Positions 1 to 64,000 of a DNA stretch of 64,000 nt are shown here, in pieces; the first letter of the stretch is position 1; each line of letters begins with the position of its first letter. The notes under the pieces are model-generated. The model saw only the letters and a program-made list of their open reading frames with translations, was not told the origin of the DNA and made no database searches. Made by a program: the position numbers and the translations under genes. Source of the stretch: Gemmatimonadales bacterium (lineage in GTDB: Bacteria > Gemmatimonadota > Gemmatimonadetes > Gemmatimonadales > GWC2-71-9); the NCBI GenBank assembly GCA_041390145.1, contig JAWKQM010000005.1:149901-213900 (forward strand), written 5' to 3'.

Positions 1-483
1 ATCGAGCCGGGCATCGACGGCCTCATCCACATCTCCGACATGTCCTGGACCAAGCGCGTCCAGCACCCGTCCGAGGTCGTGAAGAAGGGCGACGCCGTCA
101 ACGTCGTCATCCTCAACATCGACGGCGAGAACAAGCGGATCTCCCTCGGCCTCAAGCAGGCGGAAGAGGATCCCTGGCTCAGCATCGGCGAGACCCTGCC
201 GGTGGGTCACGAGCTCCGCGGCCGTGCCGTGCGCCTGATGGACAAGGGTGTCGTCATCGACCTCGGCAACGACCTCGAGGCCTTCGCCCCGATGTCGCAG
301 CTCGGTGTCGCCAACATCGACAACCCGGGTGACGCCGTGAAGGAAGGCCAGCCGCTCGATGTGAAGGTCATCGAAGTGGATCCGATCCATCACCGCATCG
401 TGGTGGCGGTCATCGGGTACCCCGACGAGCCGATCATCCCGCCGGTCAAGCCCGACTTCGACGAGTCCCCCGCGGACGAGTAG
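1..483 (+). CDS. rpsA: 30S ribosomal protein S1, C-terminal part (5' end lies outside the window)
   Basis: Frame 1 is open from base 1. The translation IEPGIDGLIHISDMSW...GDAVNVVILNIDGENKRISLGLKQ plus a second OB repeat (GRAVRLMDKGVVIDLG) matches S1-domain repeats. Stop at 481-483. Confidence 0.85.
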   Translation: MEPGIDGLIHISDMSWTKRVQHPSEVVKKGDAVNVVILNIDGENKRISLGLKQAEEDPWLSIGETLPVGHELRGRAVRLMDKGVVIDLGNDLEAFAPMSQLGVANIDNPGDAVKEGQPLDVKVIEVDPIHHRIVVAVIGYPDEPIIPPVKPDFDESPADE

Positions 484-510
484 GCGGCACCTGGGGTCGG
501 CAAGAGACGA

Positions 511-614
511 GGGAGGGTCGGAGGGGAGGGAGGGTCGGAAAGGCGCGAAAGGGTGGTGGTTCGACCATCCTTCAGCTTCTCTCCGACCCTCCCGCCGTTT
601 TCCGACCCTCCCTC
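511..614. repeat. Long imperfect palindrome: two copies of GGGAGGGTCGGA (511-540) face two copies of TCCGACCCTCCC (582-614)
   Basis: Read directly. Left arm is gggagggtcgga / ggggagggagggtcggaa. Right arm is tccgaccctccc ... tccgaccctccctc, the reverse complement. The loop is about 40 nt. It lies just 3' of the rpsA stop. Confidence 0.8.
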
Positions 615-633
615 GTTTCCATTGCTGTGGTTC

Positions 634-665
634 GCTGCCCCGCTGCCCCGCTTCCCCGCTTCCCC
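634..665. repeat. Tandem octamer array GCTGCCCC GCTGCCCC GCTTCCCC GCTTCCCC (4 copies)
   Basis: Four head-to-tail 8-mers read directly at 634-665, 22 nt upstream of the pccB-like ATG at 688. Confidence 0.9.
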
Positions 666-687
666 GCGTGACCGTACATTCCCTCGC

Positions 688-2241
688 ATGACCGACTCCC
701 GGAAGCGCCTCGACGAACTCCACCGCCGCCAGGCCGAGGCGGAGCAGGGTGGTGGTGCCCGCCGCATTGCCCAGCAGCACAAGAAGGGCAAGCTCACCGC
801 CCGCGAGCGGCTCGACCTCCTCCTCGACGAGGGGAGCTTTGTCGAGATCGACCGGTTCGTGACCCACCGCGCCACCGATTTCGGACTGGCCGACGAGATC
901 TACCTCGGTGACGGGGTCGTGACCGGCTCCGGGCGCATCGACGGACGGCTGGTCTACGTGTTCAGCCAGGACTTCACGGTGTTCGGTGGGTCGCTCTCCG
1001 AGACGCACGCCGCGAAGATCTGCAAGATCATGGACCTCGCCGTCCGGAACGGCGCGCCGATGATCGGGCTCAACGACTCGGGTGGTGCGCGCATCCAGGA
1101 GGGGGTCGTTTCCCTGGGGGGCTATGCCGACATCTTCCTCCGAAACACCCTCGCCTCCGGTGTCGTCCCCCAGATCTCCGCCATCCTGGGCCCCTGCGCC
1201 GGCGGCGCGGTGTACAGCCCCGCCATCACCGACTTCGTCCACATGGTCCGGGGCGTCAGCTACATGTTCGTCACCGGCCCCAACGTGGTGAAGACGGTCA
1301 CCCACGAGGACGTCTCGTTCGAGCAGCTCGGTGGCGCCGACATCCACGCCGGCACCTCGGGCGTGGCGCATTTCGTCCACGATTCCGAACCGCAGTGCCT
1401 GGCCGCCATCCGCGAGCTGATCGGGTTCCTCCCCAGCAACAACCTCGACCCGGCGCCGGTGCTGCCGACCACCGACCCCGAGGACCGGCGCGACGAGGCG
1501 CTCCTCGATGTCATCCCCGCCAACGCGACGCAGCCCTACGACATGCGCGACGTGATCCGGCGGGTGGTGGACGATACGATCTTCCACGAGGTGCACGGCG
1601 AATATGCCGGGAACCTGCTGGTGGGGTTCGCCCGACTCGGCGGAGAATCGGTGGGCATCGTCGCCAACCAGCCCGCCATGCTCGCCGGCGTGCTCGACAT
1701 CAACGCCTCGGTCAAGGGTGCCCGGTTCATCCGGTTCTGTGACGCCTTCAACATCCCACTCGTCACCTTTGAAGACGTCCCCGGCTTCCTGCCCGGGGTG
1801 GCCCAGGAGCACGGCGGAATCATCAAGCACGGCGCCAAGCTCCTCTACGCCTATTGCGAGGCGACGGTCCCCAAGCTGACCGTCATCACGCGAAAGGCCT
1901 ACGGGGGGGCCTACGACGTGATGAGTTCGAAGCACATCCGGGGCGACCTCAACCTCGCCTGGCCCACCGCGGAAATCGCGGTGATGGGGCCGAAGGGGGC
2001 GGTGGAGATCCTCTTCAAGGAACAGATTGCCAAGGCGGCTGATCCCGCCGCCGAGACGGCCCGCCTGATCGAGGAATACACCGAGAAGTTCGCCAACCCC
2101 TGGGGGGCGGCCGCCCGGGGCTACGTGGACGACGTGATCGACCCCCGGGATACGCGGCCGCGGCTGATCGACGGTCTGCGGGCCCTCCGGACCAAGCGGG
2201 ACCGGAATCCGGCGAAGAAGCACGGGTGTATCCCGCTCTGA
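688..2241 (+). CDS. pccB: Acyl-CoA (propionyl/methylmalonyl-CoA type) carboxylase, carboxyltransferase beta subunit
   Basis: [15 protein letters not shown]...[22 protein letters not shown]...[13 protein letters not shown]...[15 protein letters not shown]...AYGGAYDVM is typical of the PccB/MmdA carboxyltransferase family. The ORF-track start at 553 reads through the intergenic repeats, so the ATG at 688 is preferred. Confidence 0.9.
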
Positions 2242-2244
2242 CGA

Positions 2245-2406
2245 GCGGGGGCGGGGCAGCGGGGCAGGGAGGCAGTGGCGAGGATGCTCGTCATCCCGGC
2301 GAAAGCCGGGATCCATGTTATGGGACGGACAATGGACCCCGGCCTTCGCCGGGGTGACGTCGGGGTTGGGGCCGTCACGGCCCCGCTGCCCCGCAGCCCC
2401 GCCCCA
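2245..2406. repeat. Composite nested palindromic element: outer G-rich and C-rich octamer arms, inner inverted pair of GC stem-loops
   Basis: 2247-2275 (gggggcggggcagcggggcagggaggcag) is nearly complementary to 2381-2405 (ccccgctgccccgcagccccgcccc). Inside, cgtcatCCCGGCgaaaGCCGGGatcca (2289-2315) and its inverted copy tggaCCCCGGCcttcGCCGGGGtgacg (2333-2359) each fold into a hairpin. Confidence 0.85.
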
Positions 2407-2478
2407 CAAGGTGCCTCTGGCGAAACTCCGTACAGCGTCCCATCTTAGAGGCCTACCCCCGAACCACGATCTGGACAG

Positions 2479-3477
2479 GTGGCTGGCATGGTACGAGTGA
2501 TCCAACCCGAGCTGCGATCCCTGCTGGCGCTGACCCTCCTGGTGTCAGCGGCAACCGGGCCTGTGGTGGCGCAAGGGTCGCTCAACCCCACCGTGGCGCC
2601 GCGTGCCGCCGAGCTGGCCCGGAACGGGCAGCGGGGCATCGGCACCGAGATGCTCAGCCAGTACCTCGCCACCTCGCCCGACGACGGGTCGGCCTGGATT
2701 CAGCTCGGCCGGTTCTACCTCCTCGACATTCGCGATTGGCACCTCACTGGCCATCCGGCCGACTCTCCCGGGCCGCTGTACATCGACTTCGGATCCGCCG
2801 CCCTGGATCAGGCCGTCCGACTGCGCGGGGACTCCGGCGTCATCCTCCGACAGATGCTGGAGGTGGAGCGGGCGCTCGAGGCCGTCGAAGAGCAGGGCTA
2901 TCCGGTCCTCACGCACTGGGTGGTGCCACCGGATGTGGCCCCGTTGCCGGACTACATCACGGAACTCGGCGCGAATCTTCTGAGCAGCTGCCCGGCGTCG
3001 GGTGTCATGGCGACGGGCAGCGACCTGGAGACCGTCGCCATCTTCTCGGTGGTGGCCACCGCCGGCCAGGCCGCCAGCGTGGTGATCGTCGTGCCGTCGT
3101 ACTACGCCACCGATGCGCGGTATCGCAACCGGATCGCCTCGGCGCTCGGCACCGACTCCGCCTGGTCGGTTCAGCAGGCCCTGGCCAGCGTTGCCCAGCG
3201 TCGGCCGGTGTGCCTGACGCCCATGGCTGATCGCACCCTGCTCGCCCTCCCCAAGCTCCGGCCGATGCGGTTCGTGCTCGTTTCGGGCCCCGGCACGACC
3301 ACCAGCGACCGGGTGGTGACGGTCACTGATCTGGCCCGTGCCGACCGTCAGGGCAATTCCGCCTGGCTCCGCGAAGTCCACGCCGTGTATACCGCCGCCG
3401 CCGGATTCAATCCGCGCCTCTGCGACGGCCCGCTGGCCCTCCTGGGAGACACACAGATCGCCGCCTGCCGCCGCTAG
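2479..3477 (+). CDS. Hypothetical secreted protein (N-terminal signal-like segment, possible TPR-like helix pair)
   Basis: 332-aa ORF with a hydrophobic leader LLALTLLVSAATGPVVAQG. I recognise no family. It sits between the carboxyltransferase and biotin carboxylase genes. The start could be the ATG at 2488. Confidence 0.55.
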   Translation: MAGMVRVIQPELRSLLALTLLVSAATGPVVAQGSLNPTVAPRAAELARNGQRGIGTEMLSQYLATSPDDGSAWIQLGRFYLLDIRDWHLTGHPADSPGPLYIDFGSAALDQAVRLRGDSGVILRQMLEVERALEAVEEQGYPVLTHWVVPPDVAPLPDYITELGANLLSSCPASGVMATGSDLETVAIFSVVATAGQAASVVIVVPSYYATDARYRNRIASALGTDSAWSVQQALASVAQRRPVCLTPMADRTLLALPKLRPMRFVLVSGPGTTTSDRVVTVTDLARADRQGNSAWLREVHAVYTAAAGFNPRLCDGPLALLGDTQIAACRR

Positions 3478-3517
3478 GCGCCCGCCTCAGCGACCCGCCG
3501 TCCGCCATCCCACGCCC

Positions 3518-5020
3518 ATGACCCCCATCACTCGAGTCCTTGTCGCGAACCGCGGCGAAATCGCGTTGCGCATCATCCGCGCGTGCCACGAGGAAGGTCT
3601 CGAGGCGGTCGCCGTCTACTCCGCAGCCGATCGCCTCAGCCCGCATGTGCGCGCTTCCGACCTGGCGGTCGAGATCGGGCCGGCCGCGCCGTCGGAGAGC
3701 TACCTCCGGATTGACCGGTTGCTGGAAGTCGCCCGCGAGACGGGGGCGCAGGCAGTGCACCCCGGGTACGGGTTCCTCGCCGAGCGCGCCGCCTTTGCCG
3801 AAGCGGTGGAGCAGGCCGGCCTGGTGTTCATCGGGCCGCCCTCCACCGCCATCCGCGCCATGGGCGACAAGACGGAGGCGCGGCGCCGCATGCGCGCGGC
3901 CGGGGTGCCGGTGGTGCCGGGCGCCGACGCGCCGATCACCGAACTCGCGCCCGCCCTCGCGCTGGCGAGCCAGATGGGCTATCCGGTCATGGTCAAGGCG
4001 GCCGCCGGCGGCGGCGGGAAGGGGATGCGCGTCGTCCGCGCCGCCGAAGAACTCGAGGGCGCGCTGGCCACCGCCGCGTCGGAGGCGCTCAAGGCCTTCG
4101 GCGACGCGGGGGTCTACATCGAGAAGTTCATCGAGCGGCCGCGGCACGTGGAAATCCAGGTGCTCGCCGATGCGACGCGCACCGTGCACCTCGGCGAGCG
4201 GGAATGTTCCGTCCAGCGGCGCCACCAGAAGGTGCTCGAGGAGGCGCCGTCGGTGGCAGTCGATGCGGAGCTGCGTGAGCGGATGGGAGCCGCCGCGGTG
4301 GCCGCGGCGACCGCGGTGGGGTACCGGAGCGCGGGAACCTGCGAGTTCCTGCTCGCCGCCGACGGGTCGTTCTACTTCCTGGAGATGAACACCCGCATCC
4401 AGGTGGAGCATCCGGTCACCGAACTGGTGTACGGCATCGACCTGGTGCGGCAGCAGCTGCGCATCGCGCGCGGACTGCCGATGCAGGTGCCGGACGGCCC
4501 CCGCCATCCCAACGGGTGGGCGGTGGAATGCCGGATCACGAGCGAGGACCCCGGCAACGGATGGATGCCCTCGACCGGCCGGGTCGAGTTCCTTCGCGTG
4601 CCGTCGGGCCCCGGGGTGCGGTGGGACAGCGGTGTCGAGATCGGCAACGAGGTCACGCTCTACTACGACTCGATGGTGGCCAAGCTCATCGTCTGGGGCC
4701 GTGACAGGGAGAACGCGCTCCGCCGGATGGTGCGCGCGCTCGATGAACTGGTTGTCGTGGGCATCGCCACGAACCAGGGATTCCAGCGGCGGCTCGTGAC
4801 CGACCCCGCCTTCGTTGCCGGCGACATCGACATTCAGTTCCTCGATCGACGACCAGACCTGGCAGAGGCGCCCCCCAGCGCGGCCCTGACCCGCGCGGCC
4901 GCCATCGCCGCCGCGCTGGCCGAGGACGCCGCCCGCCATGCCCGGAAGCCGGCGATTGCCGAGTCGGGCGCCGCGCGCACCGCCTGGCTCGCGGCCGCGC
5001 GCGCTGAGGGGCTCCGCTGA
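3518..5020 (+). CDS. accC: Biotin carboxylase (ATP-grasp) subunit of an acyl-CoA carboxylase
   Basis: MTPITRVLVANRGEIALRIIRA...HPGYGFLAE...MVKAAAGGGGKGMRVV...EMNTRIQVEHPVTE are hallmark biotin-carboxylase motifs. ATG at 3518 is in frame with the longer ORF-track call. Confidence 0.92.
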   Translation: MTPITRVLVANRGEIALRIIRACHEEGLEAVAVYSAADRLSPHVRASDLAVEIGPAAPSESYLRIDRLLEVARETGAQAVHPGYGFLAERAAFAEAVEQAGLVFIGPPSTAIRAMGDKTEARRRMRAAGVPVVPGADAPITELAPALALASQMGYPVMVKAAAGGGGKGMRVVRAAEELEGALATAASEALKAFGDAGVYIEKFIERPRHVEIQVLADATRTVHLGERECSVQRRHQKVLEEAPSVAVDAELRERMGAAAVAAATAVGYRSAGTCEFLLAADGSFYFLEMNTRIQVEHPVTELVYGIDLVRQQLRIARGLPMQVPDGPRHPNGWAVECRITSEDPGNGWMPSTGRVEFLRVPSGPGVRWDSGVEIGNEVTLYYDSMVAKLIVWGRDRENALRRMVRALDELVVVGIATNQGFQRRLVTDPAFVAGDIDIQFLDRRPDLAEAPPSAALTRAAAIAAALAEDAARHARKPAIAESGAARTAWLAAARAEGLR

Positions 5021-6282
5021 CCGCCGAGGCCGCCGCACCCGTCAGGATTCTCCGGATCGCCTCCGGGGGCGACGGCGTCGGGAAGCTGGACGATGGACGA
5101 ACGGTCTTCGTGCCGCGGACGGCGGCCGGCGACCTCGTCACCCTGAAGCGGGTCAAGGTTGCCAAGACCTTCGCACGCGCCGAGGTGGACGTCGTTGTGG
5201 AGCCGTCGCCCGATCGGATCGAACCGGGCTGCCCGCACTATGTGCGGGACCAGTGTGGTGGTTGCCAGCTGCAGCATCTCGCGCTCCCCGCACAGCTGGC
5301 GGCGAAGCGCTCAATCGTGGGGGAAACACTCCGCCGCATCGGGAAGCTGGAGGTGGAGGATCCCGAGATCGAGCCGGCCGCCGCCGTCTGGGGCTATCGG
5401 AACAAGGTGACGCTGACCGTCTCCGACGCCGGTCGGCGGATCGGATTCCACCGGCAGGGGCGCGCGGGAGAAGTCTTCGACCTCGAGCGGTGCCTCATCG
5501 CCGATCCCGCGCTGATGGAGCTCTGGACCACCGTGCGGGAGCATCGCGCGCTCCTCCCCGAGCACGCCGAGCAGATCGTGCTTCGCCGGGACCGCGAGGG
5601 CGGACTCCACCTGATCGCGAAGGTCAGCGGGCAGACGGTGTGGCGCTCGGCGGCGCTCCTCCACGTGGCGCTGGTGCGCCGGGGGGTGCCGGCGGTGCTC
5701 TGGTGGGTGCCGGAAGAGGGAGCGCCACGGGCGGTCGCCGGCGCCGCGGAGCCATATCCCGCGGCCGTCTTCGAACAGGTGCACCCGGCCATGGGCGACC
5801 GGGTCCGGGCCTGGGCGCTCGAACAGCTGGGGCACTGGGAGGGGATGACCGCCTGGGACCTTTACGCCGGGGTGGGGGAGACCTCGGCCCTGCTGGTGGC
5901 TGGCGGCGCCACCGTCGAGAGCGTGGAGGTCGATGCGCGCGCGGTGGTCGAGGCAAACCGACGGGGACCGGACGAAGGGATTGAGCGGCACGCCGGGCGG
6001 GCGGAGGATATCGTGCCCCGGCTGCGGCCGGCGGGGCTGGTGGTCACCAACCCACCGAGGACCGGGATGGACGAACGGGTGACGGACGCGATCGCCGCGG
6101 CCCGCCCGAAGAAAATCGCCTACATCAGTTGCGACCCGGCCACCCTTGCACGGGACCTCGCACGATTGCTTCCCCGCGTCCCCGCTTCCCCGCCCATGCG
6201 CCTCGCCGCCCTGCGCGCCTTCGACCTCTTCCCACAGACGGCGCACGTCGAGACGGTGGCGATCCTGGAGAGTGACGGATGA
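5017..6282 (+). CDS. 23S rRNA (uracil-5-)-methyltransferase, RumA/RlmD family (TRAM + Fe-S Cys cluster + SAM MTase)
   Basis: [16 protein letters not shown], then [10 protein letters not shown] and VVTNPPRTG (SAM-MTase motifs), then [13 protein letters not shown]...[10 protein letters not shown]. The TRAM-like strand [25 protein letters not shown] is in frame upstream of the first canonical start (GTG 5110), so CTG 5017 is proposed as the start (see findings). Confidence 0.8.
6168..6191. repeat. Three tandem octamers (GCTTCCCC GCGTCCCC GCTTCCCC) inside the methyltransferase CDS
   Basis: Read directly. 24 nt, in frame, encoding LPRVPASP between the conserved ATLARDL and [10 protein letters not shown] blocks. 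Confidence 0.85.
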
Positions 6283-6815
6283 AGTATTTCGTGTCGGTGG
6301 GGGGCGTGCAGGTGGAGGTGGCCGTCGAGCCCGACGGCATCCGGGTGGATGGCGAGCTGGTGGACGCGGCGCTGGAGCCACTCGCCGGCACGCCGCTCCA
6401 GCAGCTCCGGATGGGGGAGCGCACGCTGGTCTTTTCCATCGATCCCCGCGAGCGCGGGGAGTGGGAGCTTGGTTATCGTGGCGAGCGGTGGACGGCCTCG
6501 GTCGTGGACGAGCGTACCCGGCATATCCGGAGCCTCACCGGCGAGGGTCGGCAGCGGGTGGGGGCAGGGGAGGTCAAGGCGCCGATGCCGGGGTTGGTGC
6601 TCCGGGTCCTGGTGGAGCCGGGGCAGCGGGTGGAGGCGGGGGCGGGGCTGGCGGTCCTGGAGGCCATGAAGATGGAGAACCAGATCAAGGCCCCCGCGGC
6701 CGGGGTGGTCGAGGCGGTCCGGGTCGAGGCCGGGAAGGCGGTCGAGAAGGGGCAGGTGCTGGTGGTACTGGCCGCCCCGCCAGCGCCCGGCCCGGCCGGG
6801 GATGGGGTGGCTTGA
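6279..6815 (+). CDS. Biotin carboxyl carrier / biotinyl-domain protein with an N-terminal extension
   Basis: C-terminal biotinyl domain with VKAPMPG...[16 protein letters not shown]...G (the AMKM biotinylation motif). Its start overlaps the upstream stop (ATGA). Confidence 0.85.
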
Positions 6816-6884
6816 CCAGAGCCGATATTCCCGGCTATCTTACGGGTCTGTGTCGATTTACCCGTTTTCAGGGAACTGGCAGGA

Positions 6885-7349
6885 ATGACAATGAAGACCT
6901 TTAGCGCGACGCCGAGCGACATCCACCACGAGTGGCTGATCGTTGACGCCCAGGACGTGCCGCTCGGCCGGTTGGCCAGCACGGTGGCGCAGCTCATCCG
7001 GGGCAAGCACAAGCCGACGTACACGCCGCACATGGATGTCGGCGACTTCGTCATCGTCATCAACGCCGAGAAGGTCCGCCTGACGGGCAAGAAGCTCGAC
7101 GGCAAGACCTACTTCAAGTACACCGGGTACATGGGCCACGAAACCCACACGACCGCCCGGAACCTGATGGCCAAGCACCCTGACCGGGTCATTGAGAAGG
7201 CCGTCTTCGGCATGCTGCCGAAGACCTCGCTCGCCAAGCAGCACCTGCGCGGCAAGCTCAAGGTGTACGCCGGCGCGGAGCACCCGCACGCGGCGCAGCA
7301 GCCCAAGCCCTTTACGATTCAGTCCAGCACCCAGAAGGTGAGCGCATGA
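6885..7349 (+). CDS. rplM: 50S ribosomal protein L13
   Basis: MKTFSATPSDIHHEWLIVDAQDVPLGRLAS..IRGKHKPTYTPHMDVGDFVIVINAEK is the canonical L13 sequence. Confidence 0.95.
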   Translation: MTMKTFSATPSDIHHEWLIVDAQDVPLGRLASTVAQLIRGKHKPTYTPHMDVGDFVIVINAEKVRLTGKKLDGKTYFKYTGYMGHETHTTARNLMAKHPDRVIEKAVFGMLPKTSLAKQHLRGKLKVYAGAEHPHAAQQPKPFTIQSSTQKVSA

Positions 7350-7747
7350 CGGCTTCTCCCGAATTCCGGTGGCAGGCAGTGGGTCGCCGCAAGACCAGCG
7401 TCGCCCGCGTGTACCTGACGCCCGGCACTGGCAAGTGGGACATCAACGGCCGCACGCTCGGCGACTACTTCCCCCGGCCCTCGCTGGTGCAGCACATCCA
7501 GCAGTCGTTCACGGCCACGGACACCCTCGGCGCCTTTGACGTTCGCGCCCATGTGGACGGTGGCGGGCAGGCGGGCCAGGCAGGCGCGCTTCGGCACGGC
7601 ATCGCGCGGGCGCTGGTGGAGGCCGACGGTCTGCACCGGGCCAAGCTGCGGGCCGCCGGGCTCCTGACGCGCGACCCGCGCGCCGTGGAGCGGAAGAAGC
7701 CAGGCCGTCCGGGCGCCCGGAAGCGGTTCCAGTTCAGCAAGCGGTAG
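7346..7747 (+). CDS. rpsI: 30S ribosomal protein S9
   Basis: GRRKTSVARVYL..G.G...ING...YF and the C-terminal RKKPGRPGARKRFQFSKR are canonical S9. Overlaps the rplM stop. Confidence 0.95.
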   Translation: MTASPEFRWQAVGRRKTSVARVYLTPGTGKWDINGRTLGDYFPRPSLVQHIQQSFTATDTLGAFDVRAHVDGGGQAGQAGALRHGIARALVEADGLHRAKLRAAGLLTRDPRAVERKKPGRPGARKRFQFSKR

Positions 7748-7875
7748 CAGCAGGCGGCCGACCGGCCGCCATCCTCCACATCGCCGGATTCCGACCCGGG
7801 TGCCCCCAGGGGTCAGGTTGGAAGACGAAGGCGGTGGTCGGACAACCCTCATAACTGAAGGATCGACGAACTCGC

Positions 7876-8781
7876 ATGGCACAGCCCGCACTGCAGGACC
7901 TGCTCGAAGCCGGCGTTCACTTCGGCCACCAGACCCGTCGGTGGAACCCGAAGATGCGCCGTTTCATCTTCGCCGAACGCTCCGGCATCTACATCATCGA
8001 CCTGCAGAAGACCCTCCGGCAGATCATCAAGGCCCAGGAGCTCCTCCGCACCGTCGTCCTCAAGGGCGACAGCGTCCTCTTCGTGTGCACCAAGCGGCAG
8101 CTCAAGGCCGTGGTGCAGGCCGAGGCGACCGAGAGCGGCGGGCACTACGTCACGGAGCGGTGGCTGGGCGGCATGCTCACCAACTTCCAGACGGTCAAGA
8201 AGCAGATCCGGCGGCTGAAGGACCTCGAGCAGGGGGCCTCGGACGGCGAGTTCGAGAGCTACACCAAGAAGGAAAAGCTGCTCTTCGAGCGGGAGCGCGT
8301 GAAGCTGTCGCGCAACCTCGAGGGCATCAAGAACATGGCCCGGCTGCCCGGCGCGCTCTTCGTGGTGGACGCCAAGAAGGAAAAGATTGCGGTCGCCGAG
8401 GCCAACAAGCTCGGGATCCCGGTGGTGGCCATCGTGGACACCAACGCCGACCCCGACGTGATCACCGTGCCGATCCCGGGCAACGACGACGCCATCCGCG
8501 CCGTCGCCCTGATCACGCATGCGCTGGCGGACACGATCGCCGAAGCCCGCGCCCAGATGCCGGCGCGTGACGCGGCCGACGCCGACGACGCCGAGACGTA
8601 CAGCACCGACTCCGGCACCGAAGGCGACGCCGACGCGGACCGAAAGAAGCGCCGGGCCCGCCGGAAGCGCCGGCCGAAGCCCGAGGCGATCGCCGCGCGG
8701 CTCAAGGGGGAGTCGGAGACGGCGGATTCGGGGGAGGCCGAGGCGGCTGCCCCGGCTGCCGCGGCAGAGTCGGACGCCTAG
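7876..8781 (+). CDS. rpsB: 30S ribosomal protein S2 with a charged C-terminal extension
   Basis: LLEAGVHFGHQTRRWNPKM..FIF..R.GIYIIDLQKT is canonical S2. About 70 extra C-terminal residues are rich in D/E/K/R/A. Confidence 0.95.
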   Translation: MAQPALQDLLEAGVHFGHQTRRWNPKMRRFIFAERSGIYIIDLQKTLRQIIKAQELLRTVVLKGDSVLFVCTKRQLKAVVQAEATESGGHYVTERWLGGMLTNFQTVKKQIRRLKDLEQGASDGEFESYTKKEKLLFERERVKLSRNLEGIKNMARLPGALFVVDAKKEKIAVAEANKLGIPVVAIVDTNADPDVITVPIPGNDDAIRAVALITHALADTIAEARAQMPARDAADADDAETYSTDSGTEGDADADRKKRRARRKRRPKPEAIAARLKGESETADSGEAEAAAPAAAAESDA

Positions 8782-8805
8782 TCCGGCCCCTGCGGGATCC
8801 TGCGT

Positions 8806-8845
8806 GCCGCCGCCCCCGGCCTCCAACCGGCCTGGGCGGCGGTTT
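8806..8845 (+). terminator. GC-rich hairpin followed by TTT between rpsB and tsf (attenuator/terminator-like)
   Basis: gccgccgcccccggcc ... ggcctgggcggcgg pair imperfectly and are followed by tttc. Confidence 0.4.
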
Positions 8846-8877
8846 CACTATCCAACACTACCTGTGAGTATTCAGCC

Positions 8878-9489
8878 ATGACGACGAAGACGAAGGCGAT
8901 TTCAGCGAAGGACGTTGCCGAGCTCCGCGCCCGGACCGGTGCCGGCATGATGGACTGCAAGAAGGCGCTCGAGGAGGCCGGCGGCGACAAGGAGAAGGCC
9001 GGCGAGCTGCTGCGGGCCAAGGGCATGGCGAAGGCGGAGAAGCGCGCCGGCCGGAGCGCCAGCCAGGGCCTGGTGGTCAACTACATGCACCACAACGGGC
9101 AGGTGGGCGTGCTGGTCGAGCTGAACAGCGAGACCGACTTCGTGGCGCGGACCGAGGCCTTCGGCCAGCTGGCGCGCGACATCGCGCTGCACATCGCCTC
9201 GGCCGATCCGCTGGCGGTCAACCCGGAGGACATCGATCCCGAGCTCATCGAGCGCGAGCGCCGGATCGCCGAGCAGCAGGTGGCCGAAGAAGGGAAGCCG
9301 GAGGCCATCCGCGCCAAGATCGTCGACGGCAAGATCAAGAAGTTCGTCGCGGAGCGGACGCTGCTCGAGCAGCCGTTCGTGAAGGACGACAGCAAGACGA
9401 TCGGCCAGCTGGTGAAGGAAGTGTCGGGCCAGCTGGGCGAGGCCGTCGTGGTCCGCCGCTTCGCCCGGTTCAAGATCGGGGAAGAGTGA
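8878..9489 (+). CDS. tsf: Elongation factor Ts (short ~200-aa form)
   Basis: [33 protein letters not shown]...LR.KG is the canonical EF-Ts N-terminus, followed by [14 protein letters not shown]. Confidence 0.93.
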
Positions 9490-10199
9490 TGGCCTTGGCC
9501 TACCCGCGCGCCCTCCTCAAGGTGTCCGGCGAAGCGCTCGCCGGTGAGAAGGGCGTGGGGGTGGACTTCAAGGTGGTCGAAGCCCTGGCCGACCAGATCA
9601 AGACCGTGCACGCGATGGGCGTGCAGCTGAGCCTCGTCGTCGGCGGCGGCAACATCATCCGCGGCACGGCGGCCAGCCGGGAAGGGCTCGACCGGGTCAA
9701 CGCCGATTACATGGGGATGCTGGCCACGGTCATCAACGCGCTCGCCATGCAGGATGTGCTCGAAAAGCTCGGCGTGCATACCCGTGTCATGACCGCCATC
9801 CGGATGGAGTCGCTCGCCGAACCGTACATCCGTCGCCGCGCGCAGCGGCACCTCGAGAAGGGCCGGCTGGTCATCTTCGCCGGCGGCACTGGCAACCCCT
9901 TCTTCTCCACCGACACCGCCGCCGTGCTCCGGGCGCTGGAAGTGGAGGCCGACGTCATCCTCAAGGCCACCAACGTGGACGGCGTCTACACGGCGGATCC
10001 CCGGACCGACAAGGCCGCCGCCTTCATTCCGGAGCTCACCTTCCAGGAAGCGATCGTCAAGGGTTACGCCGTCATGGACGCCAACGCGTTCGGGCTCTGC
10101 AAGGCCAACCAGCTGCCGATCCAGGTCTTCAACATCAACGAACCCGGAGCCATCGCGCGGATCCTGCGGGGCGAGCGGGTCGGGACAATCGTCCGATGA
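9486..10199 (+). CDS. pyrH: Uridylate kinase
   Basis: [11 protein letters not shown]...[10 protein letters not shown]...[14 protein letters not shown]...[17 protein letters not shown]...[12 protein letters not shown]. Confidence 0.95.
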
Positions 10200-10750
10200 G
10201 CACCATTCCAGAACTGCTGAAGCACTGCCGCGAATTGATGGTCAAGGCCGTGGACAGCACCAAGCGCGAACTGACCGGCATTCGGAGCGGCAAGGCCAGC
10301 ACGGCCTTGCTCGACAGCATCCGCATCGACGCCTACGGCTCCAGCGTGCCCCTGAACCAGGTGGCGATGGTGGCGGCGCCCGAGCCCCGCATGCTCACCG
10401 TCCAGCCCTTCGACAAGACGCTGGCGCCGGTCATCGAGAAAGCCATTCGTGACGGCGACCTCGGGCTCAACCCCGCCTCCCAGGGCAACCTCATCCGGGT
10501 CCCGCTGCCCGCCCTCTCCGAGGAGCGGCGCAAGGAACTGGTCAAGGTGGTGCACAAGCTGGCGGAAGAGGGGCGTATCGCCATCCGGCACGCGCGGACG
10601 GACACCCTCGGCAAGATCAAGAAGCTCGAGCACATCAGCGAGGACGACAAGGCGCGCGGCGAGAAGGACGTCCAGAAGCTCACGGACGAACATGTCAAGC
10701 TCGTGGACGAAGTGATCAAGTCCAAAGAAGCGGAAATCATGGAAGTTTGA
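10196..10750 (+). CDS. frr: Ribosome recycling factor
   Basis: Size (184 aa), position after pyrH, and the motifs [40 protein letters not shown] and IRHAR. Confidence 0.95.
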
Positions 10751-10754
10751 CGGC

Positions 10755-11495
10755 ATGAGCGATCCGCTGCTCGATTCGATCCTTCGGCAGGGTGCGGTCC
10801 CGGCGCACGTCGCCATCATCATGGACGGAAACGGCCGGTGGGCGCAGGCGCGCGCCCTGCCGCGCCCGGCAGGACACCAGGCCGGCATGCAGGCGGTGCG
10901 CGAGGCCGTCGAAGGCGCGCGCAGCGCCGGCGTCAAGGTGCTTACCCTCTTCGCCTTTTCCCAGGAAAACTGGCACCGACCGCCCGAGGAAATCGACGCC
11001 CTCATGTCGCTCCTCGAGGAGTATATCGCGCGGGAGCGCGAGGAACTCATCGCGCGGGGCGTGGCGGTGCGGTTTCTCGGCGACCTCGACCGGCTCGTGC
11101 CGAGCGCGCGAGCCGCGGTGGACGAGACCATCCGCGCCACCGCGGGCGGCACCGAACTGGCGCTCAACATCTGCATCTCCTACGGGTCGCGCGCGGAACT
11201 GACCCGGGCGGCCCGTCTCATCGCCGAGGATGTCGCCGCCGGCCGGCTGGTCCCCGCCGAGGTGGACGAGGATGCCATCGCACGCCGGCTCTACACCGCC
11301 GTCTGGCCCGACCCCGACCTGCTCATCCGCACCTCCGGGGAACTCCGCCTCTCCAATTTTCTGCTCTGGCAGCTGGCCTACGCTGAGTTCTTCGTGACCC
11401 CGGTGCTCTGGCCCGACTTCACGCGCCACGATTTCTTCGAGGCCGTCGTCGAGTTCCAGCGCCGCGACCGCCGATTCGGACGCGTCCCGACCTGA
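10755..11495 (+). CDS. uppS: Undecaprenyl diphosphate synthase
   Basis: HVAIIMDGNGRWA...GH..G...LTLFAFSQENW.RP..E...IRTSGE.RLSNFLLWQLAYAEF. Confidence 0.95.
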   Translation: MSDPLLDSILRQGAVPAHVAIIMDGNGRWAQARALPRPAGHQAGMQAVREAVEGARSAGVKVLTLFAFSQENWHRPPEEIDALMSLLEEYIAREREELIARGVAVRFLGDLDRLVPSARAAVDETIRATAGGTELALNICISYGSRAELTRAARLIAEDVAAGRLVPAEVDEDAIARRLYTAVWPDPDLLIRTSGELRLSNFLLWQLAYAEFFVTPVLWPDFTRHDFFEAVVEFQRRDRRFGRVPT

Positions 11496-12361
11496 TGGAC
11501 CGCAACATGCAAGCGCGGATCGCGTTCGCCGCGGTCGCGATCCCAACGGCGCTGGCCATCGTCTGGTTCGGCGGGTGGGCGCTGGTGGTCCTGCTGACGC
11601 TGGCCGGCGTGCTCGGCACCCGCGAGCTGTTCAACTTTGCCGAACAGCGGGGCGTGCGGCCCTCGCCGGTCCTGGGACTCGGCGCTGCGGCCCTCGCGGC
11701 CCCGCTCACCTGGCTGTCCCTGAGCCGCCCCGCCGTCTTCGTGGCCATCGCCGACTGGTGGCCGTACGCCGCCGCGGTCTGGGTGCTCGCCGTGCTCACC
11801 TGGGCCACCATGCGCCGCGCGCCCGACGCCCATCCGCTCGGCGCCGTGACCGTGACGCTGATCGGGCCGCTCTACGCCGCGGCGCTTCCCGCGTTTCTCC
11901 TGGTCCTCCGCCACACCTCGTACGGCCTGATGTCGTGGGGCGGCACCGCCCTCGTCTTCTTCCCGCTGGTGGTCACCTGGGTCGGCGACTCGGCCGCCAT
12001 GTCGGGCGGCCGCGCCTTCGGGGGGCCGAAGATGGCGCCGACCATCAGCCCCGGGAAGACGCGCTCGGGCGGCATCAGCGGCCTGGTCGGCGCGGCCGTC
12101 GCCGGCGCGCTCCTGGTGCCGCTCGCGCTCCGGCCCACCGGCGTTGACCTTGGCGTCGCCGCGGCGGCCGCGATCGGCCTGCTGCTTGGCGTGGTCGGGC
12201 AGGTGGGCGACCTGGCCGAATCGCTCCTCAAGCGCGAGGCGGGCGTCAAGGACTCGAGTCACCTGATTCCCGGTCACGGCGGCGTCCTCGACCGGTTCGA
12301 CTCGCTGATCTTCGTGCTTCCCGTCGCGGCGCTGCTCTTCCGTCTGCTCGGCGTTCTCTGA
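11495..12361 (+). CDS. cdsA: Phosphatidate cytidylyltransferase
   Basis: Polytopic membrane protein with SPGKT..G and KR..GVKDSS.LIPGHGGVLDRFDS (the CdsA signature). Confidence 0.9.
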   Translation: MDRNMQARIAFAAVAIPTALAIVWFGGWALVVLLTLAGVLGTRELFNFAEQRGVRPSPVLGLGAAALAAPLTWLSLSRPAVFVAIADWWPYAAAVWVLAVLTWATMRRAPDAHPLGAVTVTLIGPLYAAALPAFLLVLRHTSYGLMSWGGTALVFFPLVVTWVGDSAAMSGGRAFGGPKMAPTISPGKTRSGGISGLVGAAVAGALLVPLALRPTGVDLGVAAAAAIGLLLGVVGQVGDLAESLLKREAGVKDSSHLIPGHGGVLDRFDSLIFVLPVAALLFRLLGVL

Positions 12362-13455
12362 TGCGCGGAGTGGCGGTGCTGGGCTCCACCGGCTCCATCG
12401 GTCGGAGCACGCTGGCCGTCCTCGCCCGGCAGCGGGAGCACTTCCGCGTCGTGGCGCTCACCGCCGGCCGCAACGCCACCCTCCTCGAATCCCAGCGCCG
12501 CGAGTGGACCCCCGACTTCGTCGGGCTGGCCGACGTCGCCGGCGCGGCGGTCCTTCTCGAGGCGGCGACCCATCCCGCCGTCGATATCGTGGTGAACGCG
12601 GTCGTCGGCGCGGCCGGCCTCGACGCGACGCTCGCGGCGCTGCGTGCGGGGAAGCGCGTCGCCCTCGCCAACAAGGAATCGCTGGTGATGGCCGGGGAAC
12701 TGGTGATGGAAGCTGCGCGGTCCGGCGGCGGAGAGCTAATTCCGGTGGACAGCGAGCACAGCGCCGTGCTGCAGTGCCTCGCCGGCCAGGACAGCACGCT
12801 CGAACGGCTGATCCTGACGGCGTCCGGCGGTCCCTTCCGCGAATGGTCCCCCGAGCGGGTGCAGGGGGCGTCGATCGAGGAGGCGCTGCGTCACCCCACG
12901 TGGAGCATGGGGAGTAAGATCACCGTCGACAGCGCCACGCTGGCCAACAAGGCGCTCGAGGTGATCGAAGCCCACTTCCTGTACGGGCTCCCCTACGACC
13001 GGATCGAGGTCGTGGTGCATCCGCAGAGCATCGTGCATGCGTTCGTGGAGTTTGGCGACGGCAGCGTCCTGGCCCAGCTCGGGTTTCCTACCATGGAACT
13101 GCCGATCCTCTACGCCTTGACCCATCCGGACCGATTGCCGGACCGCGGCGTGCCGCGCTTTGACCCGATCGCCGCCGGGTCGCTCACCTTCGAGCCGGTG
13201 CGCCGGGATGTGTTCCGGACCTTTGACGCCGGCGTCGAGGCGGGCCGCGCCGGCGGCACCGCGCCGGCCGTGTTCAACGCCGCCAATGAAGTCGCCGTCG
13301 CCGCCTTTCTCGAGCGACGTATCCCGTTCGGCCGTATTCCTGACACCATCCGGGCGGCCCTTGATGCCCATACCGTTCACCCGGCAAGTTCGCTGGAGGC
13401 GGTTCGTGAGGCGGATCGCTGGGCCCGCGCCCGAGCCCGTGAGGAGATGACGTGA
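12361..13455 (+). CDS. dxr: 1-deoxy-D-xylulose 5-phosphate reductoisomerase
   Basis: VAVLGSTGSIGRSTL...ALANKESLVMAG...PVDSEHSA..QC...LTASGGPFR...HP.WSMG.KITVDSATL.NKALE.IEA. Confidence 0.95.
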   Translation: MRGVAVLGSTGSIGRSTLAVLARQREHFRVVALTAGRNATLLESQRREWTPDFVGLADVAGAAVLLEAATHPAVDIVVNAVVGAAGLDATLAALRAGKRVALANKESLVMAGELVMEAARSGGGELIPVDSEHSAVLQCLAGQDSTLERLILTASGGPFREWSPERVQGASIEEALRHPTWSMGSKITVDSATLANKALEVIEAHFLYGLPYDRIEVVVHPQSIVHAFVEFGDGSVLAQLGFPTMELPILYALTHPDRLPDRGVPRFDPIAAGSLTFEPVRRDVFRTFDAGVEAGRAGGTAPAVFNAANEVAVAAFLERRIPFGRIPDTIRAALDAHTVHPASSLEAVREADRWARARAREEMT

Positions 13456-14828
13456 TCGCACTCCAGACCACCCTGTCCCTGCTGGTCGTCCTCGGCATCC
13501 TGGTGTTCGTCCACGAGGCGGGGCACTTCCTGGCCGCCAAGTGGGCGGGGGTGTGGGTCCACCGCTTTGCGCTCGGCATCGGCAACCCGATCCCCGGGCT
13601 TTCCTTCAAGTGGCGGGAGACCGAGTACGCCATCTGCTGGCTGCCGCTCGGCGGGTATGTGAAGATGGCCACCGCCGAAGAGGAGGCCACCAGCAGCGCG
13701 CTCGAAGGCGGAACGCCGGATGCGATCGTGCCGCCGGACATGTATTTCGAGGCGAAGCCGGTCTGGAAGCGGATGATCATCATCCTCGCCGGCGTGACGA
13801 TGAATGCACTCTTCGCGTGGGCGGTCTTCAGCGGGCTGGCCATCAAGAATGGCCGGGCCTTCGATCCCGAAACGCGGGTCGGGCAGGTCGACACCACCGG
13901 GTTCGTGGCGGCGCTGGCTCCACTGGCGCAGCTCGCGCCCGGCGACAGCATCGTGGCCGTCAACGGGGAAGCGGTGCACAACTGGGGCGACGTGCTCAAC
14001 GGGATCATGAACGGATCCGCCGACACGATCACGATCGCCGTGGCGGGCAAGTCGGACATCGTCCTCCCCGTCCATCCCGACGCCGTGGAGGAGCGCGCCA
14101 TGGCGGCGCAGTCGATTTCCTCCTGGCGACCCCCGGTGGTGTCGACGGTGACGCCGGGCGGGCCGGCGAGCCGGGCTGGATTCGAGCCGGGCGACCTCAT
14201 TCTGACGGTGGACGGCATCGCGGTGCCGCAGTGGTGGGACCTCACCGCCCTGATCGAGGCCCGCCAGGGCGACACGGTCGCCGTCGAGGTGGCGCGTGGG
14301 GGCGAGCAGAAGAGGCTCACCGTGATTCCCGGCTCGAAGGTCGTGCGCAATCCTGATGGGTCGGAGCGGGCGGTCGGCGTCATCGGCGTCGGGAGCCAGA
14401 GCCAGGTGGTGTATGAACCGCTGGGTTTCGTCGAGGCGGTGGGGGAGGGGTTCGACGCCACGCTCAGCGCGTCGACCACCGTGGTGCGCTCGGTGCGCGG
14501 CATGCTGACCGGCCGGGTGTCAGGCCGGAACATCGGCGGGCCGATCGCGATCGGGCAGATGGCGGCAGCATCCGCCGAGGCCGGGCTCGGGGTCTTCTTC
14601 GGCTTCCTCGGCGTCATTTCGATCAACCTCGCCGTGCTGAACCTGCTGCCGATTCCGATCCTGGATGGCGGGCAGTTCCTCTTCCTGCTGGCCGAGGGGA
14701 TCCTGCGGCGTCCGCTCTCGCTGAAGCTGCGGGAGCGGCTGACGGTGGTGGGGTTGGTGCTGGTGCTGGCCCTGATGCTCTTCGCGTTCTGGAATGACCT
14801 GAGCAGGATCTTCCTGAACCTCGGCTAA
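13452..14828 (+). CDS. rseP: RIP metalloprotease RseP (site-2 protease, two PDZ domains)
   Basis: FVHEAGHFLAAK (HExxH), LGGYVKM, PDZ-like PGDSIVAVNG / PGDLILTVDG, and C-terminal NLLPIPILDGG. Confidence 0.9.
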   Translation: MIALQTTLSLLVVLGILVFVHEAGHFLAAKWAGVWVHRFALGIGNPIPGLSFKWRETEYAICWLPLGGYVKMATAEEEATSSALEGGTPDAIVPPDMYFEAKPVWKRMIIILAGVTMNALFAWAVFSGLAIKNGRAFDPETRVGQVDTTGFVAALAPLAQLAPGDSIVAVNGEAVHNWGDVLNGIMNGSADTITIAVAGKSDIVLPVHPDAVEERAMAAQSISSWRPPVVSTVTPGGPASRAGFEPGDLILTVDGIAVPQWWDLTALIEARQGDTVAVEVARGGEQKRLTVIPGSKVVRNPDGSERAVGVIGVGSQSQVVYEPLGFVEAVGEGFDATLSASTTVVRSVRGMLTGRVSGRNIGGPIAIGQMAAASAEAGLGVFFGFLGVISINLAVLNLLPIPILDGGQFLFLLAEGILRRPLSLKLRERLTVVGLVLVLALMLFAFWNDLSRIFLNLG

Positions 14829-14910
14829 GTTGTTGTGCAGGATTGGCTTGCGGATTTCTCGGCCGTGGGCCATCGATTCGGGGGCCCGGGCCGGGAAGTG
14901 GCCCAACCCC

Positions 14911-14939
14911 TTGTCACGCCGTAACTAGCGGGTTATTTT
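14911..14939 (+). promoter_or_regulatory. Candidate sigma-70-type promoter upstream of rpsO (TTGTCA-17 nt-TATTTT)
   Basis: TTGTCA at 14911-14916, a 17-nt spacer, then TATTTT at 14934-14939, about 70 nt upstream of the rpsO ATG. Pattern match only. Confidence 0.35.
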
Positions 14940-15006
14940 TCTGTGCTTGGAAGAATCGTTAATTGACAGACGTTGCCCGAGCGGGCACCCAACGGAAACC
15001 GACAGA

Positions 15007-15267
15007 ATGAGCTTCGACAAGCAGGCCGTCACTGAAAAGCATCGCCTCCACGAGACGGACACCGGGTCCGCTCCCCTGCAGGTGGCCATGCTGACCGAGC
15101 GGATCAACTCGCTCACCGAACACTTCCGGACCCACTCGAAGGACCATCATGGTCGCCGAGGGCTCCTGAAGATGGTCGGCACGCGGCGCCGCCTGCTCAC
15201 GTACCTGAAGCGAAACGATCTGCCGACATACCGAGCGCTCCTCGAGCAACTCGGTCTCCGCCACTAA
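15007..15267 (+). CDS. rpsO: 30S ribosomal protein S15
   Basis: TGS...[33 protein letters not shown] is canonical S15. ATG 15007 is preferred over the longer ORF-track start. Confidence 0.95.
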
Positions 15268-15282
15268 CTGAAGCCCGTGGGC

Positions 15283-15320
15283 GAGGGCGTCCCGACCGAG
15301 CACGACGGGACGCCCTCTTT
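15283..15320 (+). terminator. Perfect 12-bp stem hairpin plus T-run between rpsO and pnp (terminator/attenuator, possible processing site)
   Basis: GAGGGCGTCCCG (15283-15294) and CGGGACGCCCTC (15305-15316) are perfectly complementary and followed by TTTG. Confidence 0.7.
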
Positions 15321-15323
15321 GCA

Positions 15324-17438
15324 TTGCGTGCTCTGAGAAAAGAAAAGGTTGTGACTGTGCATCGGATTGAAACTGAGTTCGCCGGCCGGACCCTCACGAT
15401 CGAGACCGGGAAGATGGCGAAGCAGGCCGCCGGCTCCTGCCTGGTACGGTACGGCGACACGATGGTGCTGGCGGCGGTGACTGTCTCCAAGAACGTCTCC
15501 ACCCTCCCGTTCTTCCCCCTGACGGTCGAGTATCGCGAGAAGACCTACGCCGCGGGCAAGATCCCCGGCGGGTTCCTGAAGCGCGAAGGCCGTCCGTCGG
15601 ACAAGGAAATCCTTGCCGCGCGCGGCATCGACCGGTCCATCCGGCCGCTCTTCCCCGAGGGGTTCAAGAACGAGATCCAGGTGTTCGTCACGGTCATCTC
15701 GGCCGACCAGGAGAACGACGCGGACGTGCTCGGTGTCCTGGCCGCCTCGACCGCGCTGAGCATCTCGCCGATTCCGTGGGACGGCCCGCTGGCCGCGGTG
15801 CGCGTCGGCCAGGTCGAGGGCAACTGGATCCTCAATCCGACCTTCCAGCAGCTGGAATTCTCCGCGCTCGACCTTTTCATCACCGGCTCTGCCGACTCGA
15901 TCGTGATGGTCGAGGGTGGCGCGCACGAGATTTCCGAGAAGGATGTCCTCAACGCCCTGAAGATCGGGCAGAAGGGGATCAAGGAGCTGGTGGGCCACGC
16001 GAAGAAGATCATCGCCAAGGCCGCCAAGCCGAAGATGGAGTGGACCAAGGCCCCGCGCGACGAGGCCCTCACGAAGCGTGTGGCGGAGCTGCTCGAAAAG
16101 CCGATGGCCAAGGCCATCAACGCGAAGGACAAGGCGGGCCGCGCCGAGGGCGTCGCCAAGGTCAAGTCCGCCGCGATCGAGACGCTCGCGGCCGAGTTTC
16201 CCGACGCCGGCCGGACCATCGGCAACGAGATCGAGGAAGTCGAATACCGCGTCATGCGCGCACAGGTGCTCGACAAGGGTGAGCGGGTGGACGGGCGCGA
16301 CCCCGACACCGTTCGTCCGATCACGATCGAGACCGGCCTGTTGCCCCGGGCGCATGGCTCGGCGCTGTTCACCCGCGGCCAGACCCAGGCGCTGGTGGCG
16401 GCCACCCTCGGCACCGCCGACGACGAGCAGCGCATCGACAACATCGACGTGCCGCGCGAGACGACCAAGTCGTTCATGCTGCACTACAACTTCCCGCCGT
16501 ACTGCACCGGCGAAGTGAAGATGATCCGCGGCACCAGCCGCCGCGAAATCGGGCACGGCACGCTCGCCGAGCGGGCGCTGCAGCCGCTGCTGCCGCGGTA
16601 CGAGGAGTTCCCCTACACGATGCGCCTCGTCTCGGAAGTCCTCGAGTCGAACGGCTCGTCCTCGATGGCCTCGGTGTGCGGCGGCTCGCTGTCGCTCATG
16701 GATGCCGGCGTGCCGATGAAGAGCGCCTGCGCCGGCGTGGCGATGGGCCTGATCAAGGAAGGGAAGAAGGTCGCCATCCTCACCGACATTCTCGGTTCGG
16801 AAGACCACCTCGGCGACATGGACTTCAAGGTGGCCGGCACGACCGAGGGCATCACCTCGATCCAGATGGACATCAAGATCCAGGGCCTCGACCTGAAGAT
16901 CATGGAAGAAGCGCTCGACAAGGCACGCCTTGGCCGCCTCCACATTCTCGGCGAAATGGCGAAGGTGCTCGACACCCACCGGCCCGAGATGTCGCCGTGG
17001 GCGCCCCGGATCTTCACGCTGCAGATCAAGCCCGACAAGATCGGCGACCTCATCGGTCCGAAGGGCAAGACCATCCGTGGCATCCAGGACGCCACCGGCG
17101 CCAAGATCAGCGTCGAGGACTCCGGCCTCGTCACCATCGCCGCCGTCGGCGGTGAGGCGGGCGAGAAGGCCCGCGAGATGGTCACGGCCATCTGCACCGA
17201 GCCCGAGGTCGGCAAGATCTATGAAGGCCCCGTCAAGAGCACCACGGCGTTCGGCGCCTTCATCGAGATCCTTCCCGGCGTCGAGGGGCTGCTGCACATC
17301 AGCGAGCTCCAGCACGCCCGCACCGAGAAGACCGAAGACGTTGTCAAGAAGGGCGACATCGTGAAGGTCAAGCTCCTCGAGGTGGATGAGCGCGGCCGGA
17401 TGAAGCTGTCCCGGAAGGCGCTCCTGCCGAAGGAGTAG
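15324..17438 (+). CDS. pnp: Polyribonucleotide nucleotidyltransferase (PNPase)
   Basis: Two RNase PH-like domains, then KH (IGPKGKTIRGIQ) and S1 (GKIYEGPVKSTTAFGAFIEILPGVEGLLHISE) domains. The true start may be a GTG about 25 nt downstream of 15324. Confidence 0.93.
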   Translation: MRALRKEKVVTVHRIETEFAGRTLTIETGKMAKQAAGSCLVRYGDTMVLAAVTVSKNVSTLPFFPLTVEYREKTYAAGKIPGGFLKREGRPSDKEILAARGIDRSIRPLFPEGFKNEIQVFVTVISADQENDADVLGVLAASTALSISPIPWDGPLAAVRVGQVEGNWILNPTFQQLEFSALDLFITGSADSIVMVEGGAHEISEKDVLNALKIGQKGIKELVGHAKKIIAKAAKPKMEWTKAPRDEALTKRVAELLEKPMAKAINAKDKAGRAEGVAKVKSAAIETLAAEFPDAGRTIGNEIEEVEYRVMRAQVLDKGERVDGRDPDTVRPITIETGLLPRAHGSALFTRGQTQALVAATLGTADDEQRIDNIDVPRETTKSFMLHYNFPPYCTGEVKMIRGTSRREIGHGTLAERALQPLLPRYEEFPYTMRLVSEVLESNGSSSMASVCGGSLSLMDAGVPMKSACAGVAMGLIKEGKKVAILTDILGSEDHLGDMDFKVAGTTEGITSIQMDIKIQGLDLKIMEEALDKARLGRLHILGEMAKVLDTHRPEMSPWAPRIFTLQIKPDKIGDLIGPKGKTIRGIQDATGAKISVEDSGLVTIAAVGGEAGEKAREMVTAICTEPEVGKIYEGPVKSTTAFGAFIEILPGVEGLLHISELQHARTEKTEDVVKKGDIVKVKLLEVDERGRMKLSRKALLPKE

Positions 17439-17442
17439 CACA

Positions 17443-18699
17443 GTGACGACTGTCCGTCTCGACGACGGGCTGTTCCAGACGAGCGCACCCAACGGCTGCA
17501 CACTCCTCACGGAGAAGTTGCCGGGGGTGCGCTCGGCCGCTTTGGGGATCTGGGTCCGCTCGGCGAGCGCGCACGAGGCTCGGCCGAAGATGGGTGTGTC
17601 GCACCTGCTCGAGCACATGGTCTTCAAGGGCACCGAACGGCGCACCGCCCGCCAGATTGCGCTGGAACTCGAGGTGCGGGGCGGAAGCCTCGATGCCTAC
17701 ACCAGCCGCGACCACACCAGCTACCAGGCGCACGTCCTCGACACCGACCTCCCGCTGGCCTCGGATATCCTGTCCGACCTGGTCCGGCGCCCGCTGCTGC
17801 GGGAGGCGGATCTCGTGCCCGAGCGCAACGTGGTGCTCGAGGAGATCAACGGCGTGGAGGACACGCCCGACGACCTGGTGTTCGAACTGCATTCCGAGAC
17901 CCTCTGGCCCTCCCATCCCTACGGCTACTCGATTCTGGGCAGCGCCGAGACCGTGGGCGCCCTCTCCGCTGCCGATCTCCAGGCCTCGCACCGCAACGGC
18001 TACTTCCGGGGGAACTGCGTCATTGCCGCCGCCGGGAACGTGGAGCACGAGGCGCTGCTGGAGGCACTGGCGGGGGAGGGGTGGTTTGACGGCCCCGAGC
18101 ATGAGACGCCGCTGCCCCCTGCCGCCCCGGGTGAGCCGGCCCGCGGGGGGGTGCGCCACGAGAGTCGGGACACGACCCAGGCGCATATCGTCTTCGGCAC
18201 TGATACGTTTCCCTACGCCGACAGCCGCCGATACGCCATGGGCATGCTCATCAATGCCTTCGGTGGCGGGATGTCGAGTCGCCTCTTCCAGCGGATCCGG
18301 GAGGAACTGGGGCTGGCGTACGCGATCTACGCCTATCACCAGTTTTACCGGTCGGCGGGGCAGTCGGGGGTCTACATCGGGACCAAGCCGGAGACCGCCG
18401 AGCGGGCCATGGAGGCGATCCTGGGCGAGTACCGGCTGATGGCCGGGGAAGGGCTGTCGGCCACGGAAATCGAGGACGCGCGGCGCCAGCTCAAGGGGCA
18501 GGTGATGCTCGGTCTCGAGAGCCCCCAAAGCCGCATGAACCGGCTGGCGAGCCTGACCCTGCAGGGGGAGGCGTACCGGCCGCTGGACCGCGTTCTGGAG
18601 GAAATCGACGCCGTGACGACGGAAACACTGGCCGCGGTGGCCGCAGAGTTCTTCGCGCCGGAGCGGCAGACGATCGTGAGGTTGGGACCGAAGCTGTGA
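17443..18699 (+). CDS. M16-family zinc peptidase (pitrilysin-like)
   Basis: The inverted zinc motif HLLEHMVFKGT (HxxEH) sits near the N-terminus. 418 aa, typical for M16B. Confidence 0.85.
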   Translation: MTTVRLDDGLFQTSAPNGCTLLTEKLPGVRSAALGIWVRSASAHEARPKMGVSHLLEHMVFKGTERRTARQIALELEVRGGSLDAYTSRDHTSYQAHVLDTDLPLASDILSDLVRRPLLREADLVPERNVVLEEINGVEDTPDDLVFELHSETLWPSHPYGYSILGSAETVGALSAADLQASHRNGYFRGNCVIAAAGNVEHEALLEALAGEGWFDGPEHETPLPPAAPGEPARGGVRHESRDTTQAHIVFGTDTFPYADSRRYAMGMLINAFGGGMSSRLFQRIREELGLAYAIYAYHQFYRSAGQSGVYIGTKPETAERAMEAILGEYRLMAGEGLSATEIEDARRQLKGQVMLGLESPQSRMNRLASLTLQGEAYRPLDRVLEEIDAVTTETLAAVAAEFFAPERQTIVRLGPKL

Positions 18700-18753
18700 G
18701 GAGTGAAGGCTGAGGACTGTCTGTCACCAACGACATTTACCAAGGGTCGAGCC

Positions 18754-19865
<1,112 letters not shown>

Positions 19866-19907
19866 TGCAGGTCGCTCCCGCGCCGGTGACCCGCGTCACA
19901 TGATTCG

Positions 19908-20345
19908 ATGACGAAGATCCGTATCGTTCGTCTCCCGCACGGGGAGGGGCTGCCCCTCCCCGCCCGGGCTACCGCCGGGGCGGCCGGGTTCGATCTGGCC
20001 AGCGCCGAGGAGGGGGAGCTCGCTCCCATGGAGCGGCGGCTTTTTGCGACTGGTTTCGCGATTGCCATCCCCGCCGGGTATGAGGTGCAGCTCCGCCCCC
20101 GTTCGGGGCTGGCGCTCCGGGAGGGGCTGACCCTTCCCAATACTCCCGCCACCATCGACAGCGACTATCGTGGCGAGCTCAAGGTTGCCCTGGTCAACCT
20201 AGGGGCCGCGCCGGTGCGGGTCACCAGGGGCATGCGGATTGCTCAAATGCTCGTGTCCCGAGTGGAGCCGGCCAGCTTCGAGGAAGTCGATTCCCTCCCC
20301 CCCACGGAGCGGGGGGAGGGCGGATTCGGCAGCACCGGGCACTAG
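19908..20345 (+). CDS. dut: dUTP diphosphatase
   Basis: AGFDL...RSGLA...[11 protein letters not shown]...N.G...RIAQM...[11 protein letters not shown]. Confidence 0.93.
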
Positions 20346-20439
20346 CGTCTAACTCTCGGTCTTGTCCCGATTTACGGCATTCGTTAGCTTTGTGCTCGAC
20401 GCCCCCCACCCAACTGAAAGCCACGAGATTGCCCACAGG

Positions 20440-21477
20440 ATGAAGCTGCCCTCCTTTCGCCTAAGCTCGCTTATCCCCGCCAATGAAATTGCGGTCGATC
20501 TGGGCACGGCGAATACGCTGATTTACGTGAAGGGCGAGGGCATCGTGCTGAACGAGCCTTCCGTCGTCGCGCTTGAAAAAGCCACGGGCAAGATCAAGGG
20601 CATCGGACTCGAGGCAAAGCGGATGCTGGGGCGCACCCCCGAAGGCATCCTCGCCGTACGTCCGCTGAAGGACGGCGTCATCGCCGACTTCGACGTGACC
20701 GAGAAGATGCTCCGCTATTTCCTCAAGACGATCATCGACAAGCATGTGTTCCGCGTGAAGCCGAAGGTCATCGTGTGCGTGCCGAGCGGCATCACCGAAG
20801 TGGAGCGGCGCGCGGTGCGCGACTCCGCGGAAACGGCTGGGGCCAAGGAAGTGTGGATGGTGGCGGAACCGATGGCGGCGGCCATCGGCGTGGGGCTGCC
20901 GGTGGAAACGCCGACGGGCAACATGGTCATCGACATCGGCGGCGGCACCACGGAAATCGCGGTCATCGCGCTGTCCGGCATCGTGTCCGACACATCGATC
21001 CGCACCGGCGGCGACGAGCTCGACATGGCCATCGTGCAGTTCATGCGCAAGAACTACAATCTCCTCGTCGGCGAGCCGACGGCGGAGGCGATCAAGATCA
21101 AGATCGGCTCGGCGGCTCCCGTCGGCGAGGAGCGCGAGATGGAGGTCAAGGGACGGGACCTGGTGTCCGGGATCCCGAAGACCGTGCGCGTCCACTCCTC
21201 GGAAATCCGCGAGGCGGTTCAGGAGCCGATCCAGCAAATCGTCGACGCGGTTCGCCGCGCCCTCGAAATTACCCCGCCGGAGCTCGCCAGCGACATCGTG
21301 GACCGCGGGATCATCATGACCGGCGGCGGCGCGCTCATCCGCGGGCTCGACGTGCTCCTGGCCCAGGAAACCGGGCTCCCGATCCACGTGGACGAAGATC
21401 CGCTCACCTGCGTTGTCCGCGGCACAGGCCGCATCCTCGACGACCCGCTGAAGTACCAAAGCGTCCTTTCCAAGTAG
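20440..21477 (+). CDS. mreB: Rod shape-determining protein MreB
   Basis: [28 protein letters not shown]...[12 protein letters not shown]...[15 protein letters not shown] 20440 is preferred over the ORF-track start at 20362. Confidence 0.95.
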
Positions 21478-21478
21478 C

Positions 21479-22318
21479 ATGCTGGCGCCGGATCGCACGT
21501 TCGCCCGTCGCGACACCGCCCTCTTCATCCTCTGCCTCGTCCTGTCGGTGGGTGCCCTGTTCGCACCGGAGAGCTGGCAGTACGCCATCGCCTCCAGCGC
21601 CCGCAACACGGCGCTCGCCCCGCTGATCGCGTTGCAGCGCCGCGCCGAGGCCTCGCGCACCAGCCTGGCGCGCTTCGAGTTGTTGACCGCCCAGCGTGAT
21701 TCCGCCACCGTCGCGGCGCAGTCGCTCCCCGTCCTACTCGACGAGAACAATCAGCTTCGCGCGCTCCTCGGCCTGACGCAGCGGTTGCCACGGCGGGTGA
21801 TTCCTGCCGAGGTGCTCCACCAGTCGCTCCCGACCGATGGACGGACCCTGCTCCTCGGCGCGGGTCGCCAATCGGGACTCGAGCCGTTCCAGGCGGTGGT
21901 GGCCCCGGAGGGGCTGCTTGGGGTCGTGCTCACCGCCGGACCCACCACATCCGTGGTCATGACCTGGGCACATCCCGACTTTCGCGCGAGCGCGGTGACA
22001 CTGGACGGCTCCGTCATGCGGCATCATCGGCGGCCACCGCGGACGCTTCGGTGCGCGAACCGATGCTGCCGTCCCGCAGGAGTTCCCTATCGGGACTCAG
22101 TCCCGGTGGGGACCGAGGTCATCACCTCCGGGCTCGGCGGGGGTGTATCGCGCGGTCTCCCCATCGGAACGGTGGTTGGTGTGGCCCGCCAGTCGGAGGG
22201 GTGGGAGCGGGTCTACCTCGTCCGCCCGGCGGCCGCACCCGCGCGGGTGAGCCACGCCCTCGTCCTCCCCGCCACGACCGTGTGGGTACCGGCGCCAGTG
22301 GGGGACTCCCTCCCATGA
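21479..22318 (+). CDS. mreC: Rod shape-determining protein MreC (central part looks locally out of frame, see findings)
   Basis: Position between mreB and mreD, an N-terminal TM segment, a coiled-coil-like region with ENNQLRALL, and VITSGLGG..RGLPIGTVVGV near the C-terminus. Confidence 0.8.
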   Translation: MLAPDRTFARRDTALFILCLVLSVGALFAPESWQYAIASSARNTALAPLIALQRRAEASRTSLARFELLTAQRDSATVAAQSLPVLLDENNQLRALLGLTQRLPRRVIPAEVLHQSLPTDGRTLLLGAGRQSGLEPFQAVVAPEGLLGVVLTAGPTTSVVMTWAHPDFRASAVTLDGSVMRHHRRPPRTLRCANRCCRPAGVPYRDSVPVGTEVITSGLGGGVSRGLPIGTVVGVARQSEGWERVYLVRPAAAPARVSHALVLPATTVWVPAPVGDSLP

Positions 22319-22812
22319 GTTCCGCACGCGGCAGCCGCATCCGCTTCAGCCTTGTGATGCTCCTCCTGGTGGGGCTCCAGTTCTATGTCCGCCCTCGGCT
22401 CGGCAACCCGCACGTCGCGCCCGATTTCCTGATGCTCGGCCTGATGATCTTCGCCATCCGGAGCCGGCCCGGCGCCGCCGCATTTGCGGGGTTCCTGATC
22501 GGTTTTGCCAGCGACGCCCTCACGCCGGCGCGGTTCGGCGCCGCGATGCTCGCCAACACGCTGGTCGGGTATGCCGCGGCGTGGGGGCGCGCCGTCTTCT
22601 TTGCCGACAACCTGCTCGTCAACGCCGGGTTCATCGCCGTCGGCGTCTGGCTGCGCGACCTGCTGGTGCTGATGGCCAGCGGGACCGGCGGGAAGGAACT
22701 GGCGGTCCAGCTCGGCGTCTGGAGCCCGCTCATGGCGCTCAGCACCGCCGTGACCGGCATCGTGGTCCTGACGGTGTTCCGCGACTGGCTTGATATCCGG
22801 CTCGAGGAATGA
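22315..22812 (+). CDS. mreD: Rod shape-determining protein MreD
   Basis: Small polytopic membrane protein directly after mreC (ATGA overlap at 22315-22318) and before PBP2. The longer ORF-track start at 22051 lies inside mreC. Confidence 0.75.
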   Translation: MSSARGSRIRFSLVMLLLVGLQFYVRPRLGNPHVAPDFLMLGLMIFAIRSRPGAAAFAGFLIGFASDALTPARFGAAMLANTLVGYAAAWGRAVFFADNLLVNAGFIAVGVWLRDLLVLMASGTGGKELAVQLGVWSPLMALSTAVTGIVVLTVFRDWLDIRLEE

Positions 22813-24701
22813 ACGAGTTCCACTCCTATCGTCGCGCCGAGCGGGCGGCGATCGCCCGCTGGTTCTTCTTCGCGACTTTTCTCGTCCTCTCCGTCGCGTT
22901 CTTCCGCACCCAGGTCGTCCAGCACGAGCGGTTCCGGCTGCGCGCCGAGAAGAACCGACTGCGCATCGTTCCCCTGATGGCACCGCGCGGCGTCATCTAT
23001 GACCGCAACGGCCTGGTCATCGCCGACAACATTCCCGGCTATGCGATCAAGCTCCTTGCGCCGTCGGCCGACTCGCTGCGTGCGGTGCTTGCGCGGTTCA
23101 TGGCGGTGGTCCCGCTCGACAGCGCCCAGGTCAGCGGGATCATGGCGCGCTACCGCCAGGCGCCGTACCAGCCGGTCGTGGTGCTCGGGACCGGAAGCTT
23201 CGAGACGGTGTCGCGGCTCGAGGAGCGCCGGGCCGTCCTGCCCGGCCTGGTCATCCAGTCGGAGCCGCGCCGGTTCTACCCCGATGGCAAGGCGGTGTCG
23301 CACCTGGTCGGGTATGTCGGGGAAGTCAGTGAACGCGATCTCGAGACCGACCGGTTTCCGGGCGCGCAGCTCGGGACAGTGGTCGGGCGGGCGGGGCTGG
23401 AACAGGAATATGACGCGGAGCTGCGGGGGCGGCCCGGTGTGCACTACGTCGAGGTGAACGCGCGCGGGCGCCTGGTACGCGAAGACGACGTGGCCCCGAC
23501 GCTGCCGGCGATCCCGGGCGAGGCGATCCATACCACCATCGACCTCGAATTGCAGCGCTACATCGACAGCCTCTGGCAGGCGGCGGCGCCCGGGGTGCGT
23601 GGCGCGATGGTGGCGCTCACGCCGTCCGGTGAAGTCCTCGCGCTCTACAGCGCGCCGGGATACGACCCGAACGAATTCGTCGGCGGCATTTCCACCACGG
23701 AGTGGCGGAAGCTGAACGAGGATCCCGCCAAGCCGCTCCTCGACCGTGCCATCCAGACCCGCTATCCCCCCGCTTCGCCGTTCAAGCTGGCGACCGCCGC
23801 CATGGCCCTCAAGCGGGGTGTCGCCACCTTCTCGACGCACATGCCGGAACCCTGCCGGGGCGGCCTGCAGGTGGGCAATCGCTACTTCCGGTGCTGGAAG
23901 CCGGAAGGGCATGGCAACCTCGATCTCGAGGGCGCCATCGCGAAGAGTTGCGACGTCTACTTCTACCAGCTCGGCCTCCGGATCGGACTCGACGCCATCC
24001 TGAGCGACGGCGTGCTGATGGGCTTCCGCGACAAGAGCGGGATCGACCTGGAGAACGAGATCGCCCCGATCTACCCGTCGAACGCCGCCTATTTTGACCG
24101 GAAATACGGGCCGCGCGGATGGAGCAAGTGGGGCGCAACGCTCAATTTTTCCATCGGGCAGGGGGAGAACACCCAGAACGTCATCAACATGACCCGGTTC
24201 TTCGCGGCCCTGGCCAGCGGGGGCGGCGCACCCACACCGTATATCGTGAAGCCGCGCAGCGACGAGGTGCGTGAGCTCGGCCTCTCGCCGGCCCAGCTGG
24301 AAGGGCTCCGCACGGCGCTGATTGCGGTGGTGGAGCGGGGGACCGCGGCCGCGAGCCGGAGCCTCGACCTGGAGCTGGCGGGGAAGACCGGAACCGCGCA
24401 GAACTCGCACGGCGAAGACCACGGGTGGTACGTCGGATTCGCGCCCGCCCACAAGCCGACCATCATCGTGGGCAGCATCATGGAATTTGCCGAGCATGGC
24501 TCGAACGTGGCGCCGTACGTCAACAAGGTGCTCGCGCGGTATGTGCTGGGGAAAGACTTCAGCGATACGCCCCTGACGGTGGCCCTCCCCGCCGACTCCG
24601 CCCCCCGTGCGGTCCAGATCACCCCCGACTCCCTGCGCCTCATCGACCCGGTGGCCGACGACACCGTGCTGCCGCCGCCGCCGGCGCCCTCCGAGCCATG
24701 A
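22809..24701 (+). CDS. mrdA: Penicillin-binding protein 2 (elongasome transpeptidase)
   Basis: N-terminal TM segment, R.I..PRG.IYDRNG..IA.N, and transpeptidase motifs ASPFKL (SxxK), a candidate SxN at FSIGQGEN, and LAGKTGTAQ (KTG). Confidence 0.92.
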   Translation: MNEFHSYRRAERAAIARWFFFATFLVLSVAFFRTQVVQHERFRLRAEKNRLRIVPLMAPRGVIYDRNGLVIADNIPGYAIKLLAPSADSLRAVLARFMAVVPLDSAQVSGIMARYRQAPYQPVVVLGTGSFETVSRLEERRAVLPGLVIQSEPRRFYPDGKAVSHLVGYVGEVSERDLETDRFPGAQLGTVVGRAGLEQEYDAELRGRPGVHYVEVNARGRLVREDDVAPTLPAIPGEAIHTTIDLELQRYIDSLWQAAAPGVRGAMVALTPSGEVLALYSAPGYDPNEFVGGISTTEWRKLNEDPAKPLLDRAIQTRYPPASPFKLATAAMALKRGVATFSTHMPEPCRGGLQVGNRYFRCWKPEGHGNLDLEGAIAKSCDVYFYQLGLRIGLDAILSDGVLMGFRDKSGIDLENEIAPIYPSNAAYFDRKYGPRGWSKWGATLNFSIGQGENTQNVINMTRFFAALASGGGAPTPYIVKPRSDEVRELGLSPAQLEGLRTALIAVVERGTAAASRSLDLELAGKTGTAQNSHGEDHGWYVGFAPAHKPTIIVGSIMEFAEHGSNVAPYVNKVLARYVLGKDFSDTPLTVALPADSAPRAVQITPDSLRLIDPVADDTVLPPPPAPSEP

Positions 24702-25939
24702 GATCGCTCGGCCCCGACCGGCCGCTGATTGCGGTGACGCTGCTCCTCGCCGCCTATGGCCTCCTGACGCTCTACTCCGCCGGCCAGACCGACGTGATGA
24801 CACAGGCCCAAGGGGTGTGGGTCCGGCAGCTGGTGTGGCTGGGCGTCGGAATCGTGGCGGCGTCGATCACCTTTCGGTTCTCGTTTCGGCTGCTGGAGTG
24901 GCTCGCGCCCGCGGCGTACGGCCTTGGCATCCTGCTGTTGCTGGTCACGCTCGTGGTGGGCACGGGGCAGGGGACCGCCGCTGGCACGAAGAGCTGGCTG
25001 GCCATCGGCGGACATCAGATCGGTCAGCCGGCCGAACTGGCGAAGCTTGCCGTCATCCTCATGCTGGCGCGCTACCTTTCGGCACTGCGGGATCCACCGC
25101 GGAACCTGCGGGAGCTGGTCGCCCCGTGCATGATCGCGGGCGTCCCGTTTCTCCTGGTGCTGAAGCAGCCCGACCTCGGCAGTGCCATCGTCTTCGTCGG
25201 CATCCTCTTCCTGATGCTCTTCTGGGCCGGGGTGAAGCCATCGCTGCTCTTCATGCTGGCCAGCCCCGGCCTGAGCCTGCTCCTCGCCTTCAACACGTGG
25301 ACGTGGGGCCTCTGGATGATCATGCTGGCGGTGCTGCTCTTTGCCTGGCGCCCGTATGTCGTGGAGGCGGTCTTCCTCTACGTGGTGAATTCGGTGATGG
25401 GGGCAGTGGCCATCCCCCTCTGGCAGCGGCTGGCCCCGTACCAGCAAAACCGGCTCCTGACCTTCTTGAATCCCGAGATCGATCCCCGAGCCGCTGGCTA
25501 CCACGCGATCCAGTCGCGGGTCGCGATCGGTTCCGGCGGGTGGTTCGGCAACGGCTTCACACTGGGACCTCAGAAGCGACTGGCCTTTCTCCCCGCGCAG
25601 CACACGGACTTCATCTTCTCCGTGGTGGGGGAGGAGCTGGGGTTCGTCGGCGTGCTCGTCGCCCTGGCGCTCTTCCTGGTCCTCTTCCTGATCCTGCTCA
25701 GGATCGCCAGAAGGGCGACCGATCCCTTCGCGAGCCTGGCCGTTTTCGGCGTGCTGGCGCTCTTGTTCACTCATGTGTTCGAAAATGTGGGGATGACGGT
25801 CAATTTGATGCCGATTACGGGCATTCCGCTGCCGTTTTTCTCCTACGGCGGGTCGTTTTTCCTGATATGCTGTGTGTCAATCGGGCTGGTCCTGCGGGCC
25901 GCCTGGGACGCACGCCTTTCAGGCTATGCTGATATGTGA
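24698..25939 (+). CDS. rodA: Peptidoglycan glycosyltransferase RodA (SEDS family)
   Basis: Polytopic membrane protein with QPAELAKLAVIL, LKQPDLGSA, HTDFIFSVVGEELGFVG and PITGIPLPFFSYGGS. ATG 24698 overlaps the mrdA stop. Confidence 0.92.
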   Translation: MRSLGPDRPLIAVTLLLAAYGLLTLYSAGQTDVMTQAQGVWVRQLVWLGVGIVAASITFRFSFRLLEWLAPAAYGLGILLLLVTLVVGTGQGTAAGTKSWLAIGGHQIGQPAELAKLAVILMLARYLSALRDPPRNLRELVAPCMIAGVPFLLVLKQPDLGSAIVFVGILFLMLFWAGVKPSLLFMLASPGLSLLLAFNTWTWGLWMIMLAVLLFAWRPYVVEAVFLYVVNSVMGAVAIPLWQRLAPYQQNRLLTFLNPEIDPRAAGYHAIQSRVAIGSGGWFGNGFTLGPQKRLAFLPAQHTDFIFSVVGEELGFVGVLVALALFLVLFLILLRIARRATDPFASLAVFGVLALLFTHVFENVGMTVNLMPITGIPLPFFSYGGSFFLICCVSIGLVLRAAWDARLSGYADM

Positions 25940-26053
25940 CAACAGCTTAGCCTTGATGGTCTGGCGCTGAACGCCTCAACCCCACAGATTAGTAGTTGCG
26001 ATGCAATCACCCTCCTCCCCCCCTGGAACCTCCTCAACCCCGATCGGGGTGTA

Positions 26054-26920
26054 ATGGCCTGGTTCAAGAAAGAGCGAAAGCCCCGGACTCCGGTCCGCGA
26101 GCGTCGCGAGGTTCCCGCCGATGCCTGGGAGAAGTGTGACGAATGCGGTCACATGGACATCCGGGACAAGTTCGAGCGCGCCCTCAACGTCTGTCCCGAG
26201 TGCGGCAAGCACCGCCGGATCAGCGCGGAGGAGTACATCGAGCTGTTGACGGACGAGGGCTCCTGGCGCGAGCTGTGGGGAAACCTCCGGTCGGAAGACC
26301 CGCTCCACTTCGAGTCGTACCCCGAGCGCCTCACCAAGGCGATTGAGAAGGCCGGGCCGGCGGACGCCATTTACACCGGCATCGGGCAACTGGACGGGCT
26401 CGCCTATTATCTGGGCGTCATGAACTTCGCCTTCATGGGCGGGTCGATGGGCTCGGTGGTCGGAGAGAAGATCGCCCGCCTCGCCCGGCGCGCGCTGCGG
26501 AAGAAGCGCCCCCTGGTCTTGGTCTGTGCCTCGGGCGGTGCCCGCATGCAGGAGGGGGTCTATTCCCTCATGCAGATGGCCAAGACCAGCGCGGCGCTGG
26601 CCCAGCTCGGCCTGCACGGCATTCCCTTCATCACCATCCTGACCGACCCCACGACCGGCGGCGTGTCGGCGTCATACGCCATGCAGGGCGACGTGATTCT
26701 CGCCGAACCAGGGGCGCTCATCGGGTTTGCCGGCCAGCGGGTGATCAAGCAGACTATTGGACAGGACCTGCCGGAAGGATTCCAGACCGCAGAGTTCCTG
26801 CTGGATCATGGGCAGGTCGACGACGTGGTCCCGCGCGGATCACTGCGGGACACCACCGCCCGACTCCTCCGGCACATGCAGGGCGCGCGGGCACGCTACG
26901 AAGCGGCCGACGCCGTCTAG
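26054..26920 (+). CDS. accD: Acetyl-CoA carboxylase carboxyltransferase beta subunit (Zn-ribbon N-terminus)
   Basis: W.KC..CG......L...L.VCP.CG.H.RI.A..R Zn-ribbon, then FMGGSMGSVVGEK and SGGARMQEG. Confidence 0.93.
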   Translation: MAWFKKERKPRTPVRERREVPADAWEKCDECGHMDIRDKFERALNVCPECGKHRRISAEEYIELLTDEGSWRELWGNLRSEDPLHFESYPERLTKAIEKAGPADAIYTGIGQLDGLAYYLGVMNFAFMGGSMGSVVGEKIARLARRALRKKRPLVLVCASGGARMQEGVYSLMQMAKTSAALAQLGLHGIPFITILTDPTTGGVSASYAMQGDVILAEPGALIGFAGQRVIKQTIGQDLPEGFQTAEFLLDHGQVDDVVPRGSLRDTTARLLRHMQGARARYEAADAV

Positions 26921-26934
26921 CCCCCGCGAAGACT

Positions 26935-27034
26935 CACACGAAGACACGAAGCCACGAAATCATGGAGAAAGCTCAACGCGAGATCGCTCCCATGGCTCGT
27001 CTCACTCACCTTCGTGCCTTCGTGTCTTCGTGTG
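26935..27034. repeat. ~100-nt hairpin element whose arms are tandem CACGAAG-type octamers
   Basis: The left arm cacacgaagacacgaagccacgaa (26935-26958) matches the reverse complement of the right arm ttcgtgccttcgtgtcttcgtgtg (27011-27034) at 23 of 24 positions. An inner CATGGAG/CTCCCATG pair is also present. It lies between the accD stop and the folC start. Confidence 0.9.
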
Positions 27035-27053
27035 AAGCTGTCAACGTGATGCC

Positions 27054-28295
27054 GTGAATTCGGTCCCCTTGTCGTACGCCGAAGCCCTGGCCTTTCTCTT
27101 CCCCCGCACGACCACCATCAAGTTCGGGCTCGACACCACCGCCGCCCTCCTGCGGGACCTCGGCGATCCGCACACCGTCTTTCCCTCGATCCATATCGGT
27201 GGCACCAACGGCAAGGGCAGCGTGGCGGCGCTCGTGGCGGAGGCGCTCCGCTGCGCCGGCTGGCGCGTCGGCCTCTACACCTCGCCCCACCTCGTCTCCT
27301 TTCGGGAACGGATTCGGGTCGACGGGGTGCCGATTTCCGAGGCGGCGGTGGCGATGTGGACAGCCCGGATGGCGCCCCGCATCCAGGAGCTCGGCGCGAC
27401 TTTCTTCGAAGCCTCCACGGCCATGGCCTTTGCCGATTTCGCCGCGCGCGGGGTGGAGATTGCGGTCGTGGAGGTGGGGCTCGGCGGACGCCTCGACAGC
27501 ACCAATATTGTCCAGCCGCTGGTCAGCGCCGTCACCAAGATCGCAATGGACCACATGAAGTATCTCGGCGAGAACCTGACCGACATCGCGAGGGAAAAGG
27601 CCGGCATCGCCAAGCCAGGGGTGCCCTTCATCATCGGCGAGCGGGAACCCGCCGTGGTGGACGTCCTCCGGCAGGAGGCCCACCGCCGTGCGCATGAGGT
27701 CGGAGGCCAGGCGGACGTGCGGGTGCTGCCGCCCGCATACACATGGACGGGACCGCTCGGGCTGCGAGGTGCCCATCAACGCCGGAATGCCGGCGTGGCC
27801 CATGGCATCCTCATGGCCCTTCCTGAGCGGTGGCGGCCCGGCCTGGAGGCAATTCACGAAGGCTTCGAGGCTGCGCGGGTTCCAGGCCGGCTGGATCGGC
27901 GCGGGAAGTGGCTCTTCGACGTGGCCCACAATCCCGACGGGATGGAGTCCCTCGTCTCGGCGCTCCAGGCCGACCCGCCGCCGGGCCCCGTGCATGCCCT
28001 GGTGAGCATTCTGGGTGACAAGGAGTGGCCCACCATGCTGGTGTGGCTCGACTCCGTGGTGGATCGGGGGGTGCTGACCGTGTCTCCATCGGCGGCCGAG
28101 CGGGGGTGGGACCTCGGATGGCTCGAATCATGGTTGGCGCGCTCCGATCGACCGCCGGCCCGCGCCCAATGGGTGCTTGTCCCTGACTTTACGGCAGCGC
28201 TCCGCGAGGTGCAGTTGGATGCCGGGACGGTGCTGGTGACCGGTTCCTTCCACACGGTCGGCGACGTGATGGAGGCGTTGGGCCTCGGGGAGTAG
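27054..28295 (+). CDS. folC: Bifunctional folylpolyglutamate synthase / dihydrofolate synthase
   Basis: HIGGTNGKGSV (P-loop of Mur-ligase-like FolC), VVEVGLGGRLDSTN and EKAGI.K.G.P. Confidence 0.9.
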   Translation: MNSVPLSYAEALAFLFPRTTTIKFGLDTTAALLRDLGDPHTVFPSIHIGGTNGKGSVAALVAEALRCAGWRVGLYTSPHLVSFRERIRVDGVPISEAAVAMWTARMAPRIQELGATFFEASTAMAFADFAARGVEIAVVEVGLGGRLDSTNIVQPLVSAVTKIAMDHMKYLGENLTDIAREKAGIAKPGVPFIIGEREPAVVDVLRQEAHRRAHEVGGQADVRVLPPAYTWTGPLGLRGAHQRRNAGVAHGILMALPERWRPGLEAIHEGFEAARVPGRLDRRGKWLFDVAHNPDGMESLVSALQADPPPGPVHALVSILGDKEWPTMLVWLDSVVDRGVLTVSPSAAERGWDLGWLESWLARSDRPPARAQWVLVPDFTAALREVQLDAGTVLVTGSFHTVGDVMEALGLGE

Positions 28296-28345
28296 GGCCC
28301 CGTTCGGCATAGCCAAATCCTTTATTTTCAAGTATTTTGCCCCCC

Positions 28346-31134
<2,789 letters not shown>

Positions 31135-31138
31135 TGGC

Positions 31139-31170
31139 GGGGCAGGGGGGCAGGGTGGCAGCGGGGCAGG
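31139..31170. repeat. Tandem octamer array GGGGCAGG GGGGCAGG GTGGCAGC GGGGCAGG (opposite orientation of the GCTGCCCC family)
   Basis: Read directly between the proS stop (31132-31134) and the preferred lysA ATG (31194). At least four G-runs of 3 or more lie on the sense strand. Confidence 0.9.
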
Positions 31171-31193
31171 CCGCCCTGCTGCAGGACGCGGGG

Positions 31194-32465
31194 ATGATTG
31201 TGTCCGACGAGGGGCTGGTCATGGCGGGGGTGCCGCTCGCGCGGATTGCGCGCGAGGTCGGCACCCCCGCCTTCGTCTACAATGCGGAAGCGATCCGCCG
31301 CCAGTACCGTGCGCTGGAGACGGCGTTCGCCGGCATCCCCCACCGCATCTGCTACGCGGTCAAGGCGAACAGCAACCTTGCGATCCTGCGGCTGTTGCAC
31401 GACCTGGGCGCCGGCGCGGACCTGGTGTCCGCCGGCGAAATGCGGCGGGCCATCGCCGCGGGATTTGCGCCCGGCGCCCTCGTCTTCAGCGGTGTCGGCA
31501 AGACGGCCGGGGAACTGGAGGACACGGTTGCCGCGGGCATCGGCCAGGTGAACGTCGAATCGGTCGAGGAACTCAAGCTCCTCGGTGCCGTGGCGGCACG
31601 CCTCGACCGTGTCACCTCGGTCGGCATTCGGGTCAACCCCGATGTCACGACCGACACCCATCCCTACATCTCGACCAGCCACGGCGGCATCAAGTTTGGC
31701 GTCCCGCACGATCAGGTGCAGCAGGCGGCGGACTACATCCGCGAGCATCCTCAATTGCGGCTCACCGCGGTCGCGATGCATCTCGGGAGCCAACTGCTCG
31801 ACCCCGCGCCGTATGCCGAAGCGCTCGGGAAGCTGGTGGCCCTGGTGAAGGAACTGCGCGCGGCCGGCATCTCCACGCTTGAATCACTGGACATCGGCGG
31901 CGGCCTCGGCATCCGGTATCAGCCTGAGGCCGGGCCGGGGATGGACCCCGCGGCGCTCGCCGCCGTCGTCGGGCCCCTCGCCGCGCAGGCCGGTCTGCCC
32001 ATCACCATGGAGCCGGGACGGTTCCTGGTCGGCAGCGCGGGGGTGTTGTTGACGACGGTGCTGTACCGGAAGCATTCGGGCGGGCGTGACTTCGTCATCG
32101 TGGACGCCGCGATGAACGATCTCCTGCGGCCAAGCCTCTACCGCGCGCACCACGAGATCGTGGAGGTCGTCCCGGCGGGCCGACAGGCCGGGCCGGTCGA
32201 CGTGGTGGGCCCGATCTGCGAAACGGGCGATTTCCTGGCGCTGGAGCGGGTCCTGCCAAAGGTGGAGCCCGGCGAGCGGCTGGCCGCGCTCTGTGCCGGC
32301 GCCTACGGCTTTGTCATGAGTTCCAATTACAACACCCGCGGTCGCGCGGCGGAGGTGCTGGTGGACGGTGGGCGCGCGGCGGTGGTGCGGCCCCGCGAAT
32401 CCGTCGACGGTCTCTTCGCGTCCGAAATCGCCGACCCCTTTGCCACCCTCTCCGACAACGGGTGA
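31194..32465 (+). CDS. lysA: Diaminopimelate decarboxylase
   Basis: GTPAFVYN...YAVKAN.N.AIL..L...G.G.D.VS.GE...GGGLGI...CE.GD...GAY. The start is set at MIVSDEGL (31194) because the longer ORF reads through the octamer repeat. Confidence 0.88.
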   Translation: MIVSDEGLVMAGVPLARIAREVGTPAFVYNAEAIRRQYRALETAFAGIPHRICYAVKANSNLAILRLLHDLGAGADLVSAGEMRRAIAAGFAPGALVFSGVGKTAGELEDTVAAGIGQVNVESVEELKLLGAVAARLDRVTSVGIRVNPDVTTDTHPYISTSHGGIKFGVPHDQVQQAADYIREHPQLRLTAVAMHLGSQLLDPAPYAEALGKLVALVKELRAAGISTLESLDIGGGLGIRYQPEAGPGMDPAALAAVVGPLAAQAGLPITMEPGRFLVGSAGVLLTTVLYRKHSGGRDFVIVDAAMNDLLRPSLYRAHHEIVEVVPAGRQAGPVDVVGPICETGDFLALERVLPKVEPGERLAALCAGAYGFVMSSNYNTRGRAAEVLVDGGRAAVVRPRESVDGLFASEIADPFATLSDNG

Positions 32466-32477
32466 GGAATCAGCGGA

Positions 32478-34037
32478 ATGAACGCTCCCAGGCACCACGA
32501 CGGCATCCTGATCCTCGACTACGGCTCGCAATTCACCCAGCTGATTGCGCGGCGGGTGCGCGAAGCCCACGTCTATTGCGAGATCCACCCGGGCACCCGC
32601 TCGCTGGAGTGGATTCGTGACTGGGGCCCGAAGGGGATCATCCTCTCGGGCGGCCCCAATTCGGTGTACGACGCCGGGGCGCCGACCGCGCCGCCGGGCA
32701 TTCTCGATCTCGGCGTCCCGGTGCTGGGCCTCTGTTACGGCATGCAGATCATCGCGCAGATGGCCGGCGCCAAGGTGGTCGGCGCCGACCGTCGCGAGTA
32801 CGGCCGGGCGGTGGTGACGGTGGCAGGGGGCAAGCTCTTCAGTGGGTTTGCCGTGGGCGAGGAAACGGCGGTCTGGATGAGTCACGGCGACCATGTCGAC
32901 ACGCCGCCTCCGGGTTTCACGCTCACCGCCTCGAGCCCCAACTGTCCCGTGGCGGGGTTCGAGCACGCCAGCCGGCCGATCTTCGGGGTCCAGTTCCACC
33001 CCGAGGTGGCACACACCGCGCGGGGCGGAGAAATCATCGGCGCCTTCCTGTTCGATGTGTGCGGGGCGACGCCGGACTGGACCGCGGGGCATTTCATCGA
33101 GACCGAGACCGCGCGAATTCGCGCGCTGGCCGGTTCCGCGCGCGTCATCTGCGGCCTCTCGGGCGGCGTGGACTCCTCGGTGGCCGCGGCGCTGGTCCAC
33201 CGCGCCGTGGGCGACCGGCTGACCTGCATCTTCGTCGACCACGGCCTCCTCCGGTTGCATGAACGTGACCAGGTCGAGGCGACATTCCGCCGTCACCTGG
33301 GGATCGACCTGCGCGTGGTGGAGGCGAGCGAATTGTTCCTCAAGGCGCTCGACGGGGTCAGCGACCCGGAAGAGAAGCGCCGCCGGATCGGGCACACCTT
33401 CATTGATGTGTTCGAGGCGGAGGCGAAGCAGGTGGGGCCCGACGTCGGGTTCCTGGTGCAGGGCACACTCTATCCCGACGTGATCGAGTCGGTGTCACCC
33501 ACCGGGGGACCGTCGGTCACCATCAAGACCCACCACAACGTCGGCGGGCTGCCGGAGCGGCTGCCGTTCAAGCTTATCGAACCGCTGCGGGAACTGTTCA
33601 AGGACGAAGTGCGACAGGTCGGGCGGGAACTCGGTTTGCCGGAGGAGATGGTCGGACGGCATCCGTTCCCAGGGCCCGGGCTGGCCATCCGCATCCTGGG
33701 GGCGGTCTCGAAGCCGGATCTCGACATCCTCCGGGCCGTGGACGACATCTACATCGAGGAGATCCGGGCGGCGGGGCTGTACGACGACATCTGGCAGGCG
33801 TTTGCCGTGCTGCTGCCGATACGCTCTGTCGGCGTGCAGGGTGACTTCCGCACCTACGATCAGGCGGTGGCGCTTCGGGCGGTAACGAGCCGGGACGGGA
33901 TGACGGCCGACTGGTTCCCCTTCCCGCACGAGGTGCTGGCGCACATCTCGAACCGGATCGCCAACGAGGTGAAGGGGGTCAACCGGGTGGTATACGACGT
34001 GAGCAGCAAACCCCCCGCCACGATCGAGTGGGAGTAG
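32478..34037 (+). CDS. guaA: GMP synthase (glutamine-hydrolysing)
   Basis: [40 protein letters not shown] and the C-terminal [14 protein letters not shown]. Confidence 0.96.
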
Positions 34038-34041
34038 GGGG

Positions 34042-34494
34042 CTAGACGCCCTTCGCCGACAGCAGCTCGAAGAACTCGTCGACCGAGGCCAGCTTCGCGA
34101 GCTGTTCCGGCACACCGGGCTCCTTGGCGAGCTGGGCGATCTTGCCGAGCGTCGGGAGGTACTGGTTGGACATTTCGTTGGGTGGGGCCACGATGAGGAA
34201 GACGTGGTGGACGGGTTGCCCGTCGGCGGCACCGAATTCGAGCCCGGCCGGGGAATAGCCGTAGGCGAGTTGCAGGCGATGCACCACCAGCGAGCGGCAG
34301 TGCGGCACGGCAACGCCTCGCCCCACACCGGTAGAGCCCAGGCTTTCCCGCCGATGCAGCATCTTCAGCAAGGTGTCCGTCGATTTCTCGTCGGCGTGGA
34401 GCAGGCCCACCAACTCGGCGAGCGCCTCGTCCTTGGTGGTGGCGCTGAGCGGCAGCTGGACGGCGTCGGGCGCAAAGAATTCTCTGAGATGCAT
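34042..34494 (-). CDS. ptsN: PTS EIIA(Ntr)-type nitrogen-regulatory protein
   Basis: 150-aa PTS_EIIA_2-like protein. RESLGSTGVGRGVAVPHCR contains the conserved phosphorylatable His. Followed by VFLIVAP. Confidence 0.8.
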   Translation of the reverse strand: MHLREFFAPDAVQLPLSATTKDEALAELVGLLHADEKSTDTLLKMLHRRESLGSTGVGRGVAVPHCRSLVVHRLQLAYGYSPAGLEFGAADGQPVHHVFLIVAPPNEMSNQYLPTLGKIAQLAKEPGVPEQLAKLASVDEFFELLSAKGV

Positions 34495-34576
34495 GACGGG
34501 GAAGCTAATCCCCGCCCGGAACGCGTGTCAAATCCCTATCATTGCTCGGTTTAGCCCACGGCCGTATTTTGTGGGC

Positions 34577-35560
34577 ATGCGGCTCCCCTATCCCGTTCCC
34601 CACGATTTCGCCCTGATCCTGGCTCCCATGGCCGGGGTCTCGGAGCCACCCTTCCGCCAGATCTGCCGGCGGATGGGGGCGGACGTCGTGCTGTCAGAAT
34701 TCCTCTCTTCTGAGGCGATCCGCCGGCGGATCCGGAACACCCTGGAAGGGGCGGAGTTCGAGGAGTGCGAGCGCCCGATCGGGATCCAGATCTACGGAGC
34801 CGATCCCGCCGCCATGGCGGAGGCCACCGCGCTCATCACCGAGCACTACCAGCCGGAGTTCATCGACATCAACTTCGGGTGCCCGGTCAAGAAGGTGGTC
34901 CGGCGGAACGGCGGGTCAGGCTGCCTGCGGGAGCCGCAGCTTATCACGGACATCATCCGCGCGTGCGTCGCCGCCACCCACCTGCCGGTGACGGTGAAGA
35001 CCCGAAGCGGGTGGAACGACGAGATGCGGGACCCCGTCGGGATTGCGCTGCGGATGCAGGACGCCGGTGCCCGGGCGTTCACGCTCCACGCCCGGACGCG
35101 GACCCAGATGTACTCCGGCAAGGCCAACTGGGACGAGATCGCCCGGGTGGTCGAGGCGCTGGAAATTCCCGTCATCGGCAACGGCGACGTGCAGACGCCT
35201 GAAGATGTCGTGCGCATGCGCGATCACACCGGGGCCGCCGGCGTCATGGTCGGCCGCGGCGCGTTCGGCAACCCCTGGCTCTTCCGCGATGCGCGCGCCC
35301 TCCTCGCGGGCCGCCCGAAGCCGGATGCGCCGACTGCGGCGGAGCGCTTCGAGATGGCGCTCACCCACGCGCGCCTGGCCCTTCGTCTGCAGGGCGACTC
35401 GCGGCACACGGTGGTGGAGTTCCGCAAGCACTTCGGCTGGTACACCAAGGGGCTTCACGGGGCGAGCGAGCTCCGCCAGCGGCTCTTCCAGGTGGAGTCG
35501 TTCACCGAGGCGGAGGAGATCTTCGTCCGGTACCTCGCGCCACTCGCGCAGGTGGCGTGA
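34577..35560 (+). CDS. dusB: tRNA-dihydrouridine synthase (DusB-like)
   Basis: LAPMAGVSEPPFR..C...GAD...SEF.S...IQI.G.DP..MAEA...DINFGCP..KV...G.G..L...GNGD are Dus-family motifs. Confidence 0.88.
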   Translation: MRLPYPVPHDFALILAPMAGVSEPPFRQICRRMGADVVLSEFLSSEAIRRRIRNTLEGAEFEECERPIGIQIYGADPAAMAEATALITEHYQPEFIDINFGCPVKKVVRRNGGSGCLREPQLITDIIRACVAATHLPVTVKTRSGWNDEMRDPVGIALRMQDAGARAFTLHARTRTQMYSGKANWDEIARVVEALEIPVIGNGDVQTPEDVVRMRDHTGAAGVMVGRGAFGNPWLFRDARALLAGRPKPDAPTAAERFEMALTHARLALRLQGDSRHTVVEFRKHFGWYTKGLHGASELRQRLFQVESFTEAEEIFVRYLAPLAQVA

Positions 35561-36315
35561 CCCCCGAGCGGCTGGCTGCACTGCTGGCAAGCGTCGCCGC
35601 CGGCACGATCACGCCGGCGCTGGCGCTCGAGCAGTTGCGCAATTTCCCCGCCGAACAACTTCCGTTCGCCAGCATCGATCACCATCGCACCCTGCGGCAG
35701 GGACAGCCGGAGGTGATCTTCTGCGCCGGCAAGACGGTGGAGCAGGTGGTGGCCATCGCCGAGCGACTGACCGCCGTGTCGGGCAGCTTCCTGGGCACGC
35801 GCGCGACCGATGAACAGGCGGAGGCGCTCCGGAACGTCTTCCCCGGGCTTGAGTGGAATGCCCCGGCGCGGACGGTGTTCTTGCCGAAGGAGCCCCGTCC
35901 GGAACCGACGGGGATGGGCACGGTGCTCGTGGTGTGTGCCGGCACCAGCGACCTGCCGGTGGCGGAGGAGGCGGCGGTGGTGGCCGAGGCGTTCGGCAAC
36001 CGGGTGGAACGGATGGTGGACGTGGGAGTGGCGGGCATCCACCGGTTGATGGCGCAGGGCGACCGGCTGCGGGAAGCGGCAGTCGTCATCGTCGTGGCGG
36101 GCATGGAAGGCGCCTTGCCAAGCGTCGTCGGAGGATTGGTTCGGGTGCCCGTGATCGCGGTGCCGACCAGCGTCGGGTACGGGGCGGCGTTCGGCGGAAT
36201 CGCCGCGCTGCTCGGGATGCTGAACAGCTGTGCGGCCGGAGTGACCGTGGTGAACATCGACAACGGTTTCGGCGCGGCCGCGGCGGCCACGCGCATCAAC
36301 CACCGGGCGCCGTGA
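35557..36315 (+). CDS. larB: PurE-like NCAIR-mutase-related protein, LarB family (pyridinium-3,5-biscarboxylic acid mononucleotide synthase-like)
   Basis: The N-terminal helical part plus AGTSDLPVAEEA...GVAGIHRL...VVAGMEGALPSVVGGL...PVIAVPTSVGYG...NIDNGFGAA matches the LarB/PurE-related fold. Overlaps the dusB stop. Confidence 0.7.
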   Translation: MTPERLAALLASVAAGTITPALALEQLRNFPAEQLPFASIDHHRTLRQGQPEVIFCAGKTVEQVVAIAERLTAVSGSFLGTRATDEQAEALRNVFPGLEWNAPARTVFLPKEPRPEPTGMGTVLVVCAGTSDLPVAEEAAVVAEAFGNRVERMVDVGVAGIHRLMAQGDRLREAAVVIVVAGMEGALPSVVGGLVRVPVIAVPTSVGYGAAFGGIAALLGMLNSCAAGVTVVNIDNGFGAAAAATRINHRAP

Positions 36316-37748
36316 GCGGTCTGGGGATCGCCGTGGTCTGGACGCTCCTCGGCGCTGCGGCCGGATTCCTGGTCGCCCGCCGGCGCCGCCCAGTCCCTCC
36401 GCGCGGCCGCACCGGCCTCCCGGATGCCGCGACTCCCCACCTCCTTCCCGATCCCGCGCTCGAGTGGCTGCGTCGCGCCTCCGGCGCCCACGGTCTGTGG
36501 GCGGTCGAGACGAAGGGCCCCGGTCAGGGCGCCCGCACCTACCAGAGTCTCTCCCCTGCCTGGCGCGTCACCGATACCGAACTGGACCTGATCGAGGAGC
36601 GCATCAAGGCGGCGTCCACCCGGGATGGCGACGGCGCCGAGCGCCTCGACGCCGGCCTGCTGCTGATCGCCTCGGCCGGGGGCGCGGTAGTGGCCGCGCT
36701 CGTCCCGGCAGACCTCCCGAGCGCGGCCCAGGCCACACTCCGAGGTGACCTCGCGGCATTGCTCGATGGAATCGGGCGGCGCCCGGTCCTCCACGATCTG
36801 GCGCAGGTGCAGGACGGCCTGGCCATTGAATCGGTCGAGAGCGTGGGGATGCGGCTGGCGTACCAGGTGGAGCGGATCGCCGGAGCCGAGGCGTACGTGG
36901 CCGCCTCGGAGGGAGCGGGCACCAGGGTGATCGGGGTGTCGGGGCTCGCGGACCGCCGGGCGCTCGGGCAGGTGCTCCCCGCCGATGCGACACTGGCCCG
37001 TGTATCGCGCGGCGCCCAGCCGGAAGCGGCGAGCGGCGATCCCCTCGGCGGTTCGGGCACCGACCGTCGCCGGCACCCACCCGCACAGGTGACACCGATG
37101 CTGCAGCACGATCAGGCCATCGGCGGGGTGGCCTGGCGTGTGCCCGACGGCGGGCTGGTCAGCCAGGAGACGATCCGGGAGGTCAATGAGGCGATCCGCG
37201 CGGCGACACCGCGGCTCGAGGTCGCCCTGCGTCTCGCCGCCGAGACGGACCGCGCCATCAAGGATCCGTTGACCGGCCTCCTCAACCGGCGCGGACTGGG
37301 GGAACGGATGAGCCTGGTCGGGCCTGAGCGCGGTGCCCTCATCTCGCTCGACTTCGACAAGTTCAAGCTCTTGAACGACACGCTCGGCCACGCGGCGGGG
37401 GACGCGGCGCTGATTCATCTGGCGCGCATCCTCCAGGAGCAGGTCCGAGGGGCGGACTCGGCGGCCCGCGTCGGGGGGGAGGAATTCCTGCTCTGGCTGC
37501 CGGGGACGTCGCTGGAGGAGGGCGTGCGCGTCGCGGAACGGATCAGGGTGCGGCTGGGTTCCGTGGGTTGGGACTGGCAAGGCAGGTCGTGGCCCCTGTC
37601 GGCGTCCTTCGGGGTGGCCGGGTGGCCGGAAACGACCCGGAGCAAGGACAACCTTGCCACCCAGGCCGATGCCGCGCTCTACGCCGCCAAGCGGGGCGGT
37701 CGAAACCGGGTCGTGATCTGGAGCCTCGAATTGAAGGAATCCTCATAG
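36312..37748 (+). CDS. Membrane-anchored diguanylate cyclase (GGDEF domain, GGEEF active site) with an uncharacterised N-terminal sensor region
   Basis: GTG 36312 overlaps the larB stop (GTGA). One TM segment (GIAVVWTLLGAAAGFLVA). C-terminal DPLTGLLNRRG...D.D.FK..ND..GH..GD...RVGGEEFLLWLPG...AD.ALY.AK..GRN. Confidence 0.85.
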   Translation: MSGLGIAVVWTLLGAAAGFLVARRRRPVPPRGRTGLPDAATPHLLPDPALEWLRRASGAHGLWAVETKGPGQGARTYQSLSPAWRVTDTELDLIEERIKAASTRDGDGAERLDAGLLLIASAGGAVVAALVPADLPSAAQATLRGDLAALLDGIGRRPVLHDLAQVQDGLAIESVESVGMRLAYQVERIAGAEAYVAASEGAGTRVIGVSGLADRRALGQVLPADATLARVSRGAQPEAASGDPLGGSGTDRRRHPPAQVTPMLQHDQAIGGVAWRVPDGGLVSQETIREVNEAIRAATPRLEVALRLAAETDRAIKDPLTGLLNRRGLGERMSLVGPERGALISLDFDKFKLLNDTLGHAAGDAALIHLARILQEQVRGADSAARVGGEEFLLWLPGTSLEEGVRVAERIRVRLGSVGWDWQGRSWPLSASFGVAGWPETTRSKDNLATQADAALYAAKRGGRNRVVIWSLELKESS

Positions 37749-37873
37749 TCGGTTTATCTTGTTGTTCACCAAGGGGGTACCCAGTCGAAGCTCGGTGTCT
37801 TACCGTTCCCGCAGTGGCGGCCCATACCACTTAGCCGGGCTGCCAAACAAGGGTTCACCCCGGAGGTAAGGTT

Positions 37874-38473
37874 ATGCGCGCCGCACGCTCGTCATTCGCC
37901 GCTTCGCTTCTGCTCCCTGCCGCCCTCCTGACCACCGCGGCATGCTCCAAGGGCATGTCGGGCACGACAACCGAATCAATGGTCGCCACACCGACCGGTG
38001 GCTATGCCGTGGAAACATTCACTACCACGGCGACGGTGACCTCGATCGCCAAGTCGAACCAGAAAGTCACGCTGCAGACGGCGGACGGGAAGAAGACCAC
38101 CTTCAAGGCCGATTCCCAGATGGTGGACTACGCCAAGCTCCGGGTCGGTGACAAGGTAGATGCCGTCGTGACCGAGGAGCTTGCCGTCGCCCTGTGGAAG
38201 GGGAACAATCCCCCCCCCGACGCCGTGGGCGGTCTGGTTGGGCTGACCCCTGCCGGCCAGCAGACCAGCAGCGTCATGGTGGCCACCGTGCGGATGACCG
38301 GCACCATCACGGCAATGGATATCAAGAAGCGGAAGGTGACCTTCCAGTTCGAGGACGGCAGCACCAAGACCATCAAGGTGGACAAGAGCGTAAACCTGTC
38401 CAATGCGGCGGTGGGCGACCGAGTGACGGTCGTGGTCACTGAGGCGGCGGCCCTCACGGTTACAAAGCAGTAG
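37874..38473 (+). CDS. Probable lipoprotein with an internally duplicated ~55-aa beta-rich module
   Basis: GGAGG RBS 8 nt upstream. Signal peptide ending LLTTAAC|S. TATVTSIAKSNQKVTLQTADGKKTTFKAD...VGDKVDAVVTE is repeated as TGTITAMDIKKRKVTFQFEDGSTKTIKVD...VGDRVTVVVTE. Confidence 0.65.
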   Translation: MRAARSSFAASLLLPAALLTTAACSKGMSGTTTESMVATPTGGYAVETFTTTATVTSIAKSNQKVTLQTADGKKTTFKADSQMVDYAKLRVGDKVDAVVTEELAVALWKGNNPPPDAVGGLVGLTPAGQQTSSVMVATVRMTGTITAMDIKKRKVTFQFEDGSTKTIKVDKSVNLSNAAVGDRVTVVVTEAAALTVTKQ

Positions 38474-38502
38474 CTCAACTCACCAATTGAAAGGCAGCGC
38501 CC

Positions 38503-39324
38503 ATGCGTAGCAGATTCTTCACCGCGGTCCTGGTGCTGGCCCTCCCAGGGCTCCTCTCCGCGCAGGCAGAACCGACCAAGGCGGAGGCCGAAGCCAAGGC
38601 CACGGAACTGGCCAAGGCGGCCCAGAACCCTGTGGCGAACATGAATTCGATCCCGGTGCAGTTCAACTGGACCACCGGCGGCGGGCTCGGTGACGAGACC
38701 CAGTCCGTGGTCAATGTCCAGCCGGTGCTCCCGCTGCCGATCAACGAGAAGTGGAACCTCATTTCCCGCACCGTGGTGCCGTTCGTCAGCCTGCCGGCCG
38801 GCGGCATCGACCGGGTGACGGGCATCGCCGACATCCAGGAACAGATCTACCTGACGCCGACCAAGTCCAAGGGCGCCGTCTGGGGCTTCGGCCCGATCTT
38901 CTCCTTCCCGACCGCGACCAACGCCGCCGTCTCGACGGGGCAGTACGCCATGGGGCCGACGTTCGTGGTGCTTAAGATCGGGAAGAAGTGGGTCTACGGA
39001 TTCGTGGCGAACCAGTTGTGGCGCATCGCGGGCAGCGAGGATACCCAGGCCATCAACTCGTTCTTCGTGCAGCCGTTCATCAACTACAACCTGAAGCGGG
39101 GCTGGGCGATCACCACCGCGCCGGCCATCACCGCCAACTGGGATGCCCCGAGCGGGCAGGTGTGGACGGTGCCGCTCGGGATCGGCGTGTCCAAGATCAC
39201 GATGGTGGGCAAGCAGCCGCTCAACATCGCCATGCAGTACTACGCCAATGTCGAACGGCCGGACAACGCGGGGTCCTCCCTGATCCGGATGCAATTCACG
39301 CTGCTGTATCCCAAAGGGATGTAG
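38503..39324 (+). CDS. Outer-membrane beta-barrel protein (MetA/TodX-like 'transporter' family resemblance)
   Basis: Signal peptide ...LPGLLSAQA. Alternating beta-strand pattern. The terminal ...RMQFTLLYPKGM has an aromatic residue near the C-terminus. The family assignment is from memory only. Confidence 0.6.
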   Translation: MRSRFFTAVLVLALPGLLSAQAEPTKAEAEAKATELAKAAQNPVANMNSIPVQFNWTTGGGLGDETQSVVNVQPVLPLPINEKWNLISRTVVPFVSLPAGGIDRVTGIADIQEQIYLTPTKSKGAVWGFGPIFSFPTATNAAVSTGQYAMGPTFVVLKIGKKWVYGFVANQLWRIAGSEDTQAINSFFVQPFINYNLKRGWAITTAPAITANWDAPSGQVWTVPLGIGVSKITMVGKQPLNIAMQYYANVERPDNAGSSLIRMQFTLLYPKGM

Positions 39325-39338
39325 GCACCCCATTGAAG

Positions 39339-39413
39339 TCACGAAGGCGCGAAATCACGATAGCACGAAAGAAGCGCTGACGTTCGTGTTTTCGTGATTT
39401 CGTGTTTTCGTGG
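39339..39413. repeat. Second CACGAA-family hairpin element
   Basis: tcacgaaggcgcgaaatcacgatagcacgaa (left) matches the reverse complement of cgttcgtgttttcgtgatttcgtgttttcgtgg (right) at about 25 of 30 positions. It starts 15 nt after the OMP stop. Confidence 0.85.
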
Positions 39414-39440
39414 CCCTTGGGGTAGGGGAGCACGCGCACA

Positions 39441-39469
39441 TTGCTCAACTGCCACAAAAAGTGTATCAT
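39441..39469 (+). promoter_or_regulatory. Candidate ssrA promoter (TTGCTC-17 nt-TATCAT)
   Basis: TTGCTC at 39441-39446, a 17-nt spacer, then TATCAT at 39464-39469, 14 nt before the mature tmRNA 5' end. Pattern match only. Confidence 0.4.
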
Positions 39470-39483
39470 TATGACACACCCAA

Positions 39484-39844
39484 GGGGGCGATCGGCTTCG
39501 ACGGGTTGGAAGAAGGAATTGCTGCGTGCCCAGGTCCGAGTCCCTGGCTAAACCACTTGGAAACAACCAAACGCCAACGATAACCTGGCGCTGGCTGCGT
39601 AAGCTGAGCTAAGCTCGCTTGACGCACCTCCGGTTCGCTGAGCCCGCCCGGGGCGCGGTGGGTCGGATCGAAAATCCGGGCTGGCCGAGCGCGGTCCTCC
39701 GACGCGCAAGGCGAGACATCAGGAGGTAGTCCCCAGAGCGGCCGATTCCTTGCCGGGCTGGGGAGACGCATGAAGAGGGATCTACGCACGTAGATGCGGT
39801 TCTGGAACCACACTCGGACCAGGGTTCGATTCCCTGCGCCTCCA
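39484..39844 (+). ncRNA. ssrA: tmRNA (SsrA), one-piece, tag ANDNLALAA
   Basis: The 5' GGGGGCG pairs with the 3' CGCCTCC, including a G3:U wobble. GGCTTCGACGGG follows the 5' end. The T-arm is CAGGGTTCGATTCCCTG with discriminator A at 39844 and no encoded CCA. The tag ORF GCC AAC GAT AAC CTG GCG CTG GCT GCG TAA is at 39573-39602. Confidence 0.93.
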
Positions 39845-40085
39845 CTACCACCGGCCGCTGGAGACTGGACTTCATGCCCAGGTGCTCCCGGGGCCGTGTT
39901 GGTTTCCTAACAGTTACCTCATGATCCCTTCAGCCCCGATGTGTAACTTTTGGGTTAAAGCTGCAGGTTTTTGCCGCCTATGGCACTGGACTTCGCCAAG
40001 AGCGGTGGTATTCTTTTGTGTTGTTCATGGGAGGAGCGAGGTTGCCCCTCCAGCACACTCCGCCCCCGATTCGCAGGAGCATCTG

Positions 40086-42616
40086 ATGGTTCACACCAAG
40101 CACTTCTGGCGATTCTTCCTTTCGCTGGTCGCGGTCGGCGCATTCGGCGCGCTGCCGGCGTCGGCGCAGGTCGTCACCGGCAAGCCCGGCTCACCGGGTG
40201 CGACCACCACCATCGACGGCAAGCAGCTCCCGGCTCCCCAGCCGAAGTTCGGCGGCGTCATCAAGGACGACGCGCTGCAGTCCACGCCGTGGTGGGCGCC
40301 GCGTATCGTGCCCCCGAAGGCCGCCCCGAACGTCCTGCTCATCATCACCGATGACGCCGGCTTTGCCGTGCCCAGCACCTTCGGCGGCGTGATCCCGACG
40401 CCGACGATGGACCGGATCGCCAACGAGGGGCTCCGCTACAACCGGATGTTCTCGACGGCGCTCTGCTCCCCGACCCGCGCCGCGCTGATTACCGGCCGGA
40501 ACCACCACTCGGCCGGTTTCGGGGTCATTTCCGAGCAGTCGACCGGCTACCCCGGGTACAACAGCATCATCGGCCAGGATGAGGCCACCATCGGGCGGAT
40601 CCTGCAGGACAACGGCTACGCCACCGCCTGGTTCGGGAAGGACCACAACACCCCGGCGTTCGCCGCCAGCCAGGTCGGCCCGTTCGATCAGTGGCCCACC
40701 GGCCTCGGGTTCCAGTACTTCTACGGCTTCGTCGGGGGCGACGCCAACCAGTGGGAGCCCAACCTCTTCCGGAATACGACGCAGATCTTCCCCTTCCGGG
40801 GCAAGGAGGGCACCTGGAACCTGATCACGGGCATGGCGGACGACGCCATCGACTGGATCTACCGGATGCACCAGACCGACCCGAGCAAGCCGATCTTCAT
40901 CAAGTACGCGCCCGGCGCCACCCACGCGCCGCACCACCCCACGAAGGAGTGGGTGGACAGCGTCCAGAAGCTGCACCTCTTCGACAAGGGCTACGAGGCG
41001 CTGCGCCAGCAGATCTTCGCTAACCAGAAGAAGATGGGCATCGTGCCCCAGGACGCCATCCTCACCCCGTGGCCGGACTCGGTCCTCACGCCGTGGAACA
41101 AGCTGGACCCGATGGCGAAGAAGCTCTTCATCCGGCAGGTGGAGATCTTCGCCGCCTACGCGATGTACAGCGACTACGAGATCGGCCGCGTCATCAAGGC
41201 ATTCGATGACATCGGCCGGGGCGACAACACGATGGTCATCTACATCAACGGGGACAACGGGACGAGCGCCGAGGGCGGTCCGCTCGGCACCCCGAACGAG
41301 GTGGCGTTCTTCAACGGGATGAACGAGATCCCGGTCGATGTCCAGATGAAGTGGTACGACGTCTGGGGCACCCAGGAAACCTACAACCACATGTCGGCGG
41401 GATGGTCCTGGGCGTTCGACACACCCTTCGACTGGTTCAAGCAGAACGCCTCACGGCTCGGCGGGATCAACCAGAACATGGTCATCTCCTGGCCCGGGCA
41501 CATCGCCGAGACCGGTGGAATCCGGAACCAGTTCACCCACGTGATCGACGTCGCACCGACGATCCTCGAAGCGGCCGGCATTCCTGCGCCGGACTACGTG
41601 GACGGCATCAAGCAGCGGCCGATCGAGGGCACGAGCTTCGCCTACACCTTCGCCGCCAACGCCGCGAATGCCCCTTCCCGTCACACCACGCAGTACTTCG
41701 AGATGATGGGGCAGTGGGCGCTCTGGAAGGACGGCTGGCTCCTCAGCACCAAGGTCAACCGGGTGCCGTGGGACGCCTTCTCCAAGGCCAACCCCGATCC
41801 GCTCAACAACCAGGTCTTCCAGCTCTATGACATGAGCAACGACTGGAACCAGGCGACGGACGTGGCGGCCAAGTACCCCGACAAGGTCGCCCAGATGCGG
41901 AAGGACTTCGTGGAGGAAGCCAAGAAGTACCAGGTCTTCCCGCTCGACGCCTCGGTGGCGGCCCGCATCGTGGCGCCGCGGCCGAACATCACCGCGGGTC
42001 GGACGGAGTTCGTCTATACCCATCCAATGACCGGGACGCCGCAGGGTGACTCGCCGCTCCTCCTCAACACCAGCTACACCGTGACGGCGGACATCACCGT
42101 GCCCCAGGGCGGCGCCGAGGGCATCATGCTCACCTCCGGTGGCCGGTTCGGCGGGTACGGGTTCTACCTCCTCAAGGGCAAGCCGGTCTGGGTCTGGAAC
42201 ATGGTGGACCTCGAGCGTATCAAGTGGGAAGGGCCGACGGCCCTCACGCCCGGGCGGCACACCGTCGAATTCGACTTTGTCTACGACGGCACCGGGCGCC
42301 AGCACCCTCGCGTACAACAGCTCTCGGGCGTCGAGGCGGAGTCGGGCTGCCAGCACGCTCAAGGTCGACGGCCAGGTGGTCGCCACCAAGAAGATGGAGA
42401 AGACCCTCCCCGCCCAGTCCTTCAGTGGGACGGAAGCGCTTCGAACATCGATTTCCTGTTTCCGAGACCGGCGTGGACGATGCCGACTACCACCCGCCCT
42501 TCACATTCACGGGGACGCTCGACAAGCTCACCCTCAAGCTCGACCGGCCGCAGCTCTCGCCGGCCGACATCAGAAAGATCAAGGATGCCGAGGCCAAGGC
42601 GGCGGACAACAAGTAG
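40086..42616 (+). pseudogene. Arylsulfatase (formylglycine-type, CSPTR motif) whose last ~330 bp switch among all three reading frames
   Basis: Signal peptide MVHTKHFWRFFLSLVAVGAFGALPASAQ. Active-site block LCSPTRAALITGRNHH. Family-typical C-terminal pieces are split between frames (…FDFVYDGTG / GASTLAYNS / LSGVEAESG / ASTLKVDGQVVATKKMEKTLPAQ / LQWDG / …FPVSETGVDDADYHPPFTFTGTLDKLTLKLDRPQLSPADIRKIKDAEAKAADNK*). Confidence 0.85.
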
Positions 42617-42650
42617 TCCCGCACCCGCACGCGCGGCTTCACTGAACGAC

Positions 42651-42674
42651 GGGGCAACCGGTGTCGGTTGCCCC
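42651..42674. terminator. Perfect 10-bp GC hairpin (GGGGCAACCG gtgt CGGTTGCCCC) between the convergent sulfatase and purE genes
   Basis: Read directly. There is no T-run on either side, so it could be a bidirectional stem-loop or RNA-stability element. Confidence 0.5.
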
Positions 42675-42711
42675 CGTGTACGTACGCGCGGATTCCGATT
42701 CTCTTGCCCCC

Positions 42712-42743
42712 GCTGCCCCGCTGCCCCGCTGCCCCGCTGCCCC
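42712..42743. repeat. Four perfect tandem GCTGCCCC octamers
   Basis: Read directly at 42712-42743, preceded by a degenerate copy (ttgccccc). It lies 25 nt from the purE stop codon on the opposite strand. Confidence 0.92.
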
Positions 42744-42767
42744 GCCTAGATGTGCCCTTCCCGGAGG

Positions 42768-43237
42768 TCAATCTTCTTGATCCTCCTGCTCCGCCCGGAA
42801 CTCCTTCAGCTTGGCAGCCAGCGTCTTGTCGGAGACCGCCAGCATGGCCACCGCGAAGAGCGCGGCGTTGTGGGCCCCCGCGTCGCCGATGGCGAAGGTG
42901 GCCACCGGGATACCGGCCGGCATCTGCACGGTGGCGAGGAGCGCGTCCATTCCCTGGAGGTGCCCGCCCGGCATCGGGACGCCGAGCACCGGGATGGTGG
43001 TTATGGCCGCCATCACGCCGGCCAGGTGCGCCGCCATGCCTGCGGCGGCGATGATGCACTTCAGGCCGCGCTGCTCGGCCGTGGTGGCGTATTCATGCGC
43101 CAGGGCGGGGGAGCGGTGCGCCGAAATGACCCGGCTCTCGCAGGCCACGCCGAAATGCGCCAGCCGGTTGGCGGCATGGAGCATCACCGGCCAGTCGGAG
43201 GCGCTTCCCATCACGATACCTACCAGCGGTTTCGATG

Positions 43238-43241
<4 letters not shown>
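42768..43241 (-). CDS. purE: 5-(carboxyamino)imidazole ribonucleotide mutase
   Basis: VGIVMGSASDWPVM...SAHR.P......A...G.K.IIA.AG.AAHL.G..A..T..PV.GVP are canonical PurE motifs. The start is set at MTSKPLVG. Confidence 0.93.
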
Positions 43242-45900
<2,659 letters not shown>

Positions 45901-45904
<4 letters not shown>

Positions 45905-47292
45905 GCGCGACTCGCAGTCAGGGAAGACGCGTGCTGGATCTGGACGATTGGCTCGGGGACGGTGGTCGGATAGTCGCCGGAGAAGCAGGCGTGGCAGAAG
46001 GGCCCGCCGCCGGCCGCGCCCACCATGCCCTCGAGGCTGAGGTACCCGAGGGTGTCCACGCCCAGGTATTCGCGGATCTCCTCCAGCGAATGCGTGGAGG
46101 CGATCAGCTCCTCCCGGGTGGGCGTGTCGATGCCGTAGTGGCAGGGGCCGGTGATCGGGGGCGAGGCCAGGCGAAGGTGGACTTCCTTGGCGCCGGCGGC
46201 ACGGATCATCTGGACGAGGCCGCGGCTCGTGGTGCCGCGCACCAGGCTGTCGTCGACGACAACAACCTTCTTGCCCTCAATGATGCCGCGCACGGGGTTG
46301 AACTTGATCTTCACCTTGGCCACCCGGTGCGACTGCGTCGGGTGGATGAAGGTGCGCCCGACGTAGTGATTGCGGATCAGCCCGTGCTCCAGCTTGACGC
46401 CAGATGCCTCGCTGAAGCCGAGGGCCATGGCATTGCTGCTGTCCGGCACCGAAAAGACGACGTCGGCGCCCGGGGCGGGGTGCTCCAGGGCGAGCCGCCG
46501 CCCGGCCTCGCGGCGGACGCGGTCTACCGACATGCCGAAGATGTCGCTGTCGGGACGGGCAAAATAGATCAGCTCGAAGACGCAGCGGCTGACCGGCTTG
46601 GCACGGAGCGGCTGCAGGTCCTCGATGACACCGTCGGTGATGCGCACGAACTCGCCGGGTTTCAGCTCGCGGATGAAGGTGGCGCCCACGAGGTCGAGGG
46701 CGCAGGTCTCGCTGGCGGCCACGACGCCCGTGCCGAGGCGCCCCAGCACCAGCGGCCGGAAGCCCCGCGGGTCGACCACGGCGTAGAGCGTCCGCCCGAC
46801 GCCGATCACCAGGCTGTACGCTCCCTCCACCCGGGCCAGCGCCGAACGAATCTGGAGTTCGGGATCGGGGACTTCCGACCTGGCGATCAGGTGGACGAGC
46901 ACTTCGGTGTCGCTCGACGAGGTGAAGATCGATCCGCGCTCGACGAGGGTCTTCTTGATCTCTGCCGCGTTGGTCAGGTTGCCGTTGTGCGCCAGGCAGA
47001 GGGAGCCGATGCGATAGTTGACCAGGCAGGGCTGGGCGTTGGCGAGGTTGGTGCTGCCGGTCGTGGAGTACCGGGTGTGCCCGACGGCCACGTCACCGGG
47101 GAGCTGTTCGAGTTCGGCTTCGCCGAACGTCTCGGAGACGAGCCCCATCCCCACCTTCACGCGGGACTCGCCGTCCGGCGTGATGGCAACGATGCCTGCG
47201 CTCTCCTGGCCGCGATGCTGCAGGGCGTAGAGCCCGAGGTAGGCCACGCGGGCCGCATCGGGAACACCGGACACTCCCATGATTCCGCACAT
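45901..47292 (-). CDS. purF: Amidophosphoribosyltransferase
   Basis: N-terminal MCGI(MG) nucleophile Cys, YALQHRGQESAGI, HTRYSTTG, the PRTase loop VVVVDDSLVRGTT, and a C-terminal Cys cluster. Confidence 0.95.
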
Positions 47293-47295
47293 GAC

Positions 47296-49599
47296 TCAGC
47301 CCTCCGCTCGGTCGCTGACGACCTCGCGCATCCGGCGTGGGATCGCGTCATCGTACACAGCACGGAGCCGGTCGATCGGCCACCGGTGAACACTGTCGGG
47401 CAGGACGATCGAAAGCTCGCCGCCAGGCGCGAGGACCTCGCCGGCCAGATAGCCCTGCAGCCCGTGCCGGGTCAGGAGCGCCCGGAGACCGGGCAGCGCG
47501 GACGGCGCGACACTCAGCACCACACGGCCGTGATCCTCGCCGTACAGCGCCTGCACGGCGGTCAGGGCAGGGGCGTAGGTGCGAAGGTCGGCGATGGCGC
47601 CGAAGCCCCGGTCGGCGTAGGGGCCGCCGATGGCTGCCTCCGCCAATGCAACTGCCAGGCCGCCCTCAGAACAGTCGTGCGCCGAGCGCAGGAGCCGCGC
47701 GGCGGCGGCCGCCACGAGGAACTGTTGCAGCCGCGCCTCGTGATCGAGGTCCACCGTCGGGCCGGCCCCGCCGAAGAAGTCGCAGAGTTCCGCCCAGTAG
47801 GCGGAGCCGCCCAGGGCCCCCGTACTGCCGCCGACGATCACGATCCGGTCGCCAGTGGCGCGGAAATGACTGGGGACGCGGTCCTCGGCGCGGCGGAGCA
47901 GTCCCACCATCCCGACGGTCGGGGTCGGGTCGACCGCCCCGGTGGGGCTCTCATTGTAGAACGAGACGTTCCCGCCGGTGACCGGCGTGCCGAAGGCCCG
48001 GCAGGCGTCGGAGATCCCGCGGCACGCCTCGGTGAACTGGAAGAACACCTCCGGCTTCTCGGGGTTGCCGAAGTTCAGGCAGTCGGTAATGCCGAGCGGC
48101 TCGGCGCCGGTGCACGCCACGTTGCGCGCCGCCTCCGCGACCGTCGCCTTGCCCCCTTCGTACGGGTCCAGCGCCACCAGCCGATTGTTGCAGTCGACGC
48201 TCACCGCCATCGCGAACGGCTCCGTCGCCACCCGGAACACGCCGGCATCGCCGCCCGGTCCGAGCATGGTCGAGGCTTGCACCGTCGAGTCATACTGCTC
48301 ATAGACCCAGCGCTTGCTGGCGATGGACGGGGTGTCCAGCAGGAATTCGAGTGACTCCCCGACGCCGACGCGGGGCGTCCTGGTCGGCCGTGCCTTGCGG
48401 CGCGCGGCGGCCGCGGGGGCTTCCCGCGCCGCCGGCGAATAGACCGGGCAGTCGTCGACCAGCGGTTGGCCGGGAATTTCGGCGACCGTCAGGCCGTTGT
48501 GCTTGACGCGGAAGAGCCCGTCGGCCGTGACCCGGCCGATGTCCGTCGCCTCCAGCTCCCACTTCCGGCAGACGGCCTGGATGGCGGCGACCTGGTGCGG
48601 CTCGGCCACGACGAGCATCCGCTCCTGTGATTCCGAGAGCAGGATTTCGTACGGCGTCATCCCCGGCTCACGGGTCGGCACCAGCCCGGTGTCGATTTCG
48701 ACGCCGACCCCGCCACGGGCCGCCATTTCCGCGCTCGAACTGGTGAGTCCCGCCGCGCCCATGTCCTGGATGGCGACAATCAGCTTGGAGGTGATCAGCT
48801 CAAGGCTCGCCTCGAGCAGCAGCTTCTCGGTGAAGGGGTCGCCGACCTGCACCTGCGGCCGCCTCGCCTCGCTCTTTTCGGAGAGCTCTTCCGAGGCGAA
48901 GCTGGCCCCGTGGATACCGTCGCGGCCCGTCTTGGCGCCGACGTTGAGGAGCACGTTGCCCACGCCGTGCGCGCGGGCGGTGGCGAGGTCCGCCTCCCGC
49001 AGGATGCCGACGCACATCGCGTTGACCAGCGGGTTGCCGGAGTAGCCGGGGGCGAAGCCGACTTCGCCGCCGAGGGTGGGCACGCCGATGCAGTTGCCGT
49101 AGTCGCCGACGCCGCGCACCACGCCGGCAAAGAGGTACCGGTTCCTCGGCTCGGTGAGCGGGCCGAAGCGGAGGCTGTTCAGCACGGCGACCGGGCGCGC
49201 GCCCATGGTGAACACGTCGCGGAGGATGCCGCCGACGCCGGTCGCGGCGCCCTGGTACGGCTCCACCGCGGAGGGGTGATTGTGGGACTCGATCTTGAAG
49301 GCGACTGCCCAGCCGTTCGGCAGCCGCAGCACGCCGGCGTTCTCCCCCGGGCCCTGCACGACCTGCGGCCCGCTGGTCGGGAACCGCTTCAGCACCGGCT
49401 TGGAGTGCTTGTACGAGCAGTGTTCGGACCAGAGCGCGGAGAAGATCCCGAGCTCTGTCAGCGTCGGCGTCCGGCCCAGCATCGCGACGATGCGGTCGAA
49501 CTCCGAGGCGGTGAGGTTGTGCTCGCGCACGACCTCCAGGGTCACCACCCGCTCTCCGGGAAAGGAGGCGGCCCGGGTGGCGGGTACGGCTGTGGTCAT
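47296..49599 (-). CDS. purL: Phosphoribosylformylglycinamidine synthase subunit PurL (FGAM synthase II)
   Basis: 767 aa. [36 protein letters not shown] and DCLNFGNPE. Confidence 0.95.
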
Positions 49600-49925
49600 T
49601 TCGTCTCCGAGCGGGGGGCGCGCAGGACTTTCGAGATGTCGCGGACCACCCGACCGAGCAGCGTCGGGTCGTCCTTCGCCACGATGGCGGCGATTTCATC
49701 GGCGTCGAGGAAGATGCCCTGGCAATGGACGCAGCGATCCACGGTCACGCCATGAAACTCCTCGTGCACCAGGTCGTGCCCGTCCTTCGGGCACTTCATG
49801 AAGTGGAGCTGTCGTGCCGCCTCCTCGGCGGCCGCCTTGGCGCGCTCACGCTGGGCCTTGAGCAGCTCCGCCTCCTCCTTCGCGAAGTACTCGTCCTCGC
49901 TCTTGCTCGGCTTCTGTGGGCTCAT
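49596..49925 (-). CDS. Small Zn-ribbon protein (zf-TFIIB-like: C-x4-H ... C-x2-C) with a charged coiled N-terminus
   Basis: GGAG lies 9 nt upstream of ATG 49925. [10 protein letters not shown]....[19 protein letters not shown] resembles the bacterial 'TFIIB-type zinc ribbon' domain. The stop overlaps the purL start. Confidence 0.6.
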
Positions 49926-49939
49926 GCTGATGGACTCCG

Positions 49940-50632
49940 TCAGGGGGTGGATCGGGCGGCCCGGCCAGGAAGCCATTCCGCGATGGACGTGAAGAACCCG
50001 GCGCCGACGTCGCTGCCGGTCAGCGGGTCGGCATAGCGCTCGGGATGCGGCATGAAGCCGACGACGGTGCCGGCCGCGTTCGAGACTCCGGCGATGTCGG
50101 CCACCGAGCCGTTGGGGTTCTCGCCACGGATGTAGCGCAACACCACTCGGCCCTCGGCTTCCAGCATTCGGAGGGTGTCGTCGTCCGCCACGTAGCAGCC
50201 ATCGCCGTGCGCCACCGGAATCCGGATCTCCGTGCCCCGGGCGTACGCGCTGGTGCAGAAGGTGTCGGTGCGTTCGACGCGAACCCAGACCGGTCGGGAG
50301 ACAAAGGTGAGCCGGTCGTTCTTGACCAGCGCGCCCGGGAGCAGCTGGGCCTCGCAGAGAATCTGGAACCCGTTGCAGATCCCCAGCACCGCGCCGCCAC
50401 CCGCCGCGTGCCGCTGCACCGCCTGCATCACCGGGCTGAACCGCGCGATGGCGCCGGAGCGGAGGTAGTCGCCATAGCTGAACCCGCCGGGGAGGATCAC
50501 GACATCGGCCTGCTGCAGGTCAGTGTCGCGATGCCAGACGAACCGCGCCTCCGCGCCGGCGTTCGCCACCGCGTGATAGGCGTCCCAGTCACAGTTGCTG
50601 CCCGGGAACCGCACGACCGCGACGCGAAGCAT
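49940..50632 (-). CDS. purQ: Phosphoribosylformylglycinamidine synthase, glutaminase subunit PurQ
   Basis: MLRVAVVRFPGSNCD.D...ILPGGFSYGDYLR.GA...GICNGFQ...HGDG. The ATG overlaps the purS stop (TGATG). Confidence 0.93.
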   Translation of the reverse strand: MLRVAVVRFPGSNCDWDAYHAVANAGAEARFVWHRDTDLQQADVVILPGGFSYGDYLRSGAIARFSPVMQAVQRHAAGGGAVLGICNGFQILCEAQLLPGALVKNDRLTFVSRPVWVRVERTDTFCTSAYARGTEIRIPVAHGDGCYVADDDTLRMLEAEGRVVLRYIRGENPNGSVADIAGVSNAAGTVVGFMPHPERYADPLTGSDVGAGFFTSIAEWLPGRAARSTP

Positions 50633-50880
50633 CAGTCCTCCACGGCCAGGCTGAAGTCTTCGGTCACCGGGTTGGCCAGGAGCTTTTCGCACATCTGCCG
50701 GGCCGACGCTTCCGCGGCCTCGGGGCTCGCGGCGTCGATGGCCAGCTCGATGGCCCGCCCGATGCGGACGTCACCGGCGCCGGAGAATCCCAGCGCCGCC
50801 AGCGCATGTTCCACGGCCTGGCCCTGCGGATCGAGCAGGCCCGCCCGGGGAACCACACGGATATGCACGCGATAGGTCAT
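50632..50880 (-). CDS. purS: Phosphoribosylformylglycinamidine synthase subunit PurS
   Basis: 82 aa, V.V..K.G.LDPQG.AV..AL..LGF......R.G. Located between pssA and purQ. Confidence 0.88.
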   Translation of the reverse strand: MTYRVHIRVVPRAGLLDPQGQAVEHALAALGFSGAGDVRIGRAIELAIDAASPEAAEASARQMCEKLLANPVTEDFSLAVED

Positions 50881-51725
50881 GGGGTCGAGTCCTCGTCGTG
50901 GTCGTGCCCGGGAAGCGGGCGCAGGTGCAGGGTCTGGGCGTCGGCGGTGTCTTCGGCACGGTCGGAGAGAGCGATGAGCGCGCTGCGCGTGATGCCGAAG
51001 AGGAGATAGCCGATGCCGAAGGGGAAGAGGAAGGTGGAGGGCGCAAAGATGAGCCCGGCCAGGATGCCGACCGTCACCAGCGTCCCGAGGATCCCGCTCA
51101 GGGAGCGGAAGCCGATCCGCGGTGTGCGCGGATACTTCACGTTGCTCAGCATCATCGCCGACAGCGCGAGCATCAGGAAGGTGAGCCCCTGCCGCTGCAG
51201 GTCGAGGTATTCCGGGAACTTCTGGTACCACTGCGTCTGGCTGAAGGCGTAGTACGTGGCGAGCGTCATGCCGGCCGCCGGCGACGGCAGGCCGCTGAAC
51301 CAGCCCGGATTCTCGGAGCCGGCCGCCGTGATGTTGTACCGGGCCAGCCGCACCGCGACCGCCGCCACGTAGATGAAGCACAGCACCCAGGCGAATTTCC
51401 CCGCCTCGGCAAACTCGAGGAAGTACATCAGCAGGGCTGGCGCCACACCGAACGAGATCACGTCCACCAGCGAGTCGAGTTCGGCGCCGAAGCGGGTGCC
51501 GGTATGGGACATCCGGGCCATCCGGCCGTCGAGCACGTCGGCGACGCCGGCGAACACGATGAACCATCCCGCCCACTTGAAATTCCCCTGGGCGGCGGAC
51601 ACCATGGCCCAGATCCCGAAGAACAGGTTGCTGAGCGTGAACGCGCTGGGAATCACGATGATGGCCCGCCGGATGCCCGGGCGGCGCGGTCGCTGTCCGC
51701 CGGTGTCGTGCGCGCTCATGACCAC
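50877..51725 (-). CDS. pssA: CDP-diacylglycerol--serine O-phosphatidyltransferase
   Basis: The CDP-alcohol phosphatidyltransferase motif DVLDGRMAR....T.FG.ELDSL.D plus multiple TM segments. Confidence 0.88.
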   Translation of the reverse strand: MVMSAHDTGGQRPRRPGIRRAIIVIPSAFTLSNLFFGIWAMVSAAQGNFKWAGWFIVFAGVADVLDGRMARMSHTGTRFGAELDSLVDVISFGVAPALLMYFLEFAEAGKFAWVLCFIYVAAVAVRLARYNITAAGSENPGWFSGLPSPAAGMTLATYYAFSQTQWYQKFPEYLDLQRQGLTFLMLALSAMMLSNVKYPRTPRIGFRSLSGILGTLVTVGILAGLIFAPSTFLFPFGIGYLLFGITRSALIALSDRAEDTADAQTLHLRPLPGHDHDEDSTP

Positions 51726-52342
51726 TCCCCGATGATGGAGACGCCAGCCACGGTCCGCTCCCCCTCCGCCACCTTCACGGTCACGCCCTTCGGCAGGAAG
51801 ACATCCACCCGGGACCCGAAGCGGATCAGCCCCATCCGCTCGCCCTGACGGACCGCCGTGCCCTCGCCGTGGTCGGTGATGATCCGCCGCGCGATCAGCC
51901 CGGCAATCTGCCGCACGAGCACCTTCCCGTGCGTCGCGACGATCCCCACCGACGACTGTTCGTTCTCCAGCGATGCCTTCTCGGCGGCGGCGTTCACGAA
52001 GGCGCCGGGCGAGTACTTGCGATAGGCGATGGTGCCGTCCACCGGATACCGGTTCACATGGACGTTGAACACGTTCATGAAAATCGAGACGCGCTGCACC
52101 TCGCCGCCATGGAAGTCGGGCTCGTCAATGCTTCGGACGCTCACCACGAGGCCGTCGGCAGGGGCGATGACCAGCCGCTCGCCCCGCGGACCGTTCCGGA
52201 CCGGATCCCGGAAGAAGGCGATCACCCAGATCGCCACCGGGAGCCAGATGATCGCGGCGGTGCTGTAGCCGAAGAGCACGAGGCTGAGCTCCATGAGCCA
52301 GAACGCCCCGATGAACGGCCAGCCTTCGCGGGCGATCCGCAT
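51716..52342 (-). CDS. psd: Phosphatidylserine decarboxylase proenzyme (short type)
   Basis: APADG.V....I....F.....RVSIFM.VF.VHVNR.P..G and the self-cleavage site FGSRVD near the C-terminus. Confidence 0.88.
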   Translation of the reverse strand: MRIAREGWPFIGAFWLMELSLVLFGYSTAAIIWLPVAIWVIAFFRDPVRNGPRGERLVIAPADGLVVSVRSIDEPDFHGGEVQRVSIFMNVFNVHVNRYPVDGTIAYRKYSPGAFVNAAAEKASLENEQSSVGIVATHGKVLVRQIAGLIARRIITDHGEGTAVRQGERMGLIRFGSRVDVFLPKGVTVKVAEGERTVAGVSIIGEWS

Positions 52343-53262
52343 CAGCCATCCTCGGGCAGCGGGTGCCCGGTCAGGCGCTGGTAGGCGTCCACATACCGCG
52401 CGCTCGTCGTATCGAGGACCTCCTGCGGCAGCGTGGGCGGCGGCGCTTCGCCATTCCAGCTTCCCTTCGCCTTCAGCGCCGCGAGGTAGTCACGGAGCGG
52501 CTGCTTGTCGAAGCTCGGCTGCCCACGCCCCGGTTCGTAGCGGTCGGCGGGCCAGAACCGCGAGGAATCCGGCGTGAGGACCTCGTCAATGAGCCGGAGG
52601 GTGCCGTCCGCGTCCCGCCCAAACTCAAACTTCGTGTCGGCGATGATGATCCCCCGTGCGGCGGCGTGCGCCCGTCCCGCCTCGTAGATGCGGAAGCTGG
52701 CCTCGCGCAGCGCCGCGGCCTCCGCCTTGCCGAGGGCGCTCGCCATCGTGTCGAACGTCACGTTCTCGTCGTGACCGCTTTCCGCCTTGGTGGCGGGGCT
52801 GAAGATCGGCGGGTCGAGCCGGGCGCTCTCCACGAGGCCCGGCGTCAGCGGCTCGCCGGCCAGGGTGCCCTGCTTCTTGTACTCCGCCCATGCGGAGCCG
52901 GTGATGTAGCCGCGCACGACGCACTCGAACGGGACCGGCAGCGTGCGCCGCACCAGCATGGTGCGGCCCCGGATGGCGCTGCGGTGCGGCGCCAGGTCGG
53001 GGTAACGGTCGATGATCTCGTTGGTGCTGGCGGTGATGAAATGCGACGGGAAGACGTCGGCCAGCTTCCCGAACCAGAACGCGCTGACCTGGGTCAGGAC
53101 CCGGCCCTTCTCGGCAATCGGCTCGTTCATCACCACGTCGAACGCGCTGATCCGGTCGCTCGCGACCAGGAGGAGCTGGTCGGGGCTGGCCTCGTACACC
53201 TCACGCACCTTGCCCGCGCGGAGGAGGGGCAGGGGGAGCTGGCTCCGGAACATGACGGTCAT
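52342..53262 (-). CDS. purC: Phosphoribosylaminoimidazole-succinocarboxamide synthase
   Basis: L..GKVREVY......LL.V.SDRISAFD...I..KG..L......WF...IIADTKFEFG...L.DE..TPDSSRFW. Confidence 0.94.
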   Translation of the reverse strand: MTVMFRSQLPLPLLRAGKVREVYEASPDQLLLVASDRISAFDVVMNEPIAEKGRVLTQVSAFWFGKLADVFPSHFITASTNEIIDRYPDLAPHRSAIRGRTMLVRRTLPVPFECVVRGYITGSAWAEYKKQGTLAGEPLTPGLVESARLDPPIFSPATKAESGHDENVTFDTMASALGKAEAAALREASFRIYEAGRAHAAARGIIIADTKFEFGRDADGTLRLIDEVLTPDSSRFWPADRYEPGRGQPSFDKQPLRDYLAALKAKGSWNGEAPPPTLPQEVLDTTSARYVDAYQRLTGHPLPEDG

Positions 53263-54692
53263 ACGCGTACCTCTGCGGCGTCAGGAGTCACGGCCAGCGG
53301 GCGCGCCCGCTCGGCCAATGGTGCGGCGTATTCCTCGAGAAACTCGGCGACCTGCTCGCGTGCGCGCCCGGTGTACCGGGACGGCTCGAGCTCCGCCGTG
53401 AGGGCCGCCGCCGGGATGCCGGCGAAGGCGGCATCGGCGGCGAGCCGGTCCATGAGACGGTTCGGCTCGCCTCGGGCGACTTCGGCGGCCACCGTCATGC
53501 TGTGGCGGCGCACCACCTCGTGCAGGGCCTGGCGGTCGCCGCCCGCGGACCCCGAGCATCAGCCACCGCTCGGTGGCCATGAACGGCATCTGCGTCGCGA
53601 CATGCCGGCGGATGACCTCGGGGCGCACCTCGAGCCCGCCGGCAATGTTCGCCGCCAGGATCAGGATCGCGTCCGTCGCGAGGAACGCCTCGGGCAGGGT
53701 GAGGCGCCGGTTGGCGCTGTCGTCGAGGGTCCGTTCCAGCCACTGCGTGGCCGCCGTCTGTGCGGTGTTGGCCTGGAGCGACGTCACGAACCTCGCGAGC
53801 CCGCTGATCCGCTCGGCCCGCATCGGGTTCCGCTTGTACGCCATGGCGCTGGAGCCGATCTGCTCGGACTCGAACGGTTCCAGCAGCTCGCCTTCGTGCT
53901 GCAGCAGCCGCAGGTCGCCCGCCATCTTGGAGGCCGACTGCGCCACGCCGGAGAGCAGGTCGAGCACGGTGCTGTCGGCCTTCCGGGTGTAGGTCTGCCC
54001 GGTGACCGCCCACGTGCGGTCGAACCCGAGGCGCCGGGCCACCAGGCGGTCGAGCTCGCGGACTTTCGCGTGGTCCCCGCGGAAGAGCTCCAGGAAGGAG
54101 GCCTGCGTGCCGGTGGTGCCCTTGCACCCGCGGAGGCGCATTCCCTCGATGCGGTGGCAGAGGTCCTCGACGTCCGCGCCGAAATCCTGCATCCAGAGGG
54201 TGGCCCGCTTGCCGACCGTGGTGAGCTGCGCCGGCTGGAAATGGGTGTAGGCCAGGCAGGGCTCGGCGGCGTGCTGCGCGGCGAACCCGCCGAGCGCGTC
54301 GAGCACGGACAGGAGGCGCCCCAGCACGAGGCGGAGGCCTTCCCGGATCACCAGCAGGTCGGCGTTGTCTGTCACGAACGCGCTGGTCGCCCCGAGGTGC
54401 AGGAAGGGGCGCGCGGCGGGGGCCTGGTCGCCGAAGTGGTGCACGTGGGCCATCACGTCGTGCCGGAAGCGCCGCTCGTACTCCGCGGCGGTCGCGAGGT
54501 CGGCGTCGTCGAGGTGGGCGCGCATCTCCGTCAGCGCCGCCTCCGGGATGTCGAGCCCGAGTTCGCGTTCCGACTCCGCGAGCGCCAGCCAGACCCGGCG
54601 CCAGAGGCGGATGCGGTGCGGCTCGCCCCACAGGCGCTGCATGGCGGGCGATGCGTAACGGGTCCCGAGGGGGGAGCGCCAGCGGTCGTCGG

Positions 54693-54696
<4 letters not shown>
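53259..54696 (-). pseudogene. purB: Adenylosuccinate lyase, interrupted by a +1-nt frameshift at about 53542-53548 (true lesion or assembly indel)
   Basis: The 5' part SPLGTRYASPAM...GSSAMAYKRNP (fumarate-lyase signature)...MATERWLMLGV is in one frame. The natural continuation AGGDRQALHEVVRRHSMTVAAEV...EPSRYTGRAREQV is in the next frame (ORF 53259-53516). Confidence 0.85.
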
Positions 54697-56089
<1,393 letters not shown>

Positions 56090-56093
<4 letters not shown>

Positions 56094-56875
56094 GCGGCAT
56101 CCCCGGGGTGGTCAGCGAATGCCTCCGCCGCGTACTCGGCGGAGACGAAATACAATCCTTCGGGCGGCGCGGGCGGGCTGGTGTCGGCGTTGTCCTCCCG
56201 CGCCAGCAGGGCGGTCATGTCTTCGACCGGTCGCCGATCGAGTCCGATGTCCACCATGGTCCCGACGAGCATCCGCACCATGTGGTGCAGGAAGCGGTCG
56301 GCGGCCACGTGAAAGGTGAACCCCTGGCCCGCGTCCCGTGCCTGCCATTCGGCGCGCCGCAGCGTGCTGCGGTAGTGCGGCTTCGGTTCGCCCTTCACCG
56401 CGAAGGCACGGAAGCTGTGCTCCCCGAGCAGCGTCGCGGCCGCCTTATGGAGCCGTCCGGCGTCGAGTTCGCGCCCCAGCGCCCATTCGTACGGGCGCCG
56501 GAAGGGAGACATCGATGCGGGATCCACTCCCACCACATACCGGTACTCGCGACCACGTGCGCTCTTCCGCGCGTGGAACCCCGGCTGCATCAGCCGGACC
56601 CGTTCCACCCAGCAATCGCGTGGGAGCAGCGCATTGAGCGCGCGCCGGACCGTCTCCGGCTCCCACTTGGCCGGGAGGGCGAAGCTGACCCCCATGCCCT
56701 CGGAGTGGACGCCGGCGTCCGTTCGCCCGGCGCCATGGGCCACGACCCGGCGCCCAGCGAGCCGCTCGAGCACCGCCTCCACTTCCGCCTGGACCGTACG
56801 GCCGGTCGCCTGCCGTTGCCAGCCGAGAAAGCGGCCGCCATCAAAGTGCAACACGGCAAGAAAAGTCCGGCTCAT
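56090..56875 (-). CDS. truA: tRNA pseudouridine(38-40) synthase
   Basis: Y.G..F.GWQRQ...TVQ..E..L.......V..AGRTDAGVH and RF.HHMVR..VG. Confidence 0.9.
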
Positions 56876-56926
56876 CGGGGCGAAATCTAGCCCGTTTGGC
56901 GGGCCTCCTGCAAGACACGCAAATGC

Positions 56927-56992
56927 TTGTCAGAATTGACAAAAGGCCCTGTTGGCCACTACCATTTTCTTGCACTCGTGCGGCCCTGTTGG
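56927..56992. promoter_or_regulatory. truA/trpD divergent control region: palindrome TTGTCAgaatTGACAA plus two GGCCCTGTTGG direct repeats
   Basis: TTGTCA/TGACAA form a perfect inverted repeat at 56927-56942 and contain a consensus TTGACA (56936-56941). GGCCCTGTTGG occurs at 56945-56955 and 56982-56992. Confidence 0.35.
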
Positions 56993-57001
56993 GGTCGCTG
57001 A

Positions 57002-58081
57002 ATGTTCCCCCGATCCCCACCCCCAATGCCCAACGTCGCGCCGCCCCTCGCCGAGGCCCTCCGGCTGCTCTCCATTGGCCGTTCGCTCACGGCGTCCCAG
57101 TCTGCCGCGGCGTTTGCCGTGCTCGTCGCCGGCGAGGCCGCAGACGGCGATGCCGCCTCGCTCCTGATGGGGCTGAAGCGCAAGGGAGAAACCGCGGATG
57201 AGATTGCCGGGGCGGCATTGGTGCTGCGCGAGGCGATGATCCCGCTGATCGTGCCCGACCGTGACGATCTGGTGGACACCTGTGGCACGGGCGGCGGACT
57301 CGTCGGCACCCTCAACATCTCGACCGCCGCTGCCATCCTGGCCGTCGGGGCAGGGGTTCGCGTGGCCAAACATGGGAACCGGAGCCATACCTCCCGGTCC
57401 GGTTCGGCCGATGTGCTCGAGGCGCTTGGGGTGGCGGTTGAATTGCGGCCCCCTGTCGCCGCGAAGGCGCTCGAAACCTCCGGCTTCACCTTCATGTACG
57501 CGCCCCAGTACCACCCCGCGATGCGTCATGTCGCCGGGGTGCGGCGTCAGCTCGGCGTGGCCACTATGATGAACCTGCTCGGGCCGCTCGCCAACCCGGC
57601 GGGCGTGGGGCGCCAGGTGGTTGGCGTGGCCGAGCGGCGTGTCGCGCCGCTGCTCGCCGACGCGCTCCGGCGCCTCGGCACCCGGCACGCCATGGTGGTG
57701 CATGCCGAGGTCGGGATGGATGAGATCAGCCCGATGGGGGCGACGGAAGTCTGGGAGGTGCGGGGGAGCGCGGTGCGCGAATGGCTGATCGAACCGGCTG
57801 AGTTCGGTCTGGAGGTATCTGACCTGACCCCCTTGGCCGGCGGGGAACCGGACGAGAATGCCAACCGCATTGAACGACTGCTCGAGGGGGCGGATGCCGA
57901 CCACGCGGCGCGCTCGGCGCTGGTGCTCAACGCCGGGGCGGCACTCTATGTGGCGGGGGTGTCAGCAGAGTTTCCGAAGGCTGTTGATCTCGCTCGGCGG
58001 GCCCTGACGGCGGGGACAGGGCGAGACGCCCTCTCGCGCATTCGTGCCGCCGTTTCGTGCGACCCAGCGGAGGCCGCCTAG
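57002..58081 (+). CDS. trpD: Anthranilate phosphoribosyltransferase
   Basis: DTCGTGGG...NIST.AA...A..G..VAKHGNRS.TS.SGSAD.LEALG. The start could be 57002 or the ATG at 57026. Confidence 0.92.
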   Translation: MFPRSPPPMPNVAPPLAEALRLLSIGRSLTASQSAAAFAVLVAGEAADGDAASLLMGLKRKGETADEIAGAALVLREAMIPLIVPDRDDLVDTCGTGGGLVGTLNISTAAAILAVGAGVRVAKHGNRSHTSRSGSADVLEALGVAVELRPPVAAKALETSGFTFMYAPQYHPAMRHVAGVRRQLGVATMMNLLGPLANPAGVGRQVVGVAERRVAPLLADALRRLGTRHAMVVHAEVGMDEISPMGATEVWEVRGSAVREWLIEPAEFGLEVSDLTPLAGGEPDENANRIERLLEGADADHAARSALVLNAGAALYVAGVSAEFPKAVDLARRALTAGTGRDALSRIRAAVSCDPAEAA

Positions 58082-58686
58082 TACTTGCGAATGACGCCCA
58101 CGACGACGCCTTGGATCAGCACGTCGCGTTCCTGAAAGCGCATCGGCGCCATCGTCTCGTTGGCCGGCTGCAGTCGGATCCACCCGCCGGCCTCGCGATA
58201 GAACTTCTTGACGGTGGCCTCGGCGCCGTTGATGAGCGCGATGACCATTTCGCCATTTTCGGCCGACTGCTTCCCGTGGACCACGACATAGTCGCCGTCG
58301 ATGATGTGGGCCTCGACCATGGAATCGCCCCGGACCTGGAGGGCGTAATTCGGGCCGCGGGCAGGGAGCATCTCGTTCGGCACCGCCAGTGTTTCGCTGT
58401 GCATGACCGATTCGATCGGGGTGCCCGCCGCGACCCGGCCGAGCACCGGGATTTCCGAGGCGACCGCCGTCCCCTTGGGGGGTAACACCTCGATGGATCG
58501 GCTCTCGTTGTAGGCGCGCCGGATGTACCCCTTTCGTTCCAGGTTGGTCAGGTGCTCATGCACCGTGGCCAGGGACTGGAACCCGAAGTGTTCCGCGATT
58601 TCCTCGAAGCTCGGCGCGTAGCCGTTGTCCGCAATCTGGGATTGCAGGTAGGAAAGAATGTCGCTTTGTCGGCGCGTGAGCGGCAT
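58078..58686 (-). CDS. lexA: LexA repressor
   Basis: MPLTRRQSDILSYL wHTH N-terminus, the Ala-Gly cleavage site (VAAG), and the S24 peptidase core VRGDSM...G...VV...NGE..VA.......T.K. Confidence 0.92.
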   Translation of the reverse strand: MPLTRRQSDILSYLQSQIADNGYAPSFEEIAEHFGFQSLATVHEHLTNLERKGYIRRAYNESRSIEVLPPKGTAVASEIPVLGRVAAGTPIESVMHSETLAVPNEMLPARGPNYALQVRGDSMVEAHIIDGDYVVVHGKQSAENGEMVIALINGAEATVKKFYREAGGWIRLQPANETMAPMRFQERDVLIQGVVVGVIRKY

Positions 58687-58725
58687 GACCGTCCTCCGAG
58701 CGAGTGACCGAAGAGAGCCCGAATC

Positions 58726-58754
58726 AAGGTACCCGAACACGAACCGAAGGTCAA
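58726..58754 (-). promoter_or_regulatory. Candidate lexA promoter (TTGACC-17 nt-TACCTT) with a GTTCGTGTTC direct repeat in the spacer (possible operator)
   Basis: On the lexA sense strand: caccTTGACCttcgGTTCgtGTTCgggTACCTTgatt, then GGAGGA and ATG. Pattern recognition only. Confidence 0.3.
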
Positions 58755-58755
58755 G

Positions 58756-59544
58756 GTGACGTCAACACTCGACCGCATTCTGGATGGAGTTCGGGCCGGC
58801 CTGCCCGCCCTGGCCAGCCGGCGAGAGGCCCTGGAGCAAGCCGCACGGCGTGCGCCTCCCGCTCCCGACTTCAAGGCGGCACTGCGTCGGCCGGAAGTCG
58901 CGGTCATCGCCGAATTGAAGCGCAAATCACCCTCCGCGGGGCTCCTCGCACCGAGGCTGGATTCGGCCGCGCGTGCCCGGACCTATGAAGCGGGGGGCGC
59001 CGCGGCGTTGTCGGTCCTCACCGAGGCGGACCACTTTGGCGGGTCGCTCTCCGACCTCGAGGGGGTCGCGGCGGTCGTGACGGTCCCGCTCATCCGGAAG
59101 GACTTCATCCTTCATGAATTGCAGGTCATCGAGGCGCGCGCGTCGGGTGCGGCGGCCGTGCTGCTGATCGTCCGTGCCCTCGATCCGTCGGCCCTCCGGG
59201 ACCTCCTGGCCGCCGCCCGCCGTTGGGGGATGGAAGCCCTGGTCGAAACGCACGACGAGCGCGAAGTGGATCTCGCGCTCGCCGCCGGCGCGACGGTCAT
59301 TGGCGTGAACAGCCGGGATCTCGGCGATTTCACGATCAACGCGAAGGCGGCCTGGGCGTTACTGCGCCAGCTCCCGAGTGACATCGTCGCCGTGGCGGAG
59401 AGCGGGATGAAAGACGTTGCTGCGGTCGAGGCGGCGGCCGCCGCGGGGGCGGACGCGGTGCTCGTGGGTTCGGCGCTCTCGGTGGCGGACGATCCGGGGC
59501 CCCTGCTGGCCGGAATGGCCGCGGTCCCACGCCATGGGCGTTGA
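58756..59544 (+). CDS. trpC: Indole-3-glycerol phosphate synthase
   Basis: VIAE.KR.SPS.G........A..Y..GGA.A.SVLT....F.GS...L...IRKDFI...Q..EA...GA.A.LLI...GVN.RDL. Confidence 0.93.
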   Translation: MTSTLDRILDGVRAGLPALASRREALEQAARRAPPAPDFKAALRRPEVAVIAELKRKSPSAGLLAPRLDSAARARTYEAGGAAALSVLTEADHFGGSLSDLEGVAAVVTVPLIRKDFILHELQVIEARASGAAAVLLIVRALDPSALRDLLAAARRWGMEALVETHDEREVDLALAAGATVIGVNSRDLGDFTINAKAAWALLRQLPSDIVAVAESGMKDVAAVEAAAAAGADAVLVGSALSVADDPGPLLAGMAAVPRHGR

Positions 59545-60178
59545 GGCCAAGGTCTGTGGGCTCACCAGGCCGGGCGACGCGGCGGTGGCCGTGGAGGCGG
59601 GTGCCTCTTACCTTGGAGTGGTATTCGCCGGTGGTCCACGGGTGGTGACCGTGGCCGTGGCCTCGGAGATCGTGGCGGCCGCCTCCGGGTGCCCGGTGTT
59701 CGGCGTGTTCGGGCGGCATTCCGCGGAGGAGATTCTCCGCTGCCGTGACGCCGCCGGTTTGGCCGGGGCGCAACTGCACGGGGCGTTCGATCACCGCCTG
59801 GCGGCGCGGTTGCGGGCGAACGGTCTCGCCGTGTGGGCGGTCGCCCGCCTCACCGCTCCCGACGAGTGCGGCGGGCTCACCGACCTGGCCGCCGGCTCGG
59901 ACGCGGTGCTCGTCGAGCCGCGGGTGGCGGGGGCCGAGGGGGGCGCCGGAGTGCCCCTCGCGCTCGACCTGGGTCGTCGGGCGCGCGCGGCGCTCCGCGG
60001 GCAGCGAATGGTGCTGGCTGGCGGGTTGCGGCCCGAGTCGGTGGCGGCCGCCATCGACGCGGTGGGCCCGGATGTGGTCGATGTCAGCAGCGGTGTCGAG
60101 ATGAGTCCGGGGCGCAAGGACCCGGCGGCCGTTCGGCTCTTCCTGGAGGCGGTGCGTGGCGACCAGCCTTTCCCCTGA
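59534..60178 (+). CDS. trpF: Phosphoribosylanthranilate isomerase
   Basis: [11 protein letters not shown]...GA.YLG.VF...PR......QLHG...LAGGL.PE.V. ATG 59534 overlaps the end of trpC. Confidence 0.85.
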
Positions 60179-61358
60179 ACGCGGCAGCAATGGACGATTC
60201 GGTCCCTACGGCGGCCGGTACGTCCCGGAGACCCTGCTCGCCGCGCTCGAGGAGCTCGCGGCGCTGTACGACGGCGTCCGGGGCGAGGACGCGTTCTGGG
60301 AAGAGTTGGGCGGCATCCTCCGCGACTACGTGGGTCGGCCCACACCGCTGACCGAGGCGCCCCGCCTCAGCGCTGAGGTTGGCGCCCGGGTGCTTCTGAA
60401 GCGCGAAGACCTGAACCATACCGGTGCGCACAAGATCAACAACACGGTGGGCCAGGCCCTCCTCGCGCAGCGCATGGGCAAGCGGCGGATCATCGCCGAG
60501 ACCGGTGCCGGGCAGCACGGCGTGGCCACCGCGACGATCTGCGCGCGGCTCGGGATGGAGTGCGTGGTGTATATGGGCGCCGAGGATGTGGCGCGGCAGG
60601 CGCTCAACGTGTACCGGATGCGCCTGCTCGGGGCGACCGTGGTCCCGGTCGAATCCGGCACGCGAACCCTCAAGGACGCCACGAATGAGGCGTTGCGCGA
60701 TTGGGTGGCGAATGTCCCGAGTACCCATTACATCATCGGCTCGGTCGTCGGGCCTGATCCCTATCCGCGGATGGTGCGGGACTTCCAGTCGGTCATCGGG
60801 CGGGAGGCCAGGAGGCAGGTGCTCGAGCGGACCGGTCGCCTGCCGCGCACCGTCGTGGCGTGCGTCGGCGGCGGGTCGAACGCGATCGGGATCTTCACCG
60901 CCTTCCTCGATGACGGCGAGGTGGAGTTGGTCGGCGTCGAGGCCGCGGGGGATGGGCTGGCGACCGGCCGCCACAGCGCCACGCTGCACGCGGGGCGCCC
61001 CGGTGTGCTCCACGGCACGCTCAGCTATCTCCTGCAGGACGCCGATGGGCAGGTCGCGCCGGCCCACTCGGTGAGTGCGGGTCTGGACTACCCCGGAGTA
61101 GGGCCGGAGCATGCCTGGCTCCGGGACACTGACCGGGTCGAGTATCACGCGGTGGATGATGGCGCGGCGCTGGACGGGTTCGCGCGTCTGGCCCGCCTCG
61201 AGGGGATCATTCCGGCGCTGGAGACCGCGCACGCTGTGGCCTGGCTCTCGGCGGAGCGTGGGCGATGGCAGGCGGACATGCCTGTCCTGCTCTGTCTCAG
61301 CGGTCGTGGTGACAAGGATGTGGCGCATGTGGCGGCACTAACGGGAGAGGTGCGTTGA
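60156..61358 (+). CDS. trpB: Tryptophan synthase beta chain
   Basis: [15 protein letters not shown]...[14 protein letters not shown] (PLP-lysine motif)...[10 protein letters not shown]...GGGSNAIG...CLSGRGDKD. Confidence 0.96.
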
Positions 61359-63133
61359 CCGAACCGGGTGTGGAGTTCGAGCAGGTACTGCCGCCGGAAC
61401 AGGTGGAGGAACTCCTGCGGACGCTGGTCAAGGCGTCGCGGGCCTTCCAGATGTACCTGCCGAACAACCCGATGTTTCACCGCGCGGCCAAGAACCTTGA
61501 GACCGCGTTCGACCCCGTCTGGTCGGCCATCGACGAACTCATCCTGACGGTCCACGAGACCGATTTTGTCTGGGAAGGGACGGTCGTGTACCACCAGCTG
61601 AGCAAGTCGGACAGCCTGGCCTGGACGCTCTACAAGGACGGGCTCCGGGTGCTGACCCTGCGCAAGGGTGTGGAGATCGAGGAGCTTCCCCGGCTGCTGC
61701 GCGTGGTGAACAAGGTCCGAGGCCTGGCGCCGGACGCGACCGACGACCTCTTCACGCTGCTCTGGGCTGAGGAGTTCCAGTTCGTCGACGTGCGCTTCGC
61801 GGAGTTCGTCCAGGACTACGGCACCGGCGAACTGGTTCCCGGCGCCCAGTACTCGGCGGGCACCATCTATGCCGACGAAGTGCGGAGCGACTTGGCGGGG
61901 ACGGAGGCCGGTGAGGGGGTCGGCGGCGTCGCGGCTCCGGGGGAGACGGTGGGCGAAGGGGAGGAGTCCGGCGAGGCGGGCGGCGCGGCTGACGCCGTGG
62001 AACGGCCGAAGGGCGTCGTCGACATCGACGAGTTTGACTCGACGCTCTACTTCCTCGACGCCGCCGAAGTCGACATGCTGACCGCCGACCTGAACCTCGA
62101 GTACTCGCGGGATCTGCGCGATGCGTCGCTCGCCGCGCTCTATGACCTGTTCGAGTCGCAGCCGGAGCCGGAAATTCGCGAGGAGATCATCGGCGTGCTC
62201 GAGGCGCTCTTCCCCAGCATGCTCAACGCCGGCGAGTTTCGCGCCAGCGCCGCGGTGCTGCGGGAGACCAGGGTCCTGGTGGATCGTTCACCCGAGCTCG
62301 TGGCTGTGCACAAGGACCGGCTGGTCCAGTTCGTCGACCAGCTCAGCGAGCCTGCCATCGTCAGCCAGCTCATGCAGGCGCTCGATGAGGGCACCGGTCG
62401 GCCGAGTGACGGCGACATCGCCGAACTGCTTCGGGAGTTGCGCCCGCGTGCCCTCTCCACCCTCGTGGAATGGACCCCCCGCCTGACCTCCGCCCCGGTG
62501 CGGGCCCTGGTGGAAGAAGCGGTCCAGCAGCTGGCGTCCGCCCACCAGGGCGAACTGTTGCGGCTGCTCCGCTCCGGCGATCCCGAGGCCCTTCCGGGCG
62601 CGATCGAACTGGCGGGCCGCCTGAAGCTGGAGGGCGCCGTCGCCGGCCTGGGCGAGGTGATGAGCACTCCGGATGCCACGTTGCGCCTGGCGGCGACCGA
62701 GGCACTGGTGCAGATCGGCACCCCCGGCGCCCTCGTGCTGCTCGAGCGCGGGATTGGCGACGACGACCGGGCGGTGCGGGTCGCCGCGCTGAAGGCCCTC
62801 AGCGCCCGCGGCTACCGGGGCGCACTCCGGCGCGTGGAGGAAGTGGTGAACGGCAAGGGCCGCAAGGACCTCGACTTCAACGAGCGCCGGGCCTTCTTCG
62901 AAGCCTATGGCGCCATTGCAGGAGCGGGGGGGCTCGCGACGCTTCGCGACCTCATCGTGCGGCGCGGGTTCTTTCGCCGGAAGCAGAGCGCCGATGTGCG
63001 GATGTGCGCGGCGCTGGGGCTGGGCAAGATCGGCACCCCGGAGGCGCGGGCGGTGCTCGAATCCGTGGCGGAGGACAACGACCGGCAGGTGCGCAACGCC
63101 GTGACCGCGGCACTCCGGGGGGTGGCGGAATGA
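61355..63133 (+). CDS. HEAT-repeat protein with a conserved N-terminal domain and an acidic Gly/Glu linker
   Basis: C-terminal PBS-lyase/HEAT-like repeats (D..VR.AA..AL..IG....LE....D.D..VR.AA..AL...). The TTG/GTG start overlaps the trpB stop. Its N-terminal ~100 aa align with the N-terminus of the next gene. Confidence 0.65.
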
Positions 63134-64000
63134 GCCAGGACCCGCACGCCGCCGACCACAACCTGCGGCACGATGGCCGCGGGCTCCTGCTCTCGCTTTA
63201 CGCGGCGTTGCGGAGCCTCAAGCTCTATCCGCTCGAGAACACGACGGTCCAGAAGGCGCTCGACGACCTCCTCGCGTCGGGTGAACAACTCCTCGGCGAA
63301 GACGAGGACGTGGAAATCCGCGCCTCGGGCGACTTCCTCTTTGTCAACGACACCCGGCTCCGCCTGGAGCTCGACAACTACGCCTCGTTCAGCCAGGTGC
63401 TCGGCCTGCTGCGCACCTTCGAGGTCGGGACGCTGCGGATTGTGCGCGGCGTCGAGCGCCGTGAGTGGCAGGCGCTGCTCAGCGTCTTCCTCAGCCTCGG
63501 CACCCGCGACGTGGCCGGGAGCCGGTTCGCGGAGCTGATTGCGCGCCTCGAACGGGCAAACATCCGGCACATCCAGCTGGAGCCGCTCAGCGCCGTGGAG
63601 GAAGAGGAAGACTCCGCCGAGGCGCGCGAGGTCGCGAAGCGGACCTACGCGCAGGGCGTCGCGGTCACCAAGGATGTCGTCAACAGCGTCCGGATGGGGC
63701 GCACCGCCAACCTGAAGAAGGTGAAGCGCGCCGTGCAGCTCGTGGTGGACCAGGTCCTGAACAACGAGACCTCCATCGTCGGCCTCACCACGATCCGCGA
63801 CTACGACGAGTACACCTTCACGCATTCCGTGAACGTCTGCATCTTCTCGGTGGCCCTGGGCAAGAAACTCGGTCTTGGCAAGCTGCAGCTGTACGATCTC
63901 GGGCTCGCGGCGCTCCTGCACGACATCGGCAAGGCGCGCATCTCCCTCGACATCCTGAACAAGACCACCAGCCTCGATGAGGACGAGTGGCGGGTGATGA
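63130..64000 (+). CDS. HD-domain (HD-GYP-type) phosphohydrolase, N-terminal part (3' end lies outside the window)
   Basis: Not in the ORF track because no stop falls in the window. ATG 63130 overlaps the upstream stop (ATGA). My translation gives MSQDPH...LYPLENTTVQKALDDL... then ...YTFTHSVNVCIFSVALG..LG......LGLAALLHDIGK, typical of the start of an HD/HD-GYP domain. Confidence 0.65.
   Translation, partial: MSQDPHAADHNLRHDGRGLLLSLYAALRSLKLYPLENTTVQKALDDLLASGEQLLGEDEDVEIRASGDFLFVNDTRLRLELDNYASFSQVLGLLRTFEVGTLRIVRGVERREWQALLSVFLSLGTRDVAGSRFAELIARLERANIRHIQLEPLSAVEEEEDSAEAREVAKRTYAQGVAVTKDVVNSVRMGRTANLKKVKRAVQLVVDQVLNNETSIVGLTTIRDYDEYTFTHSVNVCIFSVALGKKLGLGKLQLYDLGLAALLHDIGKARISLDILNKTTSLDEDEWRVM

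Follow-up and report, generated by a model that had tools for sequence, protein, structure and literature searches.

What are the tandem octamer arrays that recur along this stretch of DNA, and what do they do at the gene boundaries where most of them lie? The window, by which we mean the whole 64,000-nt stretch analysed, was assigned to Gemmatimonadales by its best protein hits. It carries octamer arrays at 634-665, 2247-2275, 2381-2405, 6168-6191, 31139-31170 and 42712-42743, all six located where a preliminary description of this DNA had reported them, and the unit of the family is the 8-nt GGGG[C/A]AGC. Using a two-unit pattern with at most 2 mismatches, we obtained 15 matches in the window against 0.89 expected, a count reached by none of 100 shuffled sequences; 14 of the 15 fall inside the six loci, and the remaining one, a weak two-unit match at 2625-2640, lies within a CDS. 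With gene boundaries taken from ORFs that we called by GC3 and not from a trained gene finder, five of the six arrays are confirmed at gene boundaries, the exception being 6168-6191, which is intragenic. The description had also called the arrays G-quadruplex (G4) capable with at least four G-runs each and had proposed G4 prediction as a check; by sequence criteria this holds, with at least four G-runs per array, a match of all six to the canonical motif (G3+N1-7)4, and |G4Hunter| values of 1.88-2.44.

Upon scanning 185,579 species genomes (one per species), we recovered at least 120 loci, 93 of the 120 listed being from Gemmatimonadota, and a single MAG having as many as 8 loci among the matches listed; the array family is Gemmatimonadales-specific. 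Many of the source MAGs are likely long-read assemblies, judging from their contig naming, and G-runs are error-prone there. Across 197 kb of protein-anchored sequence the commonest tandem period is 8, with 24 arrays, compared to 15 and 11 for periods 9 and 6. The preliminary description could name no matching repeat family; the literature that we searched likewise gave no match, and the family is apparently undescribed. Its most informative features are the fixed polarity, the anchoring to stop codons and the restriction to one lineage, all of which go beyond that description.

The rules of placement and polarity were drawn from approximately 140 arrays of relatives' genomes. A clear intragenic location was seen for only 5 of 134, and placement relative to stop codons is strict, so that the boundary enrichment proposed for checking extends to relatives, and the notion of one dispersed family concentrated at gene boundaries is supported. 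On the strand that is sense for the upstream gene, 34 of 41 G-rich arrays have their start no more than 10 nt past the stop, the distance being exactly 2 nt in 14, whereas none of 20 C-rich arrays lies within 10 nt of an upstream stop. Of 145 arrays, 29 are preceded by a stop triplet at an offset of exactly 2 nt, versus about 1-13 at other offsets. All eight convergent spacers classified have an array abutting one stop, with G polarity for that gene. Nearby pairs follow the order G-array, C-array 30 times and the reverse order twice, and in the pairs called by TRF a purine-rich arm precedes its partner in 27 of 28 cases for the family and in 5 of 6 for other units. Strong termination is incompatible with the placement of several G arrays, for which the next co-directional start is less than 30 nt away downstream, and of one that probably falls within the lysA coding start.

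The two spacers flanking pccB, described here on the + strand, display these arrangements. Directly 3' of the TAG (481-483) of an S1-domain gene lies GCGGCACCTGGGGTCGGCAAG (484-503), probably the decayed remnant of a former G-rich arm; it pairs only weakly with 634-665 in the window fold, and the orthologous spacers of the relatives L201, L202 and L203 carry G-arrays, which in L201 and L203 begin a few nt from the TAG. It is followed at 504-619 by a nested hairpin of a different periodic unit (-98 kcal/mol, z = -8.0), in which inverted-repeat analysis delimits a GGGAGGGTCGGA-type purine-rich arm (504-557) and a TCCGACCCTCCC-type pyrimidine-rich arm (564-619), and a homologous hairpin is found in L202. 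The C-rich array (GCTGCCCC)2(GCTTCCCC)2 at 634-665, the 3' arm of the outer pair of this spacer, forms no Watson-Crick structure by itself (z = +0.76) and ends 22 nt before the pccB ATG (688); the pccB leader 3' of it is conserved and has no obvious SD. Beyond pccB, a G-rich arm (2242-2280) lies right after the TGA (2239-2241), its core array (2247-2275) starting 5 nt past this stop, and the orthologous arrays of L201 and L202 open as 'TAG gc GGGG'. Its counterpart in the same spacer, the C-rich arm at 2373-2405 (core 2381-2405), lies 74-92 nt from the next downstream gene, and the two are 85% complementary over 33 nt, as the 5' and 3' arms of an outer stem. Between them, inverted-repeat analysis identified a REP-like inverted pair, CGTCATCCCGGCGAAAGCCGGGATCCAT / ATGGACCCCGGCCTTCGCCGGGGTGACG (2289-2359), and this element also adjoins arrays in L015, L119, L060, L201 and L202. 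The long hairpin previously suggested for the 2247 and 2381 arrays is predicted to be very stable, with segment 2239-2412 folding at -123.8 kcal/mol (z = -7.8). L121, a relative (81% identity), has arms GGAGGCAA/TCCTTGCC and GGACGGTA/CCTACCGT at these pccB junctions, and thus both arms have changed together.

More generally, in the window, L201, L202 and L203, paired arrays form the outer stem of a predicted nested hairpin spanning the whole spacer (z from -5.5 to -9.5), and loops between paired arms measure 22-300 nt. The unit variants of the two arms covary (27 C/C, 9 A/A, 5 mixed; Fisher p = 3e-5), which may partly reflect genome-specific unit usage. The number of copies in one arm does not correlate with that in the other, and the two may differ widely, as in 3 versus 12-13. 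A recognisable complementary arm within 400 nt accompanies only 10-12 of 32 stop-adjacent G arrays, about two thirds having no recognisable partner, and therefore a hairpin cannot explain most of them. The paired arrays examined have no U-tract after the 3' arm, and canonical terminator-like sites in 1-8000 are not above chance. The earlier suggestion that the arrays act as terminators was accordingly rejected for canonical intrinsic ones, since both the U-tract and the short loop are missing. As for G4 formation, the capacity stands, but it is limited to the GGGG[C/A]AGC unit, and sister arrays of the same placement lack it: the architecture also arises from other units, octamers as well as heptamers, both within the window and at relatives' orthologous junctions. 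Among these units are the octamers CACGAAGA, GGAGGCAA and GGACGGTA, which cannot form a G4, and G4 formation is therefore not the common denominator.

Two structures of the window, both on the + strand, exemplify this architecture with other units. At 26934-27035, (CACGAAGA)3 begins about 13 nt after the TAG (26918-26920) of an accD-like gene and (TCTTCGTG)3 ends about 19 nt short of the next gene, the arms being 96% complementary (z = -5.9); L204 and L206 also have this hairpin, L205 lacks it, and L207 has a heptamer array instead. At 39340-39412, a CACGAARN/TTCGTGNT unit (z = -8.9) lies after a gene ending at 39324, upstream of the tmRNA gene.

The remaining three family arrays of the window are unpaired or intragenic. 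At 6168-6191 (+), three units in frame (24 nt, GCTTCCCC GCGTCCCC GCTTCCCC) within the CDS of an RlmD-type RNA methyltransferase (5110-6282) encode LPRVPASP, in a loop of the protein. Homologues down to about 67% identity conserve this segment at the protein level; compared with those at 58-60% identity it is an insertion of 6-7 aa, and its DNA has period 8 in 4 of 4 related genomes. The lone G-rich array at 31139-31170 (+), with four degenerate units, begins 4 nt after the proS TGA (31132-31134). It had been described as proS-lysA spacer and lysA 5' leader; the position is right, but it is probably not a pure spacer and rather overlaps the lysA coding start, because the lysA ORF opens at an ATG (31133-31135) overlapping the proS stop (TGATG) and runs in frame through the array, and the conserved LysA motif LLxDAG starts immediately 3' of it. 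A weak local hairpin is predicted there in competition with a G4. L204 and L206 (93% ProRS identity) have this array too, L205 (87%) has it in decayed form and L207 (83%) lacks it. Finally, the lone perfect fourfold array at 42712-42743 (-), (GGGGCAGC)4 GGGGG on the purE sense strand, sits between convergent genes, 24 nt after the purE stop (42768-42770, minus strand), and is called by TRF at 42708-42745 with 4.8 copies. No complementary arm was found near it, and a four-tetrad RNA G-quadruplex is predicted (-39.6 kcal/mol with G4 versus -18.0 without).

Across genomes that are 80-93% protein-identical, array position persists at orthologous junctions while unit, copy number and interior change; array-free spacers of the same region are highly conserved. 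Arrays have decayed or been lost within about 85% protein identity (L205, L207, L203), and hence the constraint on any single array is weak. The idea of a mobile repeat does not agree with these data, as target-site duplications were found in 0 of 39 pairs, no conserved interior was found between paired arms, and position persists across species. The arrays probably originate and turn over by slippage, that is, by tandem duplication of a 7-8 nt hairpin arm, during which the complementarity of the two arms would be retained.

Our preferred, still tentative reading, to which we assign a probability of roughly 0.45, is that the arrays are STRR/REP-like RNA 3'-end structures, a function at the RNA level being suggested by their anatomy. 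The arrays mark the edges of intergenic spacers in a single fixed orientation, with a G-rich (purine-rich) array a few bases past the upstream stop and a complementary C-rich array at the far edge, before the next gene, so that a transcript of either strand meets the G-rich arm first. Where both arms are present, they would supply the outer stem of a single large nested RNA hairpin enclosing the rest of the spacer, including REP-like hairpins and hairpins of other units. Such structures could block 3'-to-5' exonucleases and/or offer double-stranded processing sites, and perhaps aid U-tract-independent termination; the upstream cistron would be stabilised or delimited, which is what REP/BIME elements do in E. 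coli and what has been suggested for the STRR hairpins of cyanobacteria. Coupling to translation termination is possible because the structure starts within the footprint of a ribosome on the stop codon. Lone G-rich arrays may be survivors of decayed pairs, or a G-quadruplex may replace the hairpin in them.

Much of the variability described above would also fit a non-adaptive origin, in which slippage-prone microsatellite-like repeats or by-products of hairpin-arm duplication expand where tolerated, and position and polarity come from purifying selection without any positive function, G-rich SD-like runs or G4s being harmful in 5' leaders, for instance, and C-rich rut-like runs after stops. 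The fast turnover, with arrays decayed or absent at 83-87% protein identity, the varying copy number and sometimes very unequal arms, the many different units of periods 7 and 8, the partnerless two thirds of stop-adjacent G arrays, and the toleration of arrays within a coding loop and probably at the 5' end of a CDS all point in this direction. We nevertheless consider it rather unlikely, since duplication adds units and cannot shift an array towards a gene, the mode at exactly 2 nt and the 34 versus 0 arrays within 10 nt exceed mere tolerance, the same junctions re-acquire arrays of unrelated units in different lineages, and the complementarity of the arms is maintained. Missing partners are likewise consistent with the main idea of the preliminary description, namely that a G-quadruplex in RNA or non-template DNA just 3' of the stop is the functional unit, protecting the 3' end or pausing or terminating RNA polymerase, with the C-rich arm secondary. 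The motif matches and G4Hunter values of all six arrays, the four-tetrad prediction for the lone purE array and the G-rich sense strand after stops agree with it. It becomes decidedly improbable when one considers that non-G4 units (CACGAAGA, GGAGGCAA, GGACGGTA, GAGGACT) yield the same architecture and polarity, that the hairpin of paired arrays is far more stable than any G4, that lone C-rich arrays upstream of genes (such as 634-665) would give a G4 on the antisense strand only, and that some three-unit arrays have only three G-runs.

An effect on translation would place the cause in the terminating ribosome, which a structure or SD-like purine run within its footprint would stall, as happens with REPs no more than 15 nt from a stop, or which would be tethered for re-initiation at the next cistron, the pyrimidine-rich arm serving as an unstructured leader. 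This is consistent with the 34 of 41 G arrays beginning inside the footprint, with the GGGG, GGAGG or AGGA cores of purine arms, with the array immediately 3' of the TGATG overlap of proS and lysA, and with the conserved pccB leader beyond the C-rich arm, where no SD is obvious. There is precedent in REPs whose distance to the stop codon is below 16 nt, at which ribosomes stall and expression drops (PMC12306157), and in the translational coupling suggested for STRR (PMC2670836). However, arrays also follow the stops of convergent genes with no downstream cistron, such as purE, and we regard this explanation as very doubtful. The least probable reading is one at the DNA level, with putative R-loops (purine-rich nascent RNA on pyrimidine-rich template) blocking transcription from either side, with cruciform or recombination sites, or with binding sites of a lineage-specific protein. 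The symmetric polarity, by which the first array gives purine-rich RNA whichever strand enters the spacer, speaks for it, and because this polarity is common to unrelated units it suggests a compositional property. The several unrelated units per genome, on the other hand, argue against a single sequence-specific binding protein, and G arrays occur where co-directional genes lie close together and are probably transcribed jointly.

Among known systems, the STRR of heterocystous cyanobacteria are similar in having short head-to-tail units in few to about a dozen copies at dispersed intergenic sites, and inverted arrays of them can give intercistronic hairpins, such as those of 7-bp repeats between hupS and hupL, for which transcript stability or translational coupling was suggested (PMC2670836); in Nostoc, heptamer repeats lie near starts (bioRxiv 10.1101/2022.06.06.494920). 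The Gemmatimonadales units differ in being mainly 8 nt instead of 7, with a few 7-nt arrays, in being GC-rich and unrelated in sequence, and in their host phylum; stop-codon anchoring and purine-first polarity were not found in the STRR descriptions that we searched. Rho-independent terminators, including bidirectional ones, share a GC-rich hairpin shortly 3' of the stop codon and symmetry between convergent genes (in L026: stop, G arm, loop, C arm, stop), whereas the Gemmatimonadales pairs have no U-tract or A-tract and loops of tens to hundreds of nt, and many arrays are unpaired, some in probable operons. REP/BIME elements (REPIN) of Proteobacteria are likewise high-copy, extragenic, concentrated after gene 3' ends and arranged in nested or alternating palindrome mosaics, with proposed roles in mRNA stabilisation and termination (PMC2817692, PMC3733652); when the distance to the stop is below 16 nt, it is the upstream gene whose translation they affect (PMC12306157). 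A REP is a single imperfect palindrome of 20-40 nt with a GTAG or CGTC tag, whereas the Gemmatimonadales arm is a tandem array, non-palindromic alone, without such a tag and 22-300 nt from its partner. True REP-like hairpins (GTCATCCCGGCGAAAGCCGGGATCC) coexist with the arrays as separate inner elements.

We found that tandem copies of an 8-nt unit, GGGG[C/A]AGC (G-rich arrays) or its complement GCT[G/T]CCCC (C-rich arrays), lie at the six positions named in the preliminary description, namely 634-665, 2247-2275, 2381-2405, 6168-6191, 31139-31170 and 42712-42743, each with a period of 8 in Tandem Repeats Finder (TRF). The two-unit pattern GCTKCCCCGCTKCCCC, allowing at most 2 mismatches, has 15 matches in the window against 0.89 expected from dinucleotide-preserving shuffles, and none of 100 shuffles reached 15. 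The flanking genes also match the names first given to them: a PccB-type carboxyltransferase (688-2241), an RlmD-type methyltransferase (5110-6282), ProRS (29689-31134) and PurE (minus strand, ending at 42768), with LysA and a sulfatase-domain ORF as the remaining named neighbours of arrays. The window has a G+C content of 66-71% and is approximately 93% coding-like by a GC3 mask; because non-coding sequence makes up only a few percent of it, the location of five of the six arrays in non-coding DNA is itself unlikely. CRISPR was excluded, as the 8-nt units are contiguous and have no spacers. The view that the octamer has no named repeat family agrees with our literature search, which gave no paper containing the repeat, and with Rfam 15 at gathering threshold, where the arrays are unmatched and the sole match in the window is the full-length tmRNA (ssrA) gene at 39484-39847 on the plus strand (RF00023, 136.8 bits).

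Upon scanning a three-unit pattern against one genome per species (185,579 species), we obtained at least 120 loci, and 93 of the 120 matches listed belong to MAGs of Gemmatimonadota produced by many projects with various assemblers, one MAG contributing as many as eight of the listed matches. The 27 other listed matches are single, of mixed context and in unrelated high-GC genomes; matches outside Gemmatimonadota support no inference, since high-GC Actinobacteria have long ORFs through everything. Among 2.9 million viral contigs, three contain the three-unit pattern. The window methyltransferase and ProRS have their best matches, at 84-93% identity, in Gemmatimonadales MAGs, some of them so named by NCBI. 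An exact-protein look-up of the window PccB returned no record, and a metagenome scan gave no PccB relative above 81% identity, the closest being the locus L121.

The arrays were proposed to mark gene boundaries, and this is upheld in related genomes. Approximately 140 arrays were surveyed in the Gemmatimonadota loci, using our own heuristic, GC3-based ORF calls for gene boundaries, and away from locus ends only 5 of 134 are clearly intragenic, with coding signal and an open frame on both sides. On the sense strand of the upstream gene, 34 of 41 stop-adjacent G-rich arrays begin at most 10 nt past the stop codon, 14 of the 41 exactly 2 nt past it ('TAG gc GGGGCAGC...'). Among the C-rich arrays that follow a stop (n = 20) none is closer than 11 nt; the distance from C-rich arrays to the start codon downstream is 3-130 nt. 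The anchoring also emerges when gene calls are not used: a stop triplet stands exactly 2 nt before 29 of 145 G-oriented arrays, several-fold above any other offset. At this exact offset in the loci of the species-genome scan, the stop is TAG 18 times, TAA 6 times and TGA twice, TGA being the commonest stop overall there (54%), and TAGGC is the most frequent single 5-mer before an array, GAGGC and GCGGC also being among the commonest outer flanks. An overall enrichment of TAG beside arrays was not significant (18/36 vs 129/358), TAG making up 37% of stops in these genomes.

The order of the arrays is also constrained. For pairs less than 400 nt apart, a G-rich array is followed by a C-rich array 30 times and the reverse order occurs twice; since the G...C arrangement is its own reverse complement, the G-rich array comes first on either strand. 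In all eight convergent spacers classified, the array abuts one of the stops with the G polarity for that gene; the wider census of tandem, convergent and divergent spacers is crude, its 'divergent' gaps being long and probably hiding small genes. TRF places the purine-rich arm ahead of its partner in 27 of 28 pairs of the family, as it does in 5 of the 6 pairs that use other units; we found no published model that explains such universal purine-first polarity. The window fits these rules: the arm at 2247 follows the pccB stop, the array at 31139 follows the proS stop, the array at 42712 is G-rich on the purE strand and follows the purE stop, and the C-rich arrays at 634-665 and 2381-2405 lie upstream of pccB and of the next gene, respectively.

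Paired arrays are predicted to fold strongly. The facing arrays at 2247 and 2381 had been suggested to form a long hairpin, and the segment 2239-2412 has a predicted fold of -123.8 kcal/mol (z = -7.8) in which the two arrays form the outer stem around a nested REP-like inverted pair at 2289-2359. Syntenic loci from three related MAGs (L201-L203) display the same design at both pccB junctions, every array spacer there being predicted as one nested hairpin closed by pairing of a G-rich with a C-rich array (z from -5.5 to -9.5). In all three, the spacer between the S1-domain gene and pccB contains a G-rich array, within a few nucleotides of the S1-gene TAG in L201 and L203. The orthologous arm of the window appears to have decayed to GCGGCACCTGGGGTCGG, so that the array at 634-665, apparently lone, would be the surviving 3' arm. 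The unit variants of the two arms covary (27 C/C, 9 A/A and 5 mixed; Fisher p = 3e-5), to which genome-specific unit usage may contribute. Partners were detected by a complement search with an upstream control in place of MFE pairing, which was uninformative because in GC-rich flanks any G-rich array finds pairing; a complementary arm was present within 400 nt for 10-12 of 32 stop-adjacent G-rich arrays vs 0 of 32 in the control. The copy numbers of paired arms are uncorrelated, and the unpaired arrays of the window have no Watson-Crick self-structure (z = +0.6 to +2.3).

A canonical intrinsic terminator, one of the roles first proposed, has a short loop of 3-8 nt and a U-tract, and the arrays have neither: the paired arms are 22-300 nt apart with an interior that is itself folded, and no T run follows the C-rich arms. 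A scan of positions 1-8000 with a terminator consensus returned 4 sites vs 2.6 expected, none of them at arrays. The hairpin explanation is thus limited by the few partners, the uncorrelated copy numbers, the missing T run, the lack of a terminator excess and the unstructured lone arrays. G-quadruplexes had also been proposed, and the six arrays all match the canonical motif (at least 4 runs of G3+, loops of 1-7 nt), account for 6 of the 14 such motifs in the window and have |G4Hunter| scores of 1.88-2.44. For the lone array at the purE 3' end, thermodynamic prediction favours a four-tetrad RNA quadruplex (-39.6 vs -18.0 kcal/mol for a hairpin); for the array at 31139 the predicted gain is marginal. 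Quadruplex potential therefore holds as a property of this octamer unit and leaves unexplained the sister arrays whose units lack G-runs; we consider it a candidate mechanism for lone G-rich arrays.

These sister arrays build the same architecture from other units. In the window, pairs from other units also have strong predicted folds (z from -5.9 to -8.9), namely (CACGAAGA)3 with its complement at 26934-27035, after an accD-like stop, a related octamer-arm pair at 39340-39412, immediately before the tmRNA gene, and a GGGAGGGTCGGA-type pair at 504-619. In L121, the arms on the upstream side of pccB are GGACGGTA/CCTACCGT, and the downstream side reads 'TGA tc (GGAGGCAA)3 ... (TCCTTGCC)4'. At the accD junction of a relative with 83% ProRS identity, a heptamer array, (GRTCAGG)n, directly follows the TAG (L207 2255-2300). 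Another heptamer array with this kind of placement is (GGGGCTA)x11, inside a G...C pair at L108 4061-4150, a locus of the species-genome scan. In 197 kb of sequence that was anchored on proteins in nine related genomes, and so not selected for repeats, tandem repeats most often have a period of 8 (24 arrays; 15 have period 9, 11 have period 6 and 1 has period 7), and 6 arrays have a gene stop no more than 30 nt 5' on their purine-rich strand, compared with none on the pyrimidine-rich strand. Since other units build the same architecture, what is conserved is the design, that is 7-8 nt periodic arms, purine-rich first and stop-anchored, rather than the sequence.

Two arrays of the window involve coding sequence. 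At 6168-6191 the array specifies LPRVPASP, part of a loop in the methyltransferase. Homologues down to approximately 67% identity keep this segment as protein, and compared with those at 58-60% it adds 6-7 residues; its DNA has period 8 in all four related genomes while the unit drifts. At the second, the proS stop and lysA start overlap as TGATG (31132-31136), the gene callers of related contigs also start lysA there, and the ORF from that ATG runs in frame through 31139-31170, directly after which follows the conserved LysA motif LLxDAG, with synonymous differences in a distant relative. The array either encodes approximately 12 N-terminal LysA residues or supplies the ribosome-binding region of an in-frame GTG located within it, and either way a strong terminator is impossible at this site.

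All frames are open through the arrays, and public MAG annotations join neighbouring genes over them. For example, the S1-domain gene and pccB are called as one gene of 819 aa (L202 4228-6687) and pccB is lengthened to 705 aa (L203 5757-7874), in each case over a spacer that contains arrays. The stop-free arrays, and possibly also indels in their G-runs, appear to corrupt these annotations; such runs are error-prone in long-read assemblies, which many of the MAGs likely are, judging from contig naming. The L203 pccB stop is restored only after a 1-nt correction. In the window, the sulfatase-domain ORF (39882-42749, plus strand) extends to 42749 only because the array lacks a stop codon; its coding signal ends near 42300 and resumes in another frame (ORF 42224-42616), which may reflect a frameshift, a pseudogene or a small overlapping gene, and a hairpin with a 9-bp stem lies at 42651-42676.

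Turning to the evolution of the arrays, those of the pccB junctions are kept in genomes with 80-84% methyltransferase identity, where the units, the number of copies and the nested inserts vary. At 93% ProRS identity the proS array is still there, at 87% it has decayed and at 83% it is gone. In the same region of four genomes, with proteins sharing only 80-84% identity, the array-free spacers BCCP-L13 (6816-6884), S9-S2 (7748-7875), S2-tsf (8782-8877) and S15-pnp (15268-15323) are almost invariant; they are likely ribosomal-protein or pnp leader RNAs and had no Rfam match at gathering threshold. The module between pccB and the next, hypothetical gene (G-arm, REP-like element, C-arm) is wholly absent in L203 (around 7290-7320) compared with window positions 2225-2430, L201 and L202. 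In the module-bearing genomes, imperfect direct copies of the gene end (GGTGC..CTCT[AG][AG]CGA) stand on both sides of it; the absence could be a deletion between these repeats, or the presence an insertion with duplication. This single presence/absence case, which may be a deletion, is special and not representative. When target-site duplications were sought in 39 G...C pairs, the flanks shared at most 6 nt, no better than in mismatched controls. Additionally, interiors are unrelated between loci, with no conserved interior between copies, and in a blastn comparison of the window with the loci the REP-like inner element was the sole match. MITE or TIR transposons have both a target-site duplication and a conserved interior; with neither in general evidence here, the mobile origin once suggested is unsupported. 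Slippage would be the simplest origin, or else the duplication of one hairpin arm that the opposite arm then matched. The main rival explanation, plausible though in our view less likely, holds that the arrays are tolerated slippage products shaped by purifying selection only; it is at odds with how exactly arrays are anchored to stops and with the way junctions regain them in the form of new units.

We favour, with modest confidence, the reading that the arrays act on RNA as 3'-end structures comparable to REP/BIME or STRR elements. Starting within the stretch of RNA that a terminating ribosome covers, a hairpin (or, for lone G-rich arrays, a quadruplex) would delimit the upstream cistron or make it more stable, and might also be coupled to translation termination. 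Two precedents speak for this reading. In cyanobacteria, STRR hairpins between hupS and hupL have been suggested to act in transcript stability or translational coupling (PMC2670836), and REPs less than 16 nt from a stop codon stall ribosomes (PMC12306157). Like REP/BIME elements, the arrays are multi-locus within a MAG, extragenic and biased to gene 3' ends. However, the REP/BIME (REPIN) unit is itself a single imperfect palindrome of 20-40 nt, whereas an array needs a second one to pair with, and the octamer has neither of the tetranucleotides, GTAG or CGTC, that are conserved at one end of REPs (PMC3733652). Like STRRs, the arrays consist of a short unit head-to-tail, are dispersed over many intergenic loci and include inverted copies predicted to form intercistronic hairpins; in contrast, STRRs are heptanucleotides of named types in heterocystous cyanobacteria, and the arrays have an unrelated sequence, a unit of 8 nt with few 7-nt cases, and a home in Gemmatimonadota. 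The arrays would work like STRR and REP elements but belong to neither family; new here are the host lineage, a period of eight, anchoring at stop codons and a fixed polarity.

Pyrimidine-rich RNA forms a weak hybrid on a purine-rich template. As a possible explanation of the polarity, we speculate that a purine-first hairpin is for this reason the favourable order for RNA displacement without a U-tract. It is conceivable, though improbable in our estimation, that stop-anchored arrays, obligatorily purine-first on both strands, are a general U-tract-independent gene-end signal in Gemmatimonadota, perhaps also the unexplained logic of STRRs elsewhere. Were this so, the naked purine-rich RNA left after ribosome release would pair with the pyrimidine-rich arm, with its intrinsically weak RNA:DNA hybrid, or form a quadruplex, and this folding would end or delimit the transcript in either direction; the 7-8 nt unit would come from a duplicated hairpin arm of about the length of the RNA:DNA hybrid. 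Although Gemmatimonadota are abundant in soil, hardly any molecular genetics exists for them, and our search for literature on repeats or G-quadruplexes in the phylum found nothing relevant. High-copy, lineage-specific and fixed a few bases after stops in a constant orientation, the arrays provide a concrete candidate for a signal that marks gene ends in a non-canonical way or stabilises mRNA. They also offer a second, independent example of the STRR phenomenon, with stop anchoring and purine-first polarity that can be checked in cyanobacteria.

Several other elements neighbour the arrays. A separate REP-like palindrome family, GTCA[T/C]CCCGGCG[A/C]AAGCCGGG[A/G]TCC, forms inverted pairs inside or beside arrays in several Gemmatimonadales MAGs; besides the window pair, examples are L015 2976-3044 and L119 6777-6845, as well as copies in L060, L201 and L202, and the exact motif lies within 110 nt of 13 of 139 arrays. 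In three MAGs of the species-genome scan (L008 6810-7224, L104 1689-2107 and L091 4374-4746), a small gene that by eye looks Phd/YefM-antitoxin-like, with a palindromic promoter-like sequence (TACGTTTTGTACATATTGTACG), lies between a G-rich array of 3-7 units and a C-rich array of up to 13 units; the C-rich arrays of L008 (12 units) and L104 (13 units) are among the longest seen. Finally, in the window as in L201 and L202, the pccB leader that follows the C-rich arm (666-687 in the window) carries the conserved motif CCGTACATTCC and lacks an obvious Shine-Dalgarno sequence.
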